From a virus: a stretch of DNA of 64,000 nucleotides. Of the stretch, positions 1-64,000 are shown piece by piece; position 1 is the first letter of the stretch, and each line of letters begins with the position of its first letter. The stretch spans positions 32,001-96,000 of IMG/VR virus record IMGVR_UViG_3300021425_003021; one strand, given 5' to 3'. Made by a program: the position numbers and the translations under genes. The notes beneath the pieces are model-generated. The model had not been told where the DNA came from. It saw nothing but the letters and a program-made list of their open reading frames with translations, and made no database searches.

Positions 1-3000
1 GCAGAAACTGCTTGGAGACGTAGTAGTGAATATCCATTTGCATTGTTAAAAGCAATTATGCTGAATCGTCCGGCGCAAGTTGTTGGAGTTGCATTTGATA
101 AATCAAGAATCAAAAGGAACATTAATGGACAGATTGTTTATCAAGGTGACGAAAGTAGAAGATTAAAATTATCAAATCTCAAATTTGTCAATAGCGACAC
201 AAGAAACAATGTCCTTACTGGCGGATTAGTAAATTACATTTATGATTATATGTCTAGCGATGTAACAACTCAGTACGAAAATTTTACAACAAAATTAACA
301 AATCTAAAACAAAAAATTGCATTTAAACTAGGCGGATTTGCCGACAAAGAAAAACTTAAATTAGTCCTTGATAGTAAAAATCCTAGCAATAAAGGAAATG
401 TATTTGTTCCATTTGAAAACTATAAAATTGACCTAATTGAAAGTTCTCCTCTACAAACTATTACGTACAGTGGAGTTATTATAGAAAAACAAACAAACGG
501 TTTTAAAATATCAGGATACGACAGAGAAAATCCTGTGTTTACATACAGTACTCCTATTGTTTCAAACAACGATATTAGTATAAATGTAGGCGGTATCAGC
601 GAAAGTTTCTTATTTTGGTCTGAGAATAAGCAATATGTTGCTGGAAAAATTGTTAGATACCAAAACAACTATTATAGAGTGAATATTAATCATACTACCG
701 CAGATGTGTTTGATCCAAGTTTTTATACTCCTTTAAAAGAGCTGCCTGTAATAGGCGGTGCTACTGGAACTTTGAGAAAAAATTTCAGTAATGTTACAGC
801 TACATTAGATTATGGAACAGTTTTATCAACAAAACAAGAAGTAGTAGATTTTATTCAAGGATACGATCATTATTTAAAATCGCAAGGCTTTGTTTTTGAT
901 TATTTTAATAGAGAAACAGAAGCTGTTGAAAATTGGGTTTTGAGTGTTAAAGAATTTTTATTTTATACTACACAAAACTGGGCAGTGGGCACAATTATTG
1001 CATTAAGTCCTGCTGCAAATAGTTTGAACTTCTTCAAAGAATATTATGTAATTGATAATGTAAAAGAAAATATTTTTAATTATAAAATTTTAAATTTAGA
1101 TGGAACAGCAATCAAGGATATTAATATTTCTATCAATAGAGACTCTGGTAACGCTGTGGAAATTTTGCCAGCTACTGCTGAGGATGGAATTTATTTTTGC
1201 AAGTTAGGATTGGTTCAAAAAGATCATTCTGTAATTTTAGACAACACCACAGTATTCAATGATACGATATACAGTCCGTCTAGTGGATATAGACAAGAGC
1301 GTATAAAAGTTGTAGGTTATAGAACAGACGAGTGGAATGGTAATCTCAATATTCCAGGATTTATTTACGATCAAGCCGATGTTACAGAATGGGAACAGTG
1401 GAAAGATTATGCACTAGGTGATTTAGTAAAGTATAAAGAATTTTATTATAGTGCAAACACATTTGTCAGTGGTTCTGCAGATTTTGAAATCAATAATTGG
1501 AATAGACTTGATGAGAAACCAGAAAGCGGATTAAAAACCAACTTTGATTACAAAGCCAATCAATTTGCTGATTTTTATGATTTGGATACTGATAACTTTG
1601 ATAGCGAGCAACAAAGACTTGCCCAGCACTTAATTGGATATCAAAAACGTGAGTATTTAAATAATATTATAGAAGATGATATAAGTCAATACAAATTTTA
1701 TCAAGGGTTTATACAAGAAAAAGGCACACTCAATTCTTTAACAAAATTGTTTGATAAACTAGGCAGCGCAGATAAAGAAAGTTTAGAATTTTACGAAGAA
1801 TGGGCAATTAGAAATGCACAGTATGGTGCTACTGATGTGTTTGACGAATTGGAATACAAATTAGATGAAACTAAATTCCGTATTGAACCTCAAATTATAG
1901 AATTAGTAAACACTGTCAATAACAATAGAACTGATTTGGTTTACGAAATTCCAGAATCAAAAGTTTATATCAAACCTGAAAATTATTCAACAACTCCTTT
2001 CCCTCAAAAATGGAGCACAGAAGAATATACAAAGACAGCAGGGTATGTTAGTTTAGATCAGGTTGATTTTATTGCAAAAACTCCTACTGATATTCTTGCC
2101 TTAGATATTAACAATGTGCGTATTGATGATATTATTTGGGTAACATCTGAAAAGAACAGTTGGAATGTGTATCAACACATTTTAGTACCAAACAGAGTTT
2201 TGAGTTTTACAAAAACTGATACAGGGTTTGATTTACAGTTTGATTCTATCCCTGAAATTGAAGCTGGTGAAATATTTGGTTTAAAATTTGTTGATGACGG
2301 AGTAGATGGTTTTTACAAAGCAGCGACAGTTTCAAGCACTGTCGTATCTGTAACAGCTGATGTGACTAGTGAAGATTTTTACGATTTAAGTGACAGTACT
2401 AATGGTGCTATTACTAAATTATTATCAAAACGTTATGATACTCCTGATGGTGTAAACAATGACCTAAACACTTATGGATTAAACAAAAATAATAAAATTT
2501 GGATAGACAATGTATCAGATAATAAATTTGGTGTATTTGAAAACAACAAAATTTTTGACGGAAAAGACGAAATTATAAATCGTGAAGCAGGCGACAGTGA
2601 CTTTGGCAGTTCTTTTGCAGTAAATGACGTTAACAGTATTTTTGCTGTAGGCAAGCCAGAAGATCAAAAAATTTACATTTACACTAGATCTAGCGAATCT
2701 TTGCGTTTGAACTTTATTCAAGAAATCGAAATGCCAGTGGGTTATCATGACAATGCTAGTGGATTTGGACAAAAAATTAAGTTTTCATACGATGGACAAT
2801 TTATGTTTGTTGCAGCACCATTGGCAAGCAATGTAAAAACAAAATACAAAGGCGAAGCAGAATCTGCATTTCCAATTCTAGCAGGCGATATTGTCAGTGA
2901 TAGAGGAACATTGTGGCAAGCAAAAGTTGATACCGAAGATGATAGTAGTAGTATAAATGTTAACAGCCAAGATTGGAAACAAGTTTATAAAATTCCAGCA

Positions 3001-6000
3001 GATGTAGACGGATCGTCTAGTGGTTTATCTAATCAAGGGGTTGTTTATGTCTACAAAAAACAATTAGACAATTCTTATTATTTACTAGAACAGTTTGTAT
3101 CAAACGAACCTACAGCAAATGAAAAGTTTGGTATAGGTTTGGAAACAGCATTTACTACAGACGAAATATACAAATTATATGTACGCAGTGAAGGAAATAA
3201 TGGCAGAGTTTACATATATGATACAACATACTTGAATCTATCTTTTGAAGGAACAGTGGATCCGCTATTTAGAGGATCGCACGATAATTTTCATTCTTAT
3301 GTAAAAAATGAAATAGTTCAATTCCAAAATTCATTATTTAGAGCATTGGTAGACATTCCATCAGGCGGGAACGATCCAACTGATATTACACTATGGATAG
3401 AAATAGAAGCAAACATTGACAGATTTGGGTTCTTGCCTTATAGCAACACTATTGAAGGTGACAACGATAGTACTGCATTTAACAACACAAATCAAGCAGG
3501 TAAAAATATTGATGTAAGTTCCAATGGAGAAGTGTTAACTTTTACTGCTTATAATACTGTAACAGAAGAATACCAGGTAAATGTATACAGAATAGAAGAA
3601 GGTAGGTATGCATTTTATGAAGTTATTACTGCGCCACAGACTGATATATTATGGGGCGAAAGTTTAGCAATTAGTGATGATGGAAAATATATTGCAGTAG
3701 GTGCAAATTCTGCCGATGTATCAAGTGATAGAAATACAGGAATTGACAAAGGTTTAGTTTACATTTACAAATACAATGATACTTCACTCAGTTTTGTTAA
3801 TACACAAACTTTACAAGCACCTAACTCTACAAAAAATGAAAGATTTGGTTATAAGCTAGATTTTAGCGATGACAAACTTTGTGTTATTGGCATAAATGGC
3901 TTAAACGTAGGAAGCACACTATTTGATAACGATGAAACAATCTTTGATAATAGATCAACTCAATTATTTGATTTTTCAACTAAGCGTCCACAAGCATACA
4001 CTTATGAATTATTAAATGACATTTATACAGTCTCTGAAGTTTTAGATTATGAATCTTACTATGAAGATCCGGTTACACTTCAGAAATTAGAAAGAGACTT
4101 GTCTTTAGCAGATGATGTAGAACTTGTGTATCAAAAAAATCATCTTTATTTAGGATTTAAAGGTTTAGATACAGGCGATAATAAAACTGGACTAATTTTT
4201 GATTTAAGAGCAGACAGAGATGTTACTAATTGGAATACTTTAGGTGCAGCAACTGATTTTCTTGATTATGAAAAAATGCGTGGTGCATTTTTATATGACA
4301 ATGTAACCAGCGACTTAATAACATACATCGACTTTATAGATCCTATACAAGGAAAAATTGCAAATGCTGCTGAACGAGAATTAAAATACAAACTGTATTA
4401 TGATCCGGCTGTATATAACATAGGTAGTACTTCGACAGGTTTGGTAAATCCATGGGGTAGCGAAAGTGTTGGAGATTTGTTATGGGATTTAAGTGCTGTA
4501 AAGTGGTATAATCCTTATCAGAAAAATAGTGAATATAGTGCAAATACTTGGAATAAAATAATTCCAGGATATAGTGTTGACATTTACGAGTGGGTTGAAA
4601 GCGATTTGCTACCAGAAGAATGGGACGAAATTGCAGATACAACAGAAGGTCTTGCACAAGGTGTTAGCGGACTTTCAAGATATGGAAATACACGGTATGT
4701 AAGAAAGAATGTTTACGATCCGATATCTGGATTATTTTCTGCAAAGTATTACTATTGGGTTAAAAATTCTAAAGTCTTGCCTGCTATTGAAACAAGAAAT
4801 CTTTCAGCATCTGCTGTTTCATCGCTAATAGAAGATCCAGCAGGCAACGGATATAGATTCCTTGCAATGTTTGGATCAGATAATTTTGCAATTTATAATT
4901 GTAGAAGTTTAATTAAAGACGAAGATACAATTTTACATTTTGAATATTATAAAACAGAAGAAGTAAAAATAAACAATTTGCATAGAGAATATAATCTTTT
5001 AACAGAAGGTTTAGCAACAAGTCAACCAAATGATAGATTGGTAAACAAATGGATTGATAGTTTAGTTGGTTACGATGAACAAAAAACATTACTACCAGTT
5101 ACAACACTAAGTCCGGCTAGAAGATATGGCATACTTGACCAGCCTTTGCAAACTATGTTTGTCAATAGAACCGAAGCACTAAAACAAGTTATTGAAAGAA
5201 TTAATTTAGTTTTAGCAAAAAATCTTATTGTTGACGAATATGATATTAGTAAATTAAGCAGTAAAGATCCTGTTCCTAATACTGTGTCTCGAGAATACGA
5301 TACTATTGTTGAAAACGAAACACTATTACGTTTTGTTGGAACATCTAAAATAAAACAAGCAGTGTTGGATGTAGAAATTACCGATGGCAGATTAACTAAC
5401 GTTGAGATTACTGAGCCTGGTAGAGGATATATTGACCCTGCATTTGATAGTACAAAAGATACAAAACGCAGAGGTCCTAAAGTAACAATTCAAGGTACAG
5501 GCACAGGTGCTAAAATAGAAACATTTATAAACAATCTTGGACAAGTTATTGAAGCAAATATTGTAAATGCAGGTAAAAATTATAGTAATACTACTGTGAT
5601 TACAGTCAGACCGTTTACTGCACTTATACAAACTGATACTACATTACTAGGTTTCTGGTCAACATATATTTGGAATACTACAGAAAAAGAATGGGTACGA
5701 GTAAACAACCAAGGATATGATGCAAGTTTATATTGGCAATATATCGATTGGTATGCCGAAGGTTATAGTTCAGAAACTGCAATTGATTATCTTGTTCCTG
5801 GTAGTTATGCACTTGGCGGACTAGAAGATAACTTAGGCGATATTGTAAAAATAGAAAGCATAGGCACAGGCGGTTGGTTACTGTTGCGTAAAATTGACAA
5901 TCAATTAGAAGTTGATTACACAGTTAACTATGAAACTATTGGTAGACAAAACGGTACGTTAGAATTTAGTCGTTTATTATACAGCAACGAAAAGTTTGGC

Positions 6001-9000
6001 TTTGATAAAGCAGTTTATGACAGTGCTTTGTATGATAGAGATGCTGGCGAAGAAGTGCGTATAATTTTGAATGCAATTCAAGACGATATTTTTGTTGATG
6101 AATTAGCAGTTGAATGGAACAAGTTGTTCTTTAGTAGTGTGAGATATGCACTTAGCGAACAACCTAATATAGATTGGATATTTAAAACTGCATTTATCAA
6201 AGCAAAACACAATGTTGGCGCTCTTGAACAAAAAACAACATATAAGAGTGATAGTTTAGAAAGTTACAATGAGTATGTTAACGAGGTCAAACCCTACAGC
6301 ACTAAATTAAGAGAATTTGTAAGTGCTTATGAAAATATAGATCCTACACAAACTGTAGTTAGTGATTTTGATTTACCTCCTCGTTATGATGTAAACGCTG
6401 CTAAAATTATTTCTGAAAATCCGCAGGTGATTGACAGCGAAATTAGGAACTACAGTTCTTTTGTAACCACATATCCACAACGTAACTGGTTTGATAATGT
6501 TGGTTTTGAAATTACAGATATTAAAATTATTTCAGGTGGATCAGGATGGACTTCTTCACCTAAAGTAACAATCAGCGGCGGTGGCGGTCCTACTATTACA
6601 GGTAGGACTACATTGAGCGGTGATAAAATCACAGGTATTGTTGTAGATACAAGTAAAGCCAAATACATAACAACTCCTGATATTACATTTAGTGGAGACC
6701 AAACTGACGGCACTGATGCTAGAGCAATTGCTTACTTAGGAAATTCACCTGTAAGATCAACACATATGTTGATCAAGTTTGACAGAATTACAGGATCGTA
6801 TTTTGTGACAGATCTTGATGTCACAGAAAACTTTGTCGGAACAGGATCAAAAATTGAATTTGTTTTAAAGTGGCCAATGAATTTAACACCTTCTAAGACA
6901 AAAATACTTGTTAATGGAGTTGAACAATTATCAAATGCCTATTCTGTAGAAAATGTATTAGATGACACAGTCAATTACACAAGATACTATGGTAAAATTG
7001 TGTTTACTGTTGCACCAGAAAATAATGCAGTTATCGTAGTTGAATATGACAAAGATGTCAACTATTTAAGTGCAGCTGATAGAATTAATTTCTTCTACAA
7101 TCCGGAAACAGGGCAATTTGGTAAAGAACTAGCACAACTTATGGACGGTGTAGACTATGGTGGTGTACAAATAGACACAGCATTCTTTGGAGGAAAAACA
7201 GGTTTTGACAACGGTGACTTGTTTGGTTCAACTGAATTTGATGTATTCAATGGCAACGCAGAAGATGAAATTTTCCTACTAGATGGAAGCACCAAAACAA
7301 TTACAGTAAGTGAACCTTTTGAATCTGGTGTTGAGTATAACATTTATTATAAATCTGCTACTGCCGGATTAAATGATAATCCGATAAGGATAGACGATCC
7401 GGATTACGGTCAACCTTCATTACAAAACGACGATGCTATCATGGTTACTATTGTAGGTGATGGAATAACCAGCACTTTTGAAATTGATGAAGATCAGTTA
7501 GTAACTAAAGATGGCGATACTATTATAGTTAGAAAAGCAACTAGTGATGGATCGGTTACACCATCTGGTGTAGTATTTGACACACAATTAACAGGTGGCG
7601 ATTTAACCAACATAGCTGGTAAATTTTCAACTGCAACTGGTATAGATTCGGGCGATATTGTAATTGACGGTGATGACTTTGTTTCTGCTGCTTCAAATCG
7701 TGGCCCTGAAGAAAATGTTCCAGGACAAATTTTAGATACAGTTGATATACAGGTTTTTGAACGTGTGAACAAAGGACAGGGTGCTATTACTGTACAAAAT
7801 TTCAGAACCGATGGTATAAGTGCAGAATATACTGTAGAAAATTTACCTGCAACACAAGACAGTGTTATTGTAAAATTAGACAATGTTGTTTTAGATCCAT
7901 CGCAGTATGAAATTGATTATGTAGAAAAAGTTTTAAGAATTAGTGATAGTTCTTTATTACCAGTTGGTAAACATTTATCATTGTTAACAATAGGTACAAA
8001 CGGATCTAATATCATAGAAAGTGATACATTTACAGGTGATGGTAGAACTGATACATTTATTACATATTACAAATTTGAACAAAATATAACAGCAGTTGTT
8101 GCTATAGACGGAGTAGTGACTACAAACTTTGCTTTAGACAAGTCAGGACCAGAATACGGAGATAATGCTAACAAAGTAATGATTATGTTAGGAGATCCTC
8201 CTGCACAAAACAGTATTATTACATATACATTGTACAACGGATCGGGTCAACAGTATAGTCAACTTGCAATTGATGATACATTTGATACCACTGTATCAAC
8301 TAATAGATCTCATACATTTGGTGTTAATGGTGCAGTAGCATTGCCATTTAATAAGAAACCATATAGTCATAATATACTTGTTAAGCAAGGTGATAGATTC
8401 TTAGATGCAGGGCATAGTATTAAACATACCATGACATCAGAAAGAGTATATGCAGTCGATAACTGGCAGTTTGAAGATCAGACTTCTATTAGACAAAATG
8501 ATGTATTAGTTTATATTAACGATAAAAAAATTGATCCTGTAAATTATGTTTACAGCACAATTGATGCTAGATTGGAATTAACAACAAGAGCAGTAGGTAA
8601 ACCTGGCGATATCTTAAAAATATATTTTATTAATAATGCAGAATATTTCTTTGTAGATACAGAGGTAAAATTGTCTAATGCAGGAACATTAGTTGATTAC
8701 GAACCTTTAGATCAAATTAATTTTGAACTTGGTGATAGTACAGGTGTTATTGCTACAGTGCAAGAATACAACAAAGTTAATAATGATGTTACTATTAAAT
8801 TACAAGGTTACGTAAGAGATTTGTTTATACTTGCAGACAAAGACGATCAACCTACTTTGTATTTCGATGATAGCACTAATTTTAAAATTGATAGTGTAAA
8901 AGTTGTAGAGAGTGATCGTTTGAGTCTCAAAGAAATACCCGACGAAGATGTTAAAATCTATGTATTCTCAAATCACGATACAAATGAGTTTGAAAGATTA

Positions 9001-9999
9001 AGTTTAAGAGTAAGATACAGTGATGCAAATGCACCAGTTGGTTCTGACAATTATATTGCAAAAAATCTATTATCAAGAGGCGAAATTCAATTAAACACAA
9101 AAATACCAGGTCCAGAATACGCCTGGGTATTTGTAAATGGCAAATTCTTAACTTCACAAAGTGATTACATTTTATCTGATAACAGAGAAATTATAATCCT
9201 AAGTGAACAACCAAATGAAAATGATTTAATTGAAGTATTGTACTTTACAGCAGATGTAAGTAATAAGAAATTTGCATTTAGAATATTCAAAGACTTGTTA
9301 AACAGATATCATTACAAACGAATAAACAGCAACAGAGAATATGAACTAGCAGCCGATCTTAATTGGTTTGATCTAAGTATTGTTTTAAAAGATTCTGAAG
9401 GTTTAGATGAACCAAACAAAGAACTTGCAATACCTGGCATTATTTTTGTAAATGGTGAAAGAATTGAATATTTTGTAAAACAAGGAAATGTCCTAAGACA
9501 ATTACGTAGAGGTACATTAGGAACAGGAATTAAAGAAGTACACGCAAAGAATAGCAGAGTATTCCATCAAGGAGTTAGCGAAACTATTCCGTATCAGGAT
9601 ACAACTTATACGCAACAATTTACAGGTGACGGTACACAAACAACATTTAATTTAAATTGGACACCTGCAAGTGTAAATGAGTTTGATGTATTTGTTGCAG
9701 GTACTAGATTGAGAAAAGCAACGCCAGTTGATCCAAATAATACAACAGCTGATTATAATTATTATGAATATAATCAAACATTAGATCAAGATAGTCCAGG
9801 CGGCGACGAAATAATAGCTGCCGAATTTACAGTTGAAAACAATGTTTTAACTTTAAATACAGCACCATTGGACAACACTGAAATAAAAGTTATTAGAAAA
9901 ACTGGAAAAATTTGGAATGACGATGGAGTAAGTTTAGCAAGTAGCAAAAATACCATTGCTAAATTCCTAACAGATAGCACATATAAGCTCGCCCGATAA
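1..9999 (+). CDS. Giant virion structural protein, baseplate-wedge-like (5'-truncated by window)
   Basis: Frame is open from base 1, so the true start is upstream. Contains W-x5-Y-x2-G-x2-V-x-Y repeats (CBM5/12-like), FG-GAP-like propeller repeats (FGSSFAV, FGQKIKF, WGESLAISDDG, FGYKLDF), GGSG-x-TS-x-P-x-V repeats and GDG-x-T-x2-F repeats typical of large myovirus baseplate proteins. Heads a structural gene run. Confidence 0.75.
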   Translation, partial: AETAWRRSSEYPFALLKAIMLNRPAQVVGVAFDKSRIKRNINGQIVYQGDESRRLKLSNLKFVNSDTRNNVLTGGLVNYIYDYMSSDVTTQYENFTTKLTNLKQKIAFKLGGFADKEKLKLVLDSKNPSNKGNVFVPFENYKIDLIESSPLQTITYSGVIIEKQTNGFKISGYDRENPVFTYSTPIVSNNDISINVGGISESFLFWSENKQYVAGKIVRYQNNYYRVNINHTTADVFDPSFYTPLKELPVIGGATGTLRKNFSNVTATLDYGTVLSTKQEVVDFIQGYDHYLKSQGFVFDYFNRETEAVENWVLSVKEFLFYTTQNWAVGTIIALSPAANSLNFFKEYYVIDNVKENIFNYKILNLDGTAIKDINISINRDSGNAVEILPATAEDGIYFCKLGLVQKDHSVILDNTTVFNDTIYSPSSGYRQERIKVVGYRTDEWNGNLNIPGFIYDQADVTEWEQWKDYALGDLVKYKEFYYSANTFVSGSADFEINNWNRLDEKPESGLKTNFDYKANQFADFYDLDTDNFDSEQQRLAQHLIGYQKREYLNNIIEDDISQYKFYQGFIQEKGTLNSLTKLFDKLGSADKESLEFYEEWAIRNAQYGATDVFDELEYKLDETKFRIEPQIIELVNTVNNNRTDLVYEIPESKVYIKPENYSTTPFPQKWSTEEYTKTAGYVSLDQVDFIAKTPTDILALDINNVRIDDIIWVTSEKNSWNVYQHILVPNRVLSFTKTDTGFDLQFDSIPEIEAGEIFGLKFVDDGVDGFYKAATVSSTVVSVTADVTSEDFYDLSDSTNGAITKLLSKRYDTPDGVNNDLNTYGLNKNNKIWIDNVSDNKFGVFENNKIFDGKDEIINREAGDSDFGSSFAVNDVNSIFAVGKPEDQKIYIYTRSSESLRLNFIQEIEMPVGYHDNASGFGQKIKFSYDGQFMFVAAPLASNVKTKYKGEAESAFPILAGDIVSDRGTLWQAKVDTEDDSSSINVNSQDWKQVYKIPADVDGSSSGLSNQGVVYVYKKQLDNSYYLLEQFVSNEPTANEKFGIGLETAFTTDEIYKLYVRSEGNNGRVYIYDTTYLNLSFEGTVDPLFRGSHDNFHSYVKNEIVQFQNSLFRALVDIPSGGNDPTDITLWIEIEANIDRFGFLPYSNTIEGDNDSTAFNNTNQAGKNIDVSSNGEVLTFTAYNTVTEEYQVNVYRIEEGRYAFYEVITAPQTDILWGESLAISDDGKYIAVGANSADVSSDRNTGIDKGLVYIYKYNDTSLSFVNTQTLQAPNSTKNERFGYKLDFSDDKLCVIGINGLNVGSTLFDNDETIFDNRSTQLFDFSTKRPQAYTYELLNDIYTVSEVLDYESYYEDPVTLQKLERDLSLADDVELVYQKNHLYLGFKGLDTGDNKTGLIFDLRADRDVTNWNTLGAATDFLDYEKMRGAFLYDNVTSDLITYIDFIDPIQGKIANAAERELKYKLYYDPAVYNIGSTSTGLVNPWGSESVGDLLWDLSAVKWYNPYQKNSEYSANTWNKIIPGYSVDIYEWVESDLLPEEWDEIADTTEGLAQGVSGLSRYGNTRYVRKNVYDPISGLFSAKYYYWVKNSKVLPAIETRNLSASAVSSLIEDPAGNGYRFLAMFGSDNFAIYNCRSLIKDEDTILHFEYYKTEEVKINNLHREYNLLTEGLATSQPNDRLVNKWIDSLVGYDEQKTLLPVTTLSPARRYGILDQPLQTMFVNRTEALKQVIERINLVLAKNLIVDEYDISKLSSKDPVPNTVSREYDTIVENETLLRFVGTSKIKQAVLDVEITDGRLTNVEITEPGRGYIDPAFDSTKDTKRRGPKVTIQGTGTGAKIETFINNLGQVIEANIVNAGKNYSNTTVITVRPFTALIQTDTTLLGFWSTYIWNTTEKEWVRVNNQGYDASLYWQYIDWYAEGYSSETAIDYLVPGSYALGGLEDNLGDIVKIESIGTGGWLLLRKIDNQLEVDYTVNYETIGRQNGTLEFSRLLYSNEKFGFDKAVYDSALYDRDAGEEVRIILNAIQDDIFVDELAVEWNKLFFSSVRYALSEQPNIDWIFKTAFIKAKHNVGALEQKTTYKSDSLESYNEYVNEVKPYSTKLREFVSAYENIDPTQTVVSDFDLPPRYDVNAAKIISENPQVIDSEIRNYSSFVTTYPQRNWFDNVGFEITDIKIISGGSGWTSSPKVTISGGGGPTITGRTTLSGDKITGIVVDTSKAKYITTPDITFSGDQTDGTDARAIAYLGNSPVRSTHMLIKFDRITGSYFVTDLDVTENFVGTGSKIEFVLKWPMNLTPSKTKILVNGVEQLSNAYSVENVLDDTVNYTRYYGKIVFTVAPENNAVIVVEYDKDVNYLSAADRINFFYNPETGQFGKELAQLMDGVDYGGVQIDTAFFGGKTGFDNGDLFGSTEFDVFNGNAEDEIFLLDGSTKTITVSEPFESGVEYNIYYKSATAGLNDNPIRIDDPDYGQPSLQNDDAIMVTIVGDGITSTFEIDEDQLVTKDGDTIIVRKATSDGSVTPSGVVFDTQLTGGDLTNIAGKFSTATGIDSGDIVIDGDDFVSAASNRGPEENVPGQILDTVDIQVFERVNKGQGAITVQNFRTDGISAEYTVENLPATQDSVIVKLDNVVLDPSQYEIDYVEKVLRISDSSLLPVGKHLSLLTIGTNGSNIIESDTFTGDGRTDTFITYYKFEQNITAVVAIDGVVTTNFALDKSGPEYGDNANKVMIMLGDPPAQNSIITYTLYNGSGQQYSQLAIDDTFDTTVSTNRSHTFGVNGAVALPFNKKPYSHNILVKQGDRFLDAGHSIKHTMTSERVYAVDNWQFEDQTSIRQNDVLVYINDKKIDPVNYVYSTIDARLELTTRAVGKPGDILKIYFINNAEYFFVDTEVKLSNAGTLVDYEPLDQINFELGDSTGVIATVQEYNKVNNDVTIKLQGYVRDLFILADKDDQPTLYFDDSTNFKIDSVKVVESDRLSLKEIPDEDVKIYVFSNHDTNEFERLSLRVRYSDANAPVGSDNYIAKNLLSRGEIQLNTKIPGPEYAWVFVNGKFLTSQSDYILSDNREIIILSEQPNENDLIEVLYFTADVSNKKFAFRIFKDLLNRYHYKRINSNREYELAADLNWFDLSIVLKDSEGLDEPNKELAIPGIIFVNGERIEYFVKQGNVLRQLRRGTLGTGIKEVHAKNSRVFHQGVSETIPYQDTTYTQQFTGDGTQTTFNLNWTPASVNEFDVFVAGTRLRKATPVDPNNTTADYNYYEYNQTLDQDSPGGDEIIAAEFTVENNVLTLNTAPLDNTEIKVIRKTGKIWNDDGVSLASSKNTIAKFLTDSTYKLAR

Positions 10000-10002
10000 A
10001 TA
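9996..10002 (+). promoter_or_regulatory. T4-late-like promoter box ATAAATA
   Basis: ATAAATA overlapping the stop of the giant ORF, 16 nt upstream of ATG 10019, with AAGG between them. Confidence 0.65.
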
Positions 10003-10018
10003 CAATAAGGATAGTATT

Positions 10019-10624
10019 ATGATAGAAAAAGAACAAAACGGTGTACATATAGAGGGTCATATTAAAATATTCAACCCTGAATCAGGATTTGTGTTTGTTG
10101 ATAAACGCAATGCAATTCACTATGAAAACATGAGTATTAGTTTAGCAGAAAGTCTAGGCAATATTGGACAAGGTTTTATCAGTGAAATGAGTTTTGGTAA
10201 TGGTGGAACCATTGTTGACCCAACTGGAATTATAACCTATTTGACACCTAATAGCACTGGAACAAATGCTAGTCTTTACAATCAAACTTATACAAAAGTT
10301 GTTGACAATAACAACGTTAATAATACTGATCCTACAAGAAATAAAATCGAAACTCGTCACGTAAGTGGTACAAACTACACCGATATTGTTATAAGTTGCT
10401 TGTTAGACTACGGTGAGCCTGATGGACAGGATGCATTTGATACTGCCGCAGACACTGAACAACAGTATGTATTTGATGAATTGGGATTAAGAGCTTATTC
10501 ACCAAGTGGTGCAGGTAGACTAATTACACACGTTATTTTCCATCCGGTACAAAAAAGTTTGAATAGGTTAATTCAAATTGATTATACTGTGAGAGTTCAA
10601 AGCCTTAGTGGAGGAAATAGTTAA
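10019..10624 (+). CDS. Virion/baseplate protein, tail-collar-fibre-attachment-like
   Basis: 201 aa. C-terminal FDELGL...LITHVIFHPVQKS...IDYTVRV pattern resembles fibre-attachment/baseplate domains; lies between structural genes. Confidence 0.55.
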   Translation: MIEKEQNGVHIEGHIKIFNPESGFVFVDKRNAIHYENMSISLAESLGNIGQGFISEMSFGNGGTIVDPTGIITYLTPNSTGTNASLYNQTYTKVVDNNNVNNTDPTRNKIETRHVSGTNYTDIVISCLLDYGEPDGQDAFDTAADTEQQYVFDELGLRAYSPSGAGRLITHVIFHPVQKSLNRLIQIDYTVRVQSLSGGNS

Positions 10625-12651
10625 TGGCATATGAAATTCCATTTACAGACGAAGCCAATAAAGGCACAATTACAGTTGAAGATAGTAGCATAAACACAGA
10701 TACAAGTGTGCAATTAATCGGTAGAAATTTAGCCGACTATGGTAGTAGTTTGAACACTAATTTCTTGCATATGCTAGAAAACTTTGCAGATGCAAATCCA
10801 CCTGCAAATCCTGTTGAAGGGCAGTTATGGTACGATACTACTGCTGGCATCGACCAGTTGAAAATTTATGATGGTACGCAATGGGTAGCTGCCGGAGGTG
10901 TAAAAAAGTCAGCAGTGCAACCTGCAATAGACAACAGTGTGGTTGGAGATATTTGGGTTGATACTGAAAATAGTCAAATGTACATTTACACGGGTAGTGG
11001 TTATGTTTTAGTAGGACCGCAATATAGTTCTGCAGAAATTACTGGTGCAATATCTCTTGAAGTTGATAGGGCAGATGATGGTCCTAAGAAAAAAGTAACA
11101 GCAATATACAGTGAAAACGTAATTGTTGCTATTGTAAGCGACGAAGATTTTGCACCAAAAAGTAATGTTGCTGGTTACACTTCAACCTATCCTTTTAAAA
11201 TCGGTATCAATTTAAATAGGTCGCTAACTTCTATTTTAAACGGCACAGCAGATCGAGCAAATAACATGGTTATTAACAATTTGCCAGTGCCTGGTACAAG
11301 TTTTGTAAGAAATGATGCAGAAGCTGGCAAACAAACTCTTAATGTTCCTTTAAGAATCAGCGACAATAGAGGCATTGAATTTGGGTCTACTAAGAATCTT
11401 AGTATATTTGTAGAAGATGCAGATAGTGTTATTGAACATTTTGGAACTGGTACACTAGATTTAAGAACAAATGTAACGGCTGTTCCGGCTATTAGAGTAA
11501 AGCAACAAGAAAGTTCAAATGTAACCGGTATTAATAATCCAAGCCCTACTGAGGCTTTAGACGTTACAGGAAATTTACTTACTAGCGGTACAATTAAAAC
11601 ATCGGACACAACTAATTCAACTAGCAGTATAACCGGTTCAATAACAACACCGGGAGGTCTTGGTGTTGCTCGTGATGTACACGTTGGCGGAACTCTTACC
11701 GTTGCAAGCAATATTACAGCTGAAAATATTTTACCAGAAAATAATAATCAACAAAACATTGGTAGTAGTGCGTTATACTACGATAATTTGTATGCCAATA
11801 GAATTAACACAACATCAATTCAACCAAAAGCAGGTAGTAGTTTAAGCATTACAGGAACATTAACTGGTACAGCTACTAGTGCTGGAAAATTAAACAGCCA
11901 AACTACTTTTAGATTATCAGGCGAAGTTACAGCTGATAGTTTTACATTTGATGGACAAACAGGTGGACTAACCAAAACACTTGCAAACAGTGTAATTGAT
12001 CCTTCTTTTGTAACAAATAAAGATGAAATACCAAGCGATATTGTAGGCACAGACGAATTCTTAATTGCTAGAGGTAGTAGTTTATACAAAGCAACACATA
12101 CAGATGTTATTGGAAGTATACAAACTATTCCAATTGGAACTGTAAATGCATATGCAGGAACTACTGCACCTCCGGGTTGGTTAATATGTAACGGTGATCC
12201 GTATCAGCAAAACGAATATAATTTATTGTTTCTTCGTATAGGTACAACATATGGCGATGCAGGCCCAGGCACATTTAGAGTACCAGACTTAGCAGGTAGA
12301 CATCCAGTTGGTTTACTAGGATCACCTTCTAATAATAACAATAGAATTACATCAGGCACAGGTACTATCGGTAGTGTAAGCGGTAATCCTACAAGCACTA
12401 TTACTGAAGCTAATCTACCAGATCACGAACACGTTTTAGAAAGCGACACAGGAGATCAGTTTTATGCTACAAGTACAGTTGCAAGTTTGACAGGAACTGG
12501 AACTAGTGCAGGCGGCGCACCAGATACTGGTGCAAGTGGAACTAAAATCACTAATACAGGTGGATTACCAGCTGAAACCAATACACCGTTGGATACTACT
12601 GATCCGTTTGTTGCAATGAATTATATTATATACACGGGGCAAATAGTATGA
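10624..12651 (+). CDS. Baseplate/short tail fibre protein with phage tail collar domain
   Basis: Tail collar motif IPIGTVNAYAGTTAPPGWLICNG...LFLRIGTTYG...FRVPDLAGR and C-terminal PFVAMNYII; N-terminal domain shared with the next two ORFs. Confidence 0.85.
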   Translation: MAYEIPFTDEANKGTITVEDSSINTDTSVQLIGRNLADYGSSLNTNFLHMLENFADANPPANPVEGQLWYDTTAGIDQLKIYDGTQWVAAGGVKKSAVQPAIDNSVVGDIWVDTENSQMYIYTGSGYVLVGPQYSSAEITGAISLEVDRADDGPKKKVTAIYSENVIVAIVSDEDFAPKSNVAGYTSTYPFKIGINLNRSLTSILNGTADRANNMVINNLPVPGTSFVRNDAEAGKQTLNVPLRISDNRGIEFGSTKNLSIFVEDADSVIEHFGTGTLDLRTNVTAVPAIRVKQQESSNVTGINNPSPTEALDVTGNLLTSGTIKTSDTTNSTSSITGSITTPGGLGVARDVHVGGTLTVASNITAENILPENNNQQNIGSSALYYDNLYANRINTTSIQPKAGSSLSITGTLTGTATSAGKLNSQTTFRLSGEVTADSFTFDGQTGGLTKTLANSVIDPSFVTNKDEIPSDIVGTDEFLIARGSSLYKATHTDVIGSIQTIPIGTVNAYAGTTAPPGWLICNGDPYQQNEYNLLFLRIGTTYGDAGPGTFRVPDLAGRHPVGLLGSPSNNNNRITSGTGTIGSVSGNPTSTITEANLPDHEHVLESDTGDQFYATSTVASLTGTGTSAGGAPDTGASGTKITNTGGLPAETNTPLDTTDPFVAMNYIIYTGQIV

Positions 12652-14543
12652 GTTATAGATTAAACAAAACTGACGGTACACTGTTAACTGAACTAATTGA
12701 TGGAAAGATTGATAACACAAGCACCGATTTAACGTTTATTGGAAAAAACTATCAAGGATTTGGCGAATTTTTAAATGAAAATTTTATTAAATTATTAGAA
12801 AATTTTGCCAATGTTTCTGCTCCATCAAAACCTATCAAAGGCCAGGTTTGGTTTGATACAACAGTTGATAGACTAAAAGTTTATGACGGATCTACATTCA
12901 GAAGTACAGATAGTAGTGTAATCAGTGGTTCTGCACCACTTGAACCTGTTACAGGTGACATATGGATAGATAGTACTAAAAACCAAATTTATTTTTGGGA
13001 CGGAACTGACTGGATTTTAATAGGACCAGTATATGATAAAACTCAAGGTCTTAGTGGACTAAAAGTTGAAACTGTAAAAGATACATTTGGTTTAAACAAA
13101 GTTATTGTAAAAGTTTTCGTTGGTGGTACACCATTGATGATTATAGCTAGAGAGTCTTTTACTCCAGCACCAGAAATTGCAGGGTTTGGCAGTTTACGTT
13201 TAGGAATAAATGTAAACAATCAGTACAGCACATTTGTATTTGATGGAATTGCAGATAAAGCATTAGCAATTACAGATGAACTTGGAACCGAATTTAGAAT
13301 AAATGATTTTGTCAGCGCAACCGACGAAGACGGTGACGATATGGCTGGTAGATTACGTATCAATACAAATGCTGGATTGATATTTGGTTCAAATACAAAT
13401 CATCAATTAAAAGTTACTGGTTCAAATGTTCAATTTGTAAACAACAATCGTGATGATAATTTAGAAATTAAATTAAAAAATATCAGTGGAGAATATACTG
13501 GACAGTTTTTTGATGGTGAAAATCGCAGAATTGGTATATTAAATAATTCACCTGCTTATACTCTTGATGTTACAGGCGATCAACGTATTACAGGTGACTT
13601 AAGAATTGAAGGCGATTTAACAGTAGGAACTATTGTTAATGAAGATGTTACTAGTTTAAGAGTTGCTGATAAAAATATACAATTAGCTATTCCTGACGAT
13701 AGTTCGTTGTTAGATAGTACAAGCGAGTTTATCGACGATGCTGGCTTACTAATCGAGACTACAGGTGGTAGTATTAAATGGACTTACAGAGTAGAAACAG
13801 CATCTTGGACAACTGAAGATAATATCAATATTGATGATCCAAATGGTGCTTATTTGCTAGACGGCACAGTTTTGATTGATCGTACAAGTATTGCATCTAC
13901 TGTCACTTCTGCACCAGGGCTTGTAAATATTGGTAGCCTAAGTTCTCTTACAGTTGATAACATAACAATTGATGGTAATCGTATTACTAACAGCACTGCT
14001 GATTTAGAACTTTCTTCAAATGGTCCTATAACAGTTGTAGGTGTATCACAAGAAATCAAAGGTGTAAAAACACCAATCAGCGGTAGAGCAGTTGTAGAAA
14101 ATCCATCATTAACAGAATCAGATGATGATGCAGTTGCAACAAAAGGATATGTGGATACTGAAATTGGCGCAAAGACACTGGTATTTGGAATAGATGTTAC
14201 AGGCTTGACTGTGAGCATTGGTACCGGAGCAAGTATAAATGCTGATGTAAAAGATATTTTAACAAGTTTAGTAGATCCAACTACTGTTCCGGGTAATACT
14301 CAAGCTGCTATCCACGGTACTTCGATTGCAGCAAGTGGCACCGATACAGCAGATGTAAACAGTGAAGTAAGTAAAAGCAGTATTGCAGTTGACAGTGCAG
14401 GTACACAAAACGTTAGTGTTTTACAAGATTTTACTATTGCTGATGTATCTATTGTTCCTACATTTACAGTTACAAGGTACACTATTAAATTTAAAACTGT
14501 TGCAGGAGTTTGGACACACGTTGAAACAACCGCATATACATAA
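12648..14543 (+). CDS. Tail fibre/baseplate structural protein (paralogous N-terminus)
   Basis: N-terminal IGKNYQGFGEFLNENFIKLLENFA...P..P..GQVWFD; DAVATKGYVD fibre motif; ATAG/ATGA-style overlap with the previous gene. Confidence 0.75.
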   Translation: MSYRLNKTDGTLLTELIDGKIDNTSTDLTFIGKNYQGFGEFLNENFIKLLENFANVSAPSKPIKGQVWFDTTVDRLKVYDGSTFRSTDSSVISGSAPLEPVTGDIWIDSTKNQIYFWDGTDWILIGPVYDKTQGLSGLKVETVKDTFGLNKVIVKVFVGGTPLMIIARESFTPAPEIAGFGSLRLGINVNNQYSTFVFDGIADKALAITDELGTEFRINDFVSATDEDGDDMAGRLRINTNAGLIFGSNTNHQLKVTGSNVQFVNNNRDDNLEIKLKNISGEYTGQFFDGENRRIGILNNSPAYTLDVTGDQRITGDLRIEGDLTVGTIVNEDVTSLRVADKNIQLAIPDDSSLLDSTSEFIDDAGLLIETTGGSIKWTYRVETASWTTEDNINIDDPNGAYLLDGTVLIDRTSIASTVTSAPGLVNIGSLSSLTVDNITIDGNRITNSTADLELSSNGPITVVGVSQEIKGVKTPISGRAVVENPSLTESDDDAVATKGYVDTEIGAKTLVFGIDVTGLTVSIGTGASINADVKDILTSLVDPTTVPGNTQAAIHGTSIAASGTDTADVNSEVSKSSIAVDSAGTQNVSVLQDFTIADVSIVPTFTVTRYTIKFKTVAGVWTHVETTAYT

Positions 14544-14548
14544 AACAA

Positions 14549-14555
14549 ATAAATA
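14549..14555 (+). promoter_or_regulatory. T4-late-like promoter box ATAAATA
   Basis: Intergenic ATAAATA followed by GAGG SD and ATG 14580. Confidence 0.7.
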
Positions 14556-14579
14556 CTAATAATAAACTGAGGAATATCA

Positions 14580-16088
14580 ATGGCATACATAATTAACAGA
14601 TTTAGCGGAGAACAATTGTTGTCTCTCGAAGACGGAACAGTTGATAATACAACTGATTTGAAATTAATTGGCAAAAACTATAGCGGATACGGCGAAGCTC
14701 AGAACGAAAACTTTTTGTTTTTATTAGAAAGTTTTGCAGGATCTACTAGTCCGTCTAAAGCATTAAGTGGACAGGTTTGGTTTGATAGTTCTGTAAATAA
14801 ATTGAAATATTATACAGGAACAAGTTGGAAAACAGCAGGCGGCGCCGAAGTATCTAGTGTACAACCAGCAGGACTTGTTGAAGGAGACCTTTGGTATAAC
14901 AGCAATACAAATCAGTTGTTTGCTAGAACAAGTGCTAATGAATTTATTTTGGTAGGACCTCAGGCTGCCGGTTCGGGCACAACACAATTGTTAAGTACCA
15001 ATGTTGCTTCTACTCCGTCAGATGTAACAATTCCTGTAATCATTGCATTGATAGACAATAGTCCAGTATATATGATAAGTGATGTAAGTTTTACTCCTAG
15101 TAGTAACCAACCTGCAACATTAGATGATTATGATATACCAGGACATTTTCCTACAGTGAAAAAAGGTTTAACATTAATTAGAACGCCTTCAACAGGTATC
15201 ACAGGCGTAGACGACGATGCAGCTACAGCTAATTTTTGGGGTACAGCCAGCAATGCATTAAAATTAAATGGTTTAGAATCTAGTAATTTTATTACCAGTG
15301 CAGCAGCAGGTCAACCTGTGCAAATTTCAGATGATGCTGGCATGAAATTCGGCGACAGTTTAGATTTTCAAGTACACGTTACTAATGGTAATGAAGCAAC
15401 ACTATCAAACACCATAGGTGATGAAATCAAATTTCAAACATATACATCTGGCACAGGATTAATTGAAATTGCAAGAATTCAAAACGGTGCCGACACAGGT
15501 TTTTTACCTAATATTGACAATGCATACAATATAGGATCTTTAACAAAAAGATGGAATACAGTTCACGCAACAACATTCTCTGGTACTGCAACTAAAGCAG
15601 ACAGTTTAGTTGTTGATAGTATTGACTATGCAGGGTCATTAACAAGCACTGCAAGCACTGTAGCAATAAGAGATGGAAACGGAAATTTAGTTGCAAATGT
15701 ATTTACTGGAACAGCTACTCGTGCTAGATATGCCGATTTAGCAGAAAAATACACAACTGGTGAAACAGAATTGCCAGCAGGAACCGCAGTAGCAGTTGGT
15801 GCAGATGATTGTTGTGAAGTAGTTCCTGCAAAAGCCAGTGATATGTGCATAGGTGTTGTTTCAACTGATCCTGCATATATGATGAACAGTGAAGCTGATG
15901 GACAATATATAGGTTTAAAAGGACGCTTACCTGTGCGTGTAAAAGGTGCAGTTAAAAAAGGACAACCAGTATATGCGTGGGAAGAAGGTGTGTGCAGCAC
16001 TGTGCAAACCAGTGCATTAGTTGGTGTAGCACTTGAGTCAAACGATAGCGAAGAAGAGAAATTAGTCGAGTGTGTCTTAAAGACATAA
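14580..16088 (+). CDS. Tail fibre/spike with C-terminal peptidase G2-like intramolecular chaperone (autocleavage) domain
   Basis: Same N-terminal domain as the two preceding ORFs. C-terminal RYADLAEKY...GVVSTDPAYMMN...GLKGRLPVRVKG matches the phi29 gp12-type autoproteolytic chaperone pattern. Confidence 0.75.
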   Translation: MAYIINRFSGEQLLSLEDGTVDNTTDLKLIGKNYSGYGEAQNENFLFLLESFAGSTSPSKALSGQVWFDSSVNKLKYYTGTSWKTAGGAEVSSVQPAGLVEGDLWYNSNTNQLFARTSANEFILVGPQAAGSGTTQLLSTNVASTPSDVTIPVIIALIDNSPVYMISDVSFTPSSNQPATLDDYDIPGHFPTVKKGLTLIRTPSTGITGVDDDAATANFWGTASNALKLNGLESSNFITSAAAGQPVQISDDAGMKFGDSLDFQVHVTNGNEATLSNTIGDEIKFQTYTSGTGLIEIARIQNGADTGFLPNIDNAYNIGSLTKRWNTVHATTFSGTATKADSLVVDSIDYAGSLTSTASTVAIRDGNGNLVANVFTGTATRARYADLAEKYTTGETELPAGTAVAVGADDCCEVVPAKASDMCIGVVSTDPAYMMNSEADGQYIGLKGRLPVRVKGAVKKGQPVYAWEEGVCSTVQTSALVGVALESNDSEEEKLVECVLKT

Positions 16089-16091
16089 GTA
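16085..16091 (+). promoter_or_regulatory. Late-like promoter variant ATAAGTA
   Basis: Overlaps stop codon, followed by AAGGTG SD and ATG 16110; same variant recurs at 35257. Confidence 0.5.
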
Positions 16092-16109
16092 TATAAAAGG
16101 TGAACATAT

Positions 16110-17291
16110 ATGGTAAATCAAATAATTTCTGCTGCTCGATACAATGTGCTACAATCTAGAATTGGAAATATTTTAGGAGTAGGTGTTAATGACACCGGTT
16201 ATAATCAAACAATATCTTCATCCCAAGTACCAAAAGACAGTGTAGTTACTGCTGTAGAAATGAATCATTTATATTCTGATTTAATTAAAATCAGAGCTCA
16301 TCAAATTGGTTCTGAACCATTAAGTTTAATTAAACAAGTTTACGATAATTCTGATCAAGTTAGTATAGCAAATGCTATAATTAACACCGGTAACAATAAC
16401 GTAGTAACTATTACAACAAATGAAAATCATTTATTACTTGATGGCTTATGGGTTGATCAATTTGTCGGTGTAACCGGTATGACACAATTAAACGGTGTAT
16501 CTGGATATGCTAAAGTTTTGTCTGCAACTGAATTTGAACTATATCAAAACTATGATAGAACACAACCTAATCCATTTACACAACCAATTGGTGATGTAAC
16601 CTGGGGCGGTTATGTATCAGGCGGCGCATTCAATCATACCATAGGTGAAGAGTCATACATATCATATGAAAATTTAACCAGCACTTGCGAAAACGCAAGA
16701 TTTAATGTAGATGCTACACAAGCAGATCCTGCGGTAAAAAGCACTGTTACAAGATCTGATTTATGGGGAGGTGTATCTACACCACAAATTGTTTCTCATG
16801 AATTCCAAGTCACATTTACAAGTGCAAATGCTCGCAGAGGTTTTTTCAATGCCGGCGGAGAATTGAGATTTAGTGCAAATTTAAGTAACATTCCTGCTTT
16901 AGGAGCAGACAATTATCAAAAATCGGCAGACTGGCAAGCAATGTTAACCAATATGGGTACAATTAAATTTAATTATCAAGAAACTGTTAGTGCTCTTTCA
17001 AACGGTGTAGGATCAGCTATTGGTAATTATGACTTGACAAACACATATCAGGTTGTGTATACTAAAACTGGAAGTGCAGTTTATGTTGAAAATGAGTACA
17101 CAGTAAAAATTAAAGAAAACAACAATAAACAAATACAGGTTTTGATAGAGTTTACTGATGATGCAAATGGTAACGGTGGCGCAGATGAAAGAGTTGAAGG
17201 CGACTTAGAAAGTGTCTTAACAGAGTATCGTGCAACCGGACCTTATGTAGAATCTGAATCACCTACAATTTCTATATTACAAAGTTTATAA
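16110..17291 (+). CDS. Virion structural protein with inserted E1-FCCH-like beta domain
   Basis: Shares F/W-x-SANAR-x2-FNAGG-x2-RF-x-A and DW-x2-L-x2-MG-x-I-x-F with the next ORF; internal VTITTNENHLL.DG..V....GVTGMTQLNG segment. Confidence 0.6.
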   Translation: MVNQIISAARYNVLQSRIGNILGVGVNDTGYNQTISSSQVPKDSVVTAVEMNHLYSDLIKIRAHQIGSEPLSLIKQVYDNSDQVSIANAIINTGNNNVVTITTNENHLLLDGLWVDQFVGVTGMTQLNGVSGYAKVLSATEFELYQNYDRTQPNPFTQPIGDVTWGGYVSGGAFNHTIGEESYISYENLTSTCENARFNVDATQADPAVKSTVTRSDLWGGVSTPQIVSHEFQVTFTSANARRGFFNAGGELRFSANLSNIPALGADNYQKSADWQAMLTNMGTIKFNYQETVSALSNGVGSAIGNYDLTNTYQVVYTKTGSAVYVENEYTVKIKENNNKQIQVLIEFTDDANGNGGADERVEGDLESVLTEYRATGPYVESESPTISILQSL

Positions 17292-17300
17292 GGATTAAAG

Positions 17301-18386
17301 ATGACAGCTGGAACACCGATAGTAGCTTCAGATTACAATGGAATATACAACCTAATGTCTCCTGTAATAGGTCCAGTTTCTTCAAATGTAGACATTGGGT
17401 TTGGCAGATCGTTATTGAGTAGTACAGTGGTTGGTGGAGGTACTCCTGGTGTTAGTGACGAAATTACAGCATTACAGCAAAATAATTTATGGAAAGATTT
17501 ACAAGCAGGATATATACACCAGTATGGTACTCCAAATACGAGGGTAGATGTAAATGATATAGAAATTGGTGATATAGTGTACTATGCTAACATTACTGAT
17601 TTTACAAATTTTGCAAATGATGTTTTAGCGTTTGATAGAAATGTTACAGAGTTTCCTGTAGCAAATTTTGACGAATCTGGTATGCTTACAACAAGTTCAA
17701 CTAGTGTTACTAGCACACGTTCTACTGCGTGGGGTACAGGTGCAAACTATAGAATAGGACATAGAGTCACAGTTACTTGGGCTAGTGCAAATGCTCGTAA
17801 TCATTATTTTAATGCTGGTGGCCAAATTAGATTTGATGCTAGTCTTACAGGCGGTACTAGTAGCACTGCTAATACAAAAGATTGGGATTGGGCTAGAATT
17901 TTATCTGAAATGGGAAAAATACGTTTTTGGAAAAAATCTACTGATTATTTTTGTGAATCGTTAGGAACAGGCGGCACAGGCAGTCAAAATGCAATAAGCG
18001 CATTTAGTAATAATACAGCTACTAGTGGCGGATTTTTTAATAGTGCAACACGAATCTATACAAAACAAGGCGGCGGAGTTACTGGAGGTAATCCTGGCGC
18101 TATTCCTGTTACTCAAATTTACGACGACAATGAATATCAAATTAATATTGTTGTGCCTAACACAAGTCAAATGATATTTGAAATTATTTTTGATGATAGC
18201 GACACTGGTACTGGATTTCAGCAAGAAGTAGGTGAACAAGGTACTCTTGAAGATGAACAAGTTACAGGAACTGTAACAAGTAACTTGTATACATTTACTC
18301 CTAATAGTACATTTGACATTGGCGCAAGTACTTTCGATGCAATAGTGCAAACTCCTCCAACGGGTGCAGTTGACAGTTCACTTTAA
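17301..18386 (+). CDS. Virion structural protein, paralog of 16110..17291
   Basis: Gly/Thr/Ser-rich; WASANARNHYFNAGGQIRFDA and DWARILSEMGKIRF shared with the previous ORF. Confidence 0.6.
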   Translation: MTAGTPIVASDYNGIYNLMSPVIGPVSSNVDIGFGRSLLSSTVVGGGTPGVSDEITALQQNNLWKDLQAGYIHQYGTPNTRVDVNDIEIGDIVYYANITDFTNFANDVLAFDRNVTEFPVANFDESGMLTTSSTSVTSTRSTAWGTGANYRIGHRVTVTWASANARNHYFNAGGQIRFDASLTGGTSSTANTKDWDWARILSEMGKIRFWKKSTDYFCESLGTGGTGSQNAISAFSNNTATSGGFFNSATRIYTKQGGGVTGGNPGAIPVTQIYDDNEYQINIVVPNTSQMIFEIIFDDSDTGTGFQQEVGEQGTLEDEQVTGTVTSNLYTFTPNSTFDIGASTFDAIVQTPPTGAVDSSL

Positions 18387-18389
18387 CCT

Positions 18390-18418
18390 TTGACAATTAT
18401 CTAAATTTGTTATATACT
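18390..18418 (+). promoter_or_regulatory. Sigma70-type promoter TTGACA-17-TATACT
   Basis: TTGACA 18390-18395, 17-nt spacer, TATACT 18413-18418, exactly at the junction between the structural module and the enzyme island. Confidence 0.8.
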
Positions 18419-18444
18419 AGTGACTATTATATATGGAGATATCT

Positions 18445-18792
18445 ATGGACGAACGTCTTGAAAAAGCACTTGATATAAGCAATTACATGGTAACATTAAA
18501 CAATCAAACAAGATTGTTAAAAGAACAATATCAAGAAAATTTAATTCATTATTTCAACGGTGGACAATTTACAATTACGCAACAGTTGGTAAGTTTTTGT
18601 CAAAGTTTACTCACGTTACATCAGACGAATACAATTCTTATCGACGATAATGGTATACCTATTGAAATTGAAGAATTAGAAGAATTTACCACTGAAGTTG
18701 TTAGTAAATATTTTGAGGCTTCTAATAGATTTCTAATGGAATACAATAAATTAAAAGTAAATAGATCAGTTGAAAGTATTATGGATTTATGA
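18445..18792 (+). CDS. Hypothetical protein (first gene of glycosyltransferase operon)
   Basis: ORF with GGAG (18435-18438) placed for ATG 18445; overlaps the next gene. Confidence 0.6.
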   Translation: MDERLEKALDISNYMVTLNNQTRLLKEQYQENLIHYFNGGQFTITQQLVSFCQSLLTLHQTNTILIDDNGIPIEIEELEEFTTEVVSKYFEASNRFLMEYNKLKVNRSVESIMDL

Positions 18793-19616
18793 GCAAAGGT
18801 GTACTGTTATTTGCATTCAATAACGAAAGTATAAATTATATTAAACAAGCAATATTTTGTGCTAAACGTGTAAACAAATATTTAGGTTTACCTGTATCTT
18901 TGGTTACCGATGTTGAATTATCAGATAGTCAATCTAAACAGTTTGATAATATCATAAAAATTAAAAATTCTTTGTCAAACAAAAAAGCATATAGAGATGG
19001 ATCGTTAAGTAAAAGAGTTTTAAGTTTTAATAATTACGGTCGAGAATGTAGTTATGAACTGTCACCATATGACGAAACAATTGTTATGGATACTGACTAT
19101 ATTGTAGCAAATGACAAATTGTTAAATTGCTTTGCACAGCAAAAAGATCTTTTGCTATACAAAGATGCAACACATTTAGGAATATACAACGGAACACCGG
19201 AATTCAAATCAATAAGTGATGGCGGAGTTGATTTTTATTGGGCCACTGTAATTTATTTTAGAAAAAATAATATTACTGAAGCATATTTTAATTTGGTAAA
19301 ACATATAAAAGACAACTATATGCATTATAGAGGAGTTTACCAATTTAAAAATACGGTGTACAGGAATGATTTTGCTTTTAGTATTGCAGTTCACATTTTA
19401 TCAGGTTATACCAAAAATAACTTTGTTGGAGTCATTCCGGGTAAAAAGTTTTATACAATTGATAGAGATATTTTATTATCTATTAAAGATGACGAATTTA
19501 AAGTGTTGGTCGAAAAGCAAGACAGGCTTGGAGAATATACTCCAGTAAACTTTAAAGGTAGTAATTTACACGTAATGAATAAATTTAGTTTAGAAAGAGT
19601 TATTAATGAGCAATAA
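18789..19616 (+). CDS. GT-A fold nucleotide-diphospho-sugar transferase-like protein
   Basis: SPYDETIVMDTD (DxD motif), late H-x-x-x-K motif; paralog of the next ORF. Confidence 0.65.
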   Translation: MSKGVLLFAFNNESINYIKQAIFCAKRVNKYLGLPVSLVTDVELSDSQSKQFDNIIKIKNSLSNKKAYRDGSLSKRVLSFNNYGRECSYELSPYDETIVMDTDYIVANDKLLNCFAQQKDLLLYKDATHLGIYNGTPEFKSISDGGVDFYWATVIYFRKNNITEAYFNLVKHIKDNYMHYRGVYQFKNTVYRNDFAFSIAVHILSGYTKNNFVGVIPGKKFYTIDRDILLSIKDDEFKVLVEKQDRLGEYTPVNFKGSNLHVMNKFSLERVINEQ

Positions 19617-20448
19617 TTTTACTATGTTGGCGCAAAATACAGATATTGATTACGTCCAACAAGCCTATGTAAATGCTATGAGTATACGTTCTACAAATGA
19701 CGATGTAAAAATTTGTTTAGTAACTAATGACAATGTTCCAGACAAATATAAACAAGTATTTGATGATATTGTGGAGATTCCTTGGGGAGATCATGCCAAA
19801 GAATCAGATTGGAAAATTGAAAATAGATGGAAAATTTATCACGCAACTCCGTATGACGAAACAGTTGTAATGGATACGGATATGTTGGTATTACAGGATA
19901 TAAGTAGTTGGTTTGATTTTTTAAGAAATTATGATTTGTTTTTTACAAGTAATGTGTATACATATAGAAACGAATTAGTTACCAATAATTATTACAGACA
20001 TAGTTTTGTAAAAAACACTTTACCTAGTTTGTACAGTGGATTTCATTATTTTAAAAAATCAGATATTCCTCACGAATTTTATTCATGGTTAGAAATGATT
20101 ACAAACAATTGGCAAAAATTTTATAGACAACACGCAGGCGGAAGATTATATCAAAAAAAATGCAGTATAGATTTATCTGCTGCAATATCTATAAAAATTA
20201 TGAACGTAGAAAATCAAGTGACAAATCCAAGAGTTAAATATCCAAGTTTTGTGCATATGAAACCAAGAATACAAAACTGGACTAACAGTGTTGTTGACAG
20301 ATGGCAAGATCGTGTAGGAACATATTTAGGCGAAGACCTGCAACTAAAAATAGGAAATTTTACACAGAATGGAATATTTCATTATACGGAAGATGATTTT
20401 GTGTCTGACAGAATAATTAAAATTTATGAAAAGCATTTAGGAATATGA
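19606..20448 (+). CDS. GT-A fold nucleotide-diphospho-sugar transferase-like protein
   Basis: TPYDETVVMDTD (DxD), YSGFHYF, FVHMK, FHY; GT8-like layout. Confidence 0.65.
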   Translation: MSNNFTMLAQNTDIDYVQQAYVNAMSIRSTNDDVKICLVTNDNVPDKYKQVFDDIVEIPWGDHAKESDWKIENRWKIYHATPYDETVVMDTDMLVLQDISSWFDFLRNYDLFFTSNVYTYRNELVTNNYYRHSFVKNTLPSLYSGFHYFKKSDIPHEFYSWLEMITNNWQKFYRQHAGGRLYQKKCSIDLSAAISIKIMNVENQVTNPRVKYPSFVHMKPRIQNWTNSVVDRWQDRVGTYLGEDLQLKIGNFTQNGIFHYTEDDFVSDRIIKIYEKHLGI

Positions 20449-21005
20449 TAAAAGTAACACTTAACACTGATAGATATATTTGTTTTGATGAAAATGGCGA
20501 TATTGATAAAATTGCTCGCAAACCAGATGAAAACTTTGAAAATCTTTTAGTAGATTTTGAAGAAGTACGGAAGTTTGCTGAAGGAAAAGAAACATTACGT
20601 GACTATAAAGTTGAATATGATTTTATAGAAAAAAAATATGTGTTTAAAAGTAAACAACAATATCATGATAGTTTTAACACACAAAACTTTGTGTATGAAA
20701 TACCTCAAGATCAAGAATCTTTTGAAGTAAAAATTAAACAAAACAATATCGATAAATGTTGGGAACTAGAACTAGACAACGAGTTTGAAAATTACATCAA
20801 ATCACAAAATATTTCAATTAATCCTAGTCATCAAGTATACAGTGTAACAAAACTTTATGATCCGAATGTTTTGTATAAAACTTTAGACTTTACTAATAAA
20901 AATAAAATACCTTTTGATAGTAAGTTTGAATTTGACAAAGTTAATGTTAGCCTTTATACTATAAGAAAGTTTTCTACATATTATCATGAGGTTGTAAATG
21001 GCTAA
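20445..21005 (+). CDS. Hypothetical protein
   Basis: 186 aa ORF translationally coupled on both sides; no recognised motif. Confidence 0.6.
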   Translation: MIKVTLNTDRYICFDENGDIDKIARKPDENFENLLVDFEEVRKFAEGKETLRDYKVEYDFIEKKYVFKSKQQYHDSFNTQNFVYEIPQDQESFEVKIKQNNIDKCWELELDNEFENYIKSQNISINPSHQVYSVTKLYDPNVLYKTLDFTNKNKIPFDSKFEFDKVNVSLYTIRKFSTYYHEVVNG

Positions 21006-21912
21006 TACATTCCGTGTTATTGACTATGATATTGTATATCTTAGTTATGACGAACCAAACGCAGAAAAAAATTACGCAGATCTGTGTAAAAAAGTTCCTT
21101 GGGCAAAGCGTGTACACGGTGTAGAAGGTAGTGACAGCGCACATAAAGCCTGTGCTGAACTGAGCGAAACTGACAGATTTATCACAGTTGATGGCGATAA
21201 TTGCATACGTGATGACTTTTTATCACAGTCGATAAATTTTGAGGAAAATTTAGATTTAACAGATAAAGTGATTAGTTGGACTGCAATGAATCAAATTAAT
21301 GGCCTAACATACGGAAACGGTGGCATTAAATGCTGGCCTAAAGAATACGTGTTGAATATGCGTACACACGAAAATGCTCCAGTAGACAATCCACACGCAC
21401 AAGTAGACTTTTGTTGGAACACCGAATACGTACAAATGGAAGGTACTTTTAGTGATATTTATAACAATGCTACTCCGCATCAAGCGTGGCGTGCTGGTTT
21501 CCGCGAAGGTGTTAAAATGGCACTAGACAGAGGCGAGCGTGTAAGCATCGAAGACTTTAATAAAAATCATTGGAAGAACCTGCATCGTTTGTATATCTGG
21601 TTAATGGTAGGTGCTGATGTAGAAAACGGACGCTGGGCAATACACGGTGCAAGAGAAGGTTTATACAAAACAATGTGTACAGACTGGGACTTTGTTAACG
21701 TAAGAGATTTTGAATGGTTAAACAATTATTGGGATAATAAAGATATTGCTGATATTGACGAACAAACAGAAGATCTAGGAGATAAGTTAATAAATGAATT
21801 AAATCTGCCAATAGCAGTCGAATGTTTAAATGCTGATCAAAGTGCATTTTTTAAAAGTGTATATAGAAATCCAGTAAGAGATAACAGTAAACAATTTTTA
21901 GCTAGAGAGTAA
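20998..21912 (+). CDS. GT-A-like glycosyltransferase candidate
   Basis: YDIVYLSYDE...RVHGVEG...AH...VDGDN (DxD)...NGLTYGNGGIK...AWRAGFRE; homologous to the C-terminal domain of 25378..27321. Confidence 0.6.
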   Translation: MANTFRVIDYDIVYLSYDEPNAEKNYADLCKKVPWAKRVHGVEGSDSAHKACAELSETDRFITVDGDNCIRDDFLSQSINFEENLDLTDKVISWTAMNQINGLTYGNGGIKCWPKEYVLNMRTHENAPVDNPHAQVDFCWNTEYVQMEGTFSDIYNNATPHQAWRAGFREGVKMALDRGERVSIEDFNKNHWKNLHRLYIWLMVGADVENGRWAIHGAREGLYKTMCTDWDFVNVRDFEWLNNYWDNKDIADIDEQTEDLGDKLINELNLPIAVECLNADQSAFFKSVYRNPVRDNSKQFLARE

Positions 21913-21913
21913 A

Positions 21914-23287
21914 ATGGAACGTAGCGAAAGCGAAGAAATTAAACGTATTGATACTATTACACAGGAAATATCTCCTACGTTTTGTTTTGCAAAGTGGTAT
22001 CACGCAAATATATATTTTCAAACAGGCGAAACACATAGTTGTTATCATCCTGCACCGCACAAGATTGATACAGCACCCTTGTTAGAAAACCCAAGTGCTA
22101 TACATAATACAGCACAAAAGAAACAAGAACGTGCTGCTATGATGCGTGGTGAACAACCTGCTGGTTGCAACTACTGCTGGAAAATTGAAGCAATGGGCAA
22201 AGATTATGTTAGTGATCGCAAACAACGTAATCAAACTATTTTCTTTAAACACAGATTGGCAGCAGTAAAAGAAGGCGGTGCAGAGTTTGACGTAAATCCA
22301 GAATACTTGGAAGTATCATTTGGCAACGAATGTAACTTTAGATGCGGATATTGTCATCCAAAAGCCAGTAGTAGATATTATCAAGAAATTAAACAGCATG
22401 GTCCGTACACAAACGTAAAAAATCATAGATGCGATATTGACTGGTTTCAAATATTTGAAGAAGAAAACAATCCTTATTTAGATGCATTTTGGCGTTGGTG
22501 GCCTGAGCTTAGTAAAGAGCTACACATACTGCGTATTACAGGCGGTGAGCCTACAATACAAAAAAGTACATACAAACTGTTTGATATGTTGGACGCAGAT
22601 CCAAAGCCAGAACTAGAATTAAACTGTAATAGTAACTTAGGTGGCAAACCAAAGCAGTTGGAAAAGTTTACTAATCGTGTAAATGACTTGTTAACAAACA
22701 ATAAGATTAGACGCTTTAAAATGTTTACAAGTATTGATACTTGGGGTAAACGTGCAGAATATATCCGTGATGGATTAGACATTGAAACTTTTGAACGCAA
22801 TTTGGATTACTTTATGCGTAATTGCGAAGCACCTATGGTGTTGATGATTACATTTAATATTTTTAGTGTTACAACATTCCGTACATTGTTAGAAAAAATC
22901 TTAGAATGGCGTGCCAAGTACAATGATGTAGAAACACATAGATGGCAGCGTTTGGGTTTTGATACACCACACCTTAAAGAGCCGCTACAATACGATATGA
23001 ATATTCTTCCAAAAGAATATATGAGTTATATGCACGATCACTTACAGTTTATAAAAGAAAACGTAGATGATAATCGCAAAGATGCATTCAGCACTATTGA
23101 GTATGAAAAGTTTAGACGTGTTGTTGATTATATGGAAACTACAGAATATCCATTAGAAAAAGTAATCCAAGGTAGGCAAGATTTTCACAACTTTTTTGCA
23201 GAACAAGGCCGCCGTCGTGGAGTTAATCACGAAGAAGTTTTTCCTGAAATGACAGATTTTTTTGATTTATGTAAAAAATATGTTTGA
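21914..23287 (+). CDS. Radical SAM protein with N-terminal twitch-like Fe-S domain
   Basis: CNFRCGYC, TGGEP; N-terminal FCFAKW...SCYH...GCNYC. Confidence 0.9.
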   Translation: MERSESEEIKRIDTITQEISPTFCFAKWYHANIYFQTGETHSCYHPAPHKIDTAPLLENPSAIHNTAQKKQERAAMMRGEQPAGCNYCWKIEAMGKDYVSDRKQRNQTIFFKHRLAAVKEGGAEFDVNPEYLEVSFGNECNFRCGYCHPKASSRYYQEIKQHGPYTNVKNHRCDIDWFQIFEEENNPYLDAFWRWWPELSKELHILRITGGEPTIQKSTYKLFDMLDADPKPELELNCNSNLGGKPKQLEKFTNRVNDLLTNNKIRRFKMFTSIDTWGKRAEYIRDGLDIETFERNLDYFMRNCEAPMVLMITFNIFSVTTFRTLLEKILEWRAKYNDVETHRWQRLGFDTPHLKEPLQYDMNILPKEYMSYMHDHLQFIKENVDDNRKDAFSTIEYEKFRRVVDYMETTEYPLEKVIQGRQDFHNFFAEQGRRRGVNHEEVFPEMTDFFDLCKKYV

Positions 23288-23873
23288 ATTAAAATTATAC
23301 AATAACGATATAGATTTATCTGATTTTTACAAAGAAGCAGAAAAGAAAAAATTTTACAATAATAGTAGTCAAGAAATGCTTATCGATTACATCAGTAAAT
23401 ATGAAGATGCTAAACTATGGTTATTATTATATGATAAAAAGGTAGTAGGCACTGTTGTTGCACACAGGTTGCGTGAATTAGGAATACTAGGAAAAGATGC
23501 ATATAGAATAGGTGCTAGGACCTGTGTCCTCACTCATTTAATCGGCAAACAAAGAGTAAAGAGTTTAAAAGGAAAAACTGATATTCATTATTCTCACGCA
23601 TCTCAATTTTTATTACCTGCTTGTATTGAAGGCGTTGGCAAAGACAAACCTTTATATCTTAGTACACATACAGGAAATATAGGTAGCCAAAATAAAGTGC
23701 ATAATTTTTGGGCAAAACATTTTCATATTGCAGGAGTGCTCGAAAATCCTATAGAACTCGAATACAGGGGCAGTTTTCAAACATTTTGGAAAGTTAATGT
23801 TGACAAATTTTATGAGACATTAAGACTATCTAGATGGTCTGAAGCAGAAGATGTTATACCAATTTTAGTTTAA
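23280..23873 (+). CDS. GNAT-like acyltransferase candidate
   Basis: LWLLLYDKKVVGTVVAH...YRIGARTCVL beta-strand pattern resembles GNAT; similar layout to 56244..56903. ATG 23280 preferred over TTG 23262. Confidence 0.4.
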   Translation: MFELKLYNNDIDLSDFYKEAEKKKFYNNSSQEMLIDYISKYEDAKLWLLLYDKKVVGTVVAHRLRELGILGKDAYRIGARTCVLTHLIGKQRVKSLKGKTDIHYSHASQFLLPACIEGVGKDKPLYLSTHTGNIGSQNKVHNFWAKHFHIAGVLENPIELEYRGSFQTFWKVNVDKFYETLRLSRWSEAEDVIPILV

Positions 23874-25310
23874 ATTTACCCAGTTACTACCGTCATAACC
23901 TTGGAATTTTCTTGTAGAAGTGTTAAAAATAATCATTCCTTCTTCGGCAGAAACGTCGGTTAAATCTGCTTCGGTATGTCCTTTTGCTTTAAATATAGGA
24001 ACAGATAATACGCCTGCACCGTTGAAATTTAAGCCTGTTGGATTATCCCAAAATGCACTAGGTAGGTTTCTGCCGTCGCTTAGAGTAATTGCAAAGTCTG
24101 TTGGATAAATTTCTAAATCTGGATCTGGTTCAATTTCTGTATTAGCATAGAATCCCATACCGCCACCAATCTTATATGCAATACCGTCATATGCGTGAGT
24201 AGTAAATACTGCCATATGATCGCCAGGATTAAGAGGTAGTTTATTTTCGTGATCGCCGTTAAATGCAAAATAATTAATCTGTCCAAGATTTGATGTGTTA
24301 ACCGGATTTGATTGTAATTTAAAACTTATGTTATCTGCATAAACTTCTAGTGTTTCGGTTGCATTGTATCCAATATTAATTTCACCAGTTGCACCACCTT
24401 CTAATCTTACCTGACCTTCGTTTACAGTCAGCACAGGTTGGTCTTCACCGGCAAACACTTCGCCTATTACGTTACCCATAAATGTTGCAAGTACACTAGG
24501 TTTGTCTGTGCCTTCCCATCTAGATAGTTCTAGTACAGGTGTGGCATCAAAATATTCAATGTTTCCTCTGAAACTTGTTTCTTGGTCATTGTTTGTAAAT
24601 TTTAGTATAGGTGCATGAGAATCTGGATGTTCTATACCTGATCTAAACACGTGATGTTCTAGTGTTTCATTCCAAGTAAGCACAGGTTCGTTATTGTCTG
24701 GTCTAACTATACTACCTTTTAAATCGCCGTGTAAAACACCGCTACTACCTTCTAAAATCATATCGCCATTTTCGGTGACAATATCTCCTGTTAAATTACC
24801 AACAACATTGCCTTGTACATTTCCTAAATGTAATCCTGTACTGTTACCAGTCAGATCTCCTGCAAAACTACCTGTGATAGTTCCTACTAAGTTTACTTCG
24901 CCGTTGTGTGTACCATACACATCACCTACAATTCGATCTACAATTAGTGTGCTTGTTCCTGCATCGTAAATTATGTCACCTACACTGTTTACAATATTGC
25001 CTTCTAAATTGCCTTTTAATAAACTACGATTTACATCTACTATTACATTGTTATTAGTGTCCTTAACATTACCTACAACATCCATATGTACTGTTCTACT
25101 ATCAGAATTGAACAAAATGTCGCCTTCGTCGTTTTCAATATTACCTATAAGTGGCCCGTATAGCTTTCCAAATGTAGTATCAACTTGAATAACACCATCT
25201 CTGTTTACAACATTTGCTTTAATTTGGCTAAGCCAACTATCTATAATAAGTGTGCTATCAGCACCAACAATATCAATGCGATACGAATCACCTGGTATAA
25301 AATCAGTCAT
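23865..25310 (-). CDS. Virion structural/fibre-like protein, inverted within the enzyme island
   Basis: Repeated G-(D/N)-(L/V)-x-G motifs; C-terminal EGMIIFNTSTRKFQGYDGSNWVNL shared with 62570..64000; has its own late box and AGGAG SD. Confidence 0.65.
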   Translation of the reverse strand: MTDFIPGDSYRIDIVGADSTLIIDSWLSQIKANVVNRDGVIQVDTTFGKLYGPLIGNIENDEGDILFNSDSRTVHMDVVGNVKDTNNNVIVDVNRSLLKGNLEGNIVNSVGDIIYDAGTSTLIVDRIVGDVYGTHNGEVNLVGTITGSFAGDLTGNSTGLHLGNVQGNVVGNLTGDIVTENGDMILEGSSGVLHGDLKGSIVRPDNNEPVLTWNETLEHHVFRSGIEHPDSHAPILKFTNNDQETSFRGNIEYFDATPVLELSRWEGTDKPSVLATFMGNVIGEVFAGEDQPVLTVNEGQVRLEGGATGEINIGYNATETLEVYADNISFKLQSNPVNTSNLGQINYFAFNGDHENKLPLNPGDHMAVFTTHAYDGIAYKIGGGMGFYANTEIEPDPDLEIYPTDFAITLSDGRNLPSAFWDNPTGLNFNGAGVLSVPIFKAKGHTEADLTDVSAEEGMIIFNTSTRKFQGYDGSNWVNLN

Positions 25311-25328
25311 ACTTTTTCTCCTACAGAG

Positions 25329-25335
25329 TATTTAT
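25329..25335 (-). promoter_or_regulatory. T4-late-like promoter ATAAATA (minus strand)
   Basis: TATTTAT on + strand, 18 nt upstream of ATG 25310, with AGGAG SD between. Confidence 0.7.
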
Positions 25336-25342
25336 TCTAATA

Positions 25343-25371
25343 TTGACATAACTGCTAGTATTTAGTATAAT
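25343..25371 (+). promoter_or_regulatory. Perfect sigma70 promoter TTGACA-17-TATAAT, leaderless
   Basis: TTGACA 25343-25348, TATAAT 25366-25371, ATG 6 nt later at 25378, no SD. Confidence 0.9.
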
Positions 25372-25377
25372 TACTGT

Positions 25378-27321
25378 ATGTATGATGTTTACTTAATTGC
25401 CAACAAAGATGTGTATTCACAAGAATACAAGGATCTTAAATCTAAAATACCGATGCTCAAGTGTGTTGATTCAATTGATCAAGCACAAAAAAGTTGTATT
25501 ACTAAATTCTTTTGGGCAGTGTATCCAGACTTAGACATTTGTGAAGATTTCAATTTTGATTATGTACCTGATGATTGGAGTCAAGATTATGTTCACGTAT
25601 TTCTAAATGATAAAGAATATGACGGTATTAGTCTTATACCAAAAAAAGCAAAAATATCTCAAAAAGAAATTGATTATAGATTTTTTGTAAATAAAAAATT
25701 TATTGAAATTGTAGCCAGTAATCCAAAACCTTATGATTATTTTGAAATAGATAACTATGAACAATACTGCGATGCATTAGAAAAAACAAAAACTCAAATG
25801 TTTTGGATGAGCAGTCCTAACATAAAAGTTAACGAAGTTGTTGATACTTTTTATATTTCTCACCACGAATCCTCTTTGAGACAACAAAATCATGCTTTCA
25901 TTCACAGGGTGGATGATGAAGATTATTATAATGGGTTGTTTTTATGCAGTAAAGATATGCCACTTACAGAAAAAGAAGTTGAACACAGATTTCCTGTTGC
26001 AAGGAAAGAATGGGATATTGTAGCAAGTGGTCCTTGTAAGTATGATATATTTGAAATTAGTACATTTGAACAATATACAAAAGCTCTTGAAAATACTAAA
26101 ACTGAAATGTTTTGGATGAGTAGTGCAAATATAGATGCAACAATACCCAATATTTACTTTACACACGATCAGAAATACAATAGACTGCGTAATCACGCAT
26201 TTATACACAGAGTAAAAGGCGAAGATCATTACAACGGCTTGTTTTTATGTAGTAAATTAAAACCGTTATCAAAAAAAGAAGTTGATTACAGACACCCTGT
26301 TGATAGAAAAGAATGGGATATTGTAGGATCTACAGAAGCTAAATATCAAATATATTTTGTAGATTCGTATCAAGCATATTTAGATGCGTATGACAGAGCT
26401 GATACAGAAATGTTTTATGTTGTTCCTGGACACGTAGATCTTTTAGATGACTTTGCATTTGACGATTATTACAATCACGAAAATGAATATGATAGAAAAA
26501 TTAATCACGTATTTTTAAATGGAGAATTCCACGATGGTGTAGTTTTGTGTAGTAAGCACAGTAAAATTAGTGCTAGAGAATGGCAGTTTATGTTTATTCA
26601 ACATAAAAAAGAACACAACAAATTAGTAAGTACTCCTAAACCGTACGATATGGTTTTCATAAGTTACGAAGAAACTAACGCTGATGAAAACTACGAACTT
26701 ATTTTACAAAGGTATCCACATTGTAAAAGAGTACACGGGGTAAAAGGAATTCATCAAGCTCATATAGAAGCTGCTAAACAATGTTCTACTCCTATGTTTT
26801 GGATTATCGATGGCGATGCACAAATCGAAGATGATTTTAATTTTGAATATCAGGTACCTGTATGGCAATGGGATCACGTACACGTTTGGCGCAGCAGAAA
26901 TCCAGTAAATGGACTTGTATATGGCTATGGTGGTGTAAAGCTATTTCCTAGAGAATTAACCATTAATATGGATACAAACAAACCAGATATGACTACAAGT
27001 ATTAGCTCTAAGTTTAGGGCAGTACAAAAAGTTAGTAATGTTACAGCCTTTAATGTTGGTGAATTTGAAACCTGGAAAAGTGCTTTTAGAGAATGTTGTA
27101 AGTTAAGCAGTAAAGTAATTGACAGACAAAAAGATGTCGAAACTGATAGAAGATTGAAAATATGGTCATCTATTGGACGTGATAAACCGTTTGGAGAGTT
27201 TGCGATCAGAGGTGCTAAAGAAGGCACTATGTACGGCACTGCTAATAAAGGAAATATCGAGGCTTTGAAAAAAATAAATGATTTTGATTGGTTAAAGGAA
27301 GTTTACAATGGAAATCTATAA
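25378..27321 (+). CDS. Multi-repeat glycosyltransferase-like protein
   Basis: Four ~100 aa degenerate repeats followed by a full domain (ISYEE, RVHGVKGIHQAH, IDGDA, NGLVYGYGGVK, WKSAFREC). Confidence 0.65.
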   Translation: MYDVYLIANKDVYSQEYKDLKSKIPMLKCVDSIDQAQKSCITKFFWAVYPDLDICEDFNFDYVPDDWSQDYVHVFLNDKEYDGISLIPKKAKISQKEIDYRFFVNKKFIEIVASNPKPYDYFEIDNYEQYCDALEKTKTQMFWMSSPNIKVNEVVDTFYISHHESSLRQQNHAFIHRVDDEDYYNGLFLCSKDMPLTEKEVEHRFPVARKEWDIVASGPCKYDIFEISTFEQYTKALENTKTEMFWMSSANIDATIPNIYFTHDQKYNRLRNHAFIHRVKGEDHYNGLFLCSKLKPLSKKEVDYRHPVDRKEWDIVGSTEAKYQIYFVDSYQAYLDAYDRADTEMFYVVPGHVDLLDDFAFDDYYNHENEYDRKINHVFLNGEFHDGVVLCSKHSKISAREWQFMFIQHKKEHNKLVSTPKPYDMVFISYEETNADENYELILQRYPHCKRVHGVKGIHQAHIEAAKQCSTPMFWIIDGDAQIEDDFNFEYQVPVWQWDHVHVWRSRNPVNGLVYGYGGVKLFPRELTINMDTNKPDMTTSISSKFRAVQKVSNVTAFNVGEFETWKSAFRECCKLSSKVIDRQKDVETDRRLKIWSSIGRDKPFGEFAIRGAKEGTMYGTANKGNIEALKKINDFDWLKEVYNGNL

Positions 27322-28354
27322 ACTGCTAGATAGGTTTGAGTTATTATATAAAAATGATGATCAATTAGCTGATTTACGCAGAGCATATATAGATCAAGAT
27401 TTGACAAGCATATTTAAATTGTCAAATAGTAGCGAAGATCTACGTAAAGCAATTATGGAAGAAAATTGGCACAGTATTTTCCGTATTATTGACAATAAAA
27501 GAATTATTGGAGAAATTGACGATTTACGAAAAGCAATACTTGAAGAAAACTTGCATAGTCTTTTTAGACTTTTACCAGGTACTGACGATTTAAGAAAAGC
27601 TGTGCTTGATAAAAACATCCACAGTATTTTTAGATTAGTTGATAACAAAGATCTCAAAGGTTTAGTTTTAAACGACAATTATTACGACTTATGGAGAATA
27701 TTAGACAAGTATACTCAAAGCCATTTTGTATATGCATTTAAAACACTGTTAGAAAACGAAATCGAATTTGACGAAGATTGTTTTAGTAGAGGGCAATTAG
27801 AAAGTAAACTTTGGTTAATAGAAGAACTTAAAAAAACAAGTATGAGTTTAGGAACAGTGTTTTTGTGTGCAGGGTGGTACGGAACACTTGCTACAATGAT
27901 GTTTGAAAACAATTTAGATGTTATTAAAATTAGAAGTTTTGATGTTGATAAAACTTGTCCAACTATTGCAGAAATATTCAATAAAAAATGGGTAGTAGAT
28001 GATTGGAAATTTAAAGCAAGTGTACAAGATATACATGATATAAATTTCAATGAAGAACACGTTTATCGTGTATATAAATCTAATGGCGAAGAAGAACTAT
28101 TATGGGATTCGCCGGACACTATTATTAATACCAGTTCGGAGCACATACATAATTTTACAGAATGGTATAATAAAATACCCGATGGTAAATTAGTTGTTAT
28201 ACAAGGCAACAATTATTTTGAAATTGAAGAACACGTAAATTGCAGTAAAGATTTAAAAGAGTTTAGCGATAAATCTCCAATGACAACAGTATTATATGAA
28301 GGCGAATTAGAATTGCCAAAGTACAAAAGGTTTATGAAAATTGGATTTAAGTAA
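27308..28354 (+). CDS. Class I SAM-dependent methyltransferase with N-terminal helical repeats
   Basis: FSRGQ.ESK.WL, LCAGWYG (motif I), SFDVD, INTSSEH; five DL(R/K)xA...HSIFR-type repeats at the N-terminus. Confidence 0.65.
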   Translation: MEIYKLLDRFELLYKNDDQLADLRRAYIDQDLTSIFKLSNSSEDLRKAIMEENWHSIFRIIDNKRIIGEIDDLRKAILEENLHSLFRLLPGTDDLRKAVLDKNIHSIFRLVDNKDLKGLVLNDNYYDLWRILDKYTQSHFVYAFKTLLENEIEFDEDCFSRGQLESKLWLIEELKKTSMSLGTVFLCAGWYGTLATMMFENNLDVIKIRSFDVDKTCPTIAEIFNKKWVVDDWKFKASVQDIHDINFNEEHVYRVYKSNGEEELLWDSPDTIINTSSEHIHNFTEWYNKIPDGKLVVIQGNNYFEIEEHVNCSKDLKEFSDKSPMTTVLYEGELELPKYKRFMKIGFK

Positions 28355-28565
28355 TTTAACTTTGAGAGAAATGCAAAAAGAAAGTGCTAGAGCGTTGAGT
28401 ACTATGCAAGCAACCAACAACAACATTTGGCAATTTAATAAAAAAGCTCATCACAATAGTCAAAAATGGTATCTTGCCGTAATCGAATGGTACATAGAAC
28501 AATATGGTGATTTACCTAGTAAAGCAGGTCCTGGCAAGGATGTTGAATTAGTTTATGATAGATAA
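28341..28565 (+). CDS. Small hypothetical protein
   Basis: 74 aa, fills the gap and overlaps both neighbours. Confidence 0.6.
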   Translation: MDLSNLTLREMQKESARALSTMQATNNNIWQFNKKAHHNSQKWYLAVIEWYIEQYGDLPSKAGPGKDVELVYDR

Positions 28566-29634
28566 AAATATAGTATTGTTGTTTGATGATGTGCAAACGA
28601 AATACGGCAAATTAAATTTTGGTAATGAACATATAGACGAGCTGTATACTCAAATTGTATACAGCAAAAGGGATGACCCGGATCCTAAAATTATTCCTAT
28701 TTTTTACACACACCGGGAAGAAGAAAAATATGTAAACGAATGGATTGCAGATGTAATAAATTTTTTTAACAGGCATAAAGATTTTATAGAGCTAACTAAC
28801 AACAAAATTGTTGTATGCGATTTGTTAGAATCTAATAGAACACTTGCAAAGTCTGTTGAAATTGTATCAAACTACGTCCAGAAAATAATTTATGTAGTAA
28901 CACCTAACTACAAAGTTATATCAACTAATAAAGTAAAATTCTTACACAATCCTACATTTTACAAATTTTTATGGCCGATAAAAAATACCCTAAAGTACAA
29001 ACCAAAAAAATTATATATAAATTTAAATAGGGCATATAGATATCATAGAGCTTTGCTCATAGATAATTTGTATGAACACAATTTATTAAAATGTGGATAT
29101 ACAACATTTGGAGATGCTTATAATGATATAAATCAATATATAGAAGAAAATCCTAATAGCAATCTTGACAAAATTAAATTTGACATCTTAGACGAACCTG
29201 ATTTAAAAAATGTAAATCCTGTTTACAAATATCCAGCCGAGTGTAAAAAAAGTTTTTTATTTCTCAACACAGAAACGTGGGTTGATAATGACAGATTATT
29301 TTTAACTGAAAAATCTTTTAAGCCGGCAGGGATAGGTATGCCTTTTATAAATTTAGGAAACCCTGGTACATTAGCAAAAATGCGAGAGCTAGGTTTCTAC
29401 ACATTTAGCCCTTGGATAGACGAATCTTACGATTTAGATTTGCCATTACAACAAAGAATCGATATTGTAATTGAAAATTTAAAACGTCTAAGTCAACATA
29501 CTGATAAAGAATTAATAAAAATTAGAAACCAAATGAATTATAGAATACAACATAACCACAGATTATATAATATTTTTTATAACAAAAATTTTACAAACGA
29601 AAACTTTCAACTTATTGTAAATGGAGCAGTATAA
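28555..29634 (+). CDS. GT10 (fucosyltransferase)-like/GT-B candidate
   Basis: LNR...HR, ET...FLTEKSFKP, G.PG...MRELGF.TF...DESYD; TEK motif as in the GT10 C-terminal domain. Confidence 0.45.
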   Translation: MIDKNIVLLFDDVQTKYGKLNFGNEHIDELYTQIVYSKRDDPDPKIIPIFYTHREEEKYVNEWIADVINFFNRHKDFIELTNNKIVVCDLLESNRTLAKSVEIVSNYVQKIIYVVTPNYKVISTNKVKFLHNPTFYKFLWPIKNTLKYKPKKLYINLNRAYRYHRALLIDNLYEHNLLKCGYTTFGDAYNDINQYIEENPNSNLDKIKFDILDEPDLKNVNPVYKYPAECKKSFLFLNTETWVDNDRLFLTEKSFKPAGIGMPFINLGNPGTLAKMRELGFYTFSPWIDESYDLDLPLQQRIDIVIENLKRLSQHTDKELIKIRNQMNYRIQHNHRLYNIFYNKNFTNENFQLIVNGAV

Positions 29635-30725
29635 TGTCTATCGCCTGGATCGGATTAGGAAAACTTGGATTGCCTTGTGCTGAAATTATTGCAAGCAAAG
29701 GAATCGATGTTAATGGATATGATATCAAAAAAAGTAAAACCGAGCGTGTTTTAGGATTTCCTAATCTAGCCGGTGCAGTTTCAACTGCAAGTATGGTCTT
29801 TGTAGCAGTACCTACACCGCATCACTCTGATTATGACGGAAGTATGCCTATCAGTCATTTGCCTCCTAAAGACTTTGATTATGACATATTGTACGATGTT
29901 GTTTTACAATGCGATAGAAATATGACAAAAGGAAAAATACTTGTAATTATTTCTACTGTGTTACCTGGAACTATTAGAAAGCTTAAACAAAAAGTAAAAA
30001 ATGCAATTATTGTTTACAATCCTTATCTTATAGCCATGGGTACAGTTGCGCACGATATGGTAAATCCAGAAATGGTTATGATTGGAACAGAAAATGGAAA
30101 AACAACGGCTGAAGCACAAGCGTTGATTGATTTTTATAAAAAAATAATGGAAAACAATCCACGTTACATAGTAGGAACTTGGGAAGAGTGTGAATGCATT
30201 AAAGTTTTTTATAATACATTTATAAGCACAAAACTTGCACTTGTAAATATGATACAAGATGTTGCTGTTAAAAATGGTAATGTAAATGTTGATGTAGTTA
30301 CAAAGGCTTTAGCAGATTCTACTCAAAGAATAACAGGTAGTGCCTATATGAAGGCAGGAATGGGCGACGGCGGTCCTTGTCATCCAAGAGACAACATTGC
30401 TTTGCGTAAGTTATCTCAAGACCTGAATTTAGGGTATGATATATTTGGATGCATTGTTGAAGCTAGAGAAAAACAAGCTGAAAACATGGCCATAGAAATT
30501 TTAAAATATGGAAACAAAGTAAAATTTAGCAGTAACAGCTACAAACCTGATACAGATTTAATCGACGGAAGTTATAGTTTATTAGTGCAATATTATGTTA
30601 AAAAGCACGGTGGTTGGTTAGTTGATGAAAAACCAACAGTTTATGTTTTAGTGCATCCAGAAGACAAACCAATGGAAAATGTTTACAATTTTGATCCTTG
30701 GCATAATTATGGAAACAACAAATGA
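29634..30725 (+). CDS. ugd: UDP-glucose/GDP-mannose 6-dehydrogenase family
   Basis: GLGKLG Rossmann motif, VAVPTP, STVLPG, K..YN, catalytic GGPCHPRD; shortened C-terminal domain. Confidence 0.9.
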   Translation: MSIAWIGLGKLGLPCAEIIASKGIDVNGYDIKKSKTERVLGFPNLAGAVSTASMVFVAVPTPHHSDYDGSMPISHLPPKDFDYDILYDVVLQCDRNMTKGKILVIISTVLPGTIRKLKQKVKNAIIVYNPYLIAMGTVAHDMVNPEMVMIGTENGKTTAEAQALIDFYKKIMENNPRYIVGTWEECECIKVFYNTFISTKLALVNMIQDVAVKNGNVNVDVVTKALADSTQRITGSAYMKAGMGDGGPCHPRDNIALRKLSQDLNLGYDIFGCIVEAREKQAENMAIEILKYGNKVKFSSNSYKPDTDLIDGSYSLLVQYYVKKHGGWLVDEKPTVYVLVHPEDKPMENVYNFDPWHNYGNNK

Positions 30726-31156
30726 AAAGTGCATTTATTATTATAGATCCTTGGTTATATTGCGAAAACGAGGATATAAAACATTTTCCTCAAATACAAA
30801 ATCAGTGTAATACGTTTGGTCATTACTTGCATTCTATGTTATCCGATATTGAAAAATATGCAGATATTTTTGTAGATGCATCTGATAGAAAAGTAATGAA
30901 TTGGTTTAGTCGTTATCCGACCTGTTGTGTTACAGAATTAAATTACAAAAATATATATATTGGTGGATTTCATTTTGGTAGATGTATACACAACAAAGCA
31001 AAAAAAGTTCTTGACAAAAACGTAGGAATAGTTAATAATTTAAGTATAGTATTTCCTGCAGATAAATTTACCGGTTTTACAAATGAACTTGCATTGTTCA
31101 AAAACTATTATTTTACTCCAGCAGGCGGTTTTGAGAAAATAAAAATTGGGTGTTGA
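30722..31156 (+). CDS. Isochorismatase/cysteine hydrolase-like small protein
   Basis: AFIIIDPW N-terminal Asp strand and YIGGFHFGRCI nucleophile-like motif. Confidence 0.5.
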   Translation: MKSAFIIIDPWLYCENEDIKHFPQIQNQCNTFGHYLHSMLSDIEKYADIFVDASDRKVMNWFSRYPTCCVTELNYKNIYIGGFHFGRCIHNKAKKVLDKNVGIVNNLSIVFPADKFTGFTNELALFKNYYFTPAGGFEKIKIGC

Positions 31157-31862
31157 AATATTTTGTATAGGTTGTAGTTTTACAGCTGGTAGGTATCCTA
31201 CACAGTTTGATAAGTCTTGGCCAGAATTATTAGCAGAAAAAGTGGAGCATCAGGTCTGGAATCTTGGAATATTTAGTAATAGTATTCACAATCAATTAGT
31301 GCAATTAAAGCATTATTTGCAAAAAGATCCAAACTTTGTTATTTTGCAATGGACCACGTATCCAAGAATAACTTATGTGAAACATATGCCAACCTATATG
31401 AATAATTTAGATGATTATATTATACAAAAAAGTGACAATTATTTTGAACTAGAAAACACTCCTACATATGGAGAATTTTCTAATCTAGGTATTTTAAATC
31501 TAAATCCAGGTAAATTAGATTCAATGTCTCCTAAGGACATTTATAGAAGAACATACGAAACACTGTGTACTCAATCGGTAAGTGAATTTCACACTTATGG
31601 CTTAGATAATTTTTTTAATGGTATATTAAAACAATATGGTAAAAAAATGTTAGTAGACAAAGGTATTCCGCATTTGATTTTTGATTTTAAAAAACACGAT
31701 GACGATCCTACAGATACTGGAGTTGATTATTGTATAGAAACAGATATGGAAAATTTTTTAGAATACACAGTAGATGACGGTTACCATTTGTCCACCAAAG
31801 GAAATGAACAAATAGTAAATAAAATGATAATGCCATACATAGAAAGGTTTTTGAATGTATAA
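31146..31862 (+). CDS. SGNH/GDSL-like hydrolase or acyltransferase
   Basis: GCSFT block I, NLG block II, C-terminal DGYH (DxxH). Confidence 0.65.
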   Translation: MGVEIFCIGCSFTAGRYPTQFDKSWPELLAEKVEHQVWNLGIFSNSIHNQLVQLKHYLQKDPNFVILQWTTYPRITYVKHMPTYMNNLDDYIIQKSDNYFELENTPTYGEFSNLGILNLNPGKLDSMSPKDIYRRTYETLCTQSVSEFHTYGLDNFFNGILKQYGKKMLVDKGIPHLIFDFKKHDDDPTDTGVDYCIETDMENFLEYTVDDGYHLSTKGNEQIVNKMIMPYIERFLNV

Positions 31863-32940
31863 GTACGAAGATATTAGAGAAGTTCATTTAGAGGTAACAC
31901 AACGTTGTCAGGCAGCGTGTCCTATGTGTGATAGAAATATGAACGGCGGAGATGATAATCCTCATTTAACAGATGCAGAAATTACATTACAAAAAGCCAA
32001 AAAAATATTCAAACCTGATTTTATCAAGCAATTAAAAACTATGTATATGTGTGGCAATCTTGGCGATCCAGTTGTAGCAAGAGATACACTGGAAATATTT
32101 AAGTATTTCCGTGAACACAATCCTACTATGTGGTTAAGTATGAATACAAATGCTGGTGCAAGAGATATGCCTTGGTGGACAGAACTAGCACAAGTTTTTG
32201 GACGTAATGGTGCCGTTATTTTTAGTGTCGATGGATTAGAAGATACTAATCACTTGTATAGACAAAATGTTCAATGGGACAAAGTTGAAACAAATATGAA
32301 AGCCTTTATTGCAGCAGGCGGAAGAGCTCGTTGGGATTATATTATATTTGAACACAATGAACATCAGGTTGAAGAAGCAGAAGCACTTGCAAATGAATGG
32401 GGTTGCGAAAAATTTATCAAGAAAAAGACTGGTCGATTTTACAGTACCAAAAAAATGACAGGTAAAGATAAACACCAAGCTATAAACCGTAAAGGTGAAA
32501 AAAAGCAATTGCTTGCAAAACCAAAAGAAACTAAATTTGCAAACAAAGAACTTGATAAACAAAAAACTATTTCAAAACAATACGGTAGTATGATGGAATA
32601 CTACAATAAATGTAAAATCAAGTGTAAAGTAAAAGATGTAGGTAATATCTTTATTACAGCAGAAGGATTGCTGATGCCTTGTTGTTGGACTGCTGGACGT
32701 ATGTACAAGTGGTGGCATTTAGATCCAAAAGTAGAACAAATATGGGATCATATTGATGCTGCTGGCGGTAAGGGCGGTATTAATGTTATTATTAATGATC
32801 TTAAAAAAGTTATGGAAGGTCCATTACTTTCAGGCATTGAAGACAGTTGGAATGCAAGCACTGTGAAAGAAGGTAAACTTGGAGTTTGTTCTGAAAAATG
32901 TGGTGCTAACTTTGATCCATTTGCAGCTCAATTTTCGTAA
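31855..32940 (+). CDS. Radical SAM protein with C-terminal SPASM/twitch domain
   Basis: CQAACPMC, CGNLGDP, SVDG; C-terminal C...EG...PCC...CSEKC. Confidence 0.9.
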   Translation: MYKYEDIREVHLEVTQRCQAACPMCDRNMNGGDDNPHLTDAEITLQKAKKIFKPDFIKQLKTMYMCGNLGDPVVARDTLEIFKYFREHNPTMWLSMNTNAGARDMPWWTELAQVFGRNGAVIFSVDGLEDTNHLYRQNVQWDKVETNMKAFIAAGGRARWDYIIFEHNEHQVEEAEALANEWGCEKFIKKKTGRFYSTKKMTGKDKHQAINRKGEKKQLLAKPKETKFANKELDKQKTISKQYGSMMEYYNKCKIKCKVKDVGNIFITAEGLLMPCCWTAGRMYKWWHLDPKVEQIWDHIDAAGGKGGINVIINDLKKVMEGPLLSGIEDSWNASTVKEGKLGVCSEKCGANFDPFAAQFS

Positions 32941-34145
32941 AGTGATCTAAGTTCTGGAAATGTTTCTATAAAATTTGTGCCTCTAAGAGAATCAAATTGT
33001 TGTATAGATTTTTTAAATCTTTCTTTTGAATCTAGCACTTTCTGTGTATCCCATTCTACATTTAAAAAGTCTCTTAATTCGTCGGTATTCCAAGCTATAT
33101 TTTGGGTACCGTCGCTGGCACCTAACAATATTTCTATATAATTAAGTTGTTCATTGGCTGCTTCTAGTATAGAGATATCTGCTTGTGCCATAGGTGCACT
33201 AAATGCTAATGGATTTTGCCAAGGAGACAAAGACATATCGCCCTTGTGATTTAAATGCTTTGTATAATAATGGAACATTTCACACAAATTTAAACAATTA
33301 AAAATATTGTAACTTGTATGAATGTTTACTAATATATTTGCATCGGTAATACGATTATAATTTTCCTCCCATTTTTTAGTGACAAGTCCATAACGAACAT
33401 ACTCGCCTTTCTTGTTGTGTAAATCATGGCTAAGGCTTATTTCACAATTATCTCCCCAGTACTTTAGATAATCTTCAACTACATCAATACCTTTATATTT
33501 TTTGATACTGCCGTTTGTGTGTGACCAAATTTTAATTTGTTTTTGTAATTTATGTTTTAATAATATATCAAGTATTTCGTGTACTTCTTCTTGCATAAAT
33601 GGTTCGCCGCCATTGAAATGCAGCAATCTAATACTGTCTTTGTATTTCAAAATGTAATCTATTATGTCAGATTTGTTATGCCAATTTTTTTTGTCAAAAT
33701 CTCTGTCCCACAATGTATCATACGCAGTGCTATATTTTTCAGCTATTGTACTACTTAATGACGGCTCGCACCCCATACAAGCAAAATTACATTTATTACT
33801 AAAAAGTAGATCCAAAAATACAGGAGTTTGTTTGTATAATGTTCCGTCGGGTAACGTATTATCTAAGAAACTTTTATCATCAACAAGTCTGTTACTAAAT
33901 TTTCTTACACCAGCAATATTTCCTGTATCTCTTTCAAAATCTGCACAACTAGCACATTCTTTAGGAAATTCATTTGCTAAAAAAGATCGCCTAATTCTTT
34001 TAGCAGTTTCGCTGTTCATTATATTTTCAAAGGTATCTGTGTTGCTGTGACCTATTGGATCATACATTGCACAACAACTGGTTACTTTATGATTTGATCC
34101 TGTATAAAAAGACACAAATGGCGCGGCACATAGTTTATCACTCAT
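32928..34145 (-). CDS. Radical SAM protein with N-terminal twitch domain (inverted)
   Basis: CNFACMGC, NGGEP; N-terminal LCAAPF...SCC...CASC; start at MSDKLC (34145) by analogy with paralogs. Confidence 0.9.
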   Translation of the reverse strand: MSDKLCAAPFVSFYTGSNHKVTSCCAMYDPIGHSNTDTFENIMNSETAKRIRRSFLANEFPKECASCADFERDTGNIAGVRKFSNRLVDDKSFLDNTLPDGTLYKQTPVFLDLLFSNKCNFACMGCEPSLSSTIAEKYSTAYDTLWDRDFDKKNWHNKSDIIDYILKYKDSIRLLHFNGGEPFMQEEVHEILDILLKHKLQKQIKIWSHTNGSIKKYKGIDVVEDYLKYWGDNCEISLSHDLHNKKGEYVRYGLVTKKWEENYNRITDANILVNIHTSYNIFNCLNLCEMFHYYTKHLNHKGDMSLSPWQNPLAFSAPMAQADISILEAANEQLNYIEILLGASDGTQNIAWNTDELRDFLNVEWDTQKVLDSKERFKKSIQQFDSLRGTNFIETFPELRSLYEN

Positions 34146-34177
34146 AAATATATTTATAAAATAAAGTGCGTATTTAA
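34144..34177. promoter_or_regulatory. Divergent late-like promoter cassette
   Basis: Palindrome ATAAATATATTTAT 34144-34157 (ATAAATA on both strands), plus minus-strand TTAAATA at 34171-34177, between divergent ATGs 34145 and 34177. Confidence 0.6.
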
Positions 34178-35271
34178 TGAACTTACGAAAAGTAGAACTA
34201 GAAATAACCAGTGATTGCAATGCTGCTTGCCCGGGATGTGCAAGAACACTGAACAAAGAATTATTACAAATCAAAAGTTTTACGTTGCAAGATTTGCAAC
34301 GTATTTTTCCTCCTGCAGATTATAGCGGTATGGAATTTAAATTTTGTGGTGTGTTAGGAGATCCTGCTCTAAATGAAGAATGTGTTGATATGGTAGATTA
34401 TCTCAGCAGTCAGGGAGCATATTGTGAATTAAGTACCAACGGCGGAATACAAAAAGCCGATTGGTGGGAGCGCCTTGGCAAAATAGCATATGAAAGACCA
34501 GGCTTGGTGTTTATACATTTTTGTGTAGACGGACACGAAGAAACTAATCATATATATAGAGTTAACACCAAGTTTAACATTGTTGCACGTAATATGCAAG
34601 CATTTTCAAACTATGCTCCAACTGGTAGTGCAAGTTGGATTTACATTGTTTTTGATCATAACGAACATGAATTAGAGAAAGCAAAATTACACGCAGAAAG
34701 TTTAGGATTTACATTTGCAACACGCACAGGTATGCGTAACAGTTATCATGACTGGGTAGCCAAAATATCTAAAAAAGACAAAGAAATAAAGAAAGTTGTT
34801 GTTGAAGAAAAAACAATTACAACTACAGGTGCAAAAGAACACAGTAAGAAAAAAGACGTAAAAGAATTAGATAAGTTTATAGCACAATATAAAGCAAAAA
34901 AATCTAACAAAAACTTTGAAACTAAAAAACAAGAAATTTTAAAAACAGTTGTTTGCAAATATATACACGAAGGTGAAATTTTTATAGCAAGTGACCTAAC
35001 ATTATGGCCTTGTTGTTTTCTTTGGGACAGTGCTTTTAAAAATAAAGAAGGTATAATAGATAAACTAAATCAATTTGAACCTAATTGGAATAATTTACGC
35101 TATTATACTAAAGAAGAAATACTACAACATAAATGGTACAAAGAGCTGTTGGCTGCTAGTTGGGATCCAGAACACGAATTACACTTTAGTAGATGTATAA
35201 GAACTTGCGCAAAAAACAAAGCATACCACAACGAAATAAACTACGTAGATAATAATATAAGTACAGTATGA
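34177..35271 (+). CDS. Radical SAM protein with C-terminal SPASM/twitch domain
   Basis: CNAACPGC, CGVLGDP, C...WPCC...CIRTC; paralog of 31855..32940. Confidence 0.9.
   Translation: MNLRKVELEITSDCNAACPGCARTLNKELLQIKSFTLQDLQRIFPPADYSGMEFKFCGVLGDPALNEECVDMVDYLSSQGAYCELSTNGGIQKADWWERLGKIAYERPGLVFIHFCVDGHEETNHIYRVNTKFNIVARNMQAFSNYAPTGSASWIYIVFDHNEHELEKAKLHAESLGFTFATRTGMRNSYHDWVAKISKKDKEIKKVVVEEKTITTTGAKEHSKKKDVKELDKFIAQYKAKKSNKNFETKKQEILKTVVCKYIHEGEIFIASDLTLWPCCFLWDSAFKNKEGIIDKLNQFEPNWNNLRYYTKEEILQHKWYKELLAASWDPEHELHFSRCIRTCAKNKAYHNEINYVDNNISTV
35256..35263 (+). promoter_or_regulatory. Late-like box TATAAGTA, 4 nt before ATG
   Basis: TATAAGTA-cagt-ATG(35268), no SD. Confidence 0.5.
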
Positions 35272-36671
35272 GTAAAGTAAGTGATACATTTTGTATTCTT
35301 CCTTGGGTACATCTTAGTACAAGACCTGACGGTAGTATGAGAGTTTGTTGTACAGCAAATGCAAGTAGTGTTGGTCCAACTAACGATAAGGAACACGGAG
35401 GACAAGTCGGAATACTTAAAACCGACGATGGCAAACCTAACAATTTAAATGTAACAGATTTTCAAACTGCTTGGAATAGTGAGTATATGAAAAATGTTCG
35501 CAAACAAATGATGAATGGCGAAAAGCCTCCTAGTTGTTTGAAATGTTATAGAGAAGAAGCAGCAGGACATAATAGTAAGCGTATGTGGGAAACAGCATAT
35601 TGGAGTGAACGTGTAAATGTTGATGATTTAATTGCTAATACCACAGAAGATGGTGAAGTACCACCACAACTTGCATATATTGACTTGCGTTTTGGCACAA
35701 AATGTCAACTTGCGTGTGTAATGTGCAGCCCGCACGATAGCTCAGGTTGGATTAAAGATTACAAAAAGATTTTTCCTGCTGTTAAAAATGAGTCTCTTAA
35801 AGAAACAATGCAATGGCAAGACAAAGGTAGTACAAATGGCAGCAGTTATAACTGGCATAAACAAAATCCAATCTTTTGGCAACAATTTTATGAACAAATG
35901 CCAAATATGCAGCAAATTTATTTTGCAGGCGGCGAAAGTCTTATCATTGAAGAACATTATGAAATACTTGAAGAAGCAATACGTCAAGGTATTGCAAAAG
36001 ATCTTGAACTACGTTATAACTCAAATGGAGTTGAATGGAGAGAGGATTTATTTGATCTATGGAAAGAATTCAAACTGGTGCGTTTTCACTATTCGGTAGA
36101 TAGCATACACGAAATGAATGATTATATTCGTTATCCAAGTAAGTGGAAACGTACAGAAGAAGTTTTCCATATATTAGATAAAGAAACAAGTGTAAACGTT
36201 GAAGTAACTGTTGCTTGTGCAGTACAAGCATTAAACATTTATTATTTGCCAGATTTTATCAAATGGAAACTAACACAGAACTTTAACAAAATCAATATGT
36301 GGCCATTTGGTGCAGGCGGTATAAACTACCACTTTGTATACCATCCACCTCACTTAAATGTAAAAGTGTTACCAACATGGTTCAAAGCAGAAGTGCGTAA
36401 AAAATATGAGGAGTTTTATCCTTGGTGGGAAGCTAACTGGGAAAAGGGTATTCCTGTTTGGTATAAACACGGTAAAAAAGCAGTAACCTATGATCAATGG
36501 AGAGATGCTGGTTACGGTATAAAACGTTTAGAAGGTATGTTAAACTTTATGGAAAGTGAAGACTGGAGTATACGACTGCCCGAAATGAAAGAATTTTTAG
36601 ATTTATGTGACAAACAAAGAGGAGTAAGTTTTGCTGATACTTTCAAAGAAATGGCAAAAATCTTCGAGTAG
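35268..36671 (+). CDS. Radical SAM protein with N-terminal twitch domain
   Basis: FCILPW...DG..RVCC...CLKC, then CQLACVMC, AGGE. Confidence 0.9.
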   Translation: MSKVSDTFCILPWVHLSTRPDGSMRVCCTANASSVGPTNDKEHGGQVGILKTDDGKPNNLNVTDFQTAWNSEYMKNVRKQMMNGEKPPSCLKCYREEAAGHNSKRMWETAYWSERVNVDDLIANTTEDGEVPPQLAYIDLRFGTKCQLACVMCSPHDSSGWIKDYKKIFPAVKNESLKETMQWQDKGSTNGSSYNWHKQNPIFWQQFYEQMPNMQQIYFAGGESLIIEEHYEILEEAIRQGIAKDLELRYNSNGVEWREDLFDLWKEFKLVRFHYSVDSIHEMNDYIRYPSKWKRTEEVFHILDKETSVNVEVTVACAVQALNIYYLPDFIKWKLTQNFNKINMWPFGAGGINYHFVYHPPHLNVKVLPTWFKAEVRKKYEEFYPWWEANWEKGIPVWYKHGKKAVTYDQWRDAGYGIKRLEGMLNFMESEDWSIRLPEMKEFLDLCDKQRGVSFADTFKEMAKIFE

Positions 36672-36735
36672 ATTGTCATATTTAAAAAAGCTTTATGATA
36701 ATCGCAAATGGAAAAAATCATTTGCAGATTTACAT

Positions 36736-37587
36736 ATGAAAAAAGTTCCGCCTTATACTATTATAAACGGATTACCTATTCACTTTGATCCTAAATGGAA
36801 ACGTATAGGAATAAGTTTTAGCGGAGGTGCTGATAGTAGTTTATTATTGTTTTTATTATGTAAATTAATTCAAGACAAGCGTAGCAGTTGTAAAATATAC
36901 CCAATTCACTTGATAAGATTTCACGATCAAAAACCTTGGCTAGAATATATGGCAAAAGATGTTTATAACTGGATAGACAACAAATATCCTAATATTTTGC
37001 AAGAAATGCAATGGGGATTTATTCCTCCATTTCTAGAACAGGTAAAACTAAAAAATTTACAACGTCCTGAACTTGACTTAAAACACGATGCAGATCTAGT
37101 AAATTGTGATGTAGTTGTTGTAGGTAGCTTTCTTGAGTATCAATCATCAAAATACAATTTAGATTACATCTATACAGGAAACACTACAAATCCTCCAATT
37201 GATCATAAAAATGCACCTGCATTTAGACAAAAAGATGTTGTTGCAGATAATTTAGATAAAGTTGTTAATATTGAATATATTAATCCTTTTGCACTTATTA
37301 ACAAAGCTTGGATAATGTCACAATACAAAAATTTTGATTTGTTCGATTCGTTGTTACCATTAACTAGAAGTTGCGAGCAAAGAATGCCTGGATATAAAAT
37401 GGATAGTTGGAAATTTGGAGACGAGTATCCACAACCTTGCGAAAAATGTTTCTTTTGTAAAGAACGTGAATGGGGATTGCAATATCCTCAAATGCAGGAA
37501 TTTTTAGAAATAAACAACAATAATAGTTTTTTAAATTGGAAAGAAATTTTTCCTAAAATGAAAGATATATTCGATGACAGAAAATAG
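36736..37587 (+). CDS. QueC-like PP-loop ATPase (adenine nucleotide alpha-hydrolase)
   Basis: SFSGGADS PP-loop; TRSCE...CEKCFFC.ER Zn motif. Start uncertain (36631/36673/36736). Confidence 0.75.
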   Translation: MKKVPPYTIINGLPIHFDPKWKRIGISFSGGADSSLLLFLLCKLIQDKRSSCKIYPIHLIRFHDQKPWLEYMAKDVYNWIDNKYPNILQEMQWGFIPPFLEQVKLKNLQRPELDLKHDADLVNCDVVVVGSFLEYQSSKYNLDYIYTGNTTNPPIDHKNAPAFRQKDVVADNLDKVVNIEYINPFALINKAWIMSQYKNFDLFDSLLPLTRSCEQRMPGYKMDSWKFGDEYPQPCEKCFFCKEREWGLQYPQMQEFLEINNNNSFLNWKEIFPKMKDIFDDRK

Positions 37588-38845
37588 TTATCCGTGCTAT
37601 TATGCACTAGGAGGTATAAACCTAAAACAAAAATTTGCTACAAGTTGTCCGCAACAATCGGACAGATTACAATGGATGGCAAAAGGACACTTGCCTAGTC
37701 AGTACTTTAACAATGAAAATTTTAGACAACATCGTTTGGATCTGTTAAACGGAAACTGGCCAAAAGGTTGTGATATGTGTCAATATGTAGAAGAACAAAA
37801 TTCTGGTGTTAGTATGAGGCAAGAAACACCTGCAGACACTTCATACACAGATTTCAAAACAGGTAAAACAAAATTCGAAGGTCTTAAAACTATAGAAATA
37901 CGATTTAGTAATAGTTGTAATATGGCTTGTTTGCATTGTAGTGCAGCGTTTAGTAGTGGTTGGATGACCAAGCTTAAACGTTATGAACCTGATCAAATTG
38001 ATAGAGATCATAGATTGATACAACTTACACAAGATATGCATCGCGAAACAGAAGAAGAAGATTTAAGGATTGATCTTAACACTGAAAAAGCGTTGGAAAT
38101 AGTAGATGATCTTAATGCAAACTTTCCAAATTTAGAACGTGTAGATTTTGCAGGTGGTGAAGTACTTTATCAAAAACCTTTTTTGCCTACTCTTGAAAGA
38201 CTAGCAGAACATCCTAATGCAAAAAATATGTTTGTAATGTTTCACACTAACTTTAATGCTGATTTTGATCCTATAAAATTAAATGATTGTTTAGAAAAAT
38301 TTGGATCAAGTGAAGTAAAAATCAGTATTGATAGTAGTCCTAAAACGTATCAGTACTTTAGAGGAGGAAGTTGGGAAAAATTAGCAGACAATATTGCAAA
38401 ATTTAAGTCAGTAAGAAGTGAAAAAACAAAAATTTGCTTAATTTGTACAACAGGTGTTTATCAAATCATGCAATTTAAAGATATTTTACAAGGGCTTATA
38501 GATTTAGAATGTGATTATATTGATACAAGTATAATTTTTACACCAGACTATTTAAATCCTGCATTAATGATGATAGATTTTAAAGAAGAAACTTTAAAAG
38601 AATTGAATTCTAGTATTGAATTGTTGATGAAATACTCGAGAGAACGTTCGGATATCTATATGAGTTATCAAAGTGTTAAAAGAATACATCAATATGTTCT
38701 AAATCATAAAGTTTATGACAAAGAGTGGCAATCTTTTAAAGAATATGTGAAAAAAACTGATATGATATGGAAGCAAGAATTCAACGATCACTTTACAAAT
38801 TATAAATTTGACAAAGAAAATAACAGGATATATAGAAATGTTTAA
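37574..38845 (+). CDS. Radical SAM protein with N-terminal twitch-like domain
   Basis: YPCYY...SCP...GCDMC, then CNMACLHC, AGGE. Confidence 0.9.
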   Translation: MTENSYPCYYALGGINLKQKFATSCPQQSDRLQWMAKGHLPSQYFNNENFRQHRLDLLNGNWPKGCDMCQYVEEQNSGVSMRQETPADTSYTDFKTGKTKFEGLKTIEIRFSNSCNMACLHCSAAFSSGWMTKLKRYEPDQIDRDHRLIQLTQDMHRETEEEDLRIDLNTEKALEIVDDLNANFPNLERVDFAGGEVLYQKPFLPTLERLAEHPNAKNMFVMFHTNFNADFDPIKLNDCLEKFGSSEVKISIDSSPKTYQYFRGGSWEKLADNIAKFKSVRSEKTKICLICTTGVYQIMQFKDILQGLIDLECDYIDTSIIFTPDYLNPALMMIDFKEETLKELNSSIELLMKYSRERSDIYMSYQSVKRIHQYVLNHKVYDKEWQSFKEYVKKTDMIWKQEFNDHFTNYKFDKENNRIYRNV

Positions 38846-39662
38846 GTCTAGCAACAATTTATACAAAAAATTAGGTGAAGAATTTATTTTAACAACTATT
38901 AGTCACCTTGATATACCTTTTAGTAAAAAATGGAAAAGAATTGGAATTAATTTAAGTGGCGGTGCTGACAGTGCATTACTTGCTTTTTTGTTAGGAAAAA
39001 TTATTACTGATAATAATTTAGATTGCAAAATAGATGTAATCACATATCAACGTTGTTGGGAAACAAGACCTTGGCAAGGTTGGTGGAGTTTGCAGGTTTT
39101 CAATAAGTTAAAAAGTTTTTATCCTGATGTTATTGAAAATAGACACACAACATTTATACCTCCTGCATTAGAACACGGTGTAAGCGGTCCTATTATAGAT
39201 GGACGCAGTGGAGATCAGATTATAGTTGGCGATTTTAACAAATTTGCCAGTTGGGAATACAATTTAGATGCAGTGTTCAATGCTACAAGTAAAAATCCTG
39301 ATGATTCACGTGAGGATAGAATGAAAAACAGAGATGGGGATGCTGAAGATGCAAATACTTGGGATGTTTTATGGTATAGTGGAAAATTAAAAAGTCATTT
39401 TTGCCATCCTTTTAGGTTTGTTAAAAAAGATTGGATAGTAGCTCAATATCATCTTTACAATATCACAGATCTGTATTATACTACACGTAGCTGTGAAGGA
39501 GATATCAATCATAACCAAGCTGTATCTGATGTTGTGAAAGACTTCACAAAATACACTCCTGGTATGGATGTACCTGTTTGTAATGAATGTTGGTGGTGTA
39601 GTGAAAGAAAATGGGCCGAAGACAGAGTCCCTGAAATGATAAAGGAAATAAATGAGTTTTGA
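38838..39662 (+). CDS. QueC-like PP-loop ATPase
   Basis: NLSGGADS; TRSCEG...CNECWWC.ER; AGGA SD before ATG 38838. Confidence 0.75.
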   Translation: MFKSSNNLYKKLGEEFILTTISHLDIPFSKKWKRIGINLSGGADSALLAFLLGKIITDNNLDCKIDVITYQRCWETRPWQGWWSLQVFNKLKSFYPDVIENRHTTFIPPALEHGVSGPIIDGRSGDQIIVGDFNKFASWEYNLDAVFNATSKNPDDSREDRMKNRDGDAEDANTWDVLWYSGKLKSHFCHPFRFVKKDWIVAQYHLYNITDLYYTTRSCEGDINHNQAVSDVVKDFTKYTPGMDVPVCNECWWCSERKWAEDRVPEMIKEINEF

Positions 39663-40830
39663 TACAATAGATTTACTTACAGGGCACGTTTTTCAAGTAA
39701 CTTGGGATACAGGTCGTAGATGCAATTATGATTGTAGTTATTGTCCTGTACATAGACACGATAATTTTTCACCACACGCAACATTGGACAGTTTGAAAGA
39801 CAATGTTGACTTTCTTTATGAATATATTGATTTGCATATACAATATAGAAAGAGTAAGATTGCTAATATAGGGTTTACAGGTGGCGAACCCACTGTTAAT
39901 CCTAACTTTATTCCTTTTGCGCAATATCTTAGATCTGAATATGATACCAAATACAAAGACAAATGGGAATGTGGATTTGCTCTAACTACAAATGGTGCTA
40001 TGGGTGAAAAAATGGGTCAAGCAGTGATGGAAAATTTTGATCACGCTACAGTAAGTTATCATAGCGAAAGCGACAACAAGTTAAAACAGCAAGTTAAAGA
40101 TAGAATTTTACAGTTTCATTATCAAGGAGAGATGCATAATTTCACAGTCAGCGTAAATGTTATGTTTCATGCTGAATATTTTGACGAATGTAAAGAGCTA
40201 TGTGGATTTTTGGAAAGCCATAATGTTGATTATGTGCCAAGAGTTATCGGTGAAGAGCCTGATAGTAGACCTAGTTTTGCACACAAATACAATGAAGAAC
40301 AATTACAGTGGTTTAAAGATTACTGGCGTGTAAAGAATGAAAACAAAAATGACGAAAAAGAAATTAGCAAAGTATTAAGTGCTGCCGGTGAAAAGAAAAA
40401 TGAAAAGAAAAAACTAGGTAACAGTATCGGACGTCCTTGTTGTGGTAGCAGAGATATGTTATTACATACCGGAGCAAACAGTCGTAAAAGTAATTTTGTA
40501 GACTTTAGAGAATTCAAAGGATGGAATTGTAGTGTGAACTGGTTCTTCCTACATTTAGAACAACAAACAGATAGTGTTTATCATCATCAAACTTGTCAGG
40601 CACGTTTTGATGGTACTAGGGGACGTATTGGTAAACTAAGTGAAGGTAAAAAACTTATTGCAGATCTAAAAGAAAAAATGGAAACCAATAGTATGCCAAC
40701 TATTATTTGTCCTAAACAAACCTGCGGTTGCGGATTGTGTGCTCCAAAAAGTATGCATCAAGCTAGATATTTAGAAGTTGTAGGCAATCATATCGAAACA
40801 GAGGTATTAAATGATTATAACAGGAAATAA
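39652..40830 (+). CDS. Radical SAM protein with C-terminal Cys cluster
   Basis: TWDTGRRCNYDCSYC, TGGEP; PCCG, W.C, TC, ICPKQTCGCGLC. Confidence 0.9.
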   Translation: MSFDTIDLLTGHVFQVTWDTGRRCNYDCSYCPVHRHDNFSPHATLDSLKDNVDFLYEYIDLHIQYRKSKIANIGFTGGEPTVNPNFIPFAQYLRSEYDTKYKDKWECGFALTTNGAMGEKMGQAVMENFDHATVSYHSESDNKLKQQVKDRILQFHYQGEMHNFTVSVNVMFHAEYFDECKELCGFLESHNVDYVPRVIGEEPDSRPSFAHKYNEEQLQWFKDYWRVKNENKNDEKEISKVLSAAGEKKNEKKKLGNSIGRPCCGSRDMLLHTGANSRKSNFVDFREFKGWNCSVNWFFLHLEQQTDSVYHHQTCQARFDGTRGRIGKLSEGKKLIADLKEKMETNSMPTIICPKQTCGCGLCAPKSMHQARYLEVVGNHIETEVLNDYNRK

Positions 40831-41365
40831 AGATAAAGGTATTGCAAAGGCATTACATAAATTATATCCAGATGCAGAATTTTGTAGTCAAAGTACAGGT
40901 TATGATTTAGCACGTAAACTAGATCAAGAAAGATTAGCAGAGCGTGTCTGTGAACACGATGTGTTTATTAATTGTAGTGCATTGTTTAAATTTCATCAAA
41001 CAACACTTCTTAACATTGTATATCACAAATGTATGTTAGAAAAACATTGGTGTCATATTATTAATGTAGGTAGTACAACAGATAGAGTAAAAAAAGGCGG
41101 CAGCTGGTTATACAATGCAGAAAAGAAGGCATTAAGAGATTACTCAAACACATTAGGATTAAACGGAGTTTGGCACAGTGGTCCTAAGATTAGTTACATA
41201 AGTTTTGGTACTTTGAGTAATAACCAAGAAAAACATCCAAACAGAACTGTAATTGATATTGATGAAGCAACTAGTTATATCAAATGGGTAATTGATCAGC
41301 CTAGAGAGCTATGCATAAATGAAATTAGTATAGACCCTATGCAACCAGACCATTGGAAAAGCTAA
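40811..41365 (+). CDS. Short SDR-family oxidoreductase
   Basis: ITGN...GIA, DVFINCS, INVGS, YNAEK (YxxxK). Confidence 0.75.
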   Translation: MIITGNKDKGIAKALHKLYPDAEFCSQSTGYDLARKLDQERLAERVCEHDVFINCSALFKFHQTTLLNIVYHKCMLEKHWCHIINVGSTTDRVKKGGSWLYNAEKKALRDYSNTLGLNGVWHSGPKISYISFGTLSNNQEKHPNRTVIDIDEATSYIKWVIDQPRELCINEISIDPMQPDHWKS

Positions 41366-42573
41366 TGTCTGATTTGCCAAAGTATGCTTGTCAACTTCCT
41401 ATGCATCATATGGCAATACGTCCAGATGGTCGTGTTATGCCCTGTTGTTATTTCAGGCATGAACACGTTCCTACAGATTTAAATTTATCTTTAGAAGATC
41501 CTTTTAACCATCCTTTTATGAAACAAAATAGAGAAAGTGTTTTAAATGATGAAATGATTCCTGGTTGCAGCAAATGCTACGAAGATGAAAAAACATCTGG
41601 TAACAGTATGCGCACCGACATTTATAACTCTCCATACAATTTTTTAAATTTACCTACAGATGATACTAGAGGTAAAGTTGCAAAACTTACAAATATTGAT
41701 GTAACATTTAGTAACGTTTGTAACAACAAGTGTAGAATGTGTGGTCCAGAACTTAGTACACAATGGTACAGTGACGCTAAGAAAATGGGATATCCTTTTG
41801 AAAAACGTGGTGTAATTGCTGAAAACAAATGGATAGAAACAGCCAATGTAAGTGATTTAACATTTATCAAGTTCTTAGGCGGCGAACCGTTAATGGAACA
41901 GGAAAAAATGATACAGCTATTGCAAAAGTGTAATAGAGAAAAATTAGTCGTTCATATTACCACTAACGGAACATTATTGCCTAATGAGACATTACATAAT
42001 TTACTAACAGAATGCGAAGGTGTGTATATGACTGTTAGTGTAGATCAATTTGGACAGTTTAACGAGTTTTTACGTAAAGGCAGTAATTGGAATACCACCA
42101 TTGAAAATATGTTTACAATGAAAGAGCATTATGGTAAGCATACAACAACTGTACATTCTGTAACATCAATATACAATGTAAATTTGTGTAATCAATTGAT
42201 CGATTTTTGTATTAATGAAAGATTTTATCAAAAAAATGCTGTTGTTGACGGTCCTAATTGGATGATGCCAAGAAATCTGCCAAAAAAAGTCAAAGCTAAA
42301 TTAATAAAGTTGCTAAATTTAAACATACAAAATACAAACCTGCCAAAACATTTGTCATATCTATATGATGCAACTGCTCATTATGAATTACTAATTAATG
42401 AATTAGAGCAAGATGGCGATTTTGGAATGTTTTTACGTAATGATACAAGACTAAACATTATACGCAATGAACATTGGAAAGATTACAATCCATGGCTATG
42501 GAATGAGCTTAAACCTTATTTTGTTGAAACACAACTTGAAGATGGACAATTGGATTATCTAAATACTCTCTGA
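41365..42573 (+). CDS. Radical SAM protein with N-terminal twitch domain
   Basis: ACQLP...PDG..MPCC...GCSKC, then CNNKCRMC, LGGEP; TAATG coupling to the SDR. Confidence 0.9.
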   Translation: MSDLPKYACQLPMHHMAIRPDGRVMPCCYFRHEHVPTDLNLSLEDPFNHPFMKQNRESVLNDEMIPGCSKCYEDEKTSGNSMRTDIYNSPYNFLNLPTDDTRGKVAKLTNIDVTFSNVCNNKCRMCGPELSTQWYSDAKKMGYPFEKRGVIAENKWIETANVSDLTFIKFLGGEPLMEQEKMIQLLQKCNREKLVVHITTNGTLLPNETLHNLLTECEGVYMTVSVDQFGQFNEFLRKGSNWNTTIENMFTMKEHYGKHTTTVHSVTSIYNVNLCNQLIDFCINERFYQKNAVVDGPNWMMPRNLPKKVKAKLIKLLNLNIQNTNLPKHLSYLYDATAHYELLINELEQDGDFGMFLRNDTRLNIIRNEHWKDYNPWLWNELKPYFVETQLEDGQLDYLNTL

Positions 42574-42579
42574 TAAATA
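42573..42579 (+). promoter_or_regulatory. T4-late-like promoter ATAAATA
   Basis: Intergenic, 24 nt upstream of ATG 42604. Confidence 0.65.
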
Positions 42580-42603
42580 TAGTTATTAAGATAGAGAGTT
42601 AAA

Positions 42604-43104
42604 ATGTTCCAAACCAAAAATTTAAACTATAAAATGTTAAGCAAAGATTCTTTGGATGCTGTGCGAGAATTTGTAGTAACAGAAAATAATCTTTTTGATA
42701 AGGGCATATCGTATTTGTCACACGCACCGGTTAATCGCAGTCACCGATGGAAACCTTATACCAATTTAGTTAAACCTATTACAAACTATCTTAAAGAAAA
42801 AGATTTGAACATTACTGCATTAGGTGCTAATAGAATAGAAGCAAATACTAAAAAAAATGTATTTTTTATGCCAAACAAGAACAACGGCACTAACACAGTC
42901 ATTTTGATACCGTTATTTGATTATTCAAGGGAACAAAAAGTATTGCACTTTATCAAGACCAAGTCTAAGATTGCATTGAATTCTACATTAGTATTTGATC
43001 ATTCTTTACAAAGACACTGGGTAAATGAATATAATACAAAGTTTTGTTTTTTAGTATATGGGCTAAATGAATCTATTAGTATAGTCACAGAAAGGCTTTC
43101 ATAG
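42604..43104 (+). CDS. Hypothetical protein, possible degenerate cupin/2OG-oxygenase fold
   Basis: ILIPL and LVFDHSLQRHWVN resemble the neighbouring cupins, but the HxD motif is absent. Confidence 0.4.
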   Translation: MFQTKNLNYKMLSKDSLDAVREFVVTENNLFDKGISYLSHAPVNRSHRWKPYTNLVKPITNYLKEKDLNITALGANRIEANTKKNVFFMPNKNNGTNTVILIPLFDYSREQKVLHFIKTKSKIALNSTLVFDHSLQRHWVNEYNTKFCFLVYGLNESISIVTERLS

Positions 43105-43105
43105 T

Positions 43106-43690
43106 TTGCAAATCGTATATGGCGAGCCAAGAACAGGTTCTCATTTTATAGCAAGGAATTTTGCAAATCAATACAACAAAATATTTTTAGGTGAGTATTT
43201 TAAAAGTCCAATTCCTAATGCACAAGTAAACATATTTAAAAAAATTGATACATTACCAAAAAATTCTGTTATCATAGTTCATCCAGATTTATCATATGGA
43301 CAATATCCTGAAGAATTTTACACTTGGTTATTTTCCAATGAATTAATTGTCACAGAAACTGATGATAGATGGCGGCAGGTTGTCAGTTGGGGACTTGCAG
43401 CAAAAACAACAAATTATCACAGTTATAATGGTTCAAGATATTTAGAACAAAATATCGCATACAAAAGAAATTTTTTTGATATGTTAAAAAATTCTATTAA
43501 AAAATACAACGAAACAAAACATCTAATAAAATACAAAGATTTAATAAATTTAAGTAGTATAAAAAAACAACAAGTTTTTGAAGGAAAATATCAATTACCA
43601 CACAAAACATATCGACAAAAAACAGATGAATTATGTCTAATGTATAGCAATTTAAATGAAGTAAAACAGTGGTACAATGAACTATTATAA
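43106..43690 (+). CDS. Sulfotransferase-like (P-loop) protein
   Basis: N-terminal GEPRTGSHF (PRTGS 5'-PSB-like), LGEYF, Q..SW. Confidence 0.55.
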   Translation: MQIVYGEPRTGSHFIARNFANQYNKIFLGEYFKSPIPNAQVNIFKKIDTLPKNSVIIVHPDLSYGQYPEEFYTWLFSNELIVTETDDRWRQVVSWGLAAKTTNYHSYNGSRYLEQNIAYKRNFFDMLKNSIKKYNETKHLIKYKDLINLSSIKKQQVFEGKYQLPHKTYRQKTDELCLMYSNLNEVKQWYNELL

Positions 43691-43695
43691 TGTAA

Positions 43696-43702
43696 ATAAA
43701 TA
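43696..43702 (+). promoter_or_regulatory. T4-late-like promoter ATAAATA
   Basis: Followed by AGGAG 43714-43718 and ATG 43725. Confidence 0.7.
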
Positions 43703-43724
43703 CAATTGTATACAGGAGATTACC

Positions 43725-44375
43725 ATGGATCATAAACAAATTGAAAAAGCAGTGATTAGAAGTCAACATTGTCAGCGTAATTGGGACTTGTCAAAACAAA
43801 TTCCACAAGAAGATTTAGATTTAATTCAACACGCTGTAACACAATGTCCTAGCAAACAAAATGTTGCTTTTTACAAAGTGCATATGATTACCGATAGAAA
43901 CTTAATCGAAGCCATACACGCTAATACAGAAGGATTTACAACAAATTTTGTTACAATGGAAGGTGAAACCAACAGTCAAACACTAGCAAATCTGTTAATT
44001 GTTTTTGAGGCATACAACGGTCATTTAAATAAAGATAACAATGTATTCAGAAATGATGAAATATTGAAAATGGACACAGGAAAAGAACTAACTGAAGCAG
44101 AGCAAGAAACATTTAAAAGAGATCAACAAATGGCAGTTGGCATTGCAGCAGGTTATGCTAATGTAACTAGTGCAATGATGGGATACGGAACTGGTTGCTG
44201 TGCTTGTTTTGATGGTAAAGCAATAGAAGATTTACTAAATTTAGATGGTCCTGTTTTATTAATGATGGGTATAGGATATAAAGATCCAACTCGTAATAGA
44301 AGAGAGCATCACGAAACTGGGTTTGTATTTCCTACAAAACCAAAACAAAAGATCAAAGTTAAAAAGCATTACTAA
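43725..44375 (+). CDS. Nitroreductase-family flavoprotein
   Basis: QRNWD...IP.EDL...CPSKQN, GIAAG...A..MGYGTG, LMMGIGY; SD supports start 43725. Confidence 0.8.
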   Translation: MDHKQIEKAVIRSQHCQRNWDLSKQIPQEDLDLIQHAVTQCPSKQNVAFYKVHMITDRNLIEAIHANTEGFTTNFVTMEGETNSQTLANLLIVFEAYNGHLNKDNNVFRNDEILKMDTGKELTEAEQETFKRDQQMAVGIAAGYANVTSAMMGYGTGCCACFDGKAIEDLLNLDGPVLLMMGIGYKDPTRNRREHHETGFVFPTKPKQKIKVKKHY

Positions 44376-44383
44376 TTGTTCTA

Positions 44384-44390
44384 TTAAATA
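44384..44390 (+). promoter_or_regulatory. Late-like box TTAAATA, 4 nt before ATG
   Basis: TTAAATA-gtgt-ATG(44395), intergenic, no SD. Confidence 0.55.
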
Positions 44391-44394
44391 GTGT

Positions 44395-45723
44395 ATGAAA
44401 GATACTTTTTGCCCAATTCCTTGGAATTTTCAGGCTGTGCGAAACAATGGCGATATACGTATATGCTGTCAAGCTAATGTAACAGAAAATCAAGGAGTGA
44501 TTAGACACTGTGATGGTACTCCTTATAATGCAAGTCGTGACAGCTTAGAAGATGCACGTAATGCCAATCTTATGAAAACTGTTCGAAAAAATATGCTTAA
44601 TGGTGTTTGGAGCCAAGAATGCGGCAGATGCCAGCAGGAAGAAGAAGCAGGACTTAACAGTAGACGTCAATATGAGCAACAAAATTGGCCTACATTTACT
44701 ATTGATAAGGCAAAACAAGTCACTGACGACGATGGCGGTGTAAGTGAAATTCCAGTAACTTATTACGATTTACGTTTCGGAAACTTGTGTAATCTTGCTT
44801 GTAGAATGTGCGGACCTACTGACAGTCATACTTGGTATGAACAATGGGTAGATTATCACAAATCAAATGAATATATTGACACACACGGCACAGTATCATT
44901 GCAACGTAATGCCAAAGGAAGACTGTTCACAAACGATTATGATTGGCACGGCAGTGATGTATTTTGGAATAGTATTGAAAAAAACATTCCAAATATAAAA
45001 CACGTTTATATGGCTGGCGGAGAGCCCATGATGATCGAACGTCATTATGAATTTTTACAAAAATGTATAGATAGCGGTTATGCTGGTAAAATCATTATAG
45101 AATATAATACAAATATGACTAATCTTCCTGAGCGTGTATTACAAATGTGGAAACATTTTAGACAAGTTAGAGTTGGAGCCAGCATCGATGGATACGGCGA
45201 TATGTTAGAGTATCAAAGATGGCCATTGAAATGGAACCAAGCATATAAAAATTTAAAAAAGTTAGATCAATTGTGTATTGATAATAAAAACATATTTGCT
45301 TGGCTAGCTTGCACAGTAACAGCTAATAATGTATTTCATATACCTGAATTTATGTGGTGGAAACTAAAAGAAAGTGGTTTTAAAAAAATTAATAGTTCTA
45401 AAAAAAGACCTGTAATTACACACCACGTAGCACACGGTCCAAAAAGAACAAACATAAAATTATTAGATCCTACACTAAAATTAGATTTACACAATCATTA
45501 TGAATCTTGGAAAAATAAATTTATGTTTGATAATGAAATCGAACAAAGTGTAAAAGAAAATGCAACTAGTATACTTGATAGTATATTAAAATTTGCAAAC
45601 AAAGAAGATTATTCAAATGATTATATCGATGAATTTGTAAATTTTACAAAATACTTAGATAAAGCAAGAAATCAAAATATACTAGATGTTGTACCACAAT
45701 ATTCTAAATTATTTGACAAATAA
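44395..45723 (+). CDS. Radical SAM protein with N-terminal twitch domain
   Basis: FCPIPW...RICC...CGRC, then CNLACRMC, AGGEP. Confidence 0.9.
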   Translation: MKDTFCPIPWNFQAVRNNGDIRICCQANVTENQGVIRHCDGTPYNASRDSLEDARNANLMKTVRKNMLNGVWSQECGRCQQEEEAGLNSRRQYEQQNWPTFTIDKAKQVTDDDGGVSEIPVTYYDLRFGNLCNLACRMCGPTDSHTWYEQWVDYHKSNEYIDTHGTVSLQRNAKGRLFTNDYDWHGSDVFWNSIEKNIPNIKHVYMAGGEPMMIERHYEFLQKCIDSGYAGKIIIEYNTNMTNLPERVLQMWKHFRQVRVGASIDGYGDMLEYQRWPLKWNQAYKNLKKLDQLCIDNKNIFAWLACTVTANNVFHIPEFMWWKLKESGFKKINSSKKRPVITHHVAHGPKRTNIKLLDPTLKLDLHNHYESWKNKFMFDNEIEQSVKENATSILDSILKFANKEDYSNDYIDEFVNFTKYLDKARNQNILDVVPQYSKLFDK

Positions 45724-45741
45724 CGCAAGGAATGTTATAAT
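45713..45741 (+). promoter_or_regulatory. Perfect sigma70 promoter with extended -10, leaderless
   Basis: TTGACA 45713-45718, 17 nt, TGt-TATAAT 45733-45741, ATG 5 nt later at 45747. Confidence 0.9.
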
Positions 45742-45746
45742 TAGAA

Positions 45747-46868
45747 ATGACTGAAGATTTAAAATGGTCAAACTATGACTTTACTAAAATACCGTTTGAT
45801 GATATTGTTCAAGTAGGACAACGTACTTTATTATATAGAGATATCTTTACAGTGTCTTGGCTATTAGGTAGATTTTGTAATTACAGATGTAGTTATTGCT
45901 GGCCTTATGCACGTAGCGATAGAAAAGATCATAGACCCACAGAATTGTGTTTAAAAACCATAGACGAAATAAAGAGGCAAGCACGTGAAAACGGATTTAA
46001 TAGTTATCATTTTTCTCTTAGTGGCGGGGAGCCTACTTTCCACCCTGGCTACTTGGATATTTTACAGCATTTGGCTAATGATGTAGAAAACACAAATTAT
46101 ACAAGTATTCATATGACTAGTAACTGTAGTCGGCCAATGAAATGGTTTGAAACTTATGTAGAACGTGCGAAACCATTTCACAGAGCAAGTATTACAGCAA
46201 GTTTACATACAGAACACTTAAATACAAAGGAGAAGATGCAGGACTTTGCAGATAAATTAATCCTGTGTCAAGAACACGATGTACAGATTACCATTAATAT
46301 GGTCATGGTACCTGAATGGTTCGAGAGAGATTGGGAAAACGCCCTCTTCTTCCACGAACAAGGAATCAACGTTACACTCAAGCCGCAATCCGATCCAACG
46401 GCTAGTAGAGTGGTTGACGGGTACAAAGAAGAAGACCTAAAACGTTTATGGAACGGAATGCCTCAACGAGCATACACAGAATCAAAAAGAAAATTTGTAG
46501 ATAGACCAAAGCCCAAGTTTGAAATCCCTAAAGACATAATGTACAGACCAGATGCTAGTGTACCTTGGCATATGCAGGTAGAATTTAGAGATAGTCAAGG
46601 CAATCCTTGGTATATGGATCAAGCCGAAAGATTTAATGCTTTTGAATTTAATAAATTTAAAGGATGGAATTGTAATGCAGGATATCAAGGTATTATTATT
46701 CGCGAACCTGATGGAAGTGTTAAACGCAGTTACAGTTGCCACGATGTACCGTTGGGCAATATTGAAACAGGATTTAAACTGTTTGACAAACCTATGCCTT
46801 GTATGACAGATAGTTGTGTTAGTAGTGCAGATAGTAAAATTCCTAAAAGGAAAATTGATGCATTATAA
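45747..46868 (+). CDS. Radical SAM protein with C-terminal SPASM-like domain
   Basis: SWLLGRFCNYRCSYC, SGGEP; WNCNAG...DG.V.R..SC...LGNI...C...SC. Confidence 0.9.
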   Translation: MTEDLKWSNYDFTKIPFDDIVQVGQRTLLYRDIFTVSWLLGRFCNYRCSYCWPYARSDRKDHRPTELCLKTIDEIKRQARENGFNSYHFSLSGGEPTFHPGYLDILQHLANDVENTNYTSIHMTSNCSRPMKWFETYVERAKPFHRASITASLHTEHLNTKEKMQDFADKLILCQEHDVQITINMVMVPEWFERDWENALFFHEQGINVTLKPQSDPTASRVVDGYKEEDLKRLWNGMPQRAYTESKRKFVDRPKPKFEIPKDIMYRPDASVPWHMQVEFRDSQGNPWYMDQAERFNAFEFNKFKGWNCNAGYQGIIIREPDGSVKRSYSCHDVPLGNIETGFKLFDKPMPCMTDSCVSSADSKIPKRKIDAL

Positions 46869-47535
46869 AGTATACGAAGATGTTTTTGATCAAGCAACTA
46901 TTACCAGTATACTAGATTATTACAATAATTATTTTGATGATGTATACGTTACAAATAGAATGTACAAAATTGAAAACCCTTGGTCTTTAGAAATTGTTCA
47001 ACAAAACATTAAACCAGTATTATCTAAATTTTTTAATACTGAATTAGAAAATATTGGTGACAACATTTACAAACACAACGAACCTTATTTTCCACATTGC
47101 GATACTAGCATAGGTTATCCCTGTTTCAATGTATTAATACCGTTAAAGGTAGATAAAAACTTAGAACAAAAGTTTTGTATATTTGATCAGTATATAAATG
47201 ATTTCTCCAGTGGTGCAACTTGGATGGGCAGGTGGTATGCTGCTACAAAAGAATTTGAACACAATAAAAAACGTAGATTTCCTCACAAAGATACCATTGT
47301 CGAAAACATCACACATAATGATATAGACGAAGATTTTTTTGTAAAAAATTTAGAATATCGAGGCAGAGACAGGTTATTATTCAAAGGATGTTCGGGAGTT
47401 GCTGTAGATTTTAAGCCTGGTAATTTAATTATGTTTGATAGTAAACATATTCATTGTACTGGAAAAATGATGTGTGAGTGGAAAATGGGTTTAAGTTTAA
47501 GATTTAAAGGCGAGTTCAATAAGGAAGTAAAATGA
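46858..47535 (+). CDS. 2OG-Fe(II) oxygenase-like cupin
   Basis: FPHCD...NVLIPL...PGNLIMFDSKHIHCT; start MHYK matches paralog 50062. Confidence 0.7.
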   Translation: MHYKVYEDVFDQATITSILDYYNNYFDDVYVTNRMYKIENPWSLEIVQQNIKPVLSKFFNTELENIGDNIYKHNEPYFPHCDTSIGYPCFNVLIPLKVDKNLEQKFCIFDQYINDFSSGATWMGRWYAATKEFEHNKKRRFPHKDTIVENITHNDIDEDFFVKNLEYRGRDRLLFKGCSGVAVDFKPGNLIMFDSKHIHCTGKMMCEWKMGLSLRFKGEFNKEVK

Positions 47536-48074
47536 AATATGCAATTACAGGACATACAGCAGGAATAGGTAAAGCATTTAGTGAATTGCCAGAAGTTAAA
47601 AATAATTTCATCGGGTTCAGCAGGACTACAGGCTATAACATAAAATCAGCTGATGATCGTAGACGTATTGTAAAAGACAGTGAAGAATGTGACGTCTTTA
47701 TAAACAATGCATATAATCTTTATCATCAAACCGATATGCTGTACGAGCTACATAGAAAGTGGAAAAATAAACCAAAAGTTATTGTAAATTTAGGAAGCAA
47801 TACGACAGAAAGTATGAAAGATTTTCCGCATCCTTATACAGCACACAAAGCCAGTTTAGAAGCTGCTAGTTTACAATTGAGTGGAATTAAATGCCAGTGT
47901 TCAACAGTCTTGTTAAAATTTGGATATGTAGGATCTGAAAAAATACTAAAATTTTTACAACCAGAATATTACATTCCTTGCGAAGAAGCTGCACAAATTA
48001 TTTTACAAGTGGCAGAACTGGCCGCTAAATATAATATAAAAACAATGACAATTTTACCAAAAGAAAATGACTAA
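47532..48074 (+). CDS. Short SDR-family oxidoreductase
   Basis: ITGHTAGIG, DVFINNA, VNLGS, YTAHK. Confidence 0.8.
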   Translation: MKYAITGHTAGIGKAFSELPEVKNNFIGFSRTTGYNIKSADDRRRIVKDSEECDVFINNAYNLYHQTDMLYELHRKWKNKPKVIVNLGSNTTESMKDFPHPYTAHKASLEAASLQLSGIKCQCSTVLLKFGYVGSEKILKFLQPEYYIPCEEAAQIILQVAELAAKYNIKTMTILPKEND

Positions 48075-48636
48075 TATAACAGAATTAAATTTACCCACGT
48101 TTGACTTATACGAAGAATTTAATAAATTACTTAATAGCGGAACTATTCGCTGGTTTTCAGACGACTGTCAAGATCAGATTTGTTTAAACAGCACTAAAAG
48201 CGATCCTGATAATTTTCTATTAGGCAGAGCTAGTTTATGGTATGATTGGGATAAGTCTTATGAACAAGATGGAAAAATTATTACGCCTTTGAGGAAACCT
48301 CCTTTGAAAGAAAATCAATTTACAGAATTGTGTAGTGCATTTAAAGGTACATTATTTGAAGAAGTTTACAATATACTTGTAAGTAAGTATCAAATGGGCA
48401 GAATTAGAATAATGAATAGTCAACCAAAAACTTGTTTAACCTGGCACAACGATGATACTACAAGGATACATTATCCTATGAAAACACAAGAAGGGTGTTT
48501 TATGATAATCGAAGATGAAGTAAAACATTTAGAAAAATACAAATGGTATCATACTAACACAACTGTTAAACACACTGCTATGAATGCAAGTAAAGAGAAC
48601 AGAATACATTTGGTAGGGTGTATACTTGATAGCTGA
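48067..48636 (+). CDS. Asp/Asn beta-hydroxylase-like 2OG oxygenase
   Basis: R.R.M...WHND...RIH.P...HTAMN...RIHLV. Confidence 0.75.
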   Translation: MTNITELNLPTFDLYEEFNKLLNSGTIRWFSDDCQDQICLNSTKSDPDNFLLGRASLWYDWDKSYEQDGKIITPLRKPPLKENQFTELCSAFKGTLFEEVYNILVSKYQMGRIRIMNSQPKTCLTWHNDDTTRIHYPMKTQEGCFMIIEDEVKHLEKYKWYHTNTTVKHTAMNASKENRIHLVGCILDS

Positions 48637-49387
48637 TTTACATCATAAATTAGTAAATGTTAAATCTGCTCCTGCTTTTGATAAGTCTTGTCATCCTAGA
48701 TGCGAAAGTAGCAGAGCAAAAAATCCACTGGCTAAAAAATTATTGTATGTGCCGCACTACAAACTATGTGAATTAGATTTAGATCAAGACAAAATTAATC
48801 AAGAAATATCTGCATTAGAAAACTGGCAAGGCTACAATAATGATGTAAAAGGTATAAGAGGTGCAGGTGTTAGTAATTATTGGAGTGCTAAGTTTTTAAG
48901 AAATTTCAGCGATGATCCAGATTTTGGATTTGGAGAAACGCTAGATTTTATGGAAATATTAGGTAAACAACATTTAATTAAAAATGGTAGGGTACCGCCC
49001 GAGCATTTAGTTGATACAACTTTATGCAATACTATTCCTTATGTTAAAAACATAGTTGAAGAAATGTTTACTTGGGAAATGTGCGACCGTATAATGATAT
49101 CAAAAATTGATAATAAACAAAGAATCAATTGGCATAGTCATAATTATTACGAAACAGAATACACTCACGCATATGTGCATATTCCTTTAATCACAAATAA
49201 GAATGCTACTAGTATGTTGGTATATCTAGACGGAGAAATACACGAGCAACACTATGGGTTTAATGAAGCATGGATAATCAATACACAACACAATCACGCA
49301 GTAAACAATAAACACGGCAATGATAGATATCATATTTTAGCTCTAGTGAATTTTAATGATCCTAAATTAGAAAGATATATTGCATAA
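48626..49387 (+). CDS. AspH-like cupin with HxH metal motif
   Basis: RIMIS...WHSH...HIPL...HAVNN...RYHI. Confidence 0.65.
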   Translation: MIADLHHKLVNVKSAPAFDKSCHPRCESSRAKNPLAKKLLYVPHYKLCELDLDQDKINQEISALENWQGYNNDVKGIRGAGVSNYWSAKFLRNFSDDPDFGFGETLDFMEILGKQHLIKNGRVPPEHLVDTTLCNTIPYVKNIVEEMFTWEMCDRIMISKIDNKQRINWHSHNYYETEYTHAYVHIPLITNKNATSMLVYLDGEIHEQHYGFNEAWIINTQHNHAVNNKHGNDRYHILALVNFNDPKLERYIA

Positions 49388-49390
49388 ATA
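49384..49390 (+). promoter_or_regulatory. T4-late-like promoter ATAAATA
   Basis: Overlaps stop, followed by AGGAGG 49396-49401 and ATG 49408. Confidence 0.7.
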
Positions 49391-49407
49391 CATTTAGGAG
49401 GTGTAAT

Positions 49408-50058
49408 ATGCAAGTAGAACACAAAGATATTAAAAAAGCGATTATTCGTAGCCAACATTGTCAACGTAACTGGGATTTAGGGCAAACTATTCCTGACGAA
49501 GATTTAGAATTGTTTGTACACGCAGTTAAGAACTGTCCTAGCAAACAAAACGTTGCGTTTTACAAAGTACACTTTGTAACAAATAGAAGCATCATCGAAC
49601 GCATACACGAACACACAGCAGGATTTAAACGTCCAGAAGACGGTGTTGAAGAAACTAATAGCCAAACACTAGCTAATCTTTTAGTAATTTTTGAATCAGT
49701 TGATCCGGCAACAAAAGTTAATCCTAATGAATATGCAAATGACGAGTTGTATAATATAGAAAATAATAAAAATATTACTGCTTCTAAAAGTGTGCTAAAA
49801 AGAGATGAAAATATGGCAATTGGCATTGCTGCAGGATATCTTAATTTGTTAGCAAGTATGTTAGGCTATGGCACTGGGTGTTGTGCGTGTTTCAACGACA
49901 CAGAAGTTTCTAAAATTGTAAAAAATGAAAATCCTATTGCATTAATGATGGGTATCGGATTCAAAGACAGCACAAGAAATAGAAGAGAACATCATCAAAC
50001 TGGATTTATGTTCCCTTCCAAAATTAAGCAGGATATAGAAGTTGATATCATAAAATAA
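49408..50058 (+). CDS. Nitroreductase-family flavoprotein, paralog of 43725..44375
   Basis: Long identical blocks: IRSQHCQRNWDL, CPSKQNVAFYKVH, ETNSQTLANLL, GYGTGCCACF, TRNRREHH. Confidence 0.8.
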   Translation: MQVEHKDIKKAIIRSQHCQRNWDLGQTIPDEDLELFVHAVKNCPSKQNVAFYKVHFVTNRSIIERIHEHTAGFKRPEDGVEETNSQTLANLLVIFESVDPATKVNPNEYANDELYNIENNKNITASKSVLKRDENMAIGIAAGYLNLLASMLGYGTGCCACFNDTEVSKIVKNENPIALMMGIGFKDSTRNRREHHQTGFMFPSKIKQDIEVDIIK

Positions 50059-50061
50059 TGT

Positions 50062-50724
50062 ATGCACTATAAAGAATACGAAGATGTTATACCTCTTGAA
50101 ATAAGAAAAGAAATTTTAAATTTTTTTTATGAAAACCAAAATCTTGTTGTGAATTCTAATTACATGGAAAAGATAAACAATCCGTGGAAATTTGAAGTAG
50201 TGCAACAACTCGAAAGTATATTGACTGAATTTAAAATAGACACTTCTTATAACCTAGGTGATAATATTTACAAGCATTCGTATGCATATTTTCCACATAC
50301 TGATACAGATAGAATTCACGATACAATAAATGTTCTAATACCATTATTTGTAGAAGGCGATAACTATCAACCTTTTGTAGTTTTTGATCAATGGTGTAGC
50401 GATAAACAAGCTAGAACTTGGATGATAGACGATGATAGCGATACAGAGTTTCATAAAAACAAAAGTATAAGAACATCAATAAGCAATGATATTACTGTAC
50501 AAGGATGTACCGATTGTGAAATAGACGATAATTTTTATTACACATATTTAGAAAATAATTTTCGTCCAAAAGAATTGTTTTTCGGATTAACCGGTCACGC
50601 TTTAAATTATAAACCTGGAAACTTACTAATTTTCAATAGTAAGTATATACACGCAACAGGAAAAATGTTAGCAAAATATAAAATTGGTTTATCTTTAAAA
50701 TTTAAAGGAAAGATAAACAAATAA
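50062..50724 (+). CDS. 2OG-Fe(II) oxygenase-like cupin, paralog of 46858..47535
   Basis: GDNIYKH...FPHTD...NVLIPL...KPGNL.IF.SK.IHATGKM. Confidence 0.7.
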   Translation: MHYKEYEDVIPLEIRKEILNFFYENQNLVVNSNYMEKINNPWKFEVVQQLESILTEFKIDTSYNLGDNIYKHSYAYFPHTDTDRIHDTINVLIPLFVEGDNYQPFVVFDQWCSDKQARTWMIDDDSDTEFHKNKSIRTSISNDITVQGCTDCEIDDNFYYTYLENNFRPKELFFGLTGHALNYKPGNLLIFNSKYIHATGKMLAKYKIGLSLKFKGKINK

Positions 50725-51272
50725 TGCAGTTTTTTAAAGAAATAAAAGAAATTGATCATGAATTAATAGCAAAAGAATGCAATAATATTATTGATCAAGT
50801 GGGATGGGATAATTGTCAAATTTGTTTACAATATTCTTCTGAAATATCTTGGCATAACGATGTAGATGCATATGGCAAAACTAGAATAGAACACGAATGC
50901 ATTAACTTTCATCCTGAATTAGAAGGTACCTATTTAAAACAAGTCTTAACATCTTTAGACTTTACTGTAGCAAGTGCAAGACTTATGTTTTTACATGAAC
51001 GCAGTTGTTATAGCACACACGTTGATTTGTACACCAGATATCATATTCCTATAGTAAATAATTCTAGATTATCTTTTATGGTGTTTCCTGATATTCCATT
51101 TGTTGCCTATATGCCCAAAGGAAAAGTATATTGGACAGATACGCATCAATTGCATAATTTTGTAAATGGTGACCACGAACCACGAATACATCTTATTTTT
51201 AATAATGCTAACGAAAGAGAAAATTATAGTAATCCGTATTTGAAGGAATTACACGGTGATAGATTCGAATAA
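50724..51272 (+). CDS. AspH-like 2OG oxygenase
   Basis: RLM...THVD...RYHIP...HNFVN...RIHLI. Confidence 0.75.
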   Translation: MQFFKEIKEIDHELIAKECNNIIDQVGWDNCQICLQYSSEISWHNDVDAYGKTRIEHECINFHPELEGTYLKQVLTSLDFTVASARLMFLHERSCYSTHVDLYTRYHIPIVNNSRLSFMVFPDIPFVAYMPKGKVYWTDTHQLHNFVNGDHEPRIHLIFNNANERENYSNPYLKELHGDRFE

Positions 51273-51747
51273 ACAGCACACTGGATTTTGTTATTTTAAC
51301 AGTGATACAGCAGTAAAAGAAAGTCCTGTCCACGGGTTATGTCGTTATGCTACAAAACAAATTAAAAAAGATGATATTGTCTTTGTAATAGGAGGTATTG
51401 CTAGACGTCCTAGCGAGCATGGATGGTATAAAGGATTACTAATAGATCAAGATCTTGTTATTGATTTACCACAGGGAAGTGAGTATGAAGCATTTATAAA
51501 TCACAGTTGTGATCCAAATTTGTATATTGATGGTCAAGTAGTTTTTAGAGCTTTGAGAAATATAGATCAAGAAGAATTTGTAACAGTTGATTATGGTACA
51601 TTTATGCTTACTAAGACAGATTACATTCCTGAATGTAAATGTGGTAGTAATAATTGCCGAGGAAAGGTAACAGGTGAAGATTACAAGTTTTTAGAATTGC
51701 CATTAAGTTGGTATGCACAAAAAAGGAAAAATAATGAATTTATATGA
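51256..51747 (+). CDS. SET-domain lysine methyltransferase with post-SET motif
   Basis: SPVHG, FINHSCDPN, EE.TVDY, CKCGSNNCRG. Confidence 0.9.
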   Translation: MIDSNKQHTGFCYFNSDTAVKESPVHGLCRYATKQIKKDDIVFVIGGIARRPSEHGWYKGLLIDQDLVIDLPQGSEYEAFINHSCDPNLYIDGQVVFRALRNIDQEEFVTVDYGTFMLTKTDYIPECKCGSNNCRGKVTGEDYKFLELPLSWYAQKRKNNEFI

Positions 51748-52180
51748 GATAGCAGATTTTTTACCAACTATTCCTAAAAATTTAGTAATTACAGATATAG
51801 ATGAATTGTATAAAAGACCTAATGCGTTTGATGATAGCGGTGAATGGGATTGGTGGTATTTCACAACCAAAGTTGATGATGTACTACATAACTTCTTGCA
51901 ACCTTATTTTGATTTTCCTATAGAAGTATATTATCAACTTTCAGGAAGACAACTAACTCCTCATATTGATCAAGGTAGAACATTTTGTTATAATTATACG
52001 CTATTACCCGGCGGCCTTGATGTAAAAACTAGATGGTATGATCAAAAAATGGAAAATATAATTTATCAAGTTACTGCACCTTTGCAAACATGGCATAGAT
52101 TGCAAGTAGATGTGCCCCACGATATAAGCGAAATTGAATCTCACAGATTAAGTTTAACAATACAGGCAGTAAAACAATGA
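51734..52180 (+). CDS. 2OG-Fe(II) oxygenase-like cupin
   Basis: PHIDQGR...W..L.VDVPH.I...RLSL. Confidence 0.65.
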   Translation: MNLYEIADFLPTIPKNLVITDIDELYKRPNAFDDSGEWDWWYFTTKVDDVLHNFLQPYFDFPIEVYYQLSGRQLTPHIDQGRTFCYNYTLLPGGLDVKTRWYDQKMENIIYQVTAPLQTWHRLQVDVPHDISEIESHRLSLTIQAVKQ

Positions 52181-52740
52181 AAATTTTAACCACAGGTAAT
52201 CCTAATTATGGATTAGCAAGTGCTATAAAAAATACCAGTTATGCAAGTAGGTCTAATGGGTACGATTTATCAACTGATCAAGGAATGATAAAATTTTGTC
52301 ACGTTGCAATTCACTATGATGTAATAATACTAAATTGTTACACAGAAAAAATGAATAATTATAGTCAAGTTAGATTATTACATATGTTGTATGAATTATT
52401 TGAAGCTAGTAAAAAGACTGTACACTTTATATGTATTGGAAGTATAAGTGATCATTTAAACAAAGATCAACCTTGGTTAAAATATATTAGCTATGGTGCC
52501 GAAAAATTAGCATTACAACGATTGTGCGAAACTATAAATCATAACAGAGAAGAAATCACACCAAATATAAAATGTACATATGTAAGTTTAGGACATATGC
52601 ATACTCCTTTAGTAGACAGATATCATCCTGAAGAAATAAAATTAAATACAGAATACGTTGCAGACGTTATAGAATGGATTATCGATGCGCCAGAATGTAT
52701 TGAAAGTATCACCTTAACAAAGGATAAAACCAATGGATGA
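52177..52740 (+). CDS. Short SDR-family oxidoreductase
   Basis: TTGN..YGLA, DVIILN, ICIGS, YGAEK. Confidence 0.75.
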   Translation: MKILTTGNPNYGLASAIKNTSYASRSNGYDLSTDQGMIKFCHVAIHYDVIILNCYTEKMNNYSQVRLLHMLYELFEASKKTVHFICIGSISDHLNKDQPWLKYISYGAEKLALQRLCETINHNREEITPNIKCTYVSLGHMHTPLVDRYHPEEIKLNTEYVADVIEWIIDAPECIESITLTKDKTNG

Positions 52741-53494
52741 TTATATTGTTACTGTTGATATCGAATACAATAAAGAATATTTATTTGAGTGTTGTCAAAG
52801 CATCAAGCATTGGCCTTTGTACTCAAATGACAGAGGTAAAACTTTATTCAGTGAACACAAAGATGTAGTATTTCCTTTAAACGTAGAAGCAATTAAAATA
52901 AAAAATAAATTATTACATACAAGCACATATAGTTTTAGTTATATACCGCCAGGACACGAAACAGGATGGCACAGTGACTTTACTAGAGGTGCTACATTAA
53001 TTTTTCCAATAGATCCTAACCCGCATTTGATAAAATTCAAAATTGGCAGTAAAGAAGTAGATTACTATTACAGCACACCAGTTATAACAAATGCTGATAG
53101 TATACATAACGGTGTAAATTATACCAACGAACCTAGATACAATTTGTTGTTTCATATTGATAGACCTTATGCAGAAATAATAGATATAATTAATAATAAT
53201 GATTTAATATCTAAATGGAAACAAGATTACAACATTGGACAACATTATGATAATGATATGGTACACAAGTTTTTTGACACCCACAGTGATTTAGGCAATG
53301 CTGCTATAATTATTACTGACAACGTTTATATTGCAGATACGCATAAGGACAAATTTGTAATTTTTATTGGCAATAATGAAAATTACACTTGTATCGATTT
53401 AAAACAAAATGTCAAAGATAAAGATATTGTAAATGCAATAAAATATATTTTAGATAGCACTTGTAATATTAAAAAAATGGTATTAGGAATATGA
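52733..53494 (+). CDS. 2OG oxygenase-like cupin with C-terminal extra domain
   Basis: WHSD...IHNGVN...RYNL in the first ~150 aa; ~90 aa extension. Confidence 0.65.
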   Translation: MDDYIVTVDIEYNKEYLFECCQSIKHWPLYSNDRGKTLFSEHKDVVFPLNVEAIKIKNKLLHTSTYSFSYIPPGHETGWHSDFTRGATLIFPIDPNPHLIKFKIGSKEVDYYYSTPVITNADSIHNGVNYTNEPRYNLLFHIDRPYAEIIDIINNNDLISKWKQDYNIGQHYDNDMVHKFFDTHSDLGNAAIIITDNVYIADTHKDKFVIFIGNNENYTCIDLKQNVKDKDIVNAIKYILDSTCNIKKMVLGI

Positions 53495-54033
53495 ACAATT
53501 ATATTTTCTTAAAAGATTTATATATCGATCATAATGAGATTAAAAATGTTGTTGATGACAAATCTGGATGGATTGAAATTGCACCTGAAGAGGAAAACAG
53601 AGGCTATGTACAATATTATAAACAATATGAACCCCAATGGTTAAAAGATCAATTATTACCAATCTGGAGTTATATGGGATTATTGATTGCCTGTAGAGCA
53701 GGGGAGTATTTGCCTCCTCACGTTGACAATGGCAGAGCTTGTGGAATTTTAATTCCTTGCAGTGAAAGTTATCAAGATAACACACTTGATTTTTGGCATA
53801 TGCCAGACTGGGAAGGGGCTGAAGGCGATTGGCAAGATTGGAAACAAAAACATAATGGTCATATTGTTGAAAGTGTAATTTATAAAGATCCTATTCTGTT
53901 TAAAAATATTCCTCACGGAGTAGATAACAGAAATAGCAAACATCCTAGAATAAATTTAAGTGTATGTTTTATGCCTCCTTACAACTTTGATGTAGTAAAA
54001 GATTTATATGATAAAGGAATCTTAATTGTATAA
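53491..54033 (+). CDS. 2OG-Fe(II) oxygenase-like cupin
   Basis: PPHVD.GR...LIP...PHGVDN...RINL. Confidence 0.7.
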   Translation: MNNYIFLKDLYIDHNEIKNVVDDKSGWIEIAPEEENRGYVQYYKQYEPQWLKDQLLPIWSYMGLLIACRAGEYLPPHVDNGRACGILIPCSESYQDNTLDFWHMPDWEGAEGDWQDWKQKHNGHIVESVIYKDPILFKNIPHGVDNRNSKHPRINLSVCFMPPYNFDVVKDLYDKGILIV

Positions 54034-54784
54034 ATTATTAAATGGTCCTCTTGCTGAAAATGATAATCGCTGCTTACTTCCTGAATTTCTAAGTATTCAA
54101 GAAAAAACTGATTATGAAAAAAATAAAAAACAATTAGGACCACAATGGCATTATTATGACAAGGAGCTTTCTTATAAATTAAATTCTAACTTTTATAGAG
54201 ATGATGAATGGAATAACATAGATTGGAAAGAATCTATTGTAGTTTTTGGTTGTAGCCATGTATTTGGAGAAGGATTACCCGTTGAAGAAACTATTTGTCG
54301 CCAATTGCAAAATATAGTAGAAAGACCTGTAATAAATCTTGGACAAAGTGGAACTAGCACTATCTTTAGTTGGCATAATAGTATCAGGCTTTTTGAAAAT
54401 TTTGGTATTCCGCATACTGTTATACAATTATGGACAGATTACGGTAGATTATTATATTACACTGATGATAAAATTAATCGTTTAGGATCTTGGTCTGGCA
54501 GTCATTGGGATAATTACAACAATGATATGAAAGCTTTATATAAAATATGGAATAAAAATCTTGTTCATTCGCAACAATTTTTTAAATTTGAAGCATTAGC
54601 TTGTGAAAACTTTTGGAGCTCTAAAACAAATTATTATCAAGCAAGTTATTTTGAAGAAACTGCAAATCTTTTACATTGTGACTTTTTTCCTAAATTAGAC
54701 GTTGCAAGAGATTTTATACATTTTGGAAAATTGACACACAAAAATGCAGCAAAGGTTATAAATGAAAATTGCAATTTACGGTGA
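54026..54784 (+). CDS. SGNH-like protein
   Basis: VFGCSHVFG, INLG.SG, C-terminal ARDFIH (DxxH). Confidence 0.65.
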   Translation: MYKLLNGPLAENDNRCLLPEFLSIQEKTDYEKNKKQLGPQWHYYDKELSYKLNSNFYRDDEWNNIDWKESIVVFGCSHVFGEGLPVEETICRQLQNIVERPVINLGQSGTSTIFSWHNSIRLFENFGIPHTVIQLWTDYGRLLYYTDDKINRLGSWSGSHWDNYNNDMKALYKIWNKNLVHSQQFFKFEALACENFWSSKTNYYQASYFEETANLLHCDFFPKLDVARDFIHFGKLTHKNAAKVINENCNLR

Positions 54785-55445
54785 TAGTTTTGGTGCTAAT
54801 CCAATAGGGGTAAAAGATTATTCGTTGTATCCTTATATTGGAAAAAGTTGGTGGGAATTGCTTTCTGAAAAATATGACATAACAAACTTTTGTGAATGGA
54901 GTGCTAGTCTTTTATTTTCTGCAGAACAGTTTACAAGAACACACGAGAAATTTGATAAAGTTATTTTTTTAGTAACACATCCTAGAAGAATAACAATAAA
55001 AGATAATAACAATAATAGACACTTTGTAAATTATGAGTACAGCACATTTTGGAAAGAAGATGCTGAAAAACAAGGATGGAATGATGTATTAAATGCTGCT
55101 TTATATTATTACAAGTATATCGAAAATTCTAACTATTCAAATTTTCAACACATTGCATATCTTAATTACATAAAAAATTTACGTAAAGATGTTTTGTATA
55201 TTCCTAGTTTTAAAGACAGTTTTGATAATAATTTTTGTTTGTGTGATGTTTTTGACAAAGAACAAAAATATTGGAAAATTGATTATGACGTAGGAAAACT
55301 AGATGTAAGAAAAGGACACTTTACAACCCCAAACCATAAAATTATGTATAACATATTGGATAATTACATAGAATATAATAAATTTGACATAGACTTGTCT
55401 ATGTTTGTTGATCCTGATTTGCCTAAAAGAAAGTATATAAAATGA
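54762..55445 (+). CDS. SGNH-like protein
   Basis: IAIYGDSF, SW..LL, C-terminal R.GH...NH. Confidence 0.6.
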   Translation: MKIAIYGDSFGANPIGVKDYSLYPYIGKSWWELLSEKYDITNFCEWSASLLFSAEQFTRTHEKFDKVIFLVTHPRRITIKDNNNNRHFVNYEYSTFWKEDAEKQGWNDVLNAALYYYKYIENSNYSNFQHIAYLNYIKNLRKDVLYIPSFKDSFDNNFCLCDVFDKEQKYWKIDYDVGKLDVRKGHFTTPNHKIMYNILDNYIEYNKFDIDLSMFVDPDLPKRKYIK

Positions 55446-56278
55446 CTGTCTACAGTTTTTGTCCTAAACCAATAAAAGACGAATTAAAAAAAATTAATCT
55501 TATTAACAAAGGATCTAGTACAGACATTTCTTTATATAAAAAACATTGGATATCTTGGATAAAAAATTTTAGTGGCTGCGAAAATAAAAAAGAATGGGCA
55601 ATGTGTAATGGTATACACGAAGCACTAACGCATCAATGTGCTCATGTACACAGTAAATATGATCAATTTTATTATTTTGATACAGATTATAAATTTTATT
55701 ACAGTATACTAGATCCATATAAGAATTATTGTATATCTCCAACTGATATAGATAATATTTTGCCAAATAGTTACATATTGGTAAGTCAACCAAATCACGA
55801 AGGCGGCATTACTGATTGGTTTGATGATTTAATAAATCATTGTTTAACTAATAATTGTAAAATATTTTTAGATTGTGCTTTTTATGGATGCACACTTGAT
55901 ACTTTAGATACTAGTTTATGTGTATTTGATGCTGTTGCATTTAGTTTAAGCAAAAATTTTTTAATGGCAGGTTTTAGAGCAGGTATTATATTTTCTGATA
56001 GCTTACCACAAACTCTAACTTTACCTATAGGGCAATACTATAGTTACAATTATTTTAACACAACAGCATCAGAAGTTGTAAAAACAATACTTCCTAAGTT
56101 TCATGCAACATATATTACAGAAATAGCAAAACCCTTACAAGAAAAATATTGTAATGAAAACAATTTAGTACCTGCTGATATTTGGATGTGGGCTTTTAAC
56201 AGTGAAGGTGAAAAAATTTGTATAACAGACTATATTGAGGATTCTATAGAACAGCAGCTCTTACTGAATCGTCTATAG
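55442..56278 (+). CDS. PLP-dependent aminotransferase-like (fold type I) enzyme, compact
   Basis: NG..E, S.P, LDCAFY, FSLSK.F...GFRAG (PLP lysine). Confidence 0.75.
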   Translation: MTVYSFCPKPIKDELKKINLINKGSSTDISLYKKHWISWIKNFSGCENKKEWAMCNGIHEALTHQCAHVHSKYDQFYYFDTDYKFYYSILDPYKNYCISPTDIDNILPNSYILVSQPNHEGGITDWFDDLINHCLTNNCKIFLDCAFYGCTLDTLDTSLCVFDAVAFSLSKNFLMAGFRAGIIFSDSLPQTLTLPIGQYYSYNYFNTTASEVVKTILPKFHATYITEIAKPLQEKYCNENNLVPADIWMWAFNSEGEKICITDYIEDSIEQQLLLNRL

Positions 56279-56903
56279 TGCCATTGTGCATAAAATACAA
56301 AATAGTTTTGTAGTCTGGTCGCCATACATAATTTTCATCTAGTATGTTTGCATACACATATTGTAAAAAATCAGATTTTTCACTGACTTTAAAAATCATA
56401 TCCGGCTGTAATTTAAATGCACGGTAAGTATCGGTCATAAAATATGGAACAGATTCGCCTCGCATACCCATACGTTTTTTACCTTGATACATTGCATTAA
56501 GTGCTTTGTTATCAACATTATGTGTCCAATACAGTACTTTAAGTCCATTGTCTTTTGCCCATTGTACCTGGTTGGGCAACATTCTAAAACCGGCATTACT
56601 ATGTCTAAACTTTTTTAAAATATGATATCTACAAATACGTCCTGCAATTTCTGGGTCTCCTGTATAATGACTACGTTCAACTACACTTACACTTGCAAGT
56701 TCTTCTCCTACAAATGTCATCCAAGTTTGCCCGTCTACTGTATCAGGATCGTATTTGTCACCAGCAAGTGCTTCGTTGCCTTCGCGTTTAGCCAGCATTC
56801 TAAATTTTTCAATTAAATCTCTATTAGATGGATTGTATTCTCTAACACTTATGTTTTCGTACACTTTGATTTCCAAGTTTGCATCTGTTTCTACATTTGA
56901 CAT
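56244..56903 (-). CDS. GNAT family N-acyltransferase
   Basis: RICRYHILKKFRH..AG...WAK.NG...N.ALNAMY GNAT motif A/B pattern. Confidence 0.65.
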   Translation of the reverse strand: MSNVETDANLEIKVYENISVREYNPSNRDLIEKFRMLAKREGNEALAGDKYDPDTVDGQTWMTFVGEELASVSVVERSHYTGDPEIAGRICRYHILKKFRHSNAGFRMLPNQVQWAKDNGLKVLYWTHNVDNKALNAMYQGKKRMGMRGESVPYFMTDTYRAFKLQPDMIFKVSEKSDFLQYVYANILDENYVWRPDYKTILYFMHNGTIDDSVRAAVL

Positions 56904-56919
56904 ACGTCATAATAGCATA

Positions 56920-56944
56920 TATTTAACAAAACGTCAACTAAATA
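56920..56944. promoter_or_regulatory. Divergent late-like boxes
   Basis: Minus-strand TTAAATA 56920-56926 upstream of the GNAT; plus-strand CTAAATA 56938-56944 followed by tctt-ATG(56949). Confidence 0.55.
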
Positions 56945-56948
56945 TCTT

Positions 56949-58010
56949 ATGAATTATCCTATACCTGATACTATATTAGCCGATGGTTTAAGTTATAACC
57001 GAGATTGGCTAGACAGTTTGGAATTTTTAAAAAAATATGTTTGTAAATCTATTAATGATTTTTGGGAACACCAAGGAGATATCTTTTGTGAATTATCATC
57101 CTGCGAATTAAAAAAAGTTAAAGAAACAAAGTTAATTTTAGATTGCAGTTGGATTAGTTTTGGCATAGAAAAAATGTATGAACTAATTCATAACGATTGT
57201 ATAAAATATGAAGTGCCTGAAGTTAATATTGTACTTTTAACAGCGAACTTAAACAAAGAATACGAAAATTATAATAATTGGTTTTCAAATAGTATGTATA
57301 AAAACAAAATAAAAACTTTTCCATTTCCTGTTTTTATTCAAATGGCTCAATCTATTAATAGCAGTGTAGTTGTATCGAATGTAAAATATAATAAATTTGC
57401 AACATTTAGTAGATTTCCAAGAGAGCATCGTAATGTTATGAACTATGAACTAGTTTCTAAACAATATCCGGTAGATATGAGTCAATCTAAAATTAACGAT
57501 GAGATTATGCAACAACAATGTAAAAAATACAATGTAAACTACACACATAATGTTCTCGATAAAGATTTTGTAATGGATAAAACAGATTTTGCAAATCATC
57601 ATGAAGCAATAAAATGGACAGAAAGTTCGAGTAATTTTTTATCCGACTATAAATTTATTTTAGTACAAGATACTAGTATTGACGACTTTGGTTTTTATAT
57701 AACAGAAAAGGTATGGAAAAGTATGTTGTATGAGCGTCCTATAATAATTTGGGGACAACCTGGTGTAAATCACTATTTAAAAGAAATGGGATTTAAATTA
57801 TACAATAAATATTTTGATTTAAATTTTGATATTGAAAAAGACCACAGTGTTAGATTGCAACTGCTACTTAAAGAACTAAAAAATGCAAGTAAAAAAATGA
57901 AACAACCAGACTGGATTAATTTAGATACAGACACATTACAATATAATAAAGAATATTTGTTATCTAAAAAATCATTGGACAAATGGATCAAACCGTTAAA
58001 ATTCATTTAA
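56949..58010 (+). CDS. GT10-like/GT-B candidate, paralog family of 28555..29634
   Basis: R.PR.HR, FYITEKVWK, P.II.G.PG...L...GF. Confidence 0.45.
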   Translation: MNYPIPDTILADGLSYNRDWLDSLEFLKKYVCKSINDFWEHQGDIFCELSSCELKKVKETKLILDCSWISFGIEKMYELIHNDCIKYEVPEVNIVLLTANLNKEYENYNNWFSNSMYKNKIKTFPFPVFIQMAQSINSSVVVSNVKYNKFATFSRFPREHRNVMNYELVSKQYPVDMSQSKINDEIMQQQCKKYNVNYTHNVLDKDFVMDKTDFANHHEAIKWTESSSNFLSDYKFILVQDTSIDDFGFYITEKVWKSMLYERPIIIWGQPGVNHYLKEMGFKLYNKYFDLNFDIEKDHSVRLQLLLKELKNASKKMKQPDWINLDTDTLQYNKEYLLSKKSLDKWIKPLKFI

Positions 58011-58634
58011 GTAGTAATTGTACCCTTTCCAAGTACCTATATCAATCATTTTCCCCAATGGCCTAGTTTGGAAATGTTGTTCGTTAAGCCAATCACCTAT
58101 TTCTTTTGTTATTTTATTTTTTAAAGATGTATTTGTGAATTTAATGGTTCCCCAAACAAGATGACTGTTTGCCTGTGTTTTTACAGTCTTAACATTAAAC
58201 TGCCCATTGGGCAAGAGTCTATCTCCTTTTATTTCTTCAGGAATACTATATACTCCACACACCACCTCATCTTTGATAAGTAAATCTTTATAATGTGTTG
58301 CAGTAGTAACAGTATCAGGTAAGCAAAAAATATAATCTTTAGCAGGAAAACTTTGAACTACATCATTAATAAATCTATTGCCGCCATCGCTAGGACCTTT
58401 TTGTTCTAATAAATGACAAAAAAGATCGTTTTGATAATATGCAAGTATGTCCTGTTTGTAGGTACAGCCATGTCCAAAAATAATTTTGTCTACACCTGTA
58501 TTAATTAAATTTTGAACACAGTGATTTATAATAGGATTATAATAATCAAACCCTTTTTGAGGAAGCATTGATTTACTAAACGGAATGTTTAACCTTGTTG
58601 AATTTCCACCGACTGGTACTAAACCTATAATCAT
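57996..58634 (-). CDS. Sugar-phosphate nucleotidyltransferase-like (NTP transferase)
   Basis: PVGGNSTRL...SK.MLP, LPD, C-terminal DIGT. Confidence 0.75.
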   Translation of the reverse strand: MIIGLVPVGGNSTRLNIPFSKSMLPQKGFDYYNPIINHCVQNLINTGVDKIIFGHGCTYKQDILAYYQNDLFCHLLEQKGPSDGGNRFINDVVQSFPAKDYIFCLPDTVTTATHYKDLLIKDEVVCGVYSIPEEIKGDRLLPNGQFNVKTVKTQANSHLVWGTIKFTNTSLKNKITKEIGDWLNEQHFQTRPLGKMIDIGTWKGYNYYLNEF

Positions 58635-59242
58635 AAATTTTCTAAATCGTCTATTCCGTCTAAACTAAACATTAATGCAATACGAGGTTTGTCGCTATTG
58701 TTGTACACAGCGTGTGGATAGCCTATGTTTAAGAAATATGCCTTGCCTGCTTCTAATACATATTCTTCTTCTTTACCATCTCGTCTAAACTTGTTAATAA
58801 CCATATCGTCGCTGTAGATAGGGCATATGCAGCGCACAGCGTACCCTACATCGTAGTCTACATGAAACGGTATCTCTTTACCTGGAGCAAGTTTGGTAAT
58901 GCGTACACGACTTGCAGGCGCTTTACACTGCTCTACAACGGTTCTAATATAACTGTACTTGTAATCATCAGTTGGCACATTATACAAGTGTTCTTCTCTG
59001 CGCTGTAGTCGTTTTTTGATACTTGGTTCATACGGAAGTATTTCACTTGGTTCTGTCAAATTAATTTGTTCAAAATTATCGTAAACACTAGCAACCAGTT
59101 CCATATGATTGTCACACAGCATAGGATTAGCACTTCGAACATCGATAAATTTTTCTGCTAATCTATCGCATTCCATTTGCAAACGAGGCAAATCTATATC
59201 TAAACCTAAATCTGCTATTGTCGGTAATTCATGTTTCTTCAT
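58631..59242 (-). CDS. Asp/Asn beta-hydroxylase-like 2OG oxygenase
   Basis: RVRITKLAPG...FHVD...HAVYN...RIAL; AGGAG SD supports start 59242. Confidence 0.8.
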   Translation of the reverse strand: MKKHELPTIADLGLDIDLPRLQMECDRLAEKFIDVRSANPMLCDNHMELVASVYDNFEQINLTEPSEILPYEPSIKKRLQRREEHLYNVPTDDYKYSYIRTVVEQCKAPASRVRITKLAPGKEIPFHVDYDVGYAVRCICPIYSDDMVINKFRRDGKEEEYVLEAGKAYFLNIGYPHAVYNNSDKPRIALMFSLDGIDDLENL

Positions 59243-59993
59243 TGTACACTCCTGCAAGACATATTCTTGCTGTTTCTCCATCACGCATAAATTTTGCGTA
59301 TTCTTTGTCTTTAGTTGTAGCAAGCCAAACACTGTCACTTGGCACAAAGTTCAATTGCTCACAAAATGTTTTTTGTTTATTATATAACTTATTATGAACA
59401 TAGTCAATATCAAAATTACTTATTACAGTTTCTGCTATGTTATGTGCATAGTAGTTATAATATTTTGCACTATGCGTTAATGATTCTAAACGTTCGTCTG
59501 GAGATTTTGTAAATATCCAACCTGTGCGGACATTGCGTAAACCGAACGCTTTTGACAAACTAAAGAAAGCATACTCAACATTACCAAAATTGTGTATATA
59601 TTGTATCTTAGTGCTTCCAACATATGCTAAATCTAGTGCCACAGGATCTAAAATTGGCAATTCTCTAAAATTTCCGTTAATTGCACTAGGGATGCTCACA
59701 TATACTATCTTGCCACATCGATCGGTTGGTTTAATCCACTGATAATCACCTACATCCATATAGACGCTTCTATACTCATTGTTGTACCACCAGTTTAAAC
59801 CCTCTGTACATCCATTCATAGGATATACATTATATCCTTCTAAATTAATAATAGGACGTAGCCATTTAATTATATCTGTTTTGTAAGGGGTAATACTGTG
59901 CAAATCTAGATCAACTGAACGCACAACTTTTTCTACTTCTGGTAGTACTGGAGTTCTAATTGCTAAACTTTGTTTAAGTAAAAAATCTTTCAA
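59229..59993 (-). CDS. PLP-dependent aminotransferase-like enzyme, compact
   Basis: NG.TE, PS.I.G, LDLAY, FSLSKAFG...RTG. Confidence 0.75.
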   Translation of the reverse strand: MKDFLLKQSLAIRTPVLPEVEKVVRSVDLDLHSITPYKTDIIKWLRPIINLEGYNVYPMNGCTEGLNWWYNNEYRSVYMDVGDYQWIKPTDRCGKIVYVSIPSAINGNFRELPILDPVALDLAYVGSTKIQYIHNFGNVEYAFFSLSKAFGLRNVRTGWIFTKSPDERLESLTHSAKYYNYYAHNIAETVISNFDIDYVHNKLYNKQKTFCEQLNFVPSDSVWLATTKDKEYAKFMRDGETARICLAGVYNEET

Positions 59994-60591
59994 TAACTAC
60001 TCCTGCTATATCATACTTGTGTAATTTATATGATTGTGGTTGTTGATGATGCTTTAAGTGCCATCCTTCTCCTGGTGCAATTAAATTTAACAACGGAACA
60101 TTTTGTGGTTCGCCGTCTTTGTGTGCAAAATAATTTAACATTCCGAAGCCTGTCCAAGACAAAACAAATGGAACAAAAACAATTACAAAAAATAATTTAA
60201 TGTCTATAATAATTGTTACAAGTGCAATCAATAGATGTAGATACTTGCCATTTTTATGGAACCATACTATTCTTGGATTTTTTAACAAATTAGAAATATA
60301 CTTGCGAGGTATATAATCCACTGTCCAATTACTCGTTAAAACTTTCCAAGCACCTTGATACTTAGGACTATGAGGATCTAACAAAGTATCTGATTTTGCG
60401 TGATGCATACGGTGAACAGCAGCCCAGGTTAATGCACTACGACCACCGCAGATAAGTCCTAACAATAACATAATTACTTCTACAATACTATTGGTTTTAA
60501 AAGTGTTGTGTGTAAAATATCTATGATAACCAATACTTATGCCTATTAAAGCCGCAAAGAAATACCATAGATATCCGTATATAAAAATCAT
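59974..60591 (-). CDS. Membrane fatty-acid desaturase (delta-9 acyl-CoA/acyl-lipid type)
   Basis: Three His boxes HRYFTH, HRMHH (followed by DPHSP), GEGWHLKHH; hydrophobic segments. Confidence 0.9.
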   Translation of the reverse strand: MIFIYGYLWYFFAALIGISIGYHRYFTHNTFKTNSIVEVIMLLLGLICGGRSALTWAAVHRMHHAKSDTLLDPHSPKYQGAWKVLTSNWTVDYIPRKYISNLLKNPRIVWFHKNGKYLHLLIALVTIIIDIKLFFVIVFVPFVLSWTGFGMLNYFAHKDGEPQNVPLLNLIAPGEGWHLKHHQQPQSYKLHKYDIAGVVIERFFT

Positions 60592-60596
60592 AACAA

Positions 60597-60625
60597 ATTA
60601 TAACACTACTTTAATTATAAGTCAA
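60597..60625 (-). promoter_or_regulatory. Sigma70 promoter TTGACT-17-TATAAT with extended -10, leaderless
   Basis: Minus strand: TTGACT 60625-60620, 17 nt ending TGt, TATAAT 60602-60597, ATG 5 nt later at 60591. Confidence 0.85.
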
Positions 60626-62560
60626 CTATATACCAAAGTTTCCAGATATGTTACTAGTCCAAGGTTTACTATCATCCCAAAGTGGACTGTAGAAATATCT
60701 GTTAGGGCCGCCCCATATACTGTCTTGGTTATCCCAAGTTATATCTGATGAAACAGTTATAGTGCCAACCATGCCTGCGTGATTACTGCATTGATAATAA
60801 TATGTGCCAGGTAAAGTTGGAGTCCATTGTACTCCATTGCCACCGTATGATCCTTGTCCTATTGCAGCTGGAGTTGTAACCTGATTGCCTGTGCCAGTAC
60901 CTGCTGTATCTTTGATGTATAATGGGTGTGATACGTCAGCATTATTAATAATTGACAAAGTGTCACCTACTTTTACAGCTATTGAGTCGTTTGCTCCTGC
61001 TACTGATCCATTTCTGTCATTACCACTTGTAGTCCATTCAGATGTACCATTGTTAATAACGCTAACATTGTATGCTTCTGCTGTAGTAGCATCGTCGTTA
61101 ATCTTTTCGTCTTGGGCGTTTGCTTCCATATATGATTTTACTTGTGCAGGAGTCATTCCTGGATTTGCTTCTAATACACAAGCAATCATACCTGCTATTT
61201 GCGGAGACGCCATACTTGTACCGGATATTTTCATTAATTTATAATTACTGTCTAGTGGAGAATCTGGTCCGCCGTAAGTATTGTATAAAGAACTAGTACC
61301 ATTGTTATCTGTGCTTCCTACACTGATAATTTCTGTACCTGGAGCATATATGTTAACACCTGGTCCTGCACAACTGCTTTCAGCTTTTTGCTCTAAATTA
61401 TTGGTATATGTAAAATCAATATTACCTACCATAAAGGCGTTCTCGCTATAAGGACTACTGCCTCGGAATATATATTCTTGTCCGCTACCAAAATTACAAG
61501 TGTCATTGTAATGGTCACCTGTACTACTATCGATATAATAATAACTATTGCCTGCTGCGATACAAAAAATAATTCCTTCATCTAGGCATTCTTGTAAATC
61601 TGCATCAACGCTTGCCACTCTAACATTTATACGTCTAGATAATCCTAAGACAGGAACCACTCCTACATTTGCCCAAGCATTATTACTACTGCTGCCATAA
61701 TCTGCCCACGTCCAACTGTTTCCTAAAAACACACCACCAACTGGGGTTCCTCTACTACCACTGTAACCCCAACTGGCATTAACAACTGTTGGTCTTTTAA
61801 CACCAGTTTTAGGATCTATTGGTTTGTTACGATGCCATAATTTGATTACATCAAAACAATCATTTATACTTATTCCTGTACCACTATCGCCACTGCCTTC
61901 TAATCCGTTAACCTTTACACTGTAAATTTGTGCATCTCTTGCCCATCCTTGTGTACGGCCTGCAACAGTGCCTGCACAGTGACTGCCATGGCTGTCGTAA
62001 TCTCTATAGTGATTCACGCTCTGTGTTCCTGATAAACCGCTTGCTGCATACCAGTCTATTTGGTTAACTCTGCTTACACCTGCGCTATCTGTAAATTCAG
62101 GATGGTCAACTTGTATACCACTGTCTTGAATTACAACATCAACACCTTTACCTGTAAGTGTGTAATTGAAATCTTTTGTTATTGTAGCTACTCCAGATCC
62201 GTAAGGATCGTTCTTTGAAACTCCTCTAACAAGCCCCCAGTTTAAATCTTCTGATAGTCCACTTGACGTGCTTTTCCTCCAAGCTGAACTTGTTTGAATT
62301 GCATTAAAACCTATTTCAATATCGTCTCTATCCTGTGGTGGAATTTGTACATCATCGACTCTACTGTCATTTCTTAATGCTGTTGCTTCAGCTTCTGTTA
62401 ACGCATAGTGTGTATTTCTTTTTGAACCAGGTCTAGCATTTGCTATATCTACACTTCTACCTGGTATATCGCCTGCACCTGTTGATGCAATCATTTCTGC
62501 ATTAAAAGCATCATAATCAACACCTGCTTTAAGTGTTACAATATACTCTATCTCGCTCAT
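60626..62560 (-). CDS. Subtilisin-like S8 serine peptidase with cupredoxin-like domain
   Basis: Triad IQDSG / HGSHCAGT / SGTSMASP, oxyanion AAGN, I9-like prodomain EYIVTL; late HPL...YYYQCSNHAGM. Confidence 0.9.
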   Translation of the reverse strand: MSEIEYIVTLKAGVDYDAFNAEMIASTGAGDIPGRSVDIANARPGSKRNTHYALTEAEATALRNDSRVDDVQIPPQDRDDIEIGFNAIQTSSAWRKSTSSGLSEDLNWGLVRGVSKNDPYGSGVATITKDFNYTLTGKGVDVVIQDSGIQVDHPEFTDSAGVSRVNQIDWYAASGLSGTQSVNHYRDYDSHGSHCAGTVAGRTQGWARDAQIYSVKVNGLEGSGDSGTGISINDCFDVIKLWHRNKPIDPKTGVKRPTVVNASWGYSGSRGTPVGGVFLGNSWTWADYGSSSNNAWANVGVVPVLGLSRRINVRVASVDADLQECLDEGIIFCIAAGNSYYYIDSSTGDHYNDTCNFGSGQEYIFRGSSPYSENAFMVGNIDFTYTNNLEQKAESSCAGPGVNIYAPGTEIISVGSTDNNGTSSLYNTYGGPDSPLDSNYKLMKISGTSMASPQIAGMIACVLEANPGMTPAQVKSYMEANAQDEKINDDATTAEAYNVSVINNGTSEWTTSGNDRNGSVAGANDSIAVKVGDTLSIINNADVSHPLYIKDTAGTGTGNQVTTPAAIGQGSYGGNGVQWTPTLPGTYYYQCSNHAGMVGTITVSSDITWDNQDSIWGGPNRYFYSPLWDDSKPWTSNISGNFGI

Positions 62561-62569
62561 GGAGTCTCC

Positions 62570-64000
62570 TTAGTGTAAGTCTACCCAAGCACCGTTAGCA
62601 TATCCTTGGAATTTGTTTGTCGTTGTGTTATAAATCATGTCACCGTTTTGTGATGCAAGTAGATCACGTTCTGTAGTTGTAAATGATGCAAATCTCACTG
62701 GTGATTGTGTTATTACAACTGCATTACCTGCAGTAAGATTCAAATTACTTGCAGCAGTAATTTCAGGAGTACCTGTGCTTGTACTTTCAAAACTGTCCGC
62801 AACAACCTTATTTGTAACATACAAATTGTTTTCTACTGTAGCATCGCTTTGTAAAGTTACCGCAGGAGTTATTGTGATACCACTACTATCGCTTGTGTCT
62901 ATAATTGAACCTGAATATGTAATATTACCCAAGTCTGCAGGTTGAACTGCACTATCTGCTAAAGCACCTTGAGCACTAGTAGCTGCATCAGTAATTCCAT
63001 AACCTGCTAAAGTTGTTGGGGTACCTGCTAACACACTCCATTGTATACTGCCGTCTGTACCGTCAATAATTACTGTGCTATCGTCTGCATAAACACTACC
63101 TTTTAGATCACCTGTTACATTACCTACAAATGTATCACCTGGCTGTACAGCAGTATCTGCTAAAGCACCTTGAGCACTAGTAGCTGCATCAGTAATTCCA
63201 TAACCTGCTAGTGTAGTAGGTTTACTTGTAAGTGCAGCAAATGTACCATCAAAGTCTGCAACAATTGTAATGTCGCCTTCAGCATTTGAGCTGGTGCTAA
63301 TACCTGTTCCGCCTAAAATTAGGAAACTTTCTCCGCTGTTTATAAGTCTAACAGCACTATCATCTGCACCGACACCAATATTTCCAATGCCACCGCTGCC
63401 ACCTGATCCTGCAACATCTACATCGTTTACCCATTCGCTACCGTTGTATTTTAATACCTGACCTGCTTGTGGATTAGTTGTGATTACGTTGCCTAAATCG
63501 GTAATATCGTTAGGAGCAAGATTTAGTTTACCTGCAACTCCGTCAACTAGTATTGTAGAATCGTCTGCTGCAAATGTACCTTTAAATGCAGTAGCCTGTA
63601 CTTCTCCAGCAAATAGCCCGTCGCCTTTTACATCCAATGTTGCTGCTGGGGTGTATGTACCAATACCAAAACGTCCAGTGTTGGTGTGAACTAGATATTC
63701 TGCCTCTATATCAAACTGGCCGTTTGTGCTTGTACAAATTAAAGTTTTGTCGGTACCAAATGCAAGACTATTATGATAGTATTCTCCATTTATGTCATCA
63801 CGTCCGCCAAAAATAGCCGATTCGTAATATGTAGAGCTAATATCAGTTGTTGCTGTTTTTTCTAAAAACAATTTGGAAACATCGTTATTTCCTTTGATTT
63901 TCATACTGAATACACTATTAGGATTTGTACTTTTTATGTCAAAGCTTTCTGCCACACTGAATACTGTATTAGTTGAATTAGTAATATTTCCAACATTATC
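62570..64000 (-). CDS. Tail fibre-like virion protein (5'-truncated by window)
   Basis: Frame is open to base 64000; PTTLAGYGITDA repeats, GQVLKYNGSEWVN, ADDST motifs, C-terminal GDMIYNTTTNKFQGY. Confidence 0.75.
   Translation of the reverse strand, partial: DNVGNITNSTNTVFSVAESFDIKSTNPNSVFSMKIKGNNDVSKLFLEKTATTDISSTYYESAIFGGRDDINGEYYHNSLAFGTDKTLICTSTNGQFDIEAEYLVHTNTGRFGIGTYTPAATLDVKGDGLFAGEVQATAFKGTFAADDSTILVDGVAGKLNLAPNDITDLGNVITTNPQAGQVLKYNGSEWVNDVDVAGSGGSGGIGNIGVGADDSAVRLINSGESFLILGGTGISTSSNAEGDITIVADFDGTFAALTSKPTTLAGYGITDAATSAQGALADTAVQPGDTFVGNVTGDLKGSVYADDSTVIIDGTDGSIQWSVLAGTPTTLAGYGITDAATSAQGALADSAVQPADLGNITYSGSIIDTSDSSGITITPAVTLQSDATVENNLYVTNKVVADSFESTSTGTPEITAASNLNLTAGNAVVITQSPVRFASFTTTERDLLASQNGDMIYNTTTNKFQGYANGAWVDLH
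62953..63210. repeat. 57-bp perfect direct repeat (62953-63009 and 63154-63210)
   Basis: Identical tatctgctaaagcacc...ccataacctgcta; 201-bp period, in frame, encoding LAGYGITDAATSAQGALAD. Confidence 0.9.

Follow-up and report, generated by a model that had tools for sequence, protein, structure and literature searches.

The window analysed here, a 64,000-nucleotide stretch of viral DNA, carries between positions 18390 and 60625 an island of 51 open reading frames with almost no intergenic space, in agreement with the roughly 50 tightly coupled genes counted in a first-pass annotation. All features lie on the plus strand unless marked as minus. Because genes for T4-type capsid (gp23), portal and baseplate (gp6) proteins are found upstream of the island, its phage origin is secure. 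The gp6 baseplate wedge gene is followed by a giant virion structural gene, the 3' 3332 codons of which (of 4588 aa) occupy 1..9999; its product has a CBM5/12 domain, and its homologs are annotated as virion structural proteins in PA5oct- and Rak2-like jumbo phages. Six tail-fibre-module genes then fill 10019..18386 (starts at 10019, 10624, 12648, 14580, 16110 and 17301; 10624 encodes a tail collar protein), with Pfam Collar and PHROG tail fibre/collar matches and, in three of them, a common N-terminal domain indicating paralogy. The right context consists of a subtilase S8 gene (60626..62560, minus), whose product has a cupredoxin-like, tail-fibre-family C-terminal part, and a conserved 637-aa gene (62570..64000, minus) that forms the right border in all relatives. 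The proposal that fibre-type genes flank the island therefore stands on the left (collar/fibre) and on the right (S8 with its fibre-like C-terminus), whereas the internal fibre-like gene at 23865..25310 (minus; 481 aa, Cys-free, with Gly/Asn repeats) gave a weak PHROG tail-fibre match; its C-terminal 41 aa recur in gene 62570 (minus). Ser/Thr-rich, EGF-like and collagen-like acceptor motifs were not found in the fibre proteins.

The same arrangement occupies the identical position in at least four other IMG/VR contigs (G001-G004). Since it recurs in independent contigs, assembly chimerism with a cellular genome is excluded, and the island is phage-borne, as had been claimed. Across related contigs the flanks are conserved and the interior varies, even between close relatives, which is the pattern that the earlier reading had expected of a hypervariable island; each related record contains 10-19 radical SAM (rSAM) genes. 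A conserved 119-aa protein with no Pfam match (18433..18792) opens the island in all relatives. Neither replication genes nor NRPS or PKS genes occur between 18390 and 60625, again as first described. The island is thus a real, swappable unit of about 42 kb encoding some 50 soluble enzymes beside the tail-fibre genes of an uncultured marine giant phage, a jumbo myovirus related to the Rak2, PA5oct and Atu_ph07 group.

The ten rSAM genes first reported are all present: each product matches PF04055 and carries CxxxCxxC. They fall into three classes. Six of the products are members of NCBIfam NF033640 (N-terminal twitch rSAM, N_Twi_rSAM); their genes lie at 21914..23287 (300 bits; CNFRCGYC), 32928..34274 (minus; 244 bits), 35268..36671 (418 bits), 37574..38845 (205 bits), 41353..42573 (245 bits) and 44395..45723, the last with up to 52% identity to Bdellovibrionota proteins. 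The 21914 gene always follows the GT-A gene described below and has an ortholog in a cultured Ralstonia phage (RsoM2USA_202, 35% identity). The best conserved gene of the island, 35268, has 2148 database homologs and 153 relatives in IMG/VR, of which the 80 listed share 82-93% identity. Class B, which does not have the N-terminal twitch, comprises the core gene 31855..32940 (PF04055; CQAACPMC), kept in 77 loci and in 39 Bdellovibrionota loci, and its paralog at 34177..35271. Class C comprises 39652..40830, with a viperin/MoaA-like core, and the core gene 45747..46868, which is 70-93% identical in relatives and 62-66% identical to Bdellovibrionota proteins. The N-twitch profile is nearest to the nucleotide-using viperin and MoaA and to BlsE, and weak NCBIfam matches are to peptide maturases.

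The core of the island (three rSAM classes, GT-A, QueC-like PP-loop, SDR and PLP) is also present in Bdellovibrionota chromosomes. Searches of cellular genomes yielded 203 relatives, nearly all of them from Bdellovibrionota; with 7-16 copies per genome, they co-occur with the rSAM-B, rSAM-C, GT2, PLP-like, p27308, SDR, PP-loop and GT-A families; tandem arrays reach 7-8 rSAM paralogs. Sampled neighbours include NAD epimerase/dehydratases, GT2, AsnB and a flavin amine-oxidase/NAD_binding_8-family enzyme. Of 69 Bdellovibrionota loci, 20 (roughly one in three) have within 10 kb a sugar marker (GT2, epimerase, Ugd or AsnB) recognised by BLAST. This kind of island is widespread and chemically unexplored.

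Two PP-loop ATPases (36631..37587, with TRSC...CxxCxxC.ER, and 38808..39662, AlphaFold pLDDT 85.5) both contain SGGADS and four invariant C-terminal Cys. The second, which overlaps the rSAM gene 37574, is structurally closest to QueC (Z 14.6), followed by Cap9 (13.2) and QatC (12.6), and the rSAM/PP-loop pair is fused into a single 832-aa protein in another phage contig (L076:12547-15045). The label QueC-like given to both at first holds for the PP-loop and for structural likeness but not for family membership, as the QueC Pfam model has no match in this contig. That resemblance, together with a FolE fragment at the contig end, raises the idea that the transferases decorate phage bases, glycosylated or of the 7-deazaguanine type, against restriction. 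T4 glucosyltransferases are early genes, and the sigma70-type promoters of the island would suit such a role, as its hypervariability would suit an arms race. However, TGT/DpdA was not found in six related records (one up to 67% complete), two of the related contigs (G002 and G003) each encode one canonical thymidylate synthase with no second hydroxymethylase-like gene, and at least six transferases plus ten rSAM enzymes exceed any known DNA modification pathway. Bacteria carry the same core on their chromosomes, at some loci next to genes of the sugar type, and DNA hypermodification is the least probable of the readings considered.

An oxygenase-rich block, its members assigned by HMM, paralogy and motifs, spans 46816..54033. 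Among the approximately ten 2OG/AspH cupins proposed for the island, five are AspH-type by HMM (48067, 48626, 50724, 52733 and, as AspH/cupin in the operon 57996..60591, 58631 on the minus strand); two 2OG/TET-JBP-like proteins depend on a weak Tet_JBP match and its paralog (46816, 50062), and two 2OG-like proteins on a PHxD motif (51713, 53491). The block also encodes a SET domain protein (51256, by HMM) and one of the two nitroreductases, both of which hold by HMM (49408, and the flavoenzyme 43677..44375, PF00881). Weak adh_short similarity with TGxxxGIA and YxxxK identifies a compact SDR at 40811..41365, and the other two of the three SDRs proposed are SDR-like paralogs within the block (47532, 52177).

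Protein or peptide chemistry is the more usual setting for AspH, SET and nitroreductase families. With rSAM/SPASM-type enzymes they are frequent in peptide maturation, and the peptide-maturase matches, an S8 protease at the border and a conserved 74-aa ORF could likewise suggest that they act on virion proteins or on a small peptide, in RiPP fashion and with no central sugar. The 74-aa protein is nevertheless Cys-free and overlaps 27308 as its likely partner subunit (core pair, 27308..28565, also in Bdellovibrionota loci), the S8 protein ends in a fibre-family domain, no RRE/PqqD domain was found, and there is no space for extra small ORFs. Moreover, the rSAM families adjoin sugar-type genes in the sampled Bdellovibrionota loci, and RiPP clusters do not typically hold rSAM arrays of such length (up to 7-8 paralogs). 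Direct peptide modification is accordingly judged improbable. The 348-aa member of the core pair has three DLRKA..N.HS.FR repeats and a Rossmann-like C-terminal domain; its identity as a methyltransferase is only a lead.

Six glycosyltransferase candidates had been put forward, and their support differs. Two GT8-like paralogs (18789-19616 and 19606-20448; GT-A, DxD, no Pfam match) hold by profile, their family profile A5 matching glycogenin (E 3.6e-5). A GT-A fold is backed by the model of 20998..21912, with a helical C-terminal domain (AlphaFold pLDDT 85), which matches WrtF, RmlT, SunS and PBCV-1 A64R in Foldseek (prob 0.99) and GT-A transferases at VIA Z 9-10 over residues 4-157. The C-terminal domain of a 647-aa core protein with three ~110-aa repeats (25378..27321) is paralogous to it and shares its assignment by AlphaFold model (Z of about 10 to GT-A transferases); a homolog of this protein adjoins rSAM genes in Bdellovibrionota. 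The transferase-like TEK pair, 28555..29634 (variable cassette) and its paralog 56949..58010, is assigned by motif, with GT10 as an ESM lead (0.82), no GT10 Pfam match for either and no PDB match for 28555. The predicted Ugd is a nucleotide-sugar dehydrogenase of the UDP-glucose/GDP-mannose type by Pfam (29634..30725, variable cassette; PF03721, PF00984), with a TIGR03026 match of 1e-41 under that model's cut-off. Of three SGNH proteins, the GDSL/SGNH hydrolase at 31146-31862 was retained by HMM, and those at 54026 and 54762 (within 54026..56278) by motif, as were the NTP-transferase at 57996 (minus, GGNSTRL) and the 194-aa sulfotransferase-like protein at 43106 (within 42604..43690). These motifs were spotted by eye. 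Two PLP enzymes reduce to a weak Pfam match and its paralog, namely the PLP-like gene 59229 (minus; Pfam/paralogy) and the short fold-I enzyme 55442 with an SLSK motif (within 54026..56278). One GNAT is confirmed by HMM (56244..56903, minus; PF00583), and the second is only a possible candidate, a 203-aa protein with no Pfam match (23262..23873). Proteins of 186 aa (20445..21005), 144 aa (before GDSL 31146, within 30722..31862) and 166 aa (42604, within 42604..43690) complete the inventory, none of the three with an assigned function.

Pathways to aminoglycoside and nucleoside antibiotics employ twitch rSAM enzymes such as BtrN, as well as BlsE. These precedents, with the BlsE profile match, would accommodate a diffusible small molecule or cofactor, nucleoside- or aminoglycoside-like for example, made during infection and attached to nothing; a cyanophage rSAM has been read as small-molecule-type (PMC12801897). 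But the island, tied to the fibre module, encodes multiple transferases and neither an exporter nor a resistance gene, and its interior varies between close relatives, so that this reading is improbable.

Promoter-like sites give a mixed picture. Of the 11 ATAAATA copies in the window, six sit 23-33 nt upstream of gene starts against 0.28 expected (10019, 14580, 23865 on the minus strand, 34177, 42604 and 49408), four of them within the island; the strict T4 box TATAAATA is depleted. Near-consensus sigma70-type sites begin both island edges (18390..18418, TTGACA-17-TATACT; 60625, minus, preceding the operon 57996..60591) and two large sub-operons (25343..25371, consensus TTGACA-17-TATAAT, directly before the 25378 start codon; 45713..45741, consensus, before 45747). 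The late-type boxes described for many sub-operons would drive the later operons, whereas the first appear to be driven by sigma70-type promoters, in the style of early genes.

Early expression would be in keeping with host-envelope remodelling, in which unusual sugars alter O-antigen, LPS or capsule through the host lipid carrier and export machinery, for superinfection block or surface change. Relatives of AspH include the lipid A hydroxylase LpxO, the claimed desaturase (59974, minus; FA-desaturase-like by HMM) is a membrane protein, and the core is shared with some Bdellovibrionota loci holding GT2, epimerase, Ugd and AsnB, as in surface-polysaccharide loci. Such remodelling has been argued for GT8-rich clusters (PMC7029224). 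Yet the island encodes no membrane protein besides the desaturase-like one, no flippase, polymerase, ligase or lipid-linked initiating (polyprenyl-phosphate) transferase was found in it, and it sits in the fibre module with late-type boxes partly common with fibre genes. Envelope remodelling is therefore possible but unlikely.

On balance, the island probably encodes a cytoplasmic pathway that builds and edits nucleotide-activated sugars and attaches them in the form of an unusual glycan, within a tail-fibre-linked hypervariable locus. A heavily edited sugar decoration is the most likely reading because the core adjoins sugar-chain genes in some Bdellovibrionota loci, the cellular setting being the decisive one, and sugar chemistry, as first proposed, is best supported by the transferases, the NDP-sugar dehydrogenase and the Bdellovibrionota cassettes. 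The NTP-transferase motif and the SDR, PLP and SGNH enzymes point the same way. The fused rSAM/PP-loop pair, the late-type boxes common to fibre genes, the single membrane protein and the closeness of the N-twitch profile to nucleotide-using enzymes add support; the motif-only assignments (NTP-transferase, SGNH, sulfotransferase-like, TEK), the limited share of Bdellovibrionota loci with a detectable sugar marker, the protein-type enzyme families, the sigma70-type promoters and the negative search for acceptor motifs in the fibre proteins count against it. In the proposed pathway, the NTP-transferase, NDP-sugar dehydrogenase, SDRs and PLP enzymes would produce and decorate sugar nucleotides, with acyl, sulfo and methyl transferases contributing to the decoration. 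The three rSAM classes would then act at C-H bonds of sugars or nucleotide sugars independently of oxygen, to oxidise, epimerise or deoxygenate them or to form C-C bonds. Each QueC-like PP-loop enzyme, paired with an N-twitch rSAM, may adenylate a carboxylate, such as a uronic acid, to yield an amide or related group; Fe/2OG enzymes may hydroxylate; and GT8-like, GT-A and TEK-type transferases would link the products to a soluble acceptor, which is expected in the cytoplasm since genes for a flippase, a polymerase and a lipid-linked initiating transferase are all missing from the island. Because all of its proteins but one are soluble and export machinery is absent, the phage's own fibre/baseplate proteins would be the most likely acceptor.

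Islands of this type, with their rSAM cassettes, are already on record (PMC7029224, PMC5332604); the second of these papers noted rSAM-rich genomes among T4-like marine phages. In the literature, the island most resembles the "host recognition cluster" of marine T4-like phages, to which it is analogous; GT8-rich pelagimyophage examples of such clusters were read as host-envelope remodelling (PMC7029224).

The 42-kb island of enzyme genes at 18390-60625 is real, intact, conserved and widespread. Its source record is a linear contig of 105,490 bp, with a CheckV completeness of 29%, and the window covers bases 32001-96000 of it. Upstream of the window, this contig encodes a T4-type major head protein, a portal, an SbcC-like gp46 and a gp6 baseplate wedge whose closest relatives belong to jumbo myoviruses (Atu_ph07, Serratia phage BF and the Rak2 group; 34-36% identity). 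An ORF of 4588 aa reaches into the window, and its matches in PA5oct- and Rak2-like jumbo phages are annotated as "virion structural proteins"; a megablast search of 15 kb against cultured phages returned no match. GC content is uniform across the window (0.28-0.39), which holds no tRNA genes. As the first-pass annotation had proposed, virion-type genes bracket the island. Tail-collar and fibre genes make up the left flank. On the right stands an S8 protease whose C-terminal part is of a tail-fibre family, and after it a conserved gene of 637 aa. This protease (60626-62560, minus strand), which may be virion-borne, joins a subtilase S8 domain to a cupredoxin-like region matching tail-fibre and baseplate-connector PHROG families. 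Beyond the window, at contig positions 98005-100515 (window 66005-68515), lie a DUF2201 metallopeptidase/VWA protein and a MoxR-type AAA ATPase, a pair conserved on the island's right side in all relatives. At the contig end (105226-105489), also outside the window, is a truncated gene for GTP cyclohydrolase I (FolE).

Comparison with four related IMG/VR records (G001-G004) gave the pattern predicted earlier for a hypervariable island, namely conserved flanks around a variable interior. Over its whole length the contig is collinear with G001, at 62-95% amino-acid identity. G002-G004 are more remote relatives (gp6 33% identical) and carry the island at the same place, 3' of fibre paralogs and the block 18433-GT8-GT8-GT-A-rSAM (rSAM, radical SAM; genes are named by window coordinate), and followed by a 62570-like gene, the DUF2201 metallopeptidase and the MoxR ATPase. 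Within the varying interior a skeleton is kept, comprising 20998, 21914, 25378, 27308, 28341, 31855, 35268 and 45747. This shared placement and skeleton rule out assembly chimerism. Five larger related records hold 10, 19, 14, 10 and 16 rSAM genes. In one of them, a 246-kb relative, a canonical thymidylate synthase gene (G002:C1:207055-207906) directly follows the last island gene. The rSAM gene 35268 has 153 IMG/VR relatives, 80 of them listed at 82-93% identity, and 2148 homologs in a large protein database, mostly from marine samples. This gene (35268-36671) is far more conserved than the structural genes, keeping 82-93% identity even where gp6 is only 33% identical; this points either to strong constraint on its substrate or to recent exchange of the gene between phages.

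The interval 18390-60625 contains 51 ORFs, and most overlap their neighbours by a few bases. Checks with Pfam, NCBIfam and motifs recovered all ten rSAM genes counted from the sequence, each with a CxxxCxxC motif and a PF04055 match (seven above the gathering score, three below), together with both expected nitroreductases and the nucleotide-sugar dehydrogenase that had been called Ugd. The same checks found five AspH-type proteins, one SET domain, one GNAT and a GDSL hydrolase. Three SGNH proteins had been claimed; the GDSL hydrolase is confirmed at family level, and the other two are assigned by motif only. Also assigned by motif only are the NTP-transferase (GGNSTRL), a sulfotransferase-like protein and two PHxD proteins. 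Against a RiPP-like cluster stand the lack of a precursor peptide and, in Pfam searches of the island, of any PqqD/RRE recognition domain; just one small ORF is conserved, and its 74-aa product is Cys-free and its reading frame overlaps that of the enzyme upstream.

Three architectures occur among the rSAM genes. Six are members of NF033640, the N-twitch class, at a cut-off of 170 bits over the whole protein: 21914 (300 bits), 32928 on the minus strand (244), 35268 (418), 37574 (205), 41353 (245) and 44395 (363). The remaining four score 24-46 bits and are non-members; they form two pairs, 31855/34177 (class B) and 39652/45747 (class C), each a class of its own. In NF033640 proteins the auxiliary twitch domain precedes the rSAM core, and three of the island six have an N-terminal SPASM Pfam match. 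Besides the CxxxCxxC core, all six have an N-terminal domain with four Cys, which are invariant before the core in a six-way alignment. BtrN, DesII, AprD4 and BlsE perform radical chemistry on sugar or nucleoside-sugar substrates with the help of an auxiliary Fe-S cluster. Profile comparison places the N-twitch proteins nearest to viperin and MoaA, both nucleotide-using rSAM enzymes, and to BlsE; this fits nucleotide-linked substrates. However, the auxiliary domain is N-terminal in the island proteins and C-terminal in the BtrN/DesII/AprD4/BlsE-type enzymes, similarity is limited to the rSAM core, and no island rSAM was found to belong to those families. A literature search found no paper on the N-twitch family and none assigning it a function; NF033640 is catalogued without a tested function. 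In a FastTree phylogeny of 139 N-twitch proteins, whose deep branches are unreliable, each of the six window paralogs has a clade of its own; all six clades contain phage orthologs, and most also contain relatives from Bdellovibrionota. The paralogs are thus old, distinct enzymes common to phages and Bdellovibrionota rather than recent duplicates.

Two PP-loop proteins, 36631 and 38808, accompany the rSAM enzymes. They share an invariant SGGxDS motif (S50, G51, G52, D54, S55) and an invariant C-terminal Cys4 site (C229, C258, C261, C264). The best structural matches of the PP-loop model (pLDDT 85.5) are QueC (2pg3, Z 14.6; 3bl5, Z 14.5), then Cap9 (Z 13.2) and QatC (Z 12.4-12.6), slightly ahead of TilS, NcsA and LarE. 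The earlier reading of two QueC-like ATPases thus holds for fold and motifs, but not for QueC family membership: the QueC family PF06508 has no match at E <= 1 in the contig, and PP-loop paralogs in related contigs match it only partially and weakly. Both 36631 and 38808 are QueC-like, not QueC. They differ from QueC (7-cyano-7-deazaguanine synthase) in an extra N-terminus of about 40 residues and in being coupled or fused to rSAM. QueC works with FolE, QueD, QueE and a TGT/DpdA transglycosylase; the TGT Pfam model has no match in the contig, and no TGT/DpdA was found in six related records, all incomplete. In one phage contig (L076), a 37574-type rSAM and a 38808-type PP-loop enzyme form a single 832-aa protein, which argues that the pair functions jointly. 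Apparent fusions of 35268 orthologs to PP-loop enzymes are artefacts of an over-long ORF call at 36631, leaving L076 as the only true fusion.

Several island proteins resemble glycosyltransferases. The product of 20998 is modelled confidently as a GT-A transferase, with A64R of chlorovirus PBCV-1 and mimivirus R655 among its structural matches, and the C-terminus of 25378 is its paralog. The pair 18789/19606 is a GT8-like candidate: its profile matches glycogenin (E 3.6e-5 over about 100 residues), and D101 and D103 are invariant, with no Pfam match at E <= 0.01. A TEK-motif transferase-like pair (28555 and 56949) is assigned by motif, with a weak ESM lead to GT10 (0.82); the GT10 model PF00852 has no match at E <= 1 in the contig, and likewise none in control genomes. 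Ahead of its GT-A-like domain, 25378-27321 carries three internal repeats of about 110 aa, and 27308-28354 carries three DLRKA..N.HS.FR helical repeats ahead of a Rossmann-like domain; neither set of repeats matched anything. Profile searches of the 28555 and 27308 families, and single-sequence PDB searches with 27308, 38808, 25378 and 45747, yielded nothing informative.

Relatives of this core also occur in bacteria. A search with 35268 alone found no cellular relative, whereas a three-paralog N-twitch alignment, run against 185,579 species genomes, found 203, and the best 80 are almost all from Bdellovibrionota. The contigs that carry these matches reach 3 Mb, and one isolate genome is among the sources. 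The NF033640 family is present in 19 of 101 sampled Bdellovibrionota genomes and in none of 14 controls, with 7-16 copies per genome in the five genomes checked. In some Bdellovibrionota loci (L185:967-12559, L155 and others), as many as seven or eight N-twitch rSAM genes stand in tandem; a search for papers on Bdellovibrio rSAM clusters found none. Culturable carriers are Bdellovibrio sp. HCB2-146, with seven copies, Vibrio phage K566, with four N-twitch rSAM genes, and Ralstonia phage RsoM2USA, whose gene 202 is 35% identical to 21914. Among 69 loci with N-twitch rSAM genes, families known from the phage island recur: classes B and C occur in 39 and 34, a GT2 transferase in 16, a PLP-like gene in 14, a 27308-like gene in 13, an SDR in 10, and PP-loop and GT-A genes in 9 each. 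Sugar-type genes adjoin the shared core in about one-third of the bacterial loci. Ten neighbour proteins sampled from three loci include two NAD epimerase/dehydratases, a GT2, an AsnB amidotransferase and a flavin amine-oxidase/NAD_binding_8-family enzyme, with Ugd-like genes alongside. Polytopic membrane proteins beside the Bdellovibrionota rSAM genes may be Wzx/Wzy; the PF01943/PF04932 matches lie elsewhere in those genomes. Five loci (L125, L132, L153, L154, L162), in genomes labelled Rickettsiales, Neisseriaceae, Arcticimaribacter, Crocinitomicaceae and Gammaproteobacteria, carry island genes 55-86% identical to those of the phage, and are probably phage contigs mis-binned into bacterial MAGs.

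From these gene assignments, the best explanation of the island would be a glycan-building and glycan-editing pathway. This reading is preferred because the shared core lies beside sugar-type genes in about one-third of the bacterial loci and because the island encodes transferases and sugar-nucleotide enzymes; its chemistry is most probably sugar-directed. Modification of DNA by the island enzymes is a weakened rival. The FolE fragment keeps it alive, and further deazaguanine or folate genes, if any, would fall past the contig end; the failure to find TGT/DpdA in six incomplete records, the single canonical thymidylate synthase in each of G002 and G003, and the bacterial genomic context of the core all argue against it. 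A Wzx/Wzy-type surface polysaccharide locus is rejected: Pfam families for a flippase, a polymerase or an initiating polyprenyl-phosphate transferase have no match in the island, and a desaturase-like protein (59974, minus strand) is its sole product with predicted membrane segments. For the same reasons, the acceptor of the proposed glycan should be cytoplasmic.

Promoter-like sequences bear on when the island is expressed. The strict T4 late box TATAAATA is depleted in the 64 kb (2 found, 14.5 expected). The shorter ATAAATA, not the strict T4 box, is the real signal: it occurs 11 times, six of them 23-33 nt before start codons, against 0.28 expected. These six precede two fibre genes and island genes 23865 (minus strand), 34177, 42604 and 49408. 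The proposal that many sub-operons start at late-type boxes thus stands for four island genes, but the island edges and the operons from 25378 and 45747 have near-consensus TTGACA-17-TATAAT sites instead (sigma70-type; 18390, 25343 and 45713 on the plus strand, 60625 on the minus strand). Another near-consensus sigma70-type site is at 59407 on the minus strand. Some of these sites end about 10 nt or less from the start codon, so their mRNAs may be leaderless. The mixture of predicted promoters suggests that expression is probably both early and late. Given the location of the island and the late-type boxes common to fibre genes, virion fibres are the most economical guess for the acceptor. No EGF-like Asp/Asn-hydroxylation sites, collagen repeats or Ser/Thr-rich tracts were found in the fibre and giant proteins. 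Modification of the host O-chain, the published view for similar clusters (PMC7029224), is a serious rival to the fibres.

A more complete scheme for the glycan pathway is possible, and we put it forward tentatively. The N-twitch rSAMs, the coupled QueC-like ATPases and the GT-A/27308 core would constitute an undescribed system that edits sugars by oxygen-independent radical chemistry and then amidates them with ATP. With it, abundant marine jumbo phages would cover the fibres of their own tails in a hypervariable glycan, tuning host recognition or hiding the fibre, and whole cassettes would have been exchanged with predatory Bdellovibrionota. If the glycan reading is correct, a very abundant ocean phage group devotes more than one-tenth of its genome to uncharacterised radical chemistry, and the island, with 10-19 rSAM enzymes per locus and six ancient subfamilies of a family without a known reaction, offers much new enzymology that can be tested directly. 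The phage would also be a candidate case of a tailed phage making a complex and rapidly evolving glycan, whether for its own particle or for the host surface. The Bdellovibrionota link provides culturable organisms for functional tests and suggests that phages and predatory bacteria may have exchanged genes.

To our knowledge, no glycosylation system of chloroviruses, mimiviruses or mycobacteriophages includes rSAM or PP-loop enzymes. PBCV-1 with A64R, the mimivirus fibril sugar clusters and mycobacteriophage glycosylation resemble the island in combining soluble GT-A transferases with sugar-nucleotide enzymes, working in the cytoplasm on virion proteins. For the island, attachment to virions is a proposal. 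Virion glycosylation in mycobacteriophages is described by Freeman et al. (2023), as cited in PMC12801897.

Among described systems, the nearest is the host recognition cluster (HRC) found in pelagimyophages and cyanomyophages (Zaragoza-Solas et al., 2020; PMC7029224), a hypervariable island whose swappable rSAM cassettes are assigned no function there. Both are large, non-syntenic islands in the structural module, beside a giant baseplate-associated protein and tail fibres, with conserved flanks, a variable interior, GT8-type transferases (candidates in this island), UDP-glucose dehydrogenase, AspH-type genes and swappable rSAM cassettes. The HRC lies between VrlC and the neck gene gp14. The giant protein upstream of the island has homologs annotated as jumbo-phage virion proteins and is not detectably VrlC, and no gp14 was identified. 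A T4-like marine genome with 12 rSAM genes has been mentioned in passing (PMC5332604), and the moraphages belong to a different lineage (PMC12619734). In contrast to the HRC phages, the island phages have gp6 and giant proteins nearest those of Atu_ph07, Rak2 and PA5oct-like jumbo phages, related records of at least 246 kb (132-164 kb for the published phages) and a far higher rSAM content (10-19 genes). What is new relative to the published clusters is therefore a separate jumbo lineage with many more rSAM genes.

Follow-up and report, generated by a model that had tools for sequence, protein, structure and literature searches.

The 64,000-nucleotide stretch of DNA analyzed here (the window) comes from an uncultured giant phage, a Rak2/GAP32/PA5oct-like marine jumbo phage, and encodes ten radical SAM ORFs of three designs, all intact. 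We consider the chances about even that these ten genes form a cytoplasmic battery for tailoring sugars or glycans by two-cluster radical chemistry. Pfam Radical_SAM is matched by 10/10 ORFs, and the coordinates of all ten were verified. The three architectures described in a first-pass annotation hold up, with six class A, two class B, and two class C genes whose motifs are conserved in relatives.

Three radical SAM architectures

Full-length matches of 205-419 bits place every class A ORF above the 170-bit cut-off of NCBIfam NF033640 (N_Twi_rSAM, twitch domain-containing radical SAM protein), and in three of the six the whole Pfam SPASM model (PF13186) matches above its gathering score at the N-terminus. 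These matches agree with the earlier proposal of an N-terminal auxiliary (twitch) domain in six proteins, where C-x11-13-G-x4-C(C)...CxxC lies upstream of CX3CX2C. Judged from sequence, the reversed order of domains does exist, but it is no novelty, since NF033640 already catalogues an N-terminal twitch domain. The six share with that family the N-terminal C-x9-15-G-x4-C...CxxC, the CX3CX2C, the GGE, and the C-terminal D-x2-R...P motifs, but here one phage window holds six copies alongside two further architectures.

The most conserved core member of class A (35268..36671, + strand; NF033640 418.5 bits; Pfam SPASM at residues 9-94) has orthologues at 82-93% on 153 IMG/VR contigs and at 55-62% on Bdellovibrionota chromosomes, and its AF2 model has a pLDDT of 92.9 and a pTM of 0.92. 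Its nearest paralogue (44395..45723, +; 363.2 bits) is 34% identical and lies at a tree distance of 2.37. SPASM is also matched in 41353..42573 (+; 244.7 bits; residues 13-76), for which the ATG at 41365 is a plausible and likely start, and in 32928..34274 (-; 244.5 bits from residue 45; SPASM residues 49-110), which probably begins at the ATG at 34145 and not at the TTG at 34274.

The other two class A proteins, encoded at 21914..23287 (+; 299.8 bits; dN/dS 0.046) and 37574..38845 (+; 204.6 bits; diverged N-terminal domain), have C-Y and C-P, respectively, at the CC pair. These alterations are real and fixed in the respective orthologue clades, that of 21914 having Y or H at the second position, Bdellovibrionales members included. 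They had been taken to imply an open or His-ligated Fe site, a reading that is unsupported since the four auxiliary cysteines are kept in all six class A proteins. The 21914 protein retains the canonical G-x4-C ligand, C8, C25, C66, and C69 (C8-x11-G-x4-C25 and C66xxC69) are invariant among 22 orthologues of 37574, and both proteins lack only the noncanonical second Cys of the pair. Among 103 family members (35268 numbering), C9 is found in 100, C27 in 101, and C90 and C93 in 103 each, while the second C of the pair is found in only 92, this position being variable in about 9% of the family. The D-x2-R...F-P end thought to be shared by most of these proteins is common in the family (D-x2-R...P positions conserved in 94, 98, and 90 of 103 members); within the window D-x2-R occurs in 4/6 class A proteins but F-P in only 3/6.

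Class B consists of a core member with a C-terminal twitch-like domain (31855..32940, +; CX3CX2C at C18/C22/C25), present in 75/80 viral loci and 48/65 genome loci, and a paralogue 32% identical to it (34177..35271, +) with orthologues in 79/80 viral loci. As first described, CG-x-x-GDP replaces GGEP, and this together with the C-terminal C...PCC...CxxxC is kept across 199 relatives, the auxiliary cysteines being C257, C276(C277), C345, and C349 in 31855. The core domains of classes A and B are specifically related (hhalign 99.2%, E 6e-20), and an alignment of 72 columns (74%, E 2.7e-5) links the N-terminal domain of class A to the C-terminal domain of class B. In class C, the W-x2-GR-x-CNY-x-CSYC motif and four C-terminal cysteines reported at the outset are kept in 114 relatives. 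Its core member (45747..46868, +; Radical_SAM 58.2 bits; C309, C331, C352, and C357 conserved) has orthologues of ~65% in Bdellovibrionota, and 39652..40830 (+; 43.8 bits; C-terminal Cys-rich domain) is 26% identical to it.

The array had been called an expansion. Ten paralogues are indeed present, and related contigs each carry 4-13 NF033640 members above cut-off, but this is a battery of ancient paralogues put together as cassettes, not a recent expansion. In the tree, 2.4-5.4 substitutions per site separate the paralogues, every one has orthologues of its own, and all ten genes are under purifying selection (dN/dS 0.04-0.12). This deep divergence is consistent with the suggestion that they act on different substrates or at different steps. 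Heteromers, also suggested, have only indirect evidence in their favor: the conserved trio of one protein from each class, a class A protein (37574-like) fused to a QueC-like protein in a related locus (L068:12544-15033), and long proteins with several motifs. Among the 150 best family representatives, 35 exceed 700 aa, with CX3CX2C occurring two or three times in 33 of them. Had all ten fallen into well-characterized housekeeping families, this would have spoken against the first-pass annotation; since no characterized or housekeeping equivalog cut-off is reached by any of the ten (0/10), they do not.

A conserved core shared with Bdellovibrionota

The conserved core comprises one class A (35268), one class B (31855), and one class C (45747) gene together with the 20998-like and 27308-like families. 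It recurs on 153 viral contigs and also on Bdellovibrionota chromosomes, where 41/65 genome loci place both B and C no more than 10 kb from the 35268 orthologue. The context was glycosyltransferase-rich in 2/3 bacterial loci examined. In Bdellovibrio sp. HCB2-146 the module sits amid six GT2 glycosyltransferases and a methyltransferase, and a Halobacteriovoraceae MAG has it next to a pair of GT2 genes plus one QueC-like and one PF05118 gene. This placement of the core trio within sugar-chain gene clusters of predatory, Bdellovibrio-type bacteria suggests that a sugar decoration is most likely what is edited.

The 20998 family (20998..21912, +) has GT-A-like motifs, with an invariant D65-G-D67 and an N-terminal IVYLSYDEPN-type strand, and a homologue adjoins the 35268 orthologue in Bdellovibrionota. 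It gave no Pfam or PDB match, and from its motifs it is a putative glycosyltransferase. In four related loci (L046, L049, L065, and L074) a 20998-like part is fused to parts resembling the 27308 protein and the C-terminal half of the two-part 25378 protein (25378..27321, +), a half that is paralogous to 20998; a weak GT2 match covers residues 447-523 of this protein (E 0.045). By family alignment, the 27308 protein (27308..28354, +), present in 67/80 viral loci, combines N-terminal helical repeats of ~25 residues with a C-terminal methyltransferase-like domain, for which there is a weak Atlas lead to Methyltransf_31/PCMT clusters.

A UDP-glucose/GDP-mannose dehydrogenase (29634..30725, +; PF03721, PF00984) is a variable cassette found in few related loci, and the island also encodes a GDSL esterase and an aminotransferase-like protein. 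A small SDR-like protein (40811..41365, +; weak adh_short match) co-travels with the array, its orthologues (58-96%) occurring at Bdellovibrionota loci as well as at 38 viral ones. Two QueC-like PP-loop ATPase paralogues are encoded at 36631..37587 (+; weak PP-loop and QueC Pfam matches) and 38808..39662 (+), the latter, by the L068 fusion, the partner of 37574; SGGADS, TRSCE, and CxxCxxC are invariant in the family alignment. A nitroreductase-family gene (43677..44375, +; PF00881) lies inside the array, with a second copy at 49408-50058, and a downstream block (48067..53494, +) holds four paralogous 2OG oxygenases of the PF05118 Asp/Asn beta-hydroxylase type, with ORF starts at 48067, 48626, 50724, and 52733. 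Tail-fibre genes flank the island, which they bracket together with a 4,589-residue D/N-rich giant protein.

Probable sugar tailoring and competing explanations

In the proposed scheme, SAM would be cleaved at the CX3CX2C [4Fe-4S] cluster to give a 5'-deoxyadenosyl radical, which would take a hydrogen atom from an unactivated C-H bond, while the electron would be handled by a second, fully Cys-ligated [4Fe-4S] cluster in the twitch-type domain, N-terminal in class A and C-terminal in classes B and C. The cluster content and reaction types are predictions for all ten enzymes, likened to the sugar-oxidizing, decarboxylating, and epimerizing twitch enzymes BtrN, BlsE, and SpeY. The island would be modular, an ancient A+B+C core with the GT-A-motif 20998-like and methyltransferase-like 27308-like families, to which the other paralogues, QueC-like ATPases, SDR-like protein, nitroreductases, and PF05118 oxygenases may add swappable steps. 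A sugar is the most likely substrate, in the form of a nucleotide sugar or of an acceptor-attached glycan, and the enzymes would yield an unusual glycan decoration that differs in structure from one phage strain to another. No membrane protein is encoded at 18-59 kb of the window, which points to cytoplasmic chemistry, and only the flanking tail-fibre genes suggest the virion or tail fibre as acceptor.

In structural comparisons, both the class A model (Z 11.4) and the class C model (45747; pLDDT 90.1; Z 17.4, rmsd 3.7, 270 residues aligned) match best to BlsE, a nucleoside-glucuronate decarboxylase. With BlsE (7VOB), BtrN (4M7S), SpeY (7WZV), and DesII (8HZY) the phage enzymes share a partial TIM-barrel core, an auxiliary Cys-rich domain, and a sugar-related gene context, but identity is 12-17%, the class A auxiliary domain precedes the core instead of following it, and the rSAM_BlsE equivalog gives 26 bits where 400 are required. 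Several points count against a sugar substrate. We know of no member of NF033640, class B, or class C with a known substrate, and BlsE is tied, to within 1 Z unit, with peptide-modifying enzymes (SkfB, EpeE, CteB, and SuiB). At one bacterial locus (L089) no GT2 lies near the core, the dehydrogenase is not part of the core, the assignment of 20998 is by motifs only, and most island neighbors had no match in a Pfam search. Peptides or proteins are other possible targets of GT2 enzymes and PF05118 oxygenases.

That the array carries out RiPP-like modification, with residues of virion proteins or of an unrecognized precursor peptide epimerized, cross-linked, or C-methylated, seems to us unlikely. 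The flanking tail fibres and the D/N-rich giant protein would be candidate targets. PF05118 enzymes hydroxylate Asp/Asn and at least four such genes are present, GT2 enzymes can glycosylate peptides, and the two nitroreductase-family and the PP-loop enzymes could tailor further. SkfB (6EFN), EpeE (8AI1), CteB (5WGG), SuiB (5V1Q), anSME (4K36), and PqqE share the fold class and are statistically tied with BlsE. However, the phage enzymes lack the second SPASM half, having one auxiliary cluster motif only; the tightly packed island has no visible RiPP recognition element, leader peptidase, transporter, or small precursor gene; and all peptide-maturase equivalogs score nowhere near their cut-offs. 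The minimal bacterial module, in L089, is likewise without a candidate precursor, and the glycosyltransferase-rich surroundings in 2/3 bacterial loci examined also argue against this explanation.

Nucleobase or nucleotide chemistry is less probable again. Here the alternating radical SAM and QueC-like genes, one pair of them fused, would mimic QueE/QueC and yield 7-deazapurine-like or hypermodified phage DNA bases, or viperin-type antiviral or anti-defence nucleotide analogues. The QueC-like family retains the SGGADS and C...CxxCxxC site, and viperin ranks near the top in both structural and sequence comparisons. The QueC Pfam matches nevertheless fall short of the threshold, an N_Twi protein takes the place of QueE as radical SAM partner, and QueE, viperin, and MoaA equivalog scores are far under cut-off. 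FolE, QueD, TGT/DpdA, and a bona fide QueC were not found on the 105-kb contig (~29% of the genome), the QueC-like genes belong to the accessory part rather than the core, and the core is shared with the glycosyltransferase-rich Bdellovibrionota loci. Least probable are host-metabolism or low-oxygen "auxiliary metabolic" genes without a dedicated pathway, a role that Timms et al. 2010 (PMC2853527) proposed for a radical SAM array in other phages, because the genes described here are inherited together as a conserved, syntenic module that has its own partner families and fusions, match no housekeeping equivalog, and differ in family from that array.

Radical SAM arrays in cultured phages

That array belongs to the Campylobacter phages CP220/CPt10 of the T4 superfamily, whose radical SAM genes number 11-12 and are organized in interchangeable modules (Timms et al. 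2010, PMC2853527). Membership in the T4 superfamily and possession of such an array are common to these phages and ours, but host and lineage differ, and NF033640 members are absent from CP220, where scores do not exceed 31 bits, the core alone is matched, and there is no N-terminal twitch. Class B and C core partners were not detected in cultured phages. Full-length NF033640 matches are found in the cultured Vibrio phages K566/K567 and KVP40, but their N_Twi-like genes are much more diverged (about 21-24% identity). K566 has two above the cut-off and three at 133-155 bits, KVP40 has three at 114-131 bits, and BFVD structural matches include KVP40 and phi-pp2 proteins.

Architecture and auxiliary domains of the ten radical SAM enzymes

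All ten ORFs (named here by their start positions in the window) match the Pfam radical SAM family PF04055, 7 of them above the gathering score, and all carry a CX3CX2C motif that is invariant in 103 class A, 199 class B, and 114 class C relatives. The SAM-binding motif GGE is invariant in class A (21914, 32928, 35268, 37574, 41353, and 44395) and class C (39652 and 45747), and in class B (31855 and 34177) the sequence CG..GDP aligns to GGE with a 2-residue insertion. This CG..GDP, at the GGEP position, is conserved in the class B relatives together with a C-terminal C257...PC276C277...C345xxxC349, as are W..GR.CNY.CSYC and the C-terminal cysteines C309, C331, C352, and C357 in the class C relatives. 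The existence of all ORFs, their Pfam matches, and the conservation of the class motifs bear out the first-pass annotation, which described ten radical SAM ORFs in three architectures.

That annotation also placed an auxiliary domain at the N-terminus of the six class A proteins. All six match the NCBIfam model NF033640 (N_Twi_rSAM, twitch domain-containing radical SAM protein) over model positions 1-398 at 204.6-418.5 bits, above the curated cut-off of 170 bits, while classes B and C reach 24-46 bits, through the core only, and fall outside the family. PF13186 (SPASM) matches at the N-terminus of 32928, 35268, and 41353 (24.2-27.7 bits against a cut-off of 21.5, model positions 1-67); the remaining class A proteins and classes B and C give no match. 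The class A motif C-x11-13-G-x4-C(C)...CxxC (residues 9-93 in 35268) lies about 55 residues before CX3CX2C. In 35268 numbering, its C9, C27, C90, and C93 are kept in 100-103 of 103 diverse family members, and D448, R451, and P460 at the C-terminus in 94, 98, and 90 of the 103. With full-length NF033640 matches in all six, N-terminal SPASM matches in three, and cysteines that precede CX3CX2C, the N-terminal-twitch or "reversed" architecture is real, yet it had previously been catalogued by NCBI.

Only 92 of the 103 class A family members have the second cysteine of the CC pair. The position reads C-Y in 21914 and C-P in 37574, so the alteration reported for these two proteins is genuine. In 21914 the retained cysteine occupies the canonical G-x4-C ligand position, and its clade has Y or H next to it. 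In the 37574 clade, C8-x11-G-x4-C25 and C66xxC69 are invariant in 22 distinct orthologs despite a poor alignment to the family HMM; the window protein itself has K instead of G. Of 481 class A sequences, about 9% have Y, W, S, H, G, V, P, or A instead of the second cysteine, and the first is almost never lost. Since 21914 and 37574 keep their ligand cysteines and only the second residue of the pair varies, all six window proteins retain four cysteines for the putative auxiliary cluster, and the sequences can be explained without the open or His-ligated Fe site that had been proposed.

An AF2 model of 35268 (pLDDT 92.9, pTM 0.92) has in its N-terminal part a beta-hairpin (E15-18/E23-25) and a helix at residues 88-98 that starts at CxxC. 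Only the core of this model, from about residue 113-134, superposes on solved structures, and sequential aligners cannot fit the N-terminal domain onto C-terminal twitch domains; the top matches are BlsE (Z 11.4), SkfB (11.2), and viperin (10.9). The model of the class C protein 45747 (pLDDT 90.1) can be superposed over almost its whole length on BlsE (Z 17.4, rmsd 3.7 over 270 residues), followed by SkfB (16.7), EpeE (16.2), and anSME (15.0). By this fit, class C has a canonical core and a predicted C-terminal auxiliary domain. The likeness to BlsE is structural only, the best scores against the BlsE equivalog (TIGR04466, cytosylglucuronate decarboxylase) being 26 bits for 41353 and 21 bits for 34177, far below the cut-off of 400.

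Classes A and B are specifically related in their cores (hhalign 99.2%, E 6e-20 with deep alignments) and share a SIDG....N.YR block. With deeper alignments, the N-terminal domain of class A aligns to the C-terminal domain of class B over 72 columns (74%, E 2.7e-5), matching hairpin-CC to hairpin-CC and CxxC to CxxxC; with shallow alignments this match was not significant. Taken together, the core relation and the alignment of the two auxiliary domains make A and B look like domain-order permutations of a common ancestor. Class C is a more distant, conventional enzyme, with a 97.7% core match by hhalign and no detectable sequence homology between its C-terminal domain and the auxiliary domains of A or B.

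Distribution of a core module in phages and Bdellovibrionota

The window covers bases 32001-96000 of an IMG/VR viral record that is 105,490 bases long, with 29% completeness by CheckV, and has about 32% G+C. In its major head protein it shares 65-70% identity with Vibrio phage 2.275.O (349 kb), Pseudomonas phage PA5oct, Cronobacter phage GAP32, and Sinorhizobium phage Phosso, its portal and SbcCD-type genes are T4-like, and tail-fiber-type proteins are encoded on both flanks of the radical SAM island. These features identify the window as a piece of an uncultured Rak2/GAP32/PA5oct-like jumbo myovirus; no close relative was found among cultured phages at the DNA level. Directly upstream of the tail-fiber genes, a D/N-rich ORF of about 4,589 residues with only 6 cysteines covers window positions 1-9999, having started upstream (genome 28215-41999), and is presumably a giant virion or baseplate protein.

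Orthologs of 35268 with 82-93% identity were recovered from 153 IMG/VR contigs and over 2,000 protein clusters, Tara Oceans samples included. On five related contigs, 4, 6, 6, 10, and 13 N_Twi genes exceed the cut-off, and further radical SAM genes are present. A stable syntenic core comprises 31855 (class B), 35268 (class A), 45747 (class C), and two partner families represented by 20998 and 27308, and around it the other A, B, and C paralogs, QueC-like genes, and a small SDR-like gene are shuffled. The closest cellular homologs of 35268 (55-62% identity) lie on chromosome-sized Bdellovibrionota contigs, among them that of the isolate Bdellovibrio sp. HCB2-146 and complete chromosomes from MAGs, where the class B and class C core copies have about 45% and 65% identity. 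Both B and C lie within 10 kb of the 35268 ortholog in 41 of 65 genome loci, and some bacterial loci pack 11 radical SAM genes into 21 kb. Given this recurrence in phages and Bdellovibrionota, the three "architectures" are a single conserved functional unit with accessories.

Phage-like arrays with 52-81% identity to 35268 were also found in nine loci (L085-L088, L130, L131, L138, L140, and L142) binned with Flavobacteria, Neisseriaceae, Planctomycetota, Gammaproteobacteria, Rickettsiales, Verrucomicrobiales, Chloroflexota, and Acidimicrobiaceae MAGs. These are probably misbinned phage sequences.

The six window paralogs are separated by 2.4-5.4 substitutions per site in a tree of 252 class A sequences, each has orthologs at 0.1-1.5 in other phage contigs, and Bdellovibrionales sequences fall within the 35268 and 21914 clades. 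The radical SAM "expansion" of the first reading is therefore not a recent event. All ten genes have dN/dS of 0.04-0.12 against their orthologs, values that are approximate because dS is high and that indicate strong purifying selection. A profile of the six paralogs retrieves 6,537 clusters (50% identity) at E <= 1e-30. Among the best 150 family representatives, 35 exceed 700 aa, and 33 of these carry CX3CX2C two or three times, in agreement with a tandem arrangement of modules.

The gene 32928-34274, the sole minus-strand radical SAM gene within a plus-strand array, has a plus-strand relative with 38% identity on at least one related contig (L038), which suggests that a single cassette was inverted locally.

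Partner genes and candidate substrates

Six GT2 glycosyltransferases and an FtsJ-like methyltransferase are encoded around the module in Bdellovibrio sp. HCB2-146, and in a Halobacteriovoraceae MAG the module adjoins two GT2 genes, a QueC-like PP-loop gene, and a PF05118 oxygenase. A third bacterial locus (L089) has the bare core only, with unrelated genes around it. The phage island itself also encodes a UDP-glucose dehydrogenase, a GDSL esterase, and an aminotransferase-like gene, and no membrane protein is encoded at 18-59 kb of the window. Of the core partners, DGD is invariant in the 20998 family, whose first strand is GT-A-like, and 27308 consists of helical repeats and a methyltransferase-like domain; PDB profile searches with the 27308, PP-loop, and 20998 families returned nothing significant. 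On four phage contigs, 20998-like, 25378-C-terminal-like, and 27308-like parts are fused in single ORFs of 878-1,222 residues (L049:3904-7077, L065:1273-4938, L046:5662-8685, and L074:4427-7060). The N-terminal block of roughly 25-residue repeats in 27308 varies in copy number.

The GT2-rich bacterial contexts, the sugar genes of the island, the partner families with their fusions, and the lack of membrane proteins make cytoplasmic tailoring of a sugar or glycan the best-supported reading, to which we give about an even chance. More tentatively, and with the odds against it, the A, B, and C trio and its GT-A-like and methyltransferase-like partners may form an undescribed multi-enzyme radical machine common to jumbo phages and predatory Bdellovibrionota. 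In oxic seawater, such a machine would build a new class of heavily C-H-functionalized sugar on a protein or virion surface, and swappable N_Twi paralogs would give strain-specific glycans important in adsorption or in escape from recognition.

Modification of virion proteins or peptides is a less likely alternative to sugar tailoring. The top structural matches are tied within about one Z unit, so structure leaves sugar and peptide substrates undecided, and scores against the peptide maturase equivalogs, as against those for viperin (NF038283), MoaA (TIGR02666), QueE (TIGR03963), and anSME (TIGR03942), were all 15-45 bits against cut-offs of 131-650. Nucleobase or nucleotide chemistry is improbable. 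The QueC-like family (36631 and 38808 in the window) has invariant SGGADS, TRSCE, and CxxCxxC, corresponding to a PP-loop and a C...CxxCxxC Zn site, and the Halobacteriovoraceae neighbor passes Pfam QueC (PF06508) at 27 bits. Within the window, 36631 reaches 13.1 bits against the cut-off of 22 and 38808 has no match, and searches across the 105-kb contig found neither QueC nor TGT. Generic host metabolism is highly improbable, as no ORF reaches the cut-off of a characterized equivalog and the placement of all ten outside well-characterized or housekeeping families holds.

One QueC-type domain is joined to a class A enzyme: the plus-strand ORF L068:12544-15033 links a 37574-like N_Twi part (residues 1-438) to a 38808-like PP-loop part (residues 590-827) with no stop codon and is a natural fusion. 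Apparent fusions of class B with class A (L019 and L025) and of class C with class B (L008) were rejected because of an in-frame stop at each junction, so the only real fusions are the L068 ORF and those of 20998, 25378, and 27308 parts.

Two nitroreductase-family (PF00881) paralogs lie inside or beside the radical SAM array (window 43677-44375 and 49408-50058), and at least four paralogs of the PF05118 (Asp/Asn beta-hydroxylase-type) oxygenase occupy window 48067-53494 with one weak TET/JBP-like 2OG oxygenase. Oxygen-dependent oxygenases thus adjoin oxygen-sensitive radical SAM enzymes. Most island neighbors have no Pfam match even at E 5.

Relation to known systems and cultured carriers

Phage arrays of radical SAM genes have been on record since the description of Campylobacter phages CP220 and CPt10 (Timms et al. 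2010, PMC2853527). NF033640 members are absent from CP220. Our literature searches found no characterization of N-terminal-twitch radical SAM enzymes and nothing on such an island in jumbo phages or Bdellovibrio. The observations of the first-pass annotation are confirmed, and its interpretation is upheld in part. The enzymes are new members of a catalogued, unstudied family, and the core module of phages and Bdellovibrionota is an uncharacterized variant of twitch-type radical SAM tailoring systems.

NF033640 and its relatives make up a very large radical SAM family without a known reaction, to which tailed phages abundant in ocean metagenomes devote 10-20 genes. A substrate, once found, would assign chemistry to thousands of proteins, show how a phage in surface seawater benefits from carrying a battery of oxygen-sensitive enzymes, and probably bring to light new modifications of sugars or proteins on virions or on the surfaces of predator cells. 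The question can be tested directly with the conserved trio, the natural fusions, and the cultured carriers (Bdellovibrio sp. HCB2-146 and Vibrio phages K566 and KVP40).

Vibrio phage K566 is a cultured carrier of the N_Twi architecture, in which two genes score above the cut-off and another three come close; in KVP40, three full-length NF033640 matches reach 114-131 bits, below the 170-bit cut-off. Class B or class C partners were not detected in either phage. In the 255-kb genome of K566 the N_Twi-like cluster (record 161548-172010) lies a few kilobases from a gene annotated as the lipid A acylation protein PagP.
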